The translations under genes were made by a program, and so were the position numbers. A stretch of 64,000 nt of DNA from Mustelus asterias (taxonomy: Eukaryota): NCBI RefSeq assembly GCF_964213995.1, contig NW_027590122.1, positions 992,001 through 1,056,000 of the forward strand, given 5' to 3'. Positions 1 to 64,000 of this stretch are shown here, in pieces. The notes beneath the pieces are model-generated. The model worked only from the letters and a program-made list of their open reading frames with translations, searched no databases and was not told where the DNA came from. The stretch's first letter is position 1, and each line of letters begins with the position of its first letter.

Positions 1-328
1 ATAGAAATCATAGAAACCCCACAGTGCAGAAGGAGGCCATTCGGCCCATCGAGTCTGCACTGACCACAATCCCACCCAGGCCCTACCCCCACATATTTAC
101 CCACTAATCCCTCCAACCTACGCATCCCAGGATTCTAAGGGGCAATTTTTAACCTGGCCAATCAAGCTAACCTGCACATCTTTGGACTGTGGGAGGAAAC
201 CGGAGCGCCCGGAGGAAACTCACGCAGACACGAGGAGAATGTGCAAACTCCACACAGACAGTGACCCGAGCCGGGAATCGAACCCGGGACCCTGGAGCTG
301 TGAAGCAGCAGTGCTAACTACTGCACCA
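1..328 (-). mobile_element. tRNA-derived shark SINE (HE1/V-SINE-like) with CR1-type 3' tail
   Basis: The reverse complement has a tRNA-like head (B box GGTTCGATTCCC), the central CTGTGTGGAGTTTGCACATTCTCC domain and a GATGGGCCGAATGGCCTCC...(TTCTATGA)n tail. Many related copies occur in the window. Confidence 0.85.
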
Positions 329-464
329 TTTTATACCTTGGTGCTTTGGCTTCACTCGTAATTGAATCACAAAACATGATTTTTTTTAATGCAATAACAT
401 ACATCAATGGTGGCTATCTTACCCAGCATTCACAGTGAATCAGAATATGATCCAGCCGCTCAAT

Positions 465-760
465 AGACTTTGCGCATGCGCAGTGGATGTTGCTGCCGCA
501 GTAGCAGCAGGGTGGTTATATCAGCTCCGGGTTTCCAGGGAAACGGATTATTCTGGAGGGTAATGGAGGCGGCGGGGTGGGTGGAGAGGCTTCATAAGCA
601 CCCAGTGGAGACAGGAAAACCCGAATAATAACTGCTCGGTGTCGCGTTCGTACCATTCGGGGCCGCGACCGCAGATGCCTGATTTGGAGGCCCCGAGTTG
701 ACGGAGGCCATCTTTGTCGGGGCGATGGGCAATAGTGCGCATGCGCGGTGCTCCCTGTCA
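465..760. promoter_or_regulatory. CpG-rich promoter with NRF1-type and YY1-type motifs, probably of the zinc-finger gene
   Basis: Perfect TGCGCATGCGCA at 471-482, TGCGCATGCGC at 736-746, GCCATCTTTG near 707-716, and locally high CpG density. Confidence 0.55.
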
Positions 761-1159
761 GCAGGAGGAGAGAATGTTGTGAATTTCTATCCTGGACTGA
801 CAGTGATGGACTTTGGAAACTCCTTTTACAGGGAGTTAGAAGGGGAGGATTTACACACAGAAAACTCAACCCAAGAGAAATGTTTCTCACTTAATTTCTA
901 TTCTTGACTGACAATGATGATCTTTTTTTAACAGGAAATTTGACGACAAAATTTGAAGGGAAACTTAAACCAGACATCAGACCAAAACCTGCCAGAGTCA
1001 CTCCATTCATCAGAACCTGATTGTAAGTGTGTCTGTAGAAAAAGATTCAAACATCTGTGTGGCTGGAAATAGGAAACAATAATGTCATGGAAGGATTTGC
1101 AAAAAAAGATGCAATGTTTTAAATTGAGTTGTTTAACCGGGAGCCTGTGTGGGTCAGTG

Positions 1160-1400
1160 TTTTAAAGTTTATTTATTAGTATCACAAGTAGGCTTAGCCT
1201 ACATTAACACTGCAAGTTGCTGTAAAATTCCCCTAGTTGTCACACTCCAGCACTTGTTCGGGTCAACGCACCTAACCAGCAAGCCTTTCTGACTGTGGGA
1301 GGAAACCCATGCAGACATGGGGAGAACGTGCAGACTCCACACACACAGTCACCCAAGCCATGAATTGAACCCACTGTGAGGCAGCAGTGCTAACCACTGC
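1160..1400 (-). mobile_element. Shark SINE, variant with the alternative (non-CR1) tail
   Basis: Same head and central domain as 1-328, but the tail resembles CAGTGTTAATGTAAGCCTACTTGTGA...TAATAAATAAACTTTA. Confidence 0.7.
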
Positions 1401-1689
1401 AGCCCCATGGTGATGGGTGAGTGTGTGGGACTTGATGCAGAGGACAGGGGTTTATATGCACCAAAGTTTTTCATGGGTTAAATGAGGGACGCTGACAGTC
1501 AAGTCTAAAGAAAATAAAGGAATGAATGAAAGTTCTAGAAACATCAGCTGAGACAGGGATTTAGCGAAACTCAAGTTGGTAATGAATAGATGAGGCTGTC
1601 CGGTCAAGTCAGGAGGGAATGCATGAAATTTTCAGAAACAATACTAATATTCTGATGCAGCGAATGGTAATGACCTGAAACTCTATGTT

Positions 1690-2150
1690 CTAAAAAACTC
1701 AATCAAATTTGTGAGACATGATTTTCCACTCACAAAGCCATGCTGTCCCTAATCAATCCTTGCGTCTCTAAATGCCTGTAGATCCTGTCTCTCAAAATAC
1801 CTTCGAGCAACTTAGCCACTGCAGATGTGAGGCTCACCCACCGGCCTGTAGTTCCCAGGCTTTTCCCTGCAGCCCTTCTTAAACAAAGGCACAACATTTG
1901 CCACCCTCCAATCTTCAGGCACCTCACCTGTGACTATCGATGATTCAAATATCTCTGCTAGGGGACCCACAATTTCCACCCTAGCCTCCCACAATGTCCT
2001 GGGATACACTTCATCAGGTCCCAGGGATTTATCTCCCTTGATGCACTTGACGATTTCCAGCACCTCCTTCTCTGGTTACATGTGCACTCCTCAAGACATC
2101 ACTATTCATTTCCCCAAGTTCTCTAACATCCATGCTTTTCTCAACAACGG
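1690..2150 (-). mobile_element. CR1 LINE ORF2 fragment
   Basis: Translates to KSLGPDEVYPRTLWE...GEVPEDWRVANVVPLFKKG...PGNYRPV with frameshifts. Very similar to 33497-34290. Confidence 0.85.
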
Positions 2151-2159
2151 ATTTCTCAA

Positions 2160-2735
2160 AGGATTGTGAATGAAGCCCAGTCCATTGCGCAAACCTGCCT
2201 CCCATCCATTGACTCTTTACACATCCGGCTGCTTCGGAAAAGCAGCCAGCATAATCAACCCGCACACCCCGGACATTCACACTTCCACCTTTTTCCATTG
2301 GGGAAATGAAACAAAAGTCTGAGCTCACATACCAACCAACTCAAGAACAGCTTCTTCCCTGTTGCCGTCAGACTTTTGAATGGACCTACCTCGCACTAAG
2401 TTGATCTTTCTGTCCACCTGAGCTATGACTGTAACACTACATCCTGCACCCTTTATGTTTAAAGCGCGGATGGATGGATTCCTGATCGGTAAGGGAATTA
2501 AGGGTTATGGGGATCAGGCGGGTAAGTGGTACTGATCCACGTCAGATCAGCCATGATCTTATTGAATGGCGGGGCAGGCTCGAGGGGCTAGATGGCCTAC
2601 TCCTGCTCCTATTTCTTATGTTCTTATGTTCTCTCCTTTCCTTCTCTATGAACTGTATGCTTTGTCTTGATAGTGTGCAAGAAACAATTCTTTTCACTGT
2701 ATACTAGTACATATGACAATAATAAATCAAATCAA
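2160..2735 (+). mobile_element. Rex1/Babar-like LINE 3' end interrupted by a CR1 3' tail (about 2460-2630)
   Basis: Matches in reverse the 3' part of the element at 55660-57490 and ends in CAATAATAAATCAAATCAA. The insert ends in (TTCTTATG)n. Confidence 0.65.
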
Positions 2736-4837
2736 GTGCATCCTTGGATCTTGTGGGAGTTTGGGGAACTTGGGGATGAAATTGCAGAGGGCCTTGCAGA
2801 GATATTTGCTTCATCCCTTTCCACTGGTGAAGTTCTGGAAGACTAGAGTGTGGCTAATGTTGTTCCATTGTTTAAGAAGGGCTGCAAAGAGAAGCCTGGT
2901 AATTACAGGCCGGTGAGCCTGACACCAGTGGCAGGTAAGTTACTGGAGAGGATTCTGGCCAACCTTTGGATAGTCAAGGTCCGGTTAGGGAGAGTTGTCA
3001 GAGATCCTGGGTACCAGTACCTTTAGGCATTCTTAGTCGACTTGAGTACAAACAGCACTGGACACCACGCACAATCCAATGTGGGGCCTTTAATGACTTG
3101 TGCACAAGGGGAAACCCTGTGCAGCTGTCCCGCAAGTGGTTCTGATGTTACAGAAAAATAACTTGGCAATAATAGTCAATTACAGCAAATCAGAAACCAG
3201 GAATGTTTCTAATCCTTCATTGACGGACATATTCGCCAATTAAATCCTCGCTTTTCACCCTTTCGCATTCAAAATTAATTTCTGCAAATCTTTTATTTGC
3301 ATAGCATATCCCCATATCTCACCTTTGGTATTTGTTATGGAGAAATCTGGTCTTGCTCACCCTCTGGTGAAGGCCGAAAAGCAGAATGTTCTGGGGCCTA
3401 CGTAGGTGAAGATTAGCCTGTTCATGCTGAAATAGCAGACACTGACTCCTTTGAAGGTCTGCAAGCCGATAAACATTTTCACTCGCTGTTAAAGAGAAGG
3501 CAGGAAACTTTAATCTGAGCATTTCCACATAGTCAGCCCTGCTTCGTGCATGTATTAGAGTGGGCCAAGGCTGAGGCAGCTGTCGTATATATATTTATAG
3601 AGAGAGAATAGACTAACATTTCGAGTCTGGATGACCCTTTGTCAGAACTCTGATGAAGGGTCATCCAGACTTTAAATGTTGGCTCCATTCTCTCTCCACA
3701 GATGCTGTCAGACCTGCTGACATTTTCCAGCACTTTCTGTTTTTGTTTCAGATTCCAGCATCCGCAATATTTTGCTTTTATATGTATTTATGTATCCAAA
3801 TGTGCTGTGTTAACAAAATGGACAGTTACTAACCGAAATATAAAGCATCCTGGATTTAGCTGACTTGACCATATTCCTATAGTTATTCAGTCATTAAAGA
3901 CACAGTCATGGAGCATTAAACTTGCCGAGCAGGGCCCCTTGTACCAACACACAGGCAGCTGCTTTGTGAGACTGCGAGCAGCACAGACAAGTCAGAGATA
4001 AGAGTGTCCTGAGAAGAGAGATTCATTGTGAAGGCTCAGGGACGGTTGATAAGATGTAAGAATTCTATGATTCGAATGAACATTCTTTCCTCTCTCGTTC
4101 CCCAAAAGCTGTGAATCTTCATTCCACACACTCTCCCTCCATTCTCACTCTGCTGTATCTAATATTCGCCCTCCCAATTCTCCTGAAGGTGCTGATTGAG
4201 GCTGATTGACAGATCCATGCTCACTGCTTCCTGTCCACCACACACAAATCATAAGAAACAGGAGCTGCAGTTGGCCATTCAGCCCATCGAACTGCCTCAA
4301 CCATTCATTGAGAATTGGCTGATCGACTGCAGCATCATTTCCCACGCTATCCCCAAGATAGAGAGAGAATAGAGCCAATGTTTCGAGTCTGGAGAGAGGA
4401 AAGAATGTTCCATAGAAACTAGAATTGTCTGTTCTGAATTTCTATCCTGTACTGACACTGATGACTTTTGTAAACTTGTTTTACAGGATACTGAAAGAGG
4501 AATCACAGGCCGAAATCTCAAACGTCACATCTCGATCTGACAGAGTCATATTCCATGGGAGCTGAATATCATCGGCCTTTGAATCTAGAAGGAGAAATTG
4601 TTGTCCAGTTTGTCAATTTGAAAAGATTTCAAGTGTCAGTGTGACTGGAAAAGCACCAACACACGGCCACACTCGAGTGAGGGTGTTTCAGTGCACTGAC
4701 TGAAGAGCTTTAACCAGTTACACAGCCTGAATAAATATCACAACATTCACAGCGGGGAGAGACGGTACCCGTGTTCTGTGTGTGGGCAAGGCTTCAACTG
4801 ATTGTCCACTCAAGAAAGAGGCAAGGACACCTGCACC

Positions 4838-5512
4838 ATGGAGAAACCATGGAAATGTGGGGACTGTGGGAAGAGATACAGATCCCCATCAGAGCTGGAA
4901 GCTCATCGGCGCAGTCACACTGGGGAGAGACCATTCACCTGCTCTCAGTGTGGGAAGGGATTCACTCGGTTATTCCAGCTGCAGATACACCAGCGAGTTC
5001 ACACAGGGGAGAGGCCCTTCACCTGCTCTCAGTGTGGGAAGGGATTCACTCAGTCATGCACCCTGCAGACACACCAGCGAGTTCACACAGGGGAGAGACC
5101 ATTCACCTGCTCTCAGTGTGGGAAGGGGTTCAGTCGGTTATCCAACCTTCAGACACACCAGCGACTTCACTCTGGTGAGAGGCCATTCACCTGCTCTCAG
5201 TGTGAGAAGGGATTCAGTCATTCATCCAATCTGCGCACACACCAGCGAGTTCACACTGGGATGAGGCCATTCACCTGCTCTCAGTGTGGGAAGGGATTCA
5301 CTCGGTCATCCAACCTGCGGGCACATAAGCGCGTTCACACTGGAGAGAGACCGTTCACCTGCTCTCAGTGTGGGAAGAGGTTCACTTGGTCATCCGTCCT
5401 GCTGAGACACCAGCGAGTTCACACTGGGGAGAGGCCATTCACCTGCTCTCAGTGTGGGACGGGATTCACAGTTTCATCCCAGCTGCTGAGACACCAACAA
5501 GTTCACGAGTGA
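4838..5512 (+). CDS. C2H2 zinc-finger protein with 8 tandem fingers
   Basis: ATG 4838 gives [12 protein letters not shown]..., then eight CxxC-x12-HxxxH units with TGERPF-type linkers and TGA at 5510-5512. Decayed fingers with stop codons lie upstream (about 4630-4830). Confidence 0.9.
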
Positions 5513-5873
5513 TTCCAGGGGTTGGATTCTGCTGTTATTGTTTTCGCTCTCAATTACATCCAGGACTGCATTTTGTTCATTCTCACAGTTGGTCAATGGG
5601 GAGGGTCGGAGGGTTTCTTTCTGCTGGACTGGCTGGTCTCACGACTTTGTCTCCAGTGGGCTGATGTTCTTTGAGTCTTGTTCCGAATACCTGGTTTCAT
5701 ATTTCACAAGGATCACAGAGTGACAGGGTGTTTGGAAGTTCAGAGATATTTAGTCAGCATTTCTGTTTGAAACCTCCCAGTGCCCATCCAATTTCCTTTG
5801 TAATTGTTTATTGTCTCCACTTCCTCCACCCTCGTAGACAGCGAGTTCCAGATGAGATCCAGATCCAGAATGG

Positions 5874-6220
5874 GCGGCACGTTAGCACAGTGGTTTGCAC
5901 TGCTGCTTCACAGCCCCAGGGACCTGGATTCGATTCCTGGCTTGGGTCACTGTCTGTGCGGAGTTTGCACATTCTCCTCGTGTCTGCGTGGGTTTCCTCT
6001 GGGTGCTCCGGTTTCCTCCCACAGTCCAAAGATGTGCAGGTTAGGTTGATTGGCCATGCTAAAATTGCCCCTTAGTGTCCTGGGATGGGTAGATTAGAGG
6101 GATTAGCGGGTAAAATATGTAGGGATATGGGGGTAGGGCCTGGGTGGGATTGTGGTCAGTGCAGACTCGATGGGCCGAATGGCCTCTTTCTGTACTGTAT
6201 GGTTTCTATGATTTCTATGA
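5874..6220 (+). mobile_element. Shark tRNA-derived SINE with CR1-type tail
   Basis: GGGCGGCACG...GATTCGATTCC head, conserved central domain, (TTTCTATGA)n tail. Confidence 0.85.
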
Positions 6221-6899
6221 TCATTACCATTCGCTGCACCAAAATATTCTTCCTCACGACCCCCCTGCATCTCTGACCCAAAACCTTAAATCTGCACCCC
6301 CCCTCATCCTTGTCCCATCAGCTAATGGGAACAGCTTTTCTTTGTCCACCTTATCTAAACCTGTCAGAATCTTGTCCACCTCTATCAAATCTCCCCTCAA
6401 CCTCCTTTGCTCCAAGGGGAACAACCCCAGCCTGACATCAACAATAAAGAACAAGCTAACAGAATATGTTACTGTCTGAAATCAAATGGGAATGTTTAAT
6501 TTCTGTTTTAAAGATATTGTGAATATATTGTCCTGGACAATAAAGAAATTGGAATAACTCACCTTGGGTGTGGTTGAATGGAATATATCAATCTGATATC
6601 CACCTACAGTCTCGTGAAAGACTGGAACGTGTAGCTGGAAATCCCTCCCTAACAGCACTGTGGGTGTACTTACACCTCAGGCATTGTAGCAGTTCAGGAA
6701 GGCAGTGTTGGGGTTGACCATGGCCGAGGCAGCTACAGACAGCCACATATTCTGTTATAATTGAAGGACTGCAGATTGAATGTGAGGCATTATGGGACTG
6801 GACTATCTTGACCACATTCCTGTGACTCATTGTTCCACAGGAGCAGGCTGAGGGTAAGGGAGCTTGTGTGTGCACTAATTTATTTAATTATTTTTTCAG

Positions 6900-9637
6900 T
6901 TAAATTAGTGAAAAAAATCGGAGGTTTTTTTTTCTAAACAGGAAATAGGCCCAGCAGCAGCCTGGGAAGGTTTTGGAGGGTTTAAAAGTAGGCCGCACCT
7001 TTGAGCGGGCAGCGTCGTTAGCGGGCAGTGGAGTGAGCAGGGGACAGAGTGAGAGCTAAAAGGGCTTTGGCTCACAGGGCTTCGGCGAAGGCGAGGAAGG
7101 TTGTTTGTTTGTTTTTCTTCGGTTACACCCCCTTTTTGTTTCATCCCCAAAACTAAAAAGGACATGGCTGATATGAGTGGGAGGCCAGTATACTGCATTC
7201 GGTGTGGGATGTGGGAGTTCCTGGAGACAAGTTGCCTCCCGGAAGTCCATATCTATGCCAGATGCGTGGAACTGCATCTCCTGAAGGATCGTGTAAGGGA
7301 GCTGGAGCTGAGGCTCGATGAACTCAGTTTAGTTAGGGAAAATGAGCGAGTAATAGATAAAAGTTACAGTCAGGTAGTGACACCAGGGTCTCGGAAGGAA
7401 GACACGTGGGTCACAGTTAGGAGGGGTAATAGTCAGAAGGGTGATGTGCCAGAAAGTACCCCAGTGGCAGTCTCCCATAAAAGAAAGGAATGGGCAACAG
7501 ATGGGAGAAGGGAAGGGAGTAAGCAGTCTGTGGAGGGATCCCCTGTGGTTGTCCCCCTCCAAAATAGGTATCTTGTTTTGGATTCTGTGGAGGGGGATGA
7601 CCCTCCAGGGGTAAGCCATGAGGACCAGATCGCCTCCACGGAGACAGGCTCAGGGGTCCAGAAGGGAAAGAAGGGGTTTAGGAGAGCGATAGTTGTGGGG
7701 GACGCAATGGTTAGAGGCACGGACAGGCGCTTCTGTGGGACTGAACGAGAATCCAGGATGGTAGTCTGCCTCCCTGGTGCTGGGGTACTGGATGTCTCCG
7801 AGAGGGTAGGAAGCATATTTAAAAAGGAAGGGAGTCAAACGGATGTGATTGTACACATTGGGGGAAATGATGTAGGTAGGAAGAGCAGGGGGGTCATACG
7901 AGAGAAATTCAGGGAGTTGGGTGCTAGGCTAAAAAGTAAGGCCTCCAGGGTAGCAATCTCTGGACTGCTCCCGGTGCCGAGTGCAAGTGAGGCTCGGAAC
8001 AGGGAGATTCTACAGTTGAACGCGTGGCTAAAGGACTGGTGCAAGAGGGAGGGTTTTAAATTCATAGATAACTGCGAAATCTTCAAGTCAGGATGGCAAC
8101 TGTACAGAAAGGATGGGTTACACCTTAACTGGAAGGGAGCAAATATCCTGGCTGGGAGTTTTGCTAGAGTGTTTCGGCAGGATTTAAACTAGTGTGGCAG
8201 GGGGGTGGGGAACAAAACAGGAGGTCAGTAAATACTGAGGCTGGGGTCGAGCTGGGGGCCAGGGCAAGGCTAGCTAAGAAGAGGAGCACTCTGGAGGAGG
8301 AGGACCTGACTGGGCCTGGAGGTCTGGAGTGCATCTGCTTCAATGCGAGGAGTGTAACGGGTAAAACAGACGAACTTAGGGCCTTAATGCTTGTGCGGAA
8401 TTTGGATGTGGTTGCGGTGACGGAAACTTGGTTAAAAGAAGGACAGGACTGGCAACTGAATATTCCGGGGTATAAGTGTTTTAGGCGAGACAGAGGAGGG
8501 GCTAAAAAAGGTGGGGGAGTAGCGATATTAGTTAAGGAGCATATTACCGCGGTGCAGAGGGTAGACAACTTAGAGGGGTCATGTACTGAGTAGGAGACAG
8601 AGGGTAGTGGTCGAAGGGTCTTTTTCCGGCTGGAGGTCTGTGACCAGTGGTATTCCGCAGGGCTCTGTACTGGGACCTCTGCTATTTGTGATATATATAA
8701 ATGATTTGGAAGAAGGTGTAACTGGTGTAATCAGCAAGTTTGCGGATGACACGAAGATGGCTGGAATTGCGGATAGCGAAGAGCATTGTCGGGCAATACA
8801 GCAGGATATAGCTGGCTGGAAAATTGGGCGGAGAGGTGGCAGATGGAATTTAATCCGGATAAATGCGAAGTGATGCATTTTGGAAGAAATAATGTCGGGA
8901 GGAGTTATACAATAAATGGCAGAGTCATCGGGAGTATAGAAACACAGAGGGACCTAGGTGTGCAAGTCCACAAATCCTTGAAGGTGGCAACACAGGTGGA
9001 GAAGGTGGTGAAGAAGGCATATGGTATGCTTGTCTTTATAGGACGGGGTATAGAGTATAAAAGCTGGAGTCTGATGATGCAGCTGTATAGAACGCTGGTT
9101 CGACCACATTTGGAGTACTGCGTCCAGTTCTGGTCGCCGCACTACCAGAAGGACGTGGAGGCATTGGAGAGAGTGCAGAGAAGGTTTACCAGGATGTTGC
9201 CTGGTATGGAGGGTCTTAGCTATGAGGAGAGATTGGGTAGACTGGGGTTGTTCTCCTTGGAAAGACGGAGAATGAGGGGAGATCTAATAGAGGTATACAA
9301 GATTATGAAGGGTATAGATAGGGTGAACAGTGGGAAGCTTTTTCCCAGGTCGGAGGTGACGATCACGAGGGGTCACGGGCTCAAGCTGAGAGGGGCGAAG
9401 TATAACTCAGACATCAGAGGGACGTTTTTTACACAGAGGGTGGTGGGGGCCTGGAATGCGCTGCCAAGTAAGGTGGTGGAGGCAGGCACGCTGACATCGT
9501 TTAAGACTTACCTGGATAGTCACATGAGCAGCCTGGGAATGGAGGGATACAAACGATTGGTCTAGTTGGACCAAGGAGCGGCACAGGCTTGGAGGGCCGA
9601 AGGGCCTGTTTCCTGTGCTGTACTGTTCTTTGTTCTT
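6900..9637 (+). mobile_element. CR1 LINE (family A) with 5' UTR, intact ORF1 and internally deleted ORF2
   Basis: ORF2 starts with the AP-endonuclease motifs CFNARS and VAVTETWL, then jumps near 8591 into the RT region (GIPQGSVLGPLLF, KFADD). Ends in a (TTCTTTG)n tail. Nearly identical to 24310-26855 where the two overlap. Confidence 0.92.
7164..8192 (+). CDS. CR1 ORF1 protein (N-terminal Cys cluster, coiled coil, SGNH-esterase-like domain)
   Basis: CIRCGMWE cluster, heptad-like LKDRVRELELRL, esterase-like blocks VVGDAMVRG, CLPGA, HIGGND and DGLHLN. The ORF is uninterrupted. Confidence 0.85.
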   Translation: MADMSGRPVYCIRCGMWEFLETSCLPEVHIYARCVELHLLKDRVRELELRLDELSLVRENERVIDKSYSQVVTPGSRKEDTWVTVRRGNSQKGDVPESTPVAVSHKRKEWATDGRREGSKQSVEGSPVVVPLQNRYLVLDSVEGDDPPGVSHEDQIASTETGSGVQKGKKGFRRAIVVGDAMVRGTDRRFCGTERESRMVVCLPGAGVLDVSERVGSIFKKEGSQTDVIVHIGGNDVGRKSRGVIREKFRELGARLKSKASRVAISGLLPVPSASEARNREILQLNAWLKDWCKREGFKFIDNCEIFKSGWQLYRKDGLHLNWKGANILAGSFARVFRQDLN

Positions 9638-10693
9638 GACTGCTCAGTTTCTGCAATCACGGACCATTAAAGCTGCTTAGCAGGGCCCTGACAGAGGACC
9701 TGGTAAGAATATTTACTCAGAATGAGTTAGAATTAAACTTCTTCCAGCAACAGCTGGTGTTCTGTGGCTAAGATACTTGAATCTGTAAAAATGGGGCCTG
9801 ACAAATCTACAAACAGTGATAAGCAGTTGGTTAAGAAGCTAAGAAGTGTTCGCAGGCATTGTTTAAATTATTTTATCATAAATTTGTGATGAGAACTGTG
9901 AGGAACTTGTGATCCAATAGTCAGCGAAGTGATGGAATACTCCAAGTAGCACTGGACTGAAAAGCAGACATCAGAGTAGATACTAATGGTTATAATCTTA
10001 CCCAAGCATGGCCAGTGAAAAATCAGAACTCGAGTGCGGACCGGTCTCTTACCTGCCATTTGGAAACTAAGAACATGAAATTTATTGATAAAGTGATTAG
10101 GGAATAGAGCCAACGTTTCAAGTCTGGATAATACTTCATCACAGCTCATATGAAGGGTCATCCAGTCTTGAAACATTGGCTCTATTCTCTCTCCACAGGT
10201 GCTGTCAGATCTGCTGAGATTTCCCAGCATTTTGTGTTTTTGTTTCAGCGTCTGCAGTATTTAAATTTTATGATAAAATGATTAGTTCTGATTGGAATTC
10301 CCACAACCCTCCTGCAAAACAGTGGGAGTGGTGGCAAAAGGACTAAAATGGTCAGGATGATAAAGTCTGGGTTCTGATTCTCCGAGCCCATGTAGAATAA
10401 ACAAAATGAGTGAACCAGTTTATAAAGAACAGAAGTTACCCATCCCTAAGAAAAACTGATCAAATGAAAATAATTATGTTGAGGAAAATAACAAAAAATT
10501 AATAGATGAAGCTTAAAATCAAGTTTGTTTGGTTGATAGAGAAGTTTTTTAAACTTGTACAAAGTGACGTAATTGTGTGCCAAGTTTTTCCCGCTCACTC
10601 CCCACCCCTTTAGGTTCTGTAGAAAAGTTAACCCTTTCAGCAGACATTTGATTTGTTTTTAAATCACTCAGAAACTCATCTGTCTATTTTAGA

Positions 10694-12147
10694 ACATAGA
10701 ACATAGAACAGTACAGCACAGAACAGGCCCTTCAGCCCACGATGTTGTGCTGAGCTTTATCTGAAACCAAGATCAAGCTATCCCACTCCCTATCATCCTG
10801 GTGTGCTCCATGTGCCTATCCAATAACCGCTTAAATGTTCCTAAAGTGTCTGACTCCACTATCACTGCAGGCAGTCCATTCCACACCCCAGCCACTCTCT
10901 GCGTAAAGAACCTACCTCTGATATCCTTCCTATATCTCCCACCATGAACCCTATAGTTATGCCCCCTTGTAATAGCTCCATCCACCCGAGGAAATAGGCT
11001 TTGAACGTTCACTCTATCTATCCCCTTCATCATTTTATAAACCTCTATTAAGTCTCCCCTCAGCCTCCTCTGCTCCAGAGAGAACAGCCCTAGCTCCCTC
11101 AACCTTTCCTCATAAGACCTACCCTCCAAACCAGGCAGCATCCTGGTAAATCTCCTCTGCACTCTTTCCAGCGCTTCCACGTCCTACTTATAGTGAGGTG
11201 ACCAGAACTGCACACAATATTCCAAATGTGGTCTCACCAAGGTCCTGTACAGTTGCAGCATAACCCCACGGCTCTTAAACTCCAACCCCCTGTTAATAAA
11301 AGCTAACACACTATAGGCCTTCTTCACAGCTCTATCCACTTGAGTGGCAACCTTTAGAGATCTGTGGATATGGACCCCAAGATCTCTCTGTTCCTCCACA
11401 GTCTTCAGAACCCTACCTTTGACCCTGTAATCCACATTTAAATTAGTCCTACCAAAATGAATCACCTCACATTTATCAGGGTTAAACGCCATTTGCCATT
11501 TTTCAGCCCAGCTTTGCATCCTATCTATGTCTCTTTGCAGCCTACAACAGCTCTCCACCTCATCCACTACTCCACCAATCTTGGTGTCATCAGCAAATTT
11601 ACTGATCCACCCTTCAGCCCCCTCCTCTAAGTCATTAATAAAAATCACAAAGAGCAGAGGACCAAGCACTGATCCCTGTGGCACTCCGCTAGCAACCTGC
11701 CTCCAATCCGAAAATTTTCCATCGACCACCACCCTCTGTCTTCGATCAGACAGCCAGTTACCTATCCAATCGGCCAACTTTCCCTCTATCCCACACCTCC
11801 TCACTTTCATCATAAGCCGACCATGGGGGACCTTATCAAACGCCTTACTAAAATCCATGTATATGACATCAACTGCCCCACCTTCATCAACACACTTTGT
11901 TACCTCCTCAAAAAATTCTATCAAATTTGTGAGGCACGACTTGCCCTTAACGAATCCGTGCTGACTATCCCGGATTAATCCGCATCTTTCTAAATGGTCG
12001 TAAATCCCATCCCTAAGGACCTTTTCCATCAATTTACCAACCACCGAAGTAAGACTAACCGGTCTATAATTACCAGGGTCATTTCTATTCCCTTTCTTAA
12101 ACAGAGGAACAACATTCGCCATTCTCCAGTCCTCTGGCACCATCCCT
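10694..12147 (-). mobile_element. CR1 LINE (family B), 5'-truncated RT region with one nonsense codon
   Basis: ORFs 11184-12143 and 10773-11180 are in frame and separated by TAG. Contains QHGF, DFSKAFD, PQGSVLGP and FADD. (TTCTATG)n tail. Confidence 0.92.
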
Positions 12148-12184
12148 GTATGGAGTCAGTAGAGATAGGCGAGGTGATGAATGA

Positions 12185-12390
12185 ACACATAGAACATAGA
12201 ACATAGAACAGTACAGCACAGAACAGGCCCTTCGGCCCACGATGTTGTGCCGAGCTTTATCTGAAACCAAGATCAAGCTATCCCACTCCCTATCATCCTG
12301 GTGTGCTCCATGTGCCTATCCAATAACCGCTTAAATGTTTCTAAAGTGTCTGACTCCACTATCACTGCAGGCAGTCCATTCCACACCCAC
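12185..12390 (-). mobile_element. Short 3' end of CR1 family B
   Basis: Near-identical to 10694-10890. Confidence 0.85.
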
Positions 12391-13422
12391 ATTTTAGTTT
12401 ATAATTGAGGATTTATGGGATCCAGTTAAATGTGGAAATTTACGCATAGCCTGGAGGAATTTGGAATAACTGAGAATTTTATCGTGTTGTCACCTCAACC
12501 CCAGGTAAAGAACAAAGATTTTTCCGGTGGCAACTTGTTTGCGATTTTGCCTATGAATCAGGTCTTGGAAGTTGGCTAAAAACGGTTAGAATGAAGGATC
12601 TTGTATCTTATTCAAGGAGTTGTGAGCTTGTAGTGCTCTGTCGCTTTAAGAAGCTATAGCTGAGAGAGAGAGAATGCTGACGATTCATTGCTTGAAATTT
12701 ACAAGCTGTGAGAACCTGCATGTTTCATTTGTTTTATGGATGTTTGTAGATGCGTTTTATCATTGTTTTGGGCTACATTTGTTAAGGTTTATCTTTCTGG
12801 GAAATTAACCTTATCTTGAGTCTTTAATTAAAGGCATTTCTGGAAGTTTAAAAGCAGAACCACAAGAACGCTTAAGAAATTCATTCTGGTTATTGTTGTT
12901 GTAAAGCACATGCTAAGTTTCTCTGCTTGTGTATGGATGATATTTATGGATTCAATGCTTCAAGCTTTGAGGCTTTCTGTCTGTGATTTAAATCAAACAG
13001 ATTTTAAAAAAGTAAGTGTGATTAATAAAGCTTTTTTTCATAAGTTATGAACCTGGAACCATATTTACTGGCCAGAGACAGGATTCCAGGATAGTTTACT
13101 AAACATGCAGGAATTTCAATCCAGATACAATTCACACGTGAGAATGAGAATTTTAATTTGTAATGGTTATTTAAAATTTGGGACATGTGAAATGATTCTG
13201 ACCAATCCTGTGTTGGATTGATCTTGAGTTAAACTTCCTGTCGGATCCAAAGATTTATTCCTGACGCAATTAACACAATGAAAAGGAAAATTCTGGAATT
13301 GGATACTGAAGGAAAGTGTTGAAAAGGAGAAATTATGAAATAGAAATGATTCCTAGACCATGTGGTCATTAGATTAAAACAAAGAAAGGGCACTGACATC
13401 CATGGTGGCACAGTGACAGTGA

Positions 13423-13705
13423 CGGCATGGTGGCACAGTTTTTAGCACTGCTGCATCACAGCGCCAGGGACCCGGGTTCGATTCCCGGCTTGGGTCTCTG
13501 TCTGTGTGGAGTTTGCATATTCTCCCCGTGTCTGCTTGGGTTTCCTTCGGCTGCTCTGGTTTCCTCTCTCAGTCTGAAAGACGTGCTGGTTAGGGTGCAT
13601 TGACCTGAACAGGCACCGGAGTGTGGCAACTGGGGGAATTTCACAGTAGCTTCATTGCAGTGTTAATGCAAGCCTTACTTGTGACAAATAAATAAACTTT
13701 AAAAA
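13423..13705 (+). mobile_element. Shark SINE, alternative-tail variant
   Basis: GGCATGGTGGCACAG...GGGTTCGATTCCCGG head and AATAAATAAACTTTAAA end. Confidence 0.85.
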
Positions 13706-13835
13706 AAACTAATTTTGAGAACTTTTAATCCACCCCTTTTCAAACGAAGGGAATCTCAGTACAAAGAAAGCCCAAGGATGGTAGGTAAGGAGTTTTGGAA
13801 AGCATCATGATGGGGGCAACTATCTGTACATGAGA

Positions 13836-15541
13836 TAGAACATAGAACAGTACAGCACAGAACAGGCCCTTCAGCCCACGATGTTGTGCCAAACCTTTTC
13901 CGAAACCAAAATCAAGCTATCCCACTCCCTATCATCCTGGTGTGCTCCATGTGCCTATCCAATAACCACTTAAATGTTCCTAAAGTGTCTGACTCCACTA
14001 TCACAGCAGGCAGTCCATTCCACACCCCAACCACTCTCTGAGTAAAGAACCTACCTCATACATCCCTCCTATATCTCCCACCATGAACCTTATAGTTATG
14101 CCTCTTAGTAACAGCTACATCCACCCGAGGAAATAGTCTCTGAACATCCACTCTATCTCTCCCCCTCATCATCTTATAAAGCTCCATGAAGTCGCCTCTC
14201 AATCTCCTCCACTCTAAAGAGAAAAGCCCTAGCTCCCTCAACCTTTCCTCATAAGACCTACCCTCCAAACCAGGCAGCATCCTGGTAAATTTCCTTTGCA
14301 CTCTTTCCAGTGCCAAATTTCCCTCTATCCCACACCTCCTTACTTTCTTCATGAGCTGACCATGGGGGACCTTATCAAACGCCTTACTAAAATCCATGTA
14401 TATGACATCAACTGCTCCACCTTCATTGACACACTTAGTTACCTCCTCAAAAAATTCAATCAAATTTGTGAGGCAAGACTTACCCTTCACGAATCCGTGT
14501 TGACTATCCCGGATTAAGCTGCATCTTTCTAAATGGTCGTAAATCCTATCCCTCAGGACCTTTTCCATTAACTTACCAACCACCGAAGTAAGACAAACCG
14601 GTCTATAATTACCAGGGTCATTCCTATTTCCTTTCTTGAACATTCGCCACTCTCCAGTCCTCTGGCACTATCCCCGTGGACAGTGAGGACCCAAAGATCA
14701 AAGCCAAAGGCTCTGCAATCTCATCCCTTGCCTCCCAAAGAATCCTAGGAAATATCTCATCTGGCCCAGGGGATTTATCGACCTTCAGGTTTTTCAAAAT
14801 TGCTAATACATCTTCCCTCAGAACATCTGCCTCCTCCAGCCTATCAGCCTGTATCACACTCTCATCCTCAAAAACATGGCCCTTCTCCTTGGTGAACACT
14901 GAAGAAAAGTATTCATTCATCGCCTCTCCTATCTCTTCTGACTCCATGCACAAGTTCCCACTACTGTCCTTGACCGGCCCTAACCTCACCCTGGTCATTC
15001 TTTTATTCCTCACATAAGAGTAAAAAGCCTTGGGGTTTTCCTTGATCCGACCCACAAGGACTTCTCATGCTCCCTCCTAGCTCTCCTGAGCCCTTTTTTC
15101 AGCTCATTCCTTGCTAACTTGTAACCCTCAATGGACCCAACTGAACCTTGCTTTCTCATCCTTACATACGCTTCCTTCTTCCTCTTGACAAGACATTCAA
15201 CCTCTTTTGTGAACCATGGTTCCCTCACTCGGCCATTTCCTCCCTGCCTGACAGGGACATACCTATCAAGGACATGCAGTATTTGTTCCTTGAACAAGCT
15301 CCATTTTTCATTTGTGCCTTTCCCTGACAGTTTCTGTTCCCGTCTTATGCTCCCTAATTCTTGCCTAATCCCATCATAATTACCCCTCCCCCAATTATAA
15401 ACCTTGCCCTGCCGTACAGCCCTATCCCTCTCCATTGCAATAAAGAAAGACACCAAATTGTGGTCACTATCTCCAAAGTGCTCTCCCACAACCAAATCTA
15501 ACACTTGGTCCGGTTCATTTCCCAGTACCAAATCCAATGTG
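13836..15541 (-). mobile_element. CR1 LINE (family B) with an internal RT deletion near 14312
   Basis: Contains LDLVLGNEP, SDHN, KSPGPD and DFSKAFD. GIEGNL is fused directly to ALERVQR, unlike the 11 kb copy. Confidence 0.9.
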
Positions 15542-16569
15542 GATGATATTGAACTGCGCTCGCAGGAAGTCTTACTCATGTTTGCAGCCAATCGTGAAAC
15601 AAACAACAGCAACAGCACCGGTCAGGCAGCCAAACCTCTCTCCATCTCCAGCTGGAGAAATTGGACTCTGAACAGTTGATCAGAATAAGGACTCACTGAC
15701 GGAATTTATGATGGAAACCAATCCAACCCCGCACTTTGCATTGTCTTCGGGAGCTCCTGTCTGTCGCATTGTAAAATAGTAATTGCTTAACGTTGCAAAG
15801 CCAATGCGCAGAGCGGACTGGCCAAGCCAGAATCCATCTCCTAATCGCCCCCAAAACCAATTCAAATTGAATCTAATTCATGGTCCTCGCAAAAGATCCA
15901 GGCTGACATGAAAGAGCATCGCACCTGATCTTGGGCTCCATTTGATGCTTGATCCGAGTCCAAAGACCGAGATGCCGGCTTTTTGTTTTAGTTATATCCA
16001 ATCAAAAACCGAATTGGTCCACTCAAAAGTCGCTGCAAGAGAGACGTTGCAGATCGAAGCCGACAACACAGGGCCCATTCCTCCAGTCTTGGGCTTGATT
16101 AACAACATCCTAGCTGATTGGAGCAGGTATTATATTCCTTCCAGCGCTTGACCTGAGCTTCATCTTAGCAAAAGGCCCAGATGGCATTTTTCAAAAATTG
16201 ATTCAAAAGAAACCTCGATGTAACCTTATTGATTTCTATCAAGTGCAGGGTTAGTAAATTACACTTGATGTTAGACAAAGGATAGAATCTGGATAGATAC
16301 AGCCACTGTGAGCAGTGCTGTTCTCAGCCGCATCAAAAAACACACACCCAGCGGAAACCACATTAACCTCGGACTAAACATTCACCCATTTTTTTTCCAG
16401 TCATGACCGAGAAAATTAACTGCAGATTCCGATCAGACCGGCAGATCCGTCATCAAATCAGTTTACAAGTTAAACCAGTTTCTGATCAGTTGTAAATTCC
16501 CACAAACTCAGGGCTGGATATTCAGATCAGCTCCGGGAGAGATGTTTCTGTCCCTCAGACCAGACCCAC

Positions 16570-16690
16570 TGACGTCAAAGGGCTGCATGGTGACGCCGCA
16601 CATGCCCGCATTCTGACGTCACAGTGCCGGATACTCTGATGTCACAATGTCTGTTGCTCTGACGTCACAATGCGGGATGTTCTGACTCTT
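16570..16690 (+). promoter_or_regulatory. 23-bp-period minisatellite of CRE (TGACGTCA) motifs upstream of V1
   Basis: TGACGTCA at 16570, 16614 and 16660, TGATGTCA at 16637, degenerate copies at 16591 and 16683. Confidence 0.75.
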
Positions 16691-16896
16691 GCGCACGCTC
16701 CTCCCCCACACCCTATCGATGCTGGAGCTCCCTCACTATTTCACTCCCTGATCAAAAGTCCCAGAGATCCAGCTCTGGTCGCGAGAGTATAACTGGTGCT
16801 GGGCTCAGATTCATGTCCAATAGCTTTGCTTTCCCATGAGCTTTTCTTGTCCTGAATCTTCCTACAACTGTTTTACAAGTGTCGATAGGTTCCGAC

Positions 16897-17415
16897 ATGA
16901 AGCTCAGCTTCGCTTCAGTGATCATCTCCCTGGATTTCTTACTCTTCCCTCAGTGTAAGTGTGGTCGCTATTTCTGACAGCGATATTTCACACATTAGCA
17001 ATGCTACGTTCTGTTAAATAGTATTCTGTTTTGTTGTGTTATCTTGTATTATGCATTCAATTGTACTTCATTGTGCAACATTGTATTGCACTATGAGATT
17101 TTAATTTTATGATATTATTGCGTATCTACATATCCTTCCCAGATGCCGCTGGTAGTGAAGAGGTATCACAGTCTCCAGAGTCTGTGGTGGTTACTGAGAT
17201 AGACCTGGCATCGTTGAACTGTTCCACTACTGCAGCTGGACTGGTCCTACAATGGTACAGACAATACCCGGACCGAACCGTGCAGCACCTGGTGAGCGGT
17301 ACCAGCGATCAGGGCAGGATCAGTGCTCGGAACATTGTTGCAGAGAAACGAAGGGCTCTGAATGTTGGTGGCACTCGGGTGACACACACTGCTACCTATT
17401 TCTGTGCAGTCGAGG
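16897..17415 (+). CDS. TCR alpha/delta-like V segment V1 (intact, very short CDR2)
   Basis: Leader 16897-16954 (MKLSFASVIISLDFLLFPQ, GTAAGT donor, phase 1). V exon 17143-17415 with LNC, WYRQ and TYFC. Confidence 0.9.
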
Positions 17416-17454
17416 CACAGTGTTGTAAAGATCAATACGAGTCGTACAAAAACC
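17416..17454 (+). other. 23-RSS of V1
   Basis: CACAGTG + 23 nt + ACAAAAACC, a perfect consensus. Confidence 0.95.
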
Positions 17455-17655
17455 TATAGAGGAGCAGTCCTGACAGTTTGTCGCCTGTGCTTCATCAAAG
17501 AGATAGACATTTTATAAACTTTATTGTAGTAAATCCAGTGAACAACACAGCCCTCCAAATCTATAGCAAATCATTTCCTTCGCAAGCCGTACCGGGAGAT
17601 ATCAGCAGAAGTAGTCGTGTTTCATATGTCATTTGCATCTGTTTGCGATTTTCTG

Positions 17656-17727
17656 GGTTCTGTGGTGTAATGGGTATTACTCTTGACTTTGAATCCAGCG
17701 ATCTGAGTTCAAATCTCCGCAGGACCT
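17656..17727 (+). tRNA. tRNA-Gln(TTG), degenerate and probably a pseudogene
   Basis: GGTTCTGTGGTGTAATGG...GACTTTGAATCCAG...GTTCAAATCTC...GGACCT aligns to vertebrate tRNA-Gln, with stem mismatches. Confidence 0.8.
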
Positions 17728-18030
17728 TGCCTTTCTTTGTCAATGCCGATGATTGCTTTGCTGAAGGACATTCCGCTTAAAGTTTTCACCAAGTGCGAAT
17801 CGAGAGGACAATTTGCCAGCCTATTCCACTGCTATTACAATGCACATTGCTGGGCCTCTGTCGACAGATGCCTGCAACATCAGTGTTTCTCTTTTTCATT
17901 TTCGCTCCTCTTTAACGCTCTGTCGATAGAAAGGAGCAGTTGGTGTCAAAGAGCAACAACCCTTATTGACCAAGAATGTGTATGTGTGAGATCTGAGTGA
18001 AAGACCTCCTGCCTTATACCGGCGCCTGTT

Positions 18031-18102
18031 GGTTTCATGATGTAACAGTGAGCACGTTGGACTTTCAATCCAGCAGTCTGAGTCCGAATCTCGGTGGAAC
18101 CA
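18031..18102 (+). pseudogene. tRNA-Gln-derived pseudogene (anticodon loop now reads TTC)
   Basis: tRNA-Gln body ending AATCTCGGTGGAACC, with damaged A and B boxes. Confidence 0.7.
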
Positions 18103-18133
18103 TGATTCTCATCGTCCCAACTCCTGTTTATCT

Positions 18134-18450
18134 TCATAGAAATCATAGAAACCCTACAGTGCAGAAGGAGACCATTCGGCCCATCGAGTCTGCACCGACC
18201 ACAATCCCACCCAGGCCCTACCCCCACATATTTACCCACTAATCCCTCTAACCTAGACATCTCAGGACACTAAGGGGCAATTTTTAGTATGACCAATCAA
18301 CCTAACCCGCACATCTTTGGACTGTGGGAGGAAACCGGAGCACCCGCAGGAAACCCACGCAGACACAGGGAGAATGTGCAAACTCCACACAGACAGTGAC
18401 CCAAGCTGGGAATCGAACCCAGGTCCCTGGAGCTGTGAAGCAGCAGTGCA
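18134..18450 (-). mobile_element. Shark SINE with CR1-type tail
   Basis: Near-identical to 1-328. Confidence 0.85.
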
Positions 18451-18496
18451 TCTTGGGACTCCTGTTTATCCTGTTCATGTTGAGTGAGGTTTTGAG

Positions 18497-18535
18497 AGTT
18501 TTTGTACAGGTTCAGCCCAGCTCTGTGTCTCTGTG
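18497..18535 (-). other. 23-RSS of V2
   Basis: CACAGAG + 23 nt + ACAAAAACT on the minus strand. Confidence 0.9.
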
Positions 18536-19427
18536 GGTCTCAGTGCGCAGTAATACACCCCGAAGTCTGCCAGCTCTGTTTTAGACATTTTCAGCGGGAC
18601 GGTACGGGTTGTATCATTGAGCTCTGCTGATAAACGGTCCCCTGGGAATCTCTCTTTGTTCCCGGTATATTTGCTTCTCCTCAGCAGGTACTCCATGGAT
18701 CCGCTGGGATACTGACGGTACCAGAATAGGTAATAATTGTCAGTGCTTGGAGTTGTATAATTACAGAATAACTGAACATCATCTCCTTCACTCACTGTGA
18801 CTGCAGCCGGTATCTGTGAAACTGGATCTCCTCCACATTGTCCTGTAAGAGCCAAGAGTCATGCTAAATTAAACGATGTCAGTTCACTTTGTTTAATGGC
18901 CGGATTCGGCCCGTCACCCTGGCCAATAATCTGAAAAACGAATCACAGCATCTAAACAGGAATATAAATCCCGCAACACGCAGGTTGTAACGGGAACGTG
19001 TTTGTCGCGGTTAAATGACACTCCGTTAAATGAACACCTTCTAAGGAGATCAGATCCTCGCCTTCGTTTCACGTTATTTGATGGGGAAACTAAACTGTCC
19101 GTGGGTTTTAGATCTCGGGTTTGTCAACGCTTTCATCCAGATTTTATCAAGTTTGTCAAAGTCCCTCAGCGGCTCCGGCGGGGCCTGCAATCCCACCTTA
19201 ACTCTTCACTCTCATTCAGCTGAGGTATTTTGCCTCCTCTCTTGGTGAGACAAAGATGATTCTAATTGATATTAGAATCAATATATACTTTTACCAGTGC
19301 GTTAATCGAACTGCTCAATTGAATGCAGTGAATGGTAAATATGTGAAACGCAGAGTTTGTAACTTGTGAACCTACCGGTTAGTAGAGCTGCAGCTGTGAG
19401 GAATAAGCTCAGAGTCACAGGAGACAT
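18536..19427 (-). CDS. TCR alpha/delta-like V segment V2 (intact)
   Basis: Leader 19427-19376 (MSPVTLSLFLTAAALLT, GTAGG donor). V exon 18842-18536 with LFC, WYRQYP and VYYCALR. Confidence 0.9.
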
Positions 19428-19789
19428 GTTTGCAGAGAGGTCGAGGCGGATGTGAGCAGAGAGGGTTGAAGTTAACATTTTAATTGTCAAGAGCTGGTGA
19501 GATGTTGAGTTACATCCGGGCCGTTGTTGATTGGTTCATTCCTGACAACGTCATTCATTGACATCCAACCTTAGAATTCCATTGTCTTCAAATGACCCAA
19601 TCAGCGCACGGCTCCCTTGGCTCTCAGCGTCGGGAGAAATAAACTAAGGAGTTTGTTCCCCCCTCGGGGACCTGGAAAGGGATGAGACCCAAACTTGTCC
19701 ATTTAATCGCTTCAACCTGTAAAGCGGAGTGAGAACAGGAAGTCGGTTAATTTTATTAATTTTTTAACTGTTCTCTTCCTTTTATTCCT

Positions 19790-20230
19790 GTATTGTCTTT
19801 CTTATCCGCCTCCTACTCTTTCCCCTTTCCTTATCTTTTCTCCTCCTTTGCTTCCCTTTCTCCCCGTTTTCACCTCTCTCCCACCAATTTTACCTCTCTC
19901 CCACCAATATCCCTCCTCCCCCCTTATCTTCATCTGTCACAGCTTACCCTCTGATTTCAGCTTCTCTGCCGTTTGGCCATTCACACCTACTATTTCCTCT
20001 ATGGACTGCAATTAGCAGCCTTTCCCTTTGTTTTTGTGGCTATGACTCATATTTCATTCCCTCACCCTACAGTATAAATATCTCCCACTTTCTATGCATT
20101 TTAGCTTTGACAAAGGGTCATCCGGACTCGAAACGTCAGCTCTTTTCTCTCCTTATAGGTGCTGCCAAAGCAGCAGAGATATTCCAGCATTTTTCTTTTG
20201 GTTTCAGCATCCGCAGTAATTTGCTTTTAT
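19790..20230 (+). mobile_element. Penelope-like element terminal fragment
   Basis: Pyrimidine-rich tract followed by a decayed hammerhead-like core (TTGACAAAGGGTCATCCGGACTCGAAACGTC). Related pieces at about 3600-3780, 10100-10260, 30985-31150, 41035-41166, 50990-51080 and 53460-53640. Confidence 0.5.
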
Positions 20231-20556
20231 TTTAAATTAGTTAATGTTGTTCCTGAATCATAGCTGGAGCCCAAATTAAAAGAGCTGATCTCGAACTGTG
20301 AAAGCTCACCATAGCTGATGCAAGAGGCCACTGAGTCCTGAGAGAATTGAATACAACAATGTGGTAAATAGCCAAACAGCATCTTTTAAATGGGATGAAT
20401 GGAGGGCTAGAATTGGCTATTTAATAGATTTACGCAGAATGAGAGTGGGTGGACTCCGCATGTAGACCCTGACCTTAGGATCTCGATCACTTGCAATATT
20501 CGCAGCATACTTATACAAAAAAAATCGTGTTCACGGTAAAGGGGTGGTTCGTCCAA

Positions 20557-21450
20557 ACTATGTTTCTGCATTTGTTCCTTCAATCAAATTTTCTTCAGTA
20601 AAGACACTCGCTCCGATAATGAACTTAATGCAATGTCCTTCTGTCCTCTCCTGGTGGCAAAAAAGGACTACAACATGCAACTTTAAAACAACCTGTTTCA
20701 TTTCTGGAAGCAAGATTGATTCCAACAACTGCTGATCATTCTCCTCAGTATGAAGTATATTTTTAATTTCTCTTCTTTTTGATTGCGCCTGGTGGTATTC
20801 ACATCTGAGAAAGTACCTGCACCAGTGTTCAACTGGTTTCCAACACTGTGAAATTTGGACGCAGGACTAAACGGCAGCTTTGCTTAGTTGCAGCCTAAAG
20901 TTGGTTAACATAATGATTTTTTAAAAATGTCGGGTTGCGCAGAAATCGGTTTTGGCAAACTGCTTGATCATCACCATCAATTGGGTATTTTGTCAGAATT
21001 AACACTGGCTATGTTTCATGATGTTAGTTCCAGTTTCCACTATTCCCCCCAACCCGCATCTTGTATTAGAAATAGATTTTATGTCATCCATTCTACTTCT
21101 ACCTGAACTCCTGAAGATAGAGGTGGAGTGACACAGTGATCCGCTCTAAAAGGATTGTTGGAACATCGGATGATCAATGAGTTGCAACAATGAAAATCGG
21201 ATTTAATACCACCAGGCGCAATCAAAAAGAAGAGAAATTGAAAATATACTTCATACTGAGGAGAATGTATGATCAGCAGTTGTTGGAATCAATCTTGATT
21301 CCAAAAATGAAACAGGTTGTTTTCAAGTTGTATATTGTAGTGCTTTTTTCCACCAGGGGAGGGCAGAAGGACACTGCATTAAGTTCATTATCGGAGCGCG
21401 TGTTTTTATTGAAGAAATTTTGATTGAAGGAACAAATCCAGAAACATAGT
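20557..21450. repeat. Inverted repeat with arms of about 245 bp (20557-20799 and 21205-21450) and a spacer of about 405 bp
   Basis: The arms are close reverse complements, e.g. GATTGCGCCTGGTGGTATT and AATACCACCAGGCGCAATC. Confidence 0.9.
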
Positions 21451-22071
21451 GTTAACACTGATAACAAACTTATTATTTTTTGAAATATTCTTATGAATTG
21501 TCAATGTTGCCACTCCTGTAGTTATGTAACATACATTCGATGGCTAGACCAGTTCCCATTGCACAAGTTCCCAAATTATCGAACGATATTTTAGGACTAA
21601 CACACCGGGACTGGTCACAATGTGGAATGAGACTTCAGAAAGAACGAGAGAGCAAAATGCACTGCAATCGTTGGATCGTAGAACAGAAGGAAAGTTGTAA
21701 GCTCTCCCGCAATAAAAGAGCTATAACACGAAGGAGGAAACAGCTGTTCTCATTTATAACTATCTTGTGAACTGCAACTTGTCGAAGATCCAAGTGAAGA
21801 ATTGCACCCTGGAATTACCAGTATTCACCAGTAGAGAGCAGTGTGTCCCGTGAGAAATATTTAATCTGGGCGTGTCAGGTGTGTACTCAGAGGCTGTGTG
21901 GGCCTGTGTCAGTGTGAAACGCTCAGTATGGGTGGCTAAAGTAGAACCCGCCTAATGTTGTCAGTTCAACATAAACACGGCACTGAACTGAACCCGAAGA
22001 AAATACTTGGTTCCGGGTTAATTTTCATCTCCTGGTTCAAAGCTGACCTCGGTGTTGTGTGTGAACTGAGA

Positions 22072-22404
22072 ATGGTCAGGATTTGCATCGACGTTTTGTT
22101 GTTTTTCACTCTGATCTGCACGGGGATGACCGGAGAAGCTGAGTTGCTGCAGCTCCCTCCACGGATGGTTATCAGTGAAGCGAGAAATATATCCATGAAC
22201 TGCACTATTTCCATTACGTTTGACACCGTGCGTTGGTATAAACAGCTCCCGAATCAGTCGCCCCAGCATCTGGTGATGGCCACAAGCGGAACCGATCAAC
22301 ACGGGAGGATCACTGCTTCGATCGGAGAAGGCAACAAACTCAGCATCCTGACTGTGAGAGACGTACAGGTTTCAGACACTGCCACCTATTTCTGCACCAT
22401 GAGG
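22072..22404 (+). CDS. TCR alpha-like V segment V3 with leader and V in a single exon
   Basis: ATG 22072 gives MVRICIDVLLFFTLICTGMTG, continuing in frame into EAELLQ...MNC...WYKQ...DTATYFC. Confidence 0.85.
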
Positions 22405-22443
22405 CACACTGTAATAAACACAGGCAGGTCCCGTACAGAAACC
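22405..22443 (+). other. 23-RSS of V3
   Basis: CACACTG + 23 nt + ACAGAAACC. Confidence 0.9.
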
Positions 22444-23102
22444 TGCACCGTTTTCAAAAACCGCTCCGCAGAAATATCAGTGTTTCAACAAGCGCGGTAT
22501 TAAATTCCAATGGTAAGGGGGGTGAGAGCAAAACATTTCTTGAATCAGAAAATTTTAAAAAGCTTAAAATGAAGAGAGTTGGGAATGTATTCAAAGAAAA
22601 TGGAAGAGGTTACATGCAAATCAGAATGAAAGAAAGACAAAGCGAAAAAGTGCAGTAAGAATACGTAGAGCTCAAAAAATCCGGAAGCAATGCAAAGAAG
22701 AAAGTCAAAAATAGCGACTGTGATGTGATGCATTTTGGCAGGAAAGAAGCGTATTAAATAAAAGGTGCGAGATTGCAGAAGTCTGAGATTCAAAGGGATT
22801 TGCCTGTCCTCGTGCGTGAATCACAAATGTTCTCTGACAGGTACAACAAGCAATGAGAATATTGTCGTTCAGCTCAGTTGCTGGATATCTGGTTAGTGAT
22901 GCAAAGCATCAATATCTGTACCCGGTGAGGTCATTCATGAAGCTGCCGCCATCTCAACCTCGACCGCTCTCCTGAGGCGATGTGCGATCCTCAGGTTAAA
23001 TCGCCTCCAGCCTCTGCGGCTATGGCGACTTTGCCTTTATTGTCACCGTCTCACGGCGTGAGAGCGCCCTCTGCTGAGCACTAACTGGAACACTTACTCT
23101 GG

Positions 23103-23880
23103 GGCTTTTGTATCAGATCCGCTATCGCAGTGTGGGGTTTAAGTCACATAAATATACCTCACGGTCAGTCATCAGCGTGTTGCCGATCATTAACTCGGTA
23201 ATCTTGACAGTTTTATTTAATGAAGCTGGAAGCGGTCGCTGATGTCGGTGTGTTTGTACAGTTTCCCTCCCATAATACGAAGCATGTCGTGTGGAGGCTG
23301 CCCGGGGCTCTGACTATAACCAGTACACATAAGGGTTAGAAGTGCTCGTCTTCATGTTGCAGGTAACTGTGACATTACTTTCCTCTTCAGTTGTTATTTT
23401 GGCATCCGACTGCTGCACCGTGTCTTGGTGACACCATTCTAACATAAAATAAGGGCAAACATAAAAGTAATGTTTAAATAAAAGTAATTTTATGCCTAGT
23501 CCCAGTGGGACTAGGCATAAAATGGTTCGGCACAGACAAGAAGGACCAAAAGGCCTGTTTCTGAGCTGTAATTTTCTATGGTTCTAATCAGTACGAGCCG
23601 AATATTCCTCAACAAAATCGTCATCAGAACGATCATTATTATTTGTCAGCAATAACATTTGGTTTTGCGGAAAGGAAATACATAAACACGTCGAAGATAG
23701 GAGCAGGAGTAGTCCATTCAGCCCTTGGATCCTGCCCAGCCATTCATTTTGATCAATGTTTGATCATACAATTCAATAACCGGATCCCATTTGCCCCATA
23801 TCCTTTGATCCCCTTTGCGTCAAGAGCTACTTACTGAGCAGTGGGATAATGATGAGGATCGGAATGAGATAGTTCACCAT
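23103..23880 (-). pseudogene. V pseudogene V4 (paralogue of V5; V exon not in the ORF track)
   Basis: Leader 23880-23835 (MVNYLIPILIIIPLL, GTAAGT donor). Exon 23438-23135 reads WCHQDTVQQSDAKITTEEESNVTVTCNMKTSTSNPYVYW, then two frameshifts, ending VYLC. RSS is CACACTG + only 16 nt + ACAAAAGCC (23134-23103). Confidence 0.85.
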
Positions 23881-24309
23881 GATCCTTCCTGAGTCTGTAA
23901 CTCTGCAGTGAAAGAAATCCTCTGTCAGAGACAGAAATACAGTTGCCCGTCCCACTACATTGCTCATCCAACCAATGAGAGGAGTGCAGCAATCTGCCCA
24001 ATCACACAATCGGGTCAGAGTGAGAGCAGCAAACGGGCGCGGATACGGAGTGAAGTGTGCGATGACTCTCAGCTGCACTCGGAGCGAATGGAGCGGAAAT
24101 AGCGATGGTTAAATCTACAGAAGTCTCTGACCATTCTGCACCTGCTCACTGTTCAAGTCTCGAACAATAAATAGAGCGACTGGGACATGAAGCAACGAGA
24201 ATCATAGAATTTTTGAGCAGCGAATGAGGCCATTCGTCCTATCTATGTCTCTTTGGAAGAGTTCTCCAAATCATCATTCATCCCTGCAAGTGACAGGATT
24301 CTTTGTTCA

Positions 24310-26855
24310 AAGAACAAAGAACAAAGAACAGTACAGCACAGGAAACAGGCCCTTCGGCCCTCCAAACCTGTGCCGCTCCTTGGTCCAACTAGACCAATCG
24401 TTTGTATCCCTCCATTCCCAGGCTGCTCATGTGACTATCCAGGTAAGTCTTAAACGATGTCAGCGTGCCTGCCTCCACCACCCTACTTGGCAGCGCATTC
24501 CAGGCCCCCACCACCCTCTGTGTAAAAAACGTCCGTCTGATGTCTGAGTTATACTTCGCCCCTCTCAGCTTGAGCCCGTGACCCCTCGTGATCGTCACCT
24601 CCGACCTGGGAAAAAGCTTCCCACTGTTCACCCTATCTATACCCTTCATAATCTTGTATACCTCTATTAAATCTCCCCTCATTCTCCGTCTTTCCAAGGA
24701 GAACAACCCCAGTCTACCCAATCTCTCCTCATAGCTAAGACCCTCCATACCAGGCAACATCCTGGTAAACCTTCTCTGCACTCTCTCCAATGCCTCCACG
24801 TCCTTCTGGTAGTGCGGCGACCAGAACTGGACGCAGTACTCCAAATGTGGCCTAACCAGCGTTCTATACAGCTGCATCATCAGACTCCAGCTTTTATACT
24901 CTATACCCCGTCCTATAGAGGCAAGCATACCATATGCCTTCTTCACCACCTTCTCCACCTGTGTTGCCACGTTCAAGGATTTGTGGACTTGCACACTTAG
25001 GTCCCTCTGTGTTTCTATACTCCTGATGACTCTGCCATTTATTGTATAACTCCTCCCTACATTATTTCTTCCAAAATGCATCACTTCGCATTTATCCGGA
25101 TTAAATTCCATCTGCCACCTCTCCGCCCAATTTTCCAGCCTATCTATATCCTGCTGTATTGCCCGACAATGCTCTTCGCTATCCGCAATTCCAGCCATCT
25201 TCGTGTCATCCGCAAACTTGCTGATTACACCAGTTACACCTTCTTCCAAATCATTTATATATATCACAAATAGCAGAGGTCCCAGTACAGAGCCCTGCGG
25301 AACACCACTGGTCACAGACCTCCAGCCGGAAAAAGACCCTTCAACCACTACCCTCTGTCTCCTATGGCCAAGCCAGTTCTCCACCCATCTAGCCACTTCT
25401 CCTTGTACCCCATGAGCCTTAACCTTCTTAACCAACCTGCCATGTGGGACTTTGTCAAATGCCTTACTGAAATCCATATAGACGACATCCACGGCCCTTC
25501 CTTCATCAACCGTTTTTGTCACTTCCTCAAAAAACTCCACCAAATTTGTAAGGCACGACCTCCCTCTTACAAAACCATGCTGTCTGTCACTAATGAGATT
25601 GTTCCGTTCTAAATGCACATACATCCTGTCTCTAAGAATCCTCTCCAACAACTTTCCTACCACGGATGTCAAGCTCACCGGCCTATAATTTCCTGGGTTA
25701 TCCCTGCTACCCTTCTTAAACAACGGGACCACATTCACTATCCTCCAATCCTCAGGGACCTCACCCGTGTCCAAAGAAGCGACAAAGATTTCCGTCAGAG
25801 GCCCAGCAATTTCACCTCTCGTCTCCCTGAGCAGTCGAGGATAGGTGCCATCAGGCCCTGGGGCTTTGTCAGTTTTAATGTTCCCTAAAAAACCTAACAC
25901 TTCCTCTCTTGTAATGGAGATTTTCTCTAACGGGTCAACACCTCCCTCCGAGACACTCCCGGTTAACACGCCCCTCTCCTTCGTGAATACCGATGCAAAG
26001 TATTCATTTAGGATCTCCCCTATTCCCTTGGGTTCTAAACATAATTCCCCTCCTTTGTCCCTGAGAGGTCCGATTTTCTCCCTGACAACTCTTTTGTTCC
26101 TAACGTATGAATAGAATGCCTTAGGATTCTCCTTAATCCTGCCTGCCAAGAACATCTCGTGACCTCTTTTTGCCCTTCTAACTCCCCGTTTGAGATCTTT
26201 CCTACTCTCTCTGTATTCCTCCAGAGCTCCATCTGTTTTCAGTTGCCTGGACTTGACGTCCGCCGCCCTTTTCATTTTAATCAGATCCTCAATTTCCCTG
26301 GTTATCCACGGCTCTCGAATCCTACCTTTCCTATCTTTCCTTTTTACAGGCACATGCCTATCCTGCAGCCTTATCAATAGTTCCTTAAAAGACTCCCACA
26401 TGCCAGACGCGGACTTACCCTCGAACATCCTCTCCCAATCAACATCCACCAATTCCTGCCTAATCCGGCTATAGTCAGCCTTCCCCCAATTTAGCACCCT
26501 GCCCGTAGGACAGCACTCATCCTTGTCCATTACTATCCTAAAGTTAATAGAGTTGTGGTCACTATTTGCCACATGTTCCCCTACCGAAACTTTGACGACC
26601 TGACCGGGCTCATTTCCCAGAACTAGGTCCAGTATAGCCCCCTCTCTAGTCGGGCTATCTACATACTGTTCCAAAGAACCTTCCAGTACGCATTTTACAA
26701 ATTCCTCCCCGTCCGGTCCCCCAGCTCTAAGCACTTTCCAGTCTGTGCCAGGGAAATTAAAGTCCCCCACTACAACAGCCCTATGTTTTCTGCACCTATC
26801 CAGAATCTCCTGACATATCCTTTCCTCCACTTCCCGTGAGCTGTTGGGTGGTCTG
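24310..26855 (-). mobile_element. CR1 LINE (family A), 5'-truncated, with an uninterrupted 813-aa ORF2 portion
   Basis: Endonuclease motifs GDFN, LDLVL and SDH, plus a full RT. (TTCTTTG)n tail. Confidence 0.95.
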
Positions 26856-27039
26856 TTACATACAATTTCCTTCTAAATATTTATGTTTAATATTCTGCCA
26901 CCATTTTAGGCAGTGTGTTTCCAGCTTTGAACAACTGGCAGTGCAACAAGTGAACACGATCATTCAATGCCTTTCCTTCTCTTACACTGGCGTATTTGGA
27001 TTAGCGAATATTCTACTGATTGAAACAGTTTTGCGTTAT

Positions 27040-27640
27040 CTATTGCTCACTGCTTCCTGTCCTGGACACAGAGACCATAACAAATAGGAGCTGCAGTCGG
27101 CCATTTGGCCCATCGAGCCTTTTAAACTATTCAGGGAGATAATTCGTTCATCTACCTCAGCATTATTCTCCCCACACTGAACCCATATCCCTTGATATCC
27201 TCAATATCTAGAAACCAATCAATCGCCCTCTTGAAAATAGTTGATGACTGAGGTTTCACTGTCCTCAGGGGTTGAGAATTCCAAAGCTTTACCACATCCT
27301 TGTCTGTTCCCCATAATCCTTGACACCCTTGTCAGTCAAAGATCTGTCTAACTGGAATATATTCAATGATCCTCAGCCTCCACTGGTCCCTTTGGAAGAG
27401 AAATCCAAAAGACTCACAACCCTCTGAGGAAAGAGATGTCTGGAAATATATAACGTAGCTACAGTTCCATATTACAAGATATTCAGATCCCAAGGAATAT
27501 GACTCTGTCTAGACGTGACGGTTGAGATTTTTGCCTGTGATTCCTCGTTCAAAATCCTGTGAAATGAGTTTGCAAAAGTCATCACAGTCAGAATAGGATA
27601 GAAATTCAGAGCAGACAATTCTAGTTTCTCTGGAACATTC
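27040..27640. pseudogene. Rearranged remnant of a zinc-finger gene 5' region
   Basis: 27040-27120 matches 4215-4295 in direct orientation. 27475-27640 matches about 4405-4570 in inverted orientation. No finger array is present. Confidence 0.6.
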
Positions 27641-28095
27641 TTTCCTATTTCATTCCCAAAAAGTTGTAAATCTCCATCCATATCTATGGATTCTATTTAA
27701 AAATGAAAGTGGATGGGCACTTGATGGAAATAAACTTTCAGGAGAATGGGATATAGAGTGGGAATGGGACTGGAATGTTATACAGAGAGTGGGCATGGAC
27801 TCGAGTTACCGAATGGATTCCTTCTGTGCTGTAACAACTTTATGACTGGAAATGTATAACATCGCTGCTGCATTATATTACAATGCAAGAAATAATAATA
27901 AATATATTTTATTACAGAAACATAAATAATGTAACTAATCTGTGTACCATATAATAACACGAGACATATCTCTGTCCTATATTCATTTACTGTCCCCTTA
28001 AATGTCAGCCATCTCCTGGGGAAAGCTGCCTTTTAATTATGAACATTCGGAAAGAGACCATCCTTGTAGACAGACTGAGTGTAAGTCTAACTGAG

Positions 28096-28118
28096 TCTAA
28101 CCACTGAGCTATGGAGCC
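28096..28118 (-). pseudogene. tRNA-Thr-like 5' remnant
   Basis: GGCTCCATAGCTCAGTGGTTAGA matches the start of vertebrate tRNA-Thr(TGT). The rest is unrecognisable. Confidence 0.45.
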
Positions 28119-28455
28119 AATCTTTAGCAATTGCGTTGCAATAAATGTATAACAATCCTGGAACAGACTACATTTTCAGATGGAAATAGATATGTCTGAG
28201 CGGGAGAGCAGGGAGTTAAAATATGTGGCTTGTAAGGGACCGAATTTGACATGTGCCAGTTACTTCAAACGATCAATGTTTGCCGTGTGCCTGCCGTTAA
28301 ATATTCTTTTTCTGAGTTTATATTTGTTGTTACATCTCTGACTTTTCCACCTCTGATACAATTCATCCAGCTTGAAGATTAACCTTGTTTCTCCCTTCAC
28401 AGATGATGTGAGGCCTAATTTCATTTAATGAAGAATTAAACAAACAAAATGTTCA

Positions 28456-28517
28456 CCCCGTGAGTGGGAATCAATCCCGGGCACGGGGCCGAATCCTGAC
28501 CACTAGACCTCCAGAAG
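28456..28517 (-). pseudogene. tRNA-Glu remnant lacking the anticodon arm
   Basis: Reads CTGGAGGTCTAGTGGTCAGGATTCGGC...GCCCGGGATTGATTCCC. Confidence 0.6.
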
Positions 28518-28839
28518 AGTTCATAAGAGAGATTTGCAATGAGACCATAATCATCGCTTTTCCCATTGCCGCATTTCAGGTCATTGTCTAAACTTTGCCA
28601 GATAGTCACACGGTTATTCTATCATCTTATAAGCAATTACAGCAAATACGTGGCAATCCACCGAACATGCACACCTGGACACTGTGGGAGGAAACTGGAC
28701 ACCCGGCGGAAACTCACACGCACACGGGGAGAATGTGCAAATGCCGCACAATGACTGAAGGCTGGAATTGAAGCCAGGTCCCTGGCGCTGTGAAGCAACC
28801 GCGCCGCCCACTATTCCACAATCACTTACACTGACAGCA

Positions 28840-29260
28840 TTGATTACAAGACAAAGATGTCCGTGGAGACATTGGAAACAACGAAGGCTCCCGGTACTGG
28901 CAATCTTTCAGCACTTTTACTGAAACGTTGCGCTTTAGAACTTGCCGCGCTCCGAGCCAAGCAGTTTCAGTACAACTGCATCACTGGCTTCCACCTGGCA
29001 ACCGGCAAATAAAGCCAAACCAATTACCACCAGTTTGCTCTCGGTCATCACGAATGTGACAGAAGGGGTCAACAGACATGGTTTCAATAAACATCGACTT
29101 CACAGTAACCAGCTAACAGTTAATCAGAGATGTCTGAACGATGCAACAAATAGAAATCTTCTCCCGTCAGCCTTTGTTCACACATGGACAAAAGAGATGT
29201 GCTCCAGAGGTGTGGCGAATGTGACTGCCTGTGATATCAAGGCACTTTAAGTGCTTTTCT
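28840..29260 (+). mobile_element. Highly decayed non-LTR retrotransposon RT fragment
   Basis: Relic LLKRCALELAA resembles the LKxCAxELAxPL linker that precedes the RT domain. Many lesions. Confidence 0.45.
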
Positions 29261-29578
29261 AAATCGTTCTTCCGTGTTCTTAATGTTGGTGTTCCCGCCT
29301 CTAACAACTTTTCAGGCAGTGGTTTCCAGATTGCCATCACCCTCTGACCCTCTCTTAATATCTTTCTTCATACCTTAAATCTCTGCCGCCTGGTTGTTCA
29401 TCCTTCTACTATGGGGAAACGACTACTCCTATCTGCCAATCCATGTCCCTCAAAATCTTGAACACTCAATCATGTCGGCTCTCAGCATTCTCTGCTCAGG
29501 CGAAATCAGCCCCGAGGTATTCCGTCCCTTTTCACAGCTGAAAATCTCCAGCGCCGTGTCCAGAATTAAAACCACCAG

Positions 29579-29660
29579 TAGCAGCGTTTGGATTGGAGCT
29601 CACGCCTCCCCAGAGACTGGAACCTAAATCCCACGGCTTAGACCACTCGGCCCCGCAACC
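29579..29660 (-). pseudogene. tRNA-Leu(TAG) pseudogene
   Basis: 82 nt, GGTTGCGGGGCCGAGTGGTCTAAG...GATTTAGGTTCCAGTCTCT...; the B box is damaged. Confidence 0.75.
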
Positions 29661-31657
29661 ACCAGAAGTGCAAATTATAATCAGGTATTTTATCGGTATT
29701 GCTACTTAAATAGCTCAGAGGCAAAGAATTTGGTGTGGCCATTGGGTACTTCCGGTCCGTTCCGTCAATTAATCAGAGAAGTTAACTATGCAATAAAGAG
29801 AAATGTTCTCCAATCAGAAACTCAATGAGCTTCAGTGAAGGACCGGTAAGATTTAAACTGTCCTTAACCTCGTCTGGTTCCTAATCTCCCGCCAGAAATG
29901 ACAATAAAACTTCCTGTTGAATTTGGTCAGGGTCTTCACTTCAATAAGGGCAGGACATGAGGCGAGACCAGGATTTCTGTACTCTGCAGGGAAATAACTG
30001 AAATTTGTTTCACGGTTTGGACACGAGCAAAAAATCTTCATATCCTGAACTGTAATCAAAACAGCAGTGAAAGTGTCAAACACTATCCACCAGGCCAGCA
30101 GGTTACAGCATGTTTTACAATTGGCTTCATCCACGCTCCTTTTGTTATTTTTAACCTCACTAAAAGCACATTCACCCCACAAGGTTTCTCCTGAAAAATG
30201 ACATCATCTGCTTCAACACCAGTATGTTCAGCCATTGGTAACATACAACAAACACGCCATTCAATTATTACATTCTTTCCGACAGTTCGAAACCGGACAG
30301 CAATATTTCCAAATGCTTTTCAATACAGAGTCAGGGAAACGTTTCATAATTTGTGTTTTTGCGAAATGTCAACAGATATGCTGAGTATTTCCAGAATTTT
30401 TTGATTGCAAAGTCAGCAGTCACTCGGTAAGTGAAGGTCTGTGGTAGAGAGCACGGCAAGATGGGTTAACTGACACAAGGAATGATAGACAAGGCAACAT
30501 TGAGCAGGCGATGCTGGAGGCCGGATGGTCTCATGGTTCAGAGTCACCGCTTTCATCGCCAGAGCCCAGGCTCATTGACAGGTGACAAATTGTGAAAATA
30601 CAATTTCGGATGAAAAAAATTGTCTCTTTCTTATTCCTGATCAACTAATCACAATTGCTGTTTCAAAGCAGTGCACCAGGATGAATAACCTCTTCCTGTG
30701 CTGTAACTTTATATAATTGTTTCCTTTTCATCCCCACTGCTGCTGCCTTCACGGCAATTCTATCATCCTACAAACAATTGCCGCTATATCCACCTTCTTC
30801 ACTTGTGTTCAGCTCTTATGACCTCATGGGACTGAGTAAATTCAGTGCGAAGATTATCACTTATCCTGAGATTTGGACCGAGATCTGGGCGATATTTACC
30901 ATTACCATTACCACCCAAATATGCTTTGGAACACCATCTCCGTGCTTAGCAGCCTATCGCTCTCCTTTGCTTATTAACACAAATTATTGCTGATGCTAGA
31001 ATCTGAAACAAAAACAGAAAACTCTGGATAGTCTCAACAGTTCTTATAGCATCAGATGAAAGAGAATAGGGACAAGGTTTCGAGTCCTGATGGCCCACCG
31101 TCAGAGCTCTGAACCTCCGACAAGGTGATTTCGAAACGTTGGCTCCAATCCCATAGAGTTAAAGAGTCATAGAGTCACACAGATTTACAGCATTGAATCA
31201 GGCCCTTTTTAACGACCAAGCTAGTTCCAATTGCCCGCGTTTAGCCCATATTCCTCGATAGCCATCTTACTCATGGAACTCTCTCAATGCATTTTAAAAG
31301 ACAAAATTGTACCTGCCACTACGACTACATCTGGCAGCTTGTTCCAGACACTCACCACCCTCTGTGTGAAAAAAACTGCTCCTCTGGATCCTTTTATGTC
31401 TCTCCCCTCTCACTTTAAACCTATGCCTTCCAGTTTTAGACTCCCCTACCACTGTGAAAATATATTGACTATCTCGCTGATCTATGTCCATCGTTATTTC
31501 ATAGATCTCTATAAGATCGTCCCTAAGCCTCCTACTCGCCAGAGCAAAAGTCCCAGTCTATCCAAGCTCTCCTTGTAACTCAAACTATCAAGTCCTGGTA
31601 GCATCCGAGTGAATCTTTTCTACACTCTTTCTAGTTTAATAATATCCTTTCTATAAT

Positions 31658-32781
31658 CTCACGGGATCCAGGGTGAGGTATCTGAATGGATTCAAAATTG
31701 GCTTCTTGACAGAAGTCAGAGGGTGGTTGTGGAGATTTGTTTTTCAAACTGGAGGCCTGTGACCAGCCGTGTGCCTCAGGGATCAGAGCTGGGCCCACTG
31801 TTATTTGTCATTTATATTAATGATTTGGATGAGAATATAGGGGGCATGGTAAGTAAGTTTGCAGATGGCACCAAGATTGGTGGCATAGTGGACAGTGAAG
31901 AAAGTTATCTCCAATTGCAACGGGATCTTGATCAATTGGGCCAATGGACTGACGAATGGCAGACGGACTTTAATTTCGACAAATGTGAAGTGATGCACTT
32001 TGGTAGATTGAACCAGAGCAGGACTTACTCAGTTAATGGTAGGGCGTTGGTGAGAGTTACAGAACAAAGAGATTTAGGGGTAGATGTTCATAGCTCCTTG
32101 AAAGTGCAGTCACAGGTGGACAAAGTGGTGAAGAAGGCATTCGGCATGCTTGGTTTCATCGGTCAGAACATTGATTACAGGCATCGGGACGTCTTGTTGA
32201 AGTTATATAAGACATTGGTAAGGCCACACTTAGAATACTGTGTGCAATTCTGGTCACCATATTATAGAAAGGATATTATTAAACTAGAAAGCGTGCAGAC
32301 AAGATTTACTAGGAAGTTACCAGAACTTGATGGATTGAGTTATAAGGAGAGGCTGAATAGTCTGGGATTTTTCTCTCTGGAGTGTAGGAGGCTGAGTGGT
32401 GACCTTATAGACTCCAAACTAGTGAGGGGCACATACAAGGTAGATAGTCAATATCTTTTCCCAAAGTTAGGGGAGTCTAAAACTAGAGGGCATAGGTTTA
32501 AGGTGAGAGGGAAGAGATACAAAAGTGCCCAGAGGGACAATTTTTTCACACAGAGGGTGGTGAGAGTCTGGAACAAGCTGCCAGAGGTAATAGTAGAGGC
32601 GGGTACAACTTCGTCTTTTGAAAAGCATTTAGAAAGTTACATGGGGTACGATCGGTATAGAAGGATATGGGCCAAATGTGAGAAATTGGGATTAGCTTAA
32701 GGGTTTTAAAAAAAACGGCGGCATGGACAAGTTGGGCCGAAGGGCCTGTTTCCATGCTGTAAACGTCTATGACGCTATGAC
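31658..32781 (+). mobile_element. CR1 family C copy inserted antisense into its own family
   Basis: 325-aa RT C-terminal ORF 31723-32700 and (CTATGA)n tail. TCTATAAT is duplicated at 31650-31657 and 32782-32789. Confidence 0.85.
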
Positions 32782-33630
32782 TCTATAATAGGGTGGCCAG
32801 AACTGTACACAGTATTCCAAGTGTGTCCTTACCAATGTCTTTTACAACTTCACCAAGACGTCCCAATTCTTGTATTCAACGTTATGACCAATGAAACCAA
32901 GCATTCCGAATGCCTTTTCATCTCCCTGTCCACCTGTGACTCCACTTTCAATGAGCTATGAACATGTACCCCGAGATCCCTTTGTTCTTTAACTCTCGCC
33001 AATGCTCTACCATTAACTGAGTAAGTCCTGCACTTGATCGATCTACCAGAATGCATCATTTCGCATTTCGTTAAATTAAACTCCATCTGCCATTCGCCAG
33101 CCCACTGTCTGAATTGATCAGGATCCCGCTGCAATCCGAGATAACCTTCTACACTTTCCACTGTGCCACCAATCTTGGTGTCATCTGTAAAGTTACTAAC
33201 CATGCCTCCGAAATTTTCATCCAAATCATTAACACAAATGACAAATGAAAATGAACTCAACTGCGATCCCTGAAGCACACTGCTGCTCACAGGCTTGAAA
33301 ACCAACCCTCTACCAGCACCCTCCGTGTTCTGCATCAAGGCAATTTTGTATCCATTTGGCTACTTCACCCTGGATCCCGTGAGTTTTAATCTCATGCAAC
33401 AACTTACCATGCGGTACGTTGTCAAAGGCCTTGCTAAAGTTCATGTAGACAACATCGACTGCACTGCCCTCATCTACCTTCTTGGTTACCCCTTCAAAAA
33501 ACTCAATCAAATTTGTGAGACATGAATTTCCACTCACAAAGCGATGCTGACTGTCCCTAATCAGTCCTTGCCACTCCAAAAGCCCTTAGACCCTGTCTCT
33601 CAGAATACATTTGAGCAACTTAGTTAGCAG

Positions 33631-33985
33631 AGGCGATGGCCTCGTGGTCTCATCCTTTAACTATTAATCTAGAAATTCAGCTACTTTTTGGGGACCGGGG
33701 TTCGAATTCCACCATGGCAGATGGTGGAATTTGAATTCAATAAAAAAATATTTTGAATTAATAACCTACCGATGACCATGAAACCACTGTTGACTGTTAG
33801 GAAAACCTATCTGGTTCACTAATGTTCTTTAGGGAAGGAAATCTGCTCCATCGCACAGCCTGGCCTATATGTGACATCAGAACCACAGCAATGTGTTTTC
33901 CTCTCAACTACCTTTGGGCAACTGGGGATCGGCAATAAATGCTGGCCAGCCAGTGACACCCATGTCCCACAAACGCATGTAAAAA
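33631..33985 (+). mobile_element. tRNA-headed SINE of a second family (DeuSINE-like), nested in CR1
   Basis: B box GGTTCGAATTCC and core CTGGTTCACTAATG...AGGGAAGGAAATCTGC. CR1 sequence resumes on both sides. Confidence 0.6.
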
Positions 33986-36321
33986 CTACAGGTGTGAGCT
34001 CACTGGCCCGTAATTCCCAGGCTTTTCCCTGCAGCCCTTTTCAAACAAAGACACAACATTTGCCACTCTCCAGTCTTCGGGCACCTCACCTGTGACTATC
34101 GATGATTCAGCTATCTCTGCTAGGGGACCTGCAATTTTCTCTCCAGCCTCCTACAACGTCCTAGGATACACTGCAGCAGGTCCCGGGGATTTATCCAACG
34201 GGATACGCTTTAAGACTTCCAGCACCTGTTCTCTGTAATATGTAAACTCCTCAAAACATTATTTATTTCCCTAATTTCCGGAACATCCATGTCCTTCTGA
34301 TGGTCTCTCTGCAAAAATGCCCTCAGACGTGCTGAGATATGCGAGCCCACTTCTGGTCTCCCTCATCATTCGGAACATTCTTTCTGAAACTACCCTGTCT
34401 CAGCCTGTTAGAATTTTGTCAGTTGCTATGAGTCCTCCCTGAGTCTTCTAAATTAGAGTGAATGGCATGCTAACTGACCTCCTCATACGACAGACCTGCC
34501 ATCCCAGATATAAGCCTGGTAAACTTTCGCTGTACTCCCTTCAGGACAATGAAATCCTTCCAAAGATAATGATACCAAAACTGCACACAATACTCCCGAT
34601 GTGGTCTCACCAACATCCGATACAATTGCAGGAATGGATGAAGAGGCTTGAAAGGCTGAATGGCCTACCCTTGTCCTTATTCCTTACGGCCTCATGTTTT
34701 GGAACCCTCTTTCTCAATAAGCAGTGGCAGCAGAGAGTTCATTATTTTAACGGTAGATGTGGATGTTTTTGCTGTGTCATACGTGATTGGTGATCAGGTG
34801 TAGGTGGAGTGCAAATTTGATGTTAGAATTAAGTTTTGAAACGGAGGAGCGGGCTCCATGGGCTTAATCGCCTACGTATCTTCCTCTTTTGACTGTTCAT
34901 ACGACGATCTGAGAGGCAAAACTTTGCTCATCATTGTCTTTAATGAGCGGCCCCTTACTTTAGATTCTCACCGAAGTGGAAACATTCTGTGCACATCCAC
35001 AATGTCAACATCCCTCAAGATTTTAAACTCTTCCATTAAGTCGCCTCTTACTATTCACACTTCCAGTGTGTACATGTCTACTCTGTCCAACCATCTCCAT
35101 GAGACAACTCGCGCATTACTGGAAATCGTTTCGTAAACCTTCTCTGGACTGTCTCAAAGACATTTACATTTCCCTTTTTATATCGATAGCCAAAGGTATA
35201 CACATTATTTCTAATATGGGCTCACCATCTGAAGGTTTTGAACATGCAAGGCCACGGAGCAGTTGATAGAATGTGGGATTAGACGGAGCCACTAATTCCA
35301 TTTGTCTCTGTTGTATCCGGAGATGCATGATGGGCTGAATGGCCCGTTTCTGTACCATTACCTTTCTATTCTTCTGTATATCACCAGAGTTTTGTGCAAC
35401 TGAATGGGTATGTCTAAATAATATTGGGTATAATTCAGGTTAAATATGTCATTTTTTGTCAGGTTTACAAATAGGCTGGACTGATGATTGTTTTAACTCC
35501 GACCAAAAATAACAGAAGGAATTAAATATTACCAGGTAGAGTGAATTGAAAGTGCAATATATTTTGAGAAGGCAGCACGTACAAATCGAAGGAATTGCTT
35601 CCACACAGGCTGAAAGGAGCAAGTCGTGAGGAAGAAGATGTAAGTTTGAGTGAGGGACACAGGACACATCCTCACTTATCACCAGTAATACAGGAAATGT
35701 TACGTGTGTTTCGGAAAGCAGGTTGGACACGTCATTTGCCTCTCCCTCCGATTAATCTCCATAAAATAATATTTGTGAACAATACCAGGGTAAATGATTA
35801 TTTTTATCGGATTAAGACCTGTTTCTTGCTGAATACCAGCAGTGCAATATTTCCAATCATCCTACTTCTGGCATCTCACTTGTATCAGCGGAAAGATCAA
35901 CATTATTCCCCGAATCTGCAGCTATTTCACGATGACAACTTCATTGAAATTCTGAAATTCTAGATGACATTATGTGATAGAAATATTCCTAACTGTTTTA
36001 ATTCACTTCAGTTCAGTAACATAGTGTTAACCAATAATCCCAGCTTTCACCACTCCTTGGACCAATGTGTTTGTCTTCAATCAGATAATTTACTGTGATT
36101 GCAAAAGGCTTTCAAGAAACATGTAATTTGCAATAAAAGCTGAATTCATGTTGTTTGTTCAGCTATTGTGATTAATGTCAGTAGGTACAGAGTTTAATTG
36201 TTTCACCGGGGACTTTCCTCGGTCTATAAATAGGCAATGTTTTTATCGTGCACACCACTGTTAAAAATGAGAGTGGCCTCCAGCACAACCAGAGATCATT
36301 GAAGCTCAGAGTCGGTAAACT

Positions 36322-37768
36322 ATGTTCTGGGTTGTTCCACTTGAGTTTCGTATAATTTGGGTACTTCACGATATCCAAAGGACTTACTACCCACTCCTCG
36401 CTGCAGTTGGTGTGACTGGTGAATCTAATTTCACTCCGGTTATTGCCCGTGTCCATGAAAAGCACTTAATAATATTATTATTTGCAAACGTTATGTTCCT
36501 TATGTGCTAATGCAGTTGGAAGATTTCTCTCTCCTCCCGGCAGCCATTCTCCCTACTCGTGCCTGGTGGTTGCACTCTATTTCCTTCCCTTCCCCCTCTC
36601 TGCCAACATCCCCCCCACCCCATCTCCTTGATCACCCCATTCGTTCCCCATCTCCGCCGGCTTCTTTGCTGCCTTGGAGATCAGATCTGTTGGTGAATCT
36701 GGTTTCTTGCTACATCAGTGCGGTGCTTTATGACTGTACACCCTGTCTCAGCAGAACAGATGAATCAATTTTATTCTTCGGCTGATTCTGTAAAAATGCT
36801 GCAGCTGTTCCATAGAATCCTGACAGACCACTGCTCCTGTTTTCAGTCTGAAATGTGAGTTAATTGTGTCTCTCTTCCTTACAGTGAACTTAATAACGAT
36901 TCTTATACTGTCTCGAGGAAGATGTGGACTTTCCAAATGTGTCACACGTTACCTAATCTCCATGTCAGCGGCAGATCTGCTGGTCATCATCATTGATCTC
37001 ATGTTGAGGCAAATTCCTATCATTTTTAGTGATCAATTTCTATTCGTCTATAATATTAAAGTGTGTGATATCCATGCCGTCCTGCTTTATGCTGTCACTG
37101 ATTGTTCTGTTTGGTTTACTGTCACGTTCACCTTTGATCGATTCGTGGCCATTACCTGGCAGAAGCTGAAAATAAAATACTGCACCGAGAAAACGGCAGC
37201 TGTGGTTCTCGGAACAGTGAGTGTGCTGTTCAGTGTAAAGAACACTTTCTGGTACTTCATGTATGAGGATACATATTTGTTTGCAAATTCTCCCTATTTT
37301 TGTTCTGTACTTTCAGATGTCAGGAATTCACCAATATGGCGAGCAGTTGAAAATCTACATTATATTTTAACACCGTTTGTTCCTTTCTTGTTGATTCTGC
37401 TGCTCAATGTTTTAACCGTTAAACATATTCTAATGTCGAGCAAAATCCGCAAGAGATTTCGGAGCCCCACGAGTGGCGAGATTGCAACTGACCCAGAGAT
37501 AGAGAAGCGAAGGAAATCTATCATCTTACTGTTTTCTCTATCTGCAAATTTTATCCTGTTATGGTCAGTGTACCTGTTCAGTTCTTTTTGTCTACGATTG
37601 TATGATTTACGTGTAATCATTTTCTACATACCTGGGTGTGTAATCGAACTGGGATTTATGCTTCAACTCCTGAGTTGCTGCACCAACACATGCATTTATG
37701 CAGTGACCCAGACACAATTCAGAAAGGATCTGAAGAAGCTGGTGAAATTTTATTTACTCGGATTGTGA
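36322..37768 (+). CDS. Two-exon class A GPCR, GPR139/GPR142-like (326 aa)
   Basis: Exon 1 36322-36418 (...IQRTYYPLLAAVGVT, phase 1 GT). Exon 2 36885-37768 after CCTTACAG. Seven hydrophobic helices, AADLLV, FTFDRFVAI and TNTCIY. The frame is preserved across the splice. Confidence 0.88.
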
Positions 37769-38585
37769 AGTTAATTAAAGAGTGAGCAGATATTCCACCA
37801 TCACAGCATGTTTGTCTGGGGTCTGCACAGATTAAGTGATGAACAGGAATTAGAGAAATAGTAAAAATGAAATTATTTGGCACCTGATGAATTACTCCGG
37901 ATTTGAACCATTTAAATGTTCTGATGTATCATGAGCTGGGCACATTGAACTCCAGTGTAGAGTGTCCTCCTTTTTACCTGGGAGGGATGTTATTGACTGC
38001 AGCATTTTCCTTCAGCTGCAACATACCTCCTCCCCCCGCCCCCATGAAAAGAGCTGTCATTCCATCCTTCAAGCACAGCCCTACCCTCAGCCCATCGGCA
38101 TTATCACCTGCACCATCCCACCCCCACTCCCACCCACAGCACCACCCCGCACCGCCCCCCCCACCACCACCACCAACAGCCTTCAGCGCCACACCCATCC
38201 CCAATAGTGAACGCTATGGATTGGATTAGGAATGAATCAGAGTGGATGAGGACACTTTTCTGGGTTCGATTCAAGCATCTATGTATTCTAATTCCATTTT
38301 CTAGCACTTGACCCGTAGTCTTGTATATTATGGCATTTCAAGTGCTCATCTAAATACTTCTTAAATGATGTGATGGTTCCCATCTCTATCTCCCTATCAG
38401 GCAGTGAGTTCCAAATTTCCACCACCTTCAGGATGAAAATGTTTTCCTAACATCTGCTCTAAAACTCATGCCCCTTAAAATCAATTCATGCCCCTTGGTT
38501 ATTGATCCACCTGCTAAGGGGGAAAGTTCTTCCTCTCCGCCCTATTTGTGCCATTCATAATTTTATACACTCCAATCGAAGACAT

Positions 38586-38880
38586 TTATTTGTTTAATGT
38601 TGTCACAAAGAACATAGCATGTATTAATGCTGCAATTAAGTTGTTGTGAAAATCCCCTAGTCGCCATACTCCGACGCCTGTCGCTAAACTGAGGGATAAT
38701 TTAGCATGGTCAAAGCACCTAACCAGCTTGTCTTTCGGACTGTGTTCAGAAACCAGAGCACCCGGAGGAAACTCAAACAGACATGGGGAAAACGTGCAGA
38801 CTCCACACAAACAGTGACCCAAGCTAGCAATCCAACCTGCGTCTCTGGCGCTGTGAGGCATCAGTACTAACCACTGTGCC
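38586..38880 (-). mobile_element. Shark SINE, alternative-tail variant, inserted in a CR1 3' fragment
   Basis: SINE head and central domain, flanked by minus-strand CR1 relics (KVQRNFTRMLPGL). Confidence 0.75.
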
Positions 38881-39729
38881 ATTGTACCTCCAATCAGGTC
38901 CCCCCCCCCCCCCCCCCAGGCTTTTCTGCTGTAATGAAAATAACTCCAGCCTATGCAACCTCTCTTCATGGCCGAAACGATCCAGGCCAGGCAGCATCCT
39001 GGTGAAGTTCCTCTGCACCTTCTGTAGTGCAATCACGTCCATCCTATTGTGTTACGTCCAGAACTGCACACAGTAATCCATCTGTGGCCTCAGAAGTGTT
39101 TTATTTTGCTTCATCATAACATCCCTATTCTTGCATTCAATCTCATTCTCTTCCTTCCAGAATGATTATAAGGTTACTCTTGTCCCCACTTTTCACATCA
39201 CCAGCGTCTGCATTCACTGAATAATCCTCCACTATTTCCAGCAATTCGAGCATGATGCCATGACAAGAAGAATGCGTTTAGAAGAATGGTGGGTGATCTC
39301 ATTGCGGAATGTAAGATGCTAACGGGGATTGACAGAGTGGACATCGAGAGGATATTTCCACGTGTGGGGCAATCTAGAACGAGAAGTCATGGCTAAAGGG
39401 ACAGCAGATTTAGAACAGATGAAGATAAAATTATTTTCTTAAAAGGTTGATAATCTGTGGAATTCTGTATCCCAGAGTGCTGTAAATGGTAGGTCATTGA
39501 GTACATTTAACGCGGATATCGACATTCTTAAAATAAACCTTTTCACAAAATTGATCTCTGTTGGTTTTACATCCCAGAGGACGTCCTCACTTCATATCAC
39601 TCACTCAGAATTTTCATCCATTTCTTTCTCCATTATATCTTTATTTCTCTTCCCTTTGACTGCATCCAGAATCTTCACCTCCCCAATCCTTATGGTAGTG
39701 ATGATAGGAGGGGAACATTGTTATTACCG

Positions 39730-40012
39730 TGGGCGGTAGTGGCACAGTGGTTAGCATTGCTGCCTCACAGCGCCACGGACCTGTGTTCGATTCCCGTTTT
39801 GGGTCACTGTCTGTGTGAAGTTTGCACGTTCTCCCCTTGTCGACGTGGATTTCTTCCTGGTGCCCCGGTTTCCTCCCACAGACTGAAAGATGTGTTGGTT
39901 TGGTGCATTGAACAGAACAGGCACCAGAGTGTGGCGACTAGGGGAATTTCACAGTAACTTCATTGCAGCGTTAATGTAAGCCTTACTTTTCACTAATAGA
40001 TAAACTTCAACT
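39730..40012 (+). mobile_element. Shark SINE, alternative-tail variant
   Basis: Similar to 13423-13705. Confidence 0.8.
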
Positions 40013-41125
40013 TTTAAAAATAAATAATCTAATTTCTAATTATCAAATCAACTCATGATCACCGAGTCCGTGGGCTGAACACACATCCCCATTCTGCTCA
40101 AATCCATCAAATAGACAATCCGCTTTCCCTCACCATTTAGTTCATTTACAATGTGTTGTTTATCTATTTCCCATTCTGGTCTTTTCCAATCGCTGAGGAC
40201 CCAATGTCCGCCGCTATCGACTGCAGGGAATTCTCACCATTATAGAGTAGCGATTTAAATTAGAGCACCCAGAAGAGGTACTGGAAAACCAAAAGCTATT
40301 TCACCTCTCTATCCACGCCCGAGAGATTGGAAATGTTATACGGTCATCATTCAGTTTGATTGCATTCCAATTCACTGCAGTGAGATGTTTCCCTCTTTAA
40401 CAACAGTCCTGATGAGAATCTTGTTTTGTTGACTTCCAGAAACATAGAAAATAGAAGCAGGAGTAGGTCATTTGGCCCTTTGAGCCTGCTCTGCTGTTCA
40501 ATATGATCATGCCTGATCCCTTATCTCAACACCATTCTCCACTGATCTCCCCAAACTCCTTGATGCTTTCAGAGTCTGAATATATCTCAGAAGGAAATAG
40601 ATATATTTCTAATGTTTTGGCTTCCACAGCCTTCTGTGCTGGTGAATTCCACAAGTTCACCACTCTCTGCATGAAGATATTTCTCCTCATCTCACTCCTA
40701 AATGGTCTACCCCATATCATATTTCATATATTATAATCATGTTTGATTTCAGGCATTATCAAGACCATCTTAGTTTTGGATAGTCTTTCATAACCTAAAA
40801 ATAACTCACTAAATTTTCCCTGACTTTTTTTCCTAAATTAACCCAAATTCAAGTAGAAGTATTGTTGTGCAAAATAAATAGTTTTTGACGCTGAGGAACC
40901 ACCTGACTGTTAGTTGTTAGTTTCTTTTTGTTCTGACCATGTGATTATTCCCTTAAACATTCCATTTGGATGTTTGAATCAGCCAATCGTATCAATTTAT
41001 TTTGTCAATTTCAAGTTGAGGAACAATCTCTTAAGATAAAGCAAATGACTGCGGCTGCTGGAATCTGAAACAAAACAGAAAATGCTGGGATCTCAGCCGG
41101 TCTGACAGCATCTGTGGAGACAATA

Positions 41126-41166
41126 GAGCCGACATTTCGAGTCTGGATGACCCTTCATCAGAGCTC
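41126..41166 (-). ncRNA. Minimal type I hammerhead ribozyme candidate
   Basis: GAGCU CUGAUGA A GGGUC AUCCA GACUC GAAA UG UC GGCUC: intact core with paired stems I and II. Confidence 0.6.
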
Positions 41167-41283
41167 AACAATTACATCCAGCCTTGTTGACTTTAAATGG
41201 TGATTTACATCAGCGACATAAACGCTTGCAATCGGTAATATGAGGCTGACTCTGATTGTCATTATTGCTGTTGTTTCTGTTAG

Positions 41284-41587
41284 AATGGACCCTCCAAGAC
41301 AAAGTGGAACAAATGGATCCTGAAATATCGGTTAAAGAGGAAAGTAATGTCACACTAACCTGTACCTTGAAAACAAGCGATTCCAGCCCTCATGTGTACT
41401 GGTACAGTCAGCAGCCCGGGAAAGCTCCAGTGTACATGTTTCAGCTTATAGGTGAGAACGTGCAAAGGAACACCGACCTCAATGATCGGTTTTCTTCCAA
41501 ATTTAATAAAAAGAACACGATTACCGAACTAACGATCAGTAACACACTGATCTACGACAGCGCCGTGTACTTCTGTGCCACGAAGCC
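41284..41587 (+). CDS. TCR alpha/delta-like V exon V5 (open; leader exon not found)
   Basis: Acceptor TTTCTGTTAG at 41283 is shared with V4. Reads WTLQDKVEQ...LTC...WYSQQPG...DSAVYFC. Confidence 0.85.
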
Positions 41588-41627
41588 CACACTGCTGCAG
41601 AGATATAGTGAATGCCGTGCAAAAACC
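41588..41627 (+). other. RSS of V5 (24-nt spacer)
   Basis: CACACTG + 24 nt + GCAAAAACC. Confidence 0.8.
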
Positions 41628-42942
41628 CCAGACTTCCAGTTAGTGCCCAGCAGGGTGCGCTCACACATTATCGCAGGTAATACAGTTTCCACAGAGTGTC
41701 GAAAACTCTTAACATTGCAACAAATGACAACACTCAAAAACAGCAACTGGTGTGGTCCCATTGCAGTTATATTTGTCAATGATCGTAACTGACATGTGCA
41801 ATTGAATTAAGATTGACAAATCGATCTGAGATACATCAACGCCTTCTCTTTGGTTTTCGATGCCTTTCCCTGCCTATTTGTCCCAGACTGTCCTTGTCTG
41901 CTGATTTATGGAAATTGTGTCCCTTTCCCTTCCCCAACCTTTAACGTAAACATTTAAAGTTTTTTCTGTTACCTCGTACATTCATTGAGAACCTCTCCAA
42001 TCCAGCTACTCAGTTATTCGGTCCCACTTTCCATCTACATCACTGATGAAGATCCCGCTTTGTATTGGATCATTTACTAACCCTGACCTTCCTGGTGCGA
42101 GACTGTTGGTCCGCGGTATGGAATGAACATTCAGCTGCCGCTCCTACAGACAGGCAAATTTATATGATTTCCAATGTGATAGTGTTATTGAGTTCAATTC
42201 CTTGCAGATAAATTCTACTTCTCACCACACTGCCTATGGCAGCCACACCCACAGCTTTCCTGTGTGGTTCTCACTTTGACCTGCCTCATCTGTGTTGTTT
42301 TATTAGAGATTTTATTGTAGATATTGACCTTTGCTGCTTTTCCCTGTTTGGCACCGATTGGATCAGCAGTCCAATGGCGTGGCAAGCTATACTTCCACTC
42401 TGAAAGAGGATTTCACAGGCGGCAAAGTTACAAATTGAGGGAAGATCGTATGGAAATATCACAGACTCTTCATTATTCTACCACTTCTTGTGAAGTACAT
42501 GTTTCAACTAAAAATTCATCCTCCCCCGCACTGTAGCTGCTGTCCCAAACATGATCGATAACAAACTGCTTGACATGTTGCTGTAGGGATGAACATTGTC
42601 ATTCTCCATGTCAGAACAGACCCATCAACACTCAGGGGACCGGTCGGTTCATGAAATAACTGTTGAAGAGGAAAATAATCCCCTGCCGTGGGATGGCCAA
42701 CTTCACTTTGTTCCTTCCGTCTCTCCGCCTATGGGGTGAATTGGAGATAAAGGAGCTGTGAGATCATTGGGTGAACTGAAGAACAAAGGAGCTTGAAGCC
42801 GATTGGATGTCATCTGATGATGTTTCCAGCAGTGAACCAATCCACAGGGGCCTGGATATGACTCCGCCTCTTTCAACTCTTGACTGAAACAATGACATCT
42901 CCCACCCGCTCTGGTCAGATCCGCCGCGAGCTCTCTGCAAAC

Positions 42943-43793
42943 ATGTCTCCTGTTACTCGGTATTTATTCCTCACAGCGGCAGCTCTGTTAACCGGTAATT
43001 TCACAAGTTGCTCAAGTCTGTGTTACACATCATTACCACACACTATATTCTGTCAGGCAGTTCCTTCAATGCGAGGGGGAGGGGGTCGGTGATGAGGGAA
43101 CGGATTGATCTCAACATCGAAAAGTTATCCGGATTTCGCTGGTCTCATCACTGGACACTGTTGGGATTGGGCACATTTCCCCCAGGGATTGATAGAGAAT
43201 GAGTTGGGCTCAGATTCCAGCTCCCCTGATACCAGTGAATCACTTTGGCAAACATCACACTTCAAACAGACCGTGAGCAGTTTCCAGTTACAGGGACTGA
43301 AGTCGAGGAACTGATCTCGTTAGAAAGAACAATGTTTATCGTGGAAGTTTTATTGAATCGCCACAAAAACTTCCCAATCCAGCCGCTGAACCTTCTCTCT
43401 CAGATTATTTTTGCCGATAACGGGCGAATTCTGGGGGAAACGGAGTCAAGTCACAATGTTTAATTTAATATTTCTTTGGACTTTTCCAGGACATTCCCGA
43501 GGAGATTCTGTTTCACAGACAGCGGCTGCAGTCACCGTCACTGAAGGAGATGATGTTAGGTTGCTCTGTAATTACACAAGTACAAGCAGCGACCTTTATC
43601 TATTCTGGTACCGTCAGTATCCCAGCGGATCCATGAAGTATTTTCTGCACACAAATAAATACACCGGGAACACAGGGAGATCCAAAGGGGACCGTTTTTC
43701 AGCGGAACTCAATGATACAACCCGCACAGTCCCGCTGAAAGTTTCTAAAACAGAGCTGACAGACTCCGGGGTTTATTACTGCGCACTGAGTCC
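42943..43793 (+). CDS. TCR alpha/delta-like V segment V6 (intact; paralogue of V2)
   Basis: Leader 42943-42994 (MSPVTRYLFLTAAALLT). V exon 43490-43793 with LLC, WYRQYP and DSGVYYC. Confidence 0.92.
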
Positions 43794-43832
43794 CACAGAG
43801 ACACAGAGCTGGGCTGAACCTGCACAAAAACT
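43794..43832 (+). other. 23-RSS of V6
   Basis: CACAGAG + 23 nt + ACAAAAACT. Confidence 0.9.
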
Positions 43833-44869
43833 GCCAAAGCCTCACTCAACACAACAGAGCGTTAGGCAAACATTGTGATCAGAGTGAGTCTGATCTGGAA
43901 CCTGAAATCGTGTTGTTATCTCAAACTTTTAATTCTAATATATATATATGTATTAATAATAAATATATTACCAAACTAAAACAATGGGGGCAGCTTAGGG
44001 AATGAACATTTCACTATTTGTACAGTTTGATGTCCCAAAGTGTTTCCCTGTCACTGTGGAAAACACAGCAGCCAATTTGGACTCAGTGTGACATTTCATT
44101 CAGTAATATTGTAGTGTTCTCTCTGTTTCAGTAATTGTGATTGGTGAACAGATATCAAACAGGACATTTCTCTGCTCTTCTTGGAAACAGTGACCATGTG
44201 ATGTGTCACCTCCAACTGAGAGGGAACACGGTGCCCCCGATTGAACAGGTCACCGAGTGGCTGACAGCTCTGAAGGTGCAGCGTTCCCTGAGCACGGCAC
44301 TGTCCCCTCGGTAAGTTCCCGGATTCTTATTCCTGCCAGACTGCCTGTGTCCTCTGGAGCGGAAAGAATATCTGAACCGACTGGAGACAGAATCCGGGAA
44401 ATCCTAGGAAGTGGTGGCCACTCATTAACCCAATCCGGGAAAGAAACGGATTTAAATTCAAAAAATGAAATTAAAAATAAACTTTTCTGGCCGTGGAAAT
44501 ATGAAGACAATGAATTTAATCTCCAGAAAGAAATTTCAGTCGAAAACAGCAGTAAAGATTTTTATTGATGCCTTTTACAGACTTCCGATGTCCAAAAGCA
44601 CTTTCTAACCCAAGGAAGCTCATTTCCAGTGTCGTGCTGTGGTGATGTTAGAAACTTTATTAACACAGAATACAGTGGGAATGTTTAATTCTCTGTCAGA
44701 CAGGGTTGCCACACTGATCCTGGAGTAAAGAGATTGCGGAGTCCAGGTATTTGAAGGTTACTTTGAACTCTCTCACACACAAGGACACACGCACACACTC
44801 TCCCTCTGTCTCTCGTTGCAAAATCTCTGTCAGAGAGTGTGGCAAAACCTGTGCAAAATCTCACTAACT

Positions 44870-45168
44870 GTCCTGTCTGGAGACAATACACATCTGTTTA
44901 ACCTGTGCTTAATGCTTCCTCCACTCACATTGTCTGTACCTTTAAGACTTGATTAGCTGTAAAGACTCACATTCCAATCATTATTCATGTAAATTGAGTT
45001 TGTGTCTTTGTGCACTGTTTGTGATCAGAACTCCCACCCACCTGACGAAGGGGCAGCGCTCCGAAAGCTCGTGGTTTTTGCTACCAAATAAACCTGTTGA
45101 ACTTTAACCTGGTGTTGTTAGACTTCTTACTGTGTTTACCCCAGTCCAACGCCGGCATCTCCACATCT
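44870..45168 (+). mobile_element. Penelope-like terminal repeat fragment (second type)
   Basis: Hammerhead core followed by AATAAA and CCTGTTGAACTTTAACCTGGTGTTG. Confidence 0.5.
45038..45074 (+). ncRNA. Minimal type I hammerhead ribozyme candidate
   Basis: CCAC CUGACGA A GGGGC AGC GCUCC GAAA GC UC GUGG. Confidence 0.65.
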
Positions 45169-46730
45169 TGTCTAGGTCACCAGAGGAACAGATTGCGAAA
45201 TCATGAGACATATCTTTATGGCGCAATGCATGCAGTTAACCTCCAAATCTACTTCAGAGCAGCGGTAATGCAAGCTCCCAGATGTAGAGATCATGTAGCC
45301 AAAAATTACTGTTATATCATCTTCCAGGGCCGTTAACTGAGATTGCGCCAGCAATTCCTAGAACCAAACATTGGATGTGTCAAAGTCTGCTGTAGTTATG
45401 AATGCTTGGATTGCTCAATAATAATTTCAACACAGACTCACCTCGTTAAAAAGGCTGTATTATCCGACAGTACCACGCACCACTTCCTGAATCAGTCGCT
45501 AATCAGCCATGCTAAACTCTCCCTCAGTGTACCCGAACAGGCGCCGGAGTGTGGCAACGAGGGGATTTCCACAGTAACTTCATTGCAGTGTTTATATAAG
45601 CTTACTTGCTACACTAATGAATAGACTGAAGCACTGAACTTCTGATCTAACCAATGACAGAAATCGACCAGCGGCAGCAATGTCTCGAAAAGCACAATGG
45701 TGTTAGAATGAAAAGCAGCAACCGGAAACTGTGGCCGGGGTCACCGCAGACTCAAAGCTGATGGAAGTGCGGAGTTCTCAGCGGCAGTCGCAGGTGATGG
45801 AGAGGAAATAGCGGCGGCTGAACCTGCAGCAGTCTGTGACTAGCCTGCATCTGCTGACTGCTCAAGTGACTGAGAAAAAATAGTGACGGACGGGCGCGAA
45901 TGGATCAGAAACAATTGACTCTCCCTGTGGCTCAATGAAAGATCTTTCCCAATTGCTCTTCTCACCCCGCATTCCACGAGTTGTTTTCCGTTCTCAAGGT
46001 CTGGCAATGCCTTTTTGAAATTTACTATTGAATGCTCTTCCTTTATAGTTTGTGGCGCTCTACTCCAGATGGTAACAAGTGGCAGTGCAATGAATAACAT
46101 TTATCGATCCCTGTCCACTTTTCTGTGAAAATGGGATGACTTGGTCGTTTATTTATCGAACAGGTGTATTGCTGTCTTTGTTCGTTCAAGTCAACAGCGA
46201 ACCGGTCCGAGAGACCTTGGGACCTATCTCAATGTCTGGCCCTCTACCACTTCATTAAATATCCCATAACTTACCCGGAATACTGCTCTGTCTAGATAGG
46301 TACAGAAAGCTTTCAGATATGGAGTGACTGTCCCTTAGCACTCCTGACTGGTCTTTCAGAGCGTTCAACTCCGATGGAGTCTGGGAAACTCAATGTCTGT
46401 CACTCGTCCCTGCAGCCGAACTTAGAATGTGTCACAGACTGGAATGGGATTTATCACAGGAAATAGACAAGGATCCTTTTAATATTGACTCACCGAATAC
46501 CACGATTATTCCAATTTGGAAGCACCATGGAACATGCGCTGCCCGGATGACATTTCCACAGAAAATAACCCAATTTAAATGTATTTTATCCGTTCTGTTT
46601 TGATTTTAAAGAGTAAACCCAAATCGGCAACAGATCTCACTGATCGGGTGACTGCGGCGCGTATCCAAGGGAGAGAGTGATTAAAAGCCCAGCTCTCTGC
46701 ACAGGCTCCACTTTCTGGATGATCGCGGCA

Positions 46731-46769
46731 GGTTTTTGTACGGCCCTGTACGGTCTTTGCTACATTGTG
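46731..46769 (-). other. 23-RSS of V7
   Basis: CACAATG + 23 nt + ACAAAAACC. Confidence 0.92.
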
Positions 46770-47272
46770 CCTCCATTGCACAGAAATAGGTGGCGGTGTC
46801 TGTCAGCCGAGCTTCACGAACATTCAGAACGCTGTGGTTCTCTGAGAAAGTATGCCGAGCCGTGATCCTGCCCTGATCGCTGGTACCGGTCACCAGGTGC
46901 TGCACGGTTCTGTCTAGATTTTGTCTGTACCATTGAAGGACCTCTCCAGCTACTGTGGTTGAACAGTTCAACGATGCAGTGGCTTCCTCGGTAACAACCA
47001 CTGACTCCGGAGACTGTGATAGCTCTTCACTGCCAGCGGCATCTGGGAAGAATATGTACATTTGCAGTAAGAACATATCGTACTATAATGTAGCACAATA
47101 AAGTACAATTGTATTCACAATTCGAGATGATATAATAAAGCTGAGTACAATTTAACAGAACCTAACATTGCTGAGGTGTGAAATATTCCTGTCAGAAATA
47201 GTGACCACACTTACACTGAGGAAACAGTAATAAATCCAGGAAAATAATCACCAAAGTGAAGGTCAGAAACAT
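46770..47272 (-). CDS. TCR alpha/delta-like V segment V7 (intact; paralogue of V1)
   Basis: Leader 47272-47215 (MFLTFTLVIIFLDLLLFPQ). V exon 47042-46770 with LNC, WYRQ and DTATYFC. Confidence 0.92.
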
Positions 47273-47500
47273 GTTGGATCCTATCGGCTTGTGTGAAACA
47301 GCTGTCAGCAGATCCCAGGCTGAGAGAAGCTCCTGGGAAAGCAACGCTATTGGATATCAAACCGAACCCCAAACCAGTCACAGAGTGGCGGTGAGAGCCG
47401 GGTCGCTGGGACTTGTGATCACAAAGTGAATCAGTGAAGGAGCTTCAGAATTGATAGTGCGGGGGAGGAGAGTGCGCATGCGACAGAACATCCGGTATTG

Positions 47501-47978
47501 TGACGTCAGAACATCCGGCATTCTGACGTCAGAGCATCCGTGGCATTGGAAACTCATAGAATCATAGAATGTTTACAGTGCAGAAGGAGACCATTCGGCC
47601 CATTGAACCCGCACCGACCACAGTCCCACCCAGGCCCTCTCCCTGTAACCTCACATCTTTACCCCGCGAATCCCCCTGACATGAGGAGGCAATTCAACAT
47701 GGCTAGTCAACCTAACCCGCACATCTTTGGACTGTGAGAGGAAACCACAGCACCCGGAGGAAACCCGCGCAGACACGGGGAGAACATCCAAACTCCAGAC
47801 AGACAGTGACCCGAGGCTGGAATCGAACCCGTGTCCCTGGCGCTGTGAGGCAGCTGTGCTAACCACTGTGGCACCGTGCCGCCCAACGTCAGACGTCAGA
47901 ATGCGGAATGTGTGGCGTCAGAATGTGTGACGTCACCTATAGCCCATGTGACGTCACTATGTAGTGCGAGTGACGTCA
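47501..47978 (-). promoter_or_regulatory. CRE minisatellite upstream of V7, split by a SINE
   Basis: TGACGTCA at 47501, 47524, 47928, 47949 and 47971. Confidence 0.7.
47555..47885 (-). mobile_element. Shark SINE with CR1-type tail
   Basis: Full head GGGCGGCACGGTG through to the tail on the minus strand. Confidence 0.85.
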
Positions 47979-48154
47979 GTGGGTCTGGTCTGAGGGTCAG
48001 AAACATTTCTCCTGGAGCTGATCTGAATATTCAGCCCTGAGTTGATGGGAATTAACAGCTGATCAGAAACATCTCTCCCGAAGCTGATGTGAATATCCAG
48101 CTCTGAGGTTGCAGAATAAAGATCTAATCAGAAGCAGGGAGGTCCTGCGTTCAT

Positions 48155-48229
48155 GTCGGTGAGTCGCTCAAGGCACAACGCGTCTGATTATGGATCAGAA
48201 GGTTTCAAGTTCGATTTCTGCCTGGCTCG
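48155..48229 (+). pseudogene. tRNA-Arg(ACG)-derived pseudogene
   Basis: AACGCGTCTGATTATGGATCAGAAG...GTTCGA...CTGGCTCG aligns to tRNA-Arg(ACG), with a CpG-type change in the anticodon. Confidence 0.7.
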
Positions 48230-48269
48230 ATGTAAACTTGACGGTAGTTCAAGCTCTCTGTTGTTCACA

Positions 48270-48337
48270 GTTTCTGTAATTGTCATCACATTCGCTTCAC
48301 ACGCGAAAGGTCCCCGGTTCGAAACCGGGCAGATACA
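48270..48337 (+). pseudogene. tRNA-Val(CAC) pseudogene with a D-arm deletion
   Basis: The 3' half CACACGCGAAAGGTCCCCGGTTCGAAACCGGGC is intact; the A box is deleted. Confidence 0.8.
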
Positions 48338-48399
48338 TTATTAAACGTTCTCAGTTAGGTTGCGGGAAGTCTGCATGATTTCAATTTTTTATGGGCCAA

Positions 48400-48722
48400 A
48401 TGGTGGCACAATGATTATCACTGATGCCTCACAGCGCCAGGGACCCGGGTTCAATTCCGGCATTGGCTCACTGTCTGTGTGGAGTGTGCATGTTCTCCCC
48501 GTGTCTGCGTGGGTTTACTCTGAGTGCTCCGGTTTCCTCCCACAGTCCAAAGATGTGCGGGTTGGGTGGATTTGCCATGATAAATTGCCTCTTAGTGTCA
48601 GGAGGACTAGCCAGGGTAAATGCATGGAGTTCAGGGGATAGGGCCTGGGTGGGATTGTTGCCGGTGCAGAATCGATGGGCCGAATGGCCTCCTTCTGCAC
48701 GGTAGGGATTCTGTTTTCTATC
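48400..48722 (+). mobile_element. Shark SINE with CR1-type tail
   Basis: Head, central domain and tail are present. Partial copies at about 49205-49388 and 59000-59248. Confidence 0.8.
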
Positions 48723-48913
48723 GATAGGCTGAGTTGATGATGGAACTGTCGGTCTGATCATATTCTGCTGCCTGTTTTCTCAGCCACTGCTGGAAACAGG
48801 TGCGTGACAGTTTGATGCAATGTTAATTTGGTTTCTCTCGGTGTTTGTTTGAGCGGCTGACAGCGCCGGTCCTCAATGTGGCTGCAACTGTCCACGAGTC
48901 TAACCGCTGCAAA

Positions 48914-48943
48914 CTTCTCGGGTTTTTGGCTAAGACTAAGCGT
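48914..48943 (+). ncRNA. U2 snRNA 5' fragment (pseudogene)
   Basis: CTTCTCGGGTTTTTGGCTAAGACTAAGCGT versus U2 CTTCTCGGCCTTTTGGCTAAGATCAAGTGT (25 of 30 identical). Confidence 0.6.
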
Positions 48944-61417: not shown

Positions 61418-62781
61418 AGCAAAGGCATTCTCACCTCCTCACACTGAATCCGATCTCTGAGCTGGATTGTGAACAGTTAATAGAAACAAAATCATCTCAT
61501 TAAAACCAATTAAACCGAATGATCAGGTTCTTTGTGCTGAATGTCTGTCAGTGTATGTAAAATCCCTCTTTATAGTAGTTTCTGTCGTTTACGAGCAACT
61601 CTGAATAGGAGACTCTGGTGCCGTTATTACAACATGAAATAAAACTCATCAGAGGCATATCTCAAAAATCATCTCAGTCAAAAACCATACATTCGCTTTA
61701 ATGCACTCTATGTGTCAAAGAGAGCGATGATTGTACAGTCGTTTGATTTCTTGAAGGCAGTTGATAGATTTGTGGATATTCAGGGAAATAACGGATATGG
61801 AAGTAGTCATAGAGTCATAGAGGTTTACAGCATGGAAACAGACCCTTCTGCCCAACTTGTCCATGCTACCCTCTTCTAACCACTATGCAAGTCCCAATTG
61901 CCCGCGTTTGGCCCATATCCCAACAAAATATTTGTCTGAGCATGAAGACTTATCCCGCGGTTTCGATTTCCCAAAGCACTTCTGGTGATTACAGCAGACT
62001 TTTAAAGAAAGACTTTCGGGCATGTGGGCATCGCGGGCTCGGCCGCTATTTATTGTCCATCCCTAGTTGTCCTTCAGGAACTTTCTGACGCTCTTCTCAA
62101 TTAGGTTTCTGCATTCAGTCGATTTTCTTACCAAATGTTCCAGTGTCTAGAGTACACCAAACCTGTCCTCCGAGATTATTAATAGAGATATTAATCATTG
62201 TTCATTGGATTCTAAGCATGTATTGAAATAAACTTTTGTACCTTTACTGTTAAGGATTCTTAGTTTTAATATGTGTCAAGTGTTCATTGTGTTAATATGA
62301 GTCACATTCTTCCGAACTCTTTCCAATGAAGTTTCTCTTCGATTCTCAGTTGATATTTTATTTCATTACTGTAACATTGAGAGATGTTTAATCAGGCTGT
62401 TGTGATTATGAGGATTTGCCTCAGCAGGCGGGCATCAGTTTACACTATTGACTGACATATCAAACCAAACTGTATTCGTTTCTTTGCCCCGAGTTTCTTT
62501 GAAACATCAGAACAAGGGTACAACTAGTTCAAGGCTACCTGCAGCATTTTGAATTCTCAATATTAGTGCCGATTTCCCGGTGATTCCAAATAAACAACAG
62601 CTAATTCTTCCCTCGCACAGTGAATGTAATAATCAGACGGATTCTGTGAACGATTTTAGATGGTGTTTGTGTGAATTGTGGGCTGGTTTGCGTTCACAGG
62701 AATGTATTGACGTGTTAGTGTATAACCCGCTGTTAGAAACAACACTCGACAGACAGCAGCTGTGACTCAGAAACTTGCGGC

Positions 62782-62820
62782 AGTTTTTGTACGAGGATTT
62801 CACTCGTTCTCATCACTGTG
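62782..62820 (-). other. 23-RSS of V11
   Basis: CACAGTG + 23 nt + ACAAAAACT. Confidence 0.93.
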
Positions 62821-63861
62821 AGACTCTGTGCACAGTAATAGACCGCGGTGTCAGACAGCCGCAGCTCCGAAATAGTCACTCGGTACAAATTGTCTGACTG
62901 CTGGACTGAATCAGAAAACCGAGTCCGAGCGAAATCCGCCTTTAATTCAAAACCGCCCTTCTTGTCTCTCCGGACTGCAAACTCAGGCTGTTTTCCTGGG
63001 TATTGACGATACCAAAATAAATAATAAGCATCGTCGGTAAAGGTGCAGTTTAAAGTGACATCTTCTCCCTCTGTCCGTGTGAGTGAGGATTCCCGCTGAG
63101 GAACAGAATCTCCATCGCTCAGATCTGAAACACACGGTTAAAGAAAGGAAAAACATTGATTAAAAGTTCAATTGAACTAAGGGAGAAAATTCACTGACAG
63201 TGCAACATAAAAATATGTATTGAATGTATTGAATCATACCACATTCTCTCCAACTGATCTATGTTCCCGTTTACAGTCCCCTGGAGATTCCTCCCTCTCG
63301 CCTCTTCTCAATGCAGTTGTCCCTTTCTTCCTCAGCTGTTTAGTTTAGTTTACCTTTAAATAAGTATTTGCTCCTCTCCTCAAGTGTTCATTGTGTTAAT
63401 ATGAGTCACATTCTACCCAACTCTTTCTAAAGATGTTTCTCTCCGATTCCCAGTTGATCTATTTGTTTCATTAGAATTTTGGGACATATATTTGGATTCC
63501 TCCTACAAGTGGAATCATCCTCTCCCCGTCCACCACACCAATCCTCGTTATCATTATAAATAGATCAGTCAGGTTTGCGTTAGTTTCTTTGGTCAGTCGA
63601 GAAAGTAATCATAATCTTGCATTCTGATAGCTCTCATCTCCCAATCCGAGTACCATTTCTCGAAATCGCCTTTTCAGTGTGCTTTTCGAATCTATTTTCA
63701 AAAGACTAAAACCACTCGCAAGAATTCATTTGTCCAATACCTGTATAACATGAATGTCCTGCTTTTCAACTTTATTCCTCCAGAAAATAACTCATTTTTA
63801 AAGTATTAAACTCATCAACAATGAATGTCACCCAGATCAGAGTGAAAACGGGGAGCCGCAT
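62821..63861 (-). CDS. TCR alpha/delta-like V segment V11 (open V exon, leader donor mutated; not in the ORF track)
   Basis: Exon 63124-62821 reads LSDGDSVPQRESSLTRTEGEDVTLNCTFTDDAYYLFWYRQYPGKQPEF...SDTAVYYCAQS. Leader 63861-63816 (MRLPVFTLIWVTFIV) is followed by ATGAGT instead of GTGAGT. CRE at 63953-63960. Confidence 0.85.
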
Positions 63862-64000
63862 TGCTGCTGCTCCTGGATTCCAGGGACTTGTTTCTCCAAA
63901 AGCTGCAGAAGCTTGAACAAGATAAAGCTGAGAGCATTGGCTGTGGCTGATCTGACGTCACACCCTACAGAACCTATGGTCGGAAGAGTGGAGAGCACTG

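Follow-up and report, generated by a model that had tools for sequence, protein, structure and literature searches.

The locus raises the question of whether two V genes, V1 and V7, belong to a T cell receptor (TCR) V lineage that lost CDR2 in parallel with shark VNAR and recognises antigen unconventionally. We examined both genes in a 64-kb window, the whole stretch of Mustelus asterias DNA analysed, and followed their relatives through the genome and into other species. V1 and V7 are members of an expanded TCR alpha/delta V family whose loop is cut by three residues.

Two V genes with a shortened loop and their family

V1 lies on the forward strand, with a leader exon at 16897..16954 (19 codons plus one base, followed by a GTAAGT donor), a V exon at 17143..17415 and an RSS at 17416..17454 in which a perfect heptamer and a perfect nonamer flank a 23-nt spacer. 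V7 lies on the reverse strand, with its leader exon at 47215..47272, its V exon at 46770..47042 and its RSS at 46731..46769; the spacer is again 23 nt and the nonamer perfect, with one mismatch in the heptamer (CACAATG). Both introns (188 nt in V1, 172 nt in V7) run GTAAGT...TCCCAG, and splicing yields a single open frame, which bears out the open frames, good splice sites and near-perfect RSSs of the original prediction. Each gene follows the TRAV/TRDV plan of leader exon, intron, V exon with Cys23, Trp41 and Cys104, and 23-spacer RSS. V1 and V7 share 82% identity in DNA and 73% in protein, and the Asp conserved in the D-x-A-x-Y-x-C motif ahead of the second Cys is His in V1.

Recounting reproduced the predicted spacings, with 60 residues between the canonical cysteines in V1 and V7, 63 in V3 and 71 in V2, and 19 residues from Trp to the GR motif in V1 and V7 versus 22 in V3. 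V3 (22072..22404, forward strand), whose leader and V form a single exon, belongs to a normal-length sister family. The short CDR2/C'' loop reads GTSDQ in both genes (17298..17312, forward, in V1; 46873..46887, reverse, in V7); these five residues separate IMGT 55 from GR, versus eight in the normal-length comparison, and the short-loop family retains an S/T-G-T turn. To speak of almost no CDR2, as had been proposed, was an overstatement: the loop is three residues shorter than in V3 and in mouse TRAV4-type chains, not abolished. Numbered by hand, CDR2-IMGT is two residues long rather than zero if CDR2 takes the whole deficit. With that hand numbering the loop is short for described shark families, because nurse shark CDR2 lengths are stated as 5–7 in the part of the published data that gives them, a 45-clone subset excluding the aV9 group (PMC5931798).

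The short loop is a property of a family. Among 55 genomic matches, 44 were intact and 11 broken, and the intact members comprise 38 distinct sequences. All 44 intact members align to V7 without a gap, so the short spacing is not due to chance. We ruled out a family of pseudogenes by pN/pS values of 0.21–0.37 in FR1 and FR2, and an assembly error or single-gene deletion by the 44 intact copies together with presence in two other organisms. A shared-word homologue search returned one relative of near length and none among longer proteins.

Relationship to TCR alpha chains and to VNAR

The closest relatives of V1 and V7 in both sequence and structure are TCR alpha V domains. All 60 of the matches listed in a PDB sequence search were antigen-receptor V domains, the top ones being mouse TCR alpha chains whose alignment has one three-residue gap. 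The best of these were the V-alpha 11 chains 2B4, 5c.c7 and 226, which we take to be TRAV4-type. They resemble V1 and V7 in having 10 residues from Cys to Trp and an S-G-T turn that lies three residues ahead of GR, and differ in that three extra residues precede this turn (Cys-Cys 63, Trp-GR 22); their solved structures are of complexes with classical MHC class II. The predicted structure of V7 (pLDDT 93.6) was an ordinary TCR-alpha-like V domain with a strand at C' (residues 43–48) and one bridge at C''; the model depends on an alignment in which TCR alpha rows abound, and a single-sequence fold, which was helical with a pTM of 0.33, was discarded. The model matched a TCR alpha chain with Z 14.0 and rmsd 1.1 over 85 aligned residues.

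A relationship to VNAR, or convergence on a VNAR-like single-domain architecture for binding free antigen, was suggested by the total cysteine spacing, since VNAR and NAR-TCR V domains span 59–62 residues between the cysteines and have no conventional CDR2. The total of 60 stands as claimed, but the likeness ends there: V7 divides it as 10+1+49 and the VNARs of this genome as 13+1+46, so the two sums agree by coincidence. The Cys-to-Trp interval is longer in VNAR and NAR-TCR V domains (12–15), and in all eight NAR-type rows Trp-GR is 16 and Trp-Cys 46, versus 19 and 49 in the short-loop family. The spacing was also rejected as a link in its own right; 2 of 244 V-like domains likewise had 60, both in multi-Ig-domain proteins unlike TCR V. 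At positions 42, 44, 50 and 103, presumably those of V-V pairing, the family has Tyr, Gln, Val and Phe (counted from Trp41 and Cys104). In contrast, position 50 is Asp or Glu in four of five VNAR and NAR-TCR rows, and position 52 is Glu in all five. V1 and V7 thus lack the polar or charged former pairing face of these receptors, and also their own D-J cassette: the window contains neither a downstream D-J cassette nor a supporting V beside either gene.

The phylogeny pointed the same way. Five short-loop rows formed a clade (99/96) nested in a starred 16-row clade (98/91) that also takes in normal-length V segments of the V3 type and of elephant shark; nine VNAR and NAR-TCR rows formed a clade of their own (100/99), set apart by starred branches. 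The original proposal of an apparently functional TCR V lineage whose CDR2/C'' region was shortened separately from VNAR is, on this free tree, most likely correct. V7 scored 70.5 bits against elephant shark P0016 but 21.2 bits against a VNAR of the same genome. On the other side, an AU test over 94 columns did not reject a tree in which the short family was constrained to join VNAR and NAR-TCR (p 0.127), IgNAR and NAR-TCR V genes share contigs with members of the family, and a wide structural search placed one VNAR among the 50 matches listed (Z 11.3, rank 32, versus 12.8 for a TCR). With the C' strand present in the model and the pairing residues kept, we consider a VNAR-like domain largely refuted and very improbable indeed. 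In two other searches for relatives, VNAR was not among the matches listed, which we did not count as evidence.

Locus context and expression

The window itself contains no J or C segment, and neither was linked to its contig; placement in an alpha/delta locus is made at the level of the family, through a second contig (C546). There, three V7-type copies lie ~77–97 kb from an array of J segments, located by a 12-RSS pattern search, that ends in an exon called TRAC-like from its position behind the array; a PDB search with this exon gave weak C-domain matches only. The three copies face away from the J array. Searches for TRAC with Pfam DUF1968 and with a published nurse shark C-alpha primer found nothing, and neither V, J nor C was found in the 200 of ~850 kb sampled at the end of contig C71 beyond 19.58 Mb.

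Signs of possible expression came from other species. In contigs from two runs of organism A (X1 and X2, presumed to derive from RNA), a leader end matching that of V7 runs straight into the V exon, at the acceptor predicted for it and without an indel, and the contig ends just past the second Cys, short of any V-J junction. In the nurse shark Table 1 source data (Ott et al. 2018, PMC5931798), which comprise TCR alpha clones with complete CDR3-J junctions from C-alpha-primed RACE, the V part of row aV9.1J_T09_102810 has the same spacing (10, 19 and 60 residues). Translated and counted by eye, it is ~56% identical to V7 (47 of 84, gap-free), and its loop resembles GTSDQ. It was the one match among 447 clones in a set biased by family-specific primers, and one of 19 in a mixed V9 group that also includes V3-type clones and lies outside the CDR length figures, whereas in the present species the family is genomic and large. 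The portions of the paper covered here make no remark on the short loop of this clone.

V1 and V7 might themselves be idle copies left far from any J by segmental duplication, while the family works elsewhere. Other contigs carry near-identical V1/V7-type copies, flanks included, that agree at 3269 and 3258 of 3270 bases, although these may be assembly redundancy; the broken fifth of the matches (11 of 55), the Asp lost from V1 and the absence of J and C from the window would also fit. We think this unlikely given the intact frames, splice sites and RSSs, and scattering of TCR alpha/delta V exons among IgH clusters is a layout described in section 6 of PMC12227049; at the level of the family it is in any case compatible with the explanation we favour.

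If the genes served mainly TCR delta, MHC contact could be dispensable and CDR2 free to shrink. [quoted passage not shown] Cattle TRDV1 is an expanded alpha/delta-locus V subgroup whose CDR2 is three residues or absent (PMC2846910); it differs in being mammalian and used in delta chains, and its CDR2-less genes were given ORF status until expression is proved. However, the clone in the nurse shark alpha data is the only evidence found with a link to a C region, and predominant delta use appears distinctly improbable.

We conclude that V1 and V7 probably belong, as intact genes, to an expanded TCR alpha/delta V family in which the CDR2/C'' region is uniformly three residues short, and that they likely serve as ordinary paired V-alpha domains. 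RAG would join V to J-alpha, by inversion for the three copies on C546, and the spliced leader-V form and the same-spacing alpha clone from other species are consistent with such use. The domain is predicted to keep strands A, B, C, C', D, E and F while losing most of C'', and, because Tyr42, Gln44, a hydrophobic residue at 50 and Phe103 are kept, to pair with V-beta. In docking on peptide-MHC, the alpha chain would rely mostly on CDR1 and CDR3; the short, conserved turn (S/T-G-T) might provide a small constant contact or be purely structural. The deletion was likely a single event in an elasmobranch ancestor, apart from VNAR.

An almost invariant loop beside a diversifying CDR1

Within the family, the short loop is almost invariant while CDR1 diversifies. 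GTSDQ is identical in 37 of the 38 distinct intact sequences, with one change in five sites versus ~5.8 expected from the frameworks (Poisson p 0.02); measured against silent changes, the difference gave a Fisher p of 0.13. CDR1, five residues long by IMGT-style hand numbering (17232..17246, forward, in V1; 46939..46953, reverse, in V7), carries 22 replacement and no silent changes on the tree; the corresponding framework counts are 84 and 45 (Fisher p 0.0003).

Greater conservation of the loop than of the frameworks hints at a fixed ligand. The family could represent an innate-like T cell lineage in which a stub of five invariant residues contacts a non-polymorphic ligand (non-classical MHC, for example) and CDR1 diversifies to read different bound antigens; its expansion and the by-eye similarity of the loop in the nurse shark clone would be in keeping with this. 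Innate-like lineages usually depend on one or a few conserved V genes, however, and here there are dozens with diverse CDR1. The FR2 positions adjoining the loop are equally invariant in the family alignment, so the constraint may be structural. Salmon TRAV3 lacks CDR2 without J restriction, its J use being as broad as that of conventional TRAV19 (PMC8559430), and the primer-biased nurse shark set yielded a single matching row among its 447 clones. We regard an innate-like lineage as quite unlikely. A fuller version, in which an old elasmobranch TCR alpha lineage of dozens of genes would hold its CDR2 stub to a non-polymorphic MHC-like ligand and be driven to diversify CDR1, giving germline-diversified innate-like T cells, seems a little less probable still.

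A short CDR2 in a TCR V gene is not unprecedented, since complete losses are published for salmonid TRAV3 and cattle TRDV1 and the nurse shark alpha data include a clone of the same spacing; still shorter CDR2 loops are thus already known from salmon and cattle. Salmonid TRAV3 resembles the shark family as a multi-gene TCR alpha V subgroup with a reduced CDR2; it is functional and expressed with diverse J segments, and its CDR2 is wholly gone (Edholm et al. 2021, PMC8559430). Trout TRBV6 is a further CDR2-less gene, and those of cattle belong to TRDV1 set 9. In a literature search confined largely to work outside subscription journals, no description of a short-CDR2 shark TRAV family turned up.

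The losses look independent, because the teleost rows P0138 and P0095, both short, and P0115 fall outside the shark clade (salmon TRAV3 was not among the rows). Cartilaginous fish join salmonids, other teleosts and cattle as lineages with a shortened CDR2 in TCR alpha/delta V genes, apparently independently, and the shortening predates the split of this species from nurse shark. The family gives no support to a second, VNAR-like origin of single-domain recognition. It bears on how much germline CDR2 contacts matter for MHC restriction, and provides a ready test set of dozens of genes with a fixed short loop, a diversifying CDR1 and a V3-type sister family of normal length.

V1 and V7 and the extent of their CDR2 deficit

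Scanning all six frames of the window turned up eight intact V-domain frames, plus a frameshifted V near 60 kb, but no J or C segment within the 64 kb; RSS spacers at these V genes are 23 or 24 nt. The two short-loop genes, V1 (16897-17454, + strand) and V7 (46731-47272, - strand), each consist of a leader, intron, V exon and RSS. In both, the leader exon spans 58 nt, the intron is bounded by GTAAGT...TCCCAG and the V exon spans 273 nt; spliced together, the two exons give a single open frame. The original prediction had credited both genes with open frames, good splice sites and near-perfect RSSs, and this held: leader and V exon join in frame in both, the V1 RSS is perfect, and that of V7 has a single heptamer mismatch. 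Its spacing counts were also reproduced, with 60 residues between the canonical cysteines of V1 and V7 versus 63 in V3 (the normal-length comparator) and 71 in V2, and 19 residues from the conserved Trp to the GR motif versus 22 in V3. V1 has lost the conserved Asp that precedes the second cysteine, with His in its place.

Several other features of the window were recorded. V2 looks like nurse shark alpha V1 clones when compared by eye. V3 (22072-22404) encodes leader and V in one exon, without a leader intron, as do the related proteins P0033 and P0066. Two open-frame V genes, at 41588 (+) and 50602 (-), have RSS spacers of 24 nt instead of 23, and a V pseudogene at about 59700-60043 (+) is frameshifted, yet has a good 23-RSS. 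tRNA-Gln (17655-17728) and tRNA-Glu (18030-18103) calls sit between V1 and V2, and a tRNA-Val call (54397-54470) also lies amid the V genes.

Counted from Trp41, five residues (GTSDQ) separate position 55 from GR in V1 and V7, versus eight in V3, in the elephant shark V protein P0016 and in mouse TRAV4-type chains. The shortening is real, but the loss amounts to three residues, and the earlier wording of “almost no CDR2” goes too far. If all of the deficit is assigned to CDR2, hand numbering gives a CDR2-IMGT length of 2 versus 5, the length also of the mouse TRAV4-type chains. Because V1 and V7 retain the loop end seen in V3 and the mouse chains (S-G-T, three residues, GR), the residues were most likely lost just before the turn. 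Every one of the 60 PDB sequences listed as matching V7 is an antigen-receptor V domain, with mouse TCR alpha chains on top, and each of the five alignments shown has a single three-residue gap. The domain was modelled with AlphaFold2 on a 48-row alignment (pLDDT 93.6). The model shows strands A, B, C, C' (43-48), D, E and F, with only one bridge at C'', and superposes on TCR alpha chains with Z 14.0 and an rmsd of 1.1 over 85 residues; because the alignment was TCR alpha-rich and a single-sequence fold failed, the model is not independent proof.

Comparison with VNAR and other short-CDR2 receptors

The original prediction had also likened the spacing to that of VNAR. As references we used this genome's own VNARs, of which stretch L102 was confirmed against PDB VNARs; V genes that we read as NAR-TCR-type were also located in the genome. 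The total of 60 is indeed equal, but its partition differs: 13+1+46 with a Trp-GR distance of 16 in VNAR, versus 10+1+49 and 19 in the short-loop family. The equal total thus results from a short CDR1 combined with a modest CDR2 loss in the latter. V7 scores 70 bits against P0016 and 21 bits against VNAR. In a 56-row tree, the five short-loop rows form one clade (99/96), nested in a larger starred clade (98/91) that also takes in 11 V rows of normal length, including V3, elephant shark and bamboo shark, and nine NAR-type rows group in a clade apart (100/99). Rows dropped before this tree was built comprise 17 near-duplicate or partial ones and then 13 more, including two long branches. Counting against this separation, an AU test over 94 columns did not reject a joint clade of short-loop and NAR-type rows (p 0.127). 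A wide structural search placed one VNAR at rank 32 among the 50 matches listed (Z 11.3), with TCR chains above it at 12.8, and the pairing-face residues of the family are TCR-like. The VNAR parallel is superficial.

Receptors with a short or absent CDR2 are described elsewhere. PMC8559430 gives salmonid TRAV CDR2 lengths of 0 to 10, describes TRAV3, every gene of which is without CDR2, as expressed with J use as broad as that of TRAV19, and also cites trout TRBV6 and cattle genes; in cattle TRDV1, according to PMC2846910, CDR2 is absent or three residues long. A review recounts that many CD4 and CD8 T cells still developed despite large germline CDR1/CDR2 changes (PMC7185327). Given these precedents, a short CDR2 is not new and does not imply MHC independence. 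We regard an innate-like role for the shark family as quite unlikely. We found no remark on this family in the texts searched; figures, supplements and further key papers may bear on it.

Genomic expansion, locus and selection

A V7 search of the genome returned 139 matches. Among the best 55, 44 count as intact, having a full exon without a stop, an AG acceptor, a leader and a CAC heptamer, and 11 are broken; the intact members comprise 38 different sequences at the DNA level and 32 at the protein level. Some copies are almost identical across 3.27 kb, flanks included, and may be assembly redundancy, so the true gene number is uncertain.

On contig C546, a J array begins near 137 kb and terminates at 240 kb with a TRAC-like exon; in the opposite orientation to it, three intact copies of V7 type occupy 40.8-60.8 kb. 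This linkage to J and C segments was established for the C546 copies rather than for the window's own contig. IgH clusters, IgNAR and NAR-TCR V genes occur on the same group of contigs, and an elasmobranch antigen-receptor complex with such a gene mix is described in PMC12227049. Separately, three 12-spacer RSSs, possibly of delta D or J segments, lie upstream of the J-alpha array at 120.8-121.3 kb of C546 (L180:814-1302).

The same assembly holds two separate units of J array and TRAC-like exon, at 18.37-18.42 Mb of contig C71 (L169-L175, L186) and 137-240 kb of C546 (L181-L185, L187, L197-L200), with 34 J motifs on C71 and 116 in C546 130-220 kb. Their C exons share 80% protein identity and 1400 of 1806 aligned bases of surrounding DNA match, too diverged for alleles; the units may represent a duplicated TCR alpha J-C locus, for which our literature search found nothing. 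Elsewhere, we observed about 14 V3-type genes in tandem, spaced roughly 2.46 kb apart (C71 19.36-19.40 Mb; L036, L037), a TCR V family in which two additional cysteines flank a short CDR2 (contig C24 52.75-52.78 Mb; L077, L078, L079), and an IgNAR V-D-J that is joined in the germline and has a short CDR3 (C71 2.93 Mb; L102:4499-4790), with degenerate relatives on other contigs.

Among the 38 distinct intact sequences, pN/pS in the frameworks was 0.37 (FR1), 0.21 (FR2) and 0.80 (FR3), against 11.3 for CDR1 and 0.06 for the short loop; these values are pairwise and hence non-independent. Counted on a tree, replacement/silent changes were 22/0 in CDR1 versus 84/45 in the frameworks (Fisher p 0.0003). 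By these measures CDR1 looks positively selected. The short loop had one replacement and three silent changes (Poisson p 0.02 versus the framework rate; Fisher p 0.13), and the adjoining FR2 sites are equally invariant; constraint on the loop is suggestive only. Gene conversion among copies could distort the counts for both loops.

Expression and the nature of the family

None of the runs on record as RNA contains the window stretch. Two runs from one study of another organism (organism A), possibly RNA, each contain one 343-base contig over the V exon that differs at 20 positions without any gap. This contig runs past the acceptor into 76 bases, of which 26 of the first 30 match the leader end; the acceptor is joined directly to leader-end-like bases, so the intron is absent. 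It ends just after the second cysteine. Splicing is documented by this sequence, productive rearrangement is not.

A motif search of 447 nurse shark clone rows in supplementary file 3 of Ott et al. 2018 (PMC5931798) matched aV9.1J_T09_102810, which has the 10, 19 and 60 spacing of V7 and about 56% identity by eye. According to the paper, the set consists of TCR alpha clones that were obtained by C-alpha-primed RACE and have complete CDR3-J junctions; the row of this clone was read without its J part, and an in-frame junction in it is putative. The short-loop type is only one of 19 rows labelled aV9, and the paper's CDR2 range of 5-7 is stated from 45 clones, aV9 excluded. The label aV9.1 itself (rows 385-403) spans at least four unlike types, among them VH-like, V3-type and the short-loop clone.

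At least three organisms thus carry the short-loop family (the species of this genome, organism A and nurse shark), and the elephant shark relatives found have normal loop length. The feature is real and heritable. It marks an elasmobranch family of TCR alpha/delta V genes that has expanded and that carries a CDR2/C'' region shortened by three residues; the family probably works as a conventional paired V-alpha.
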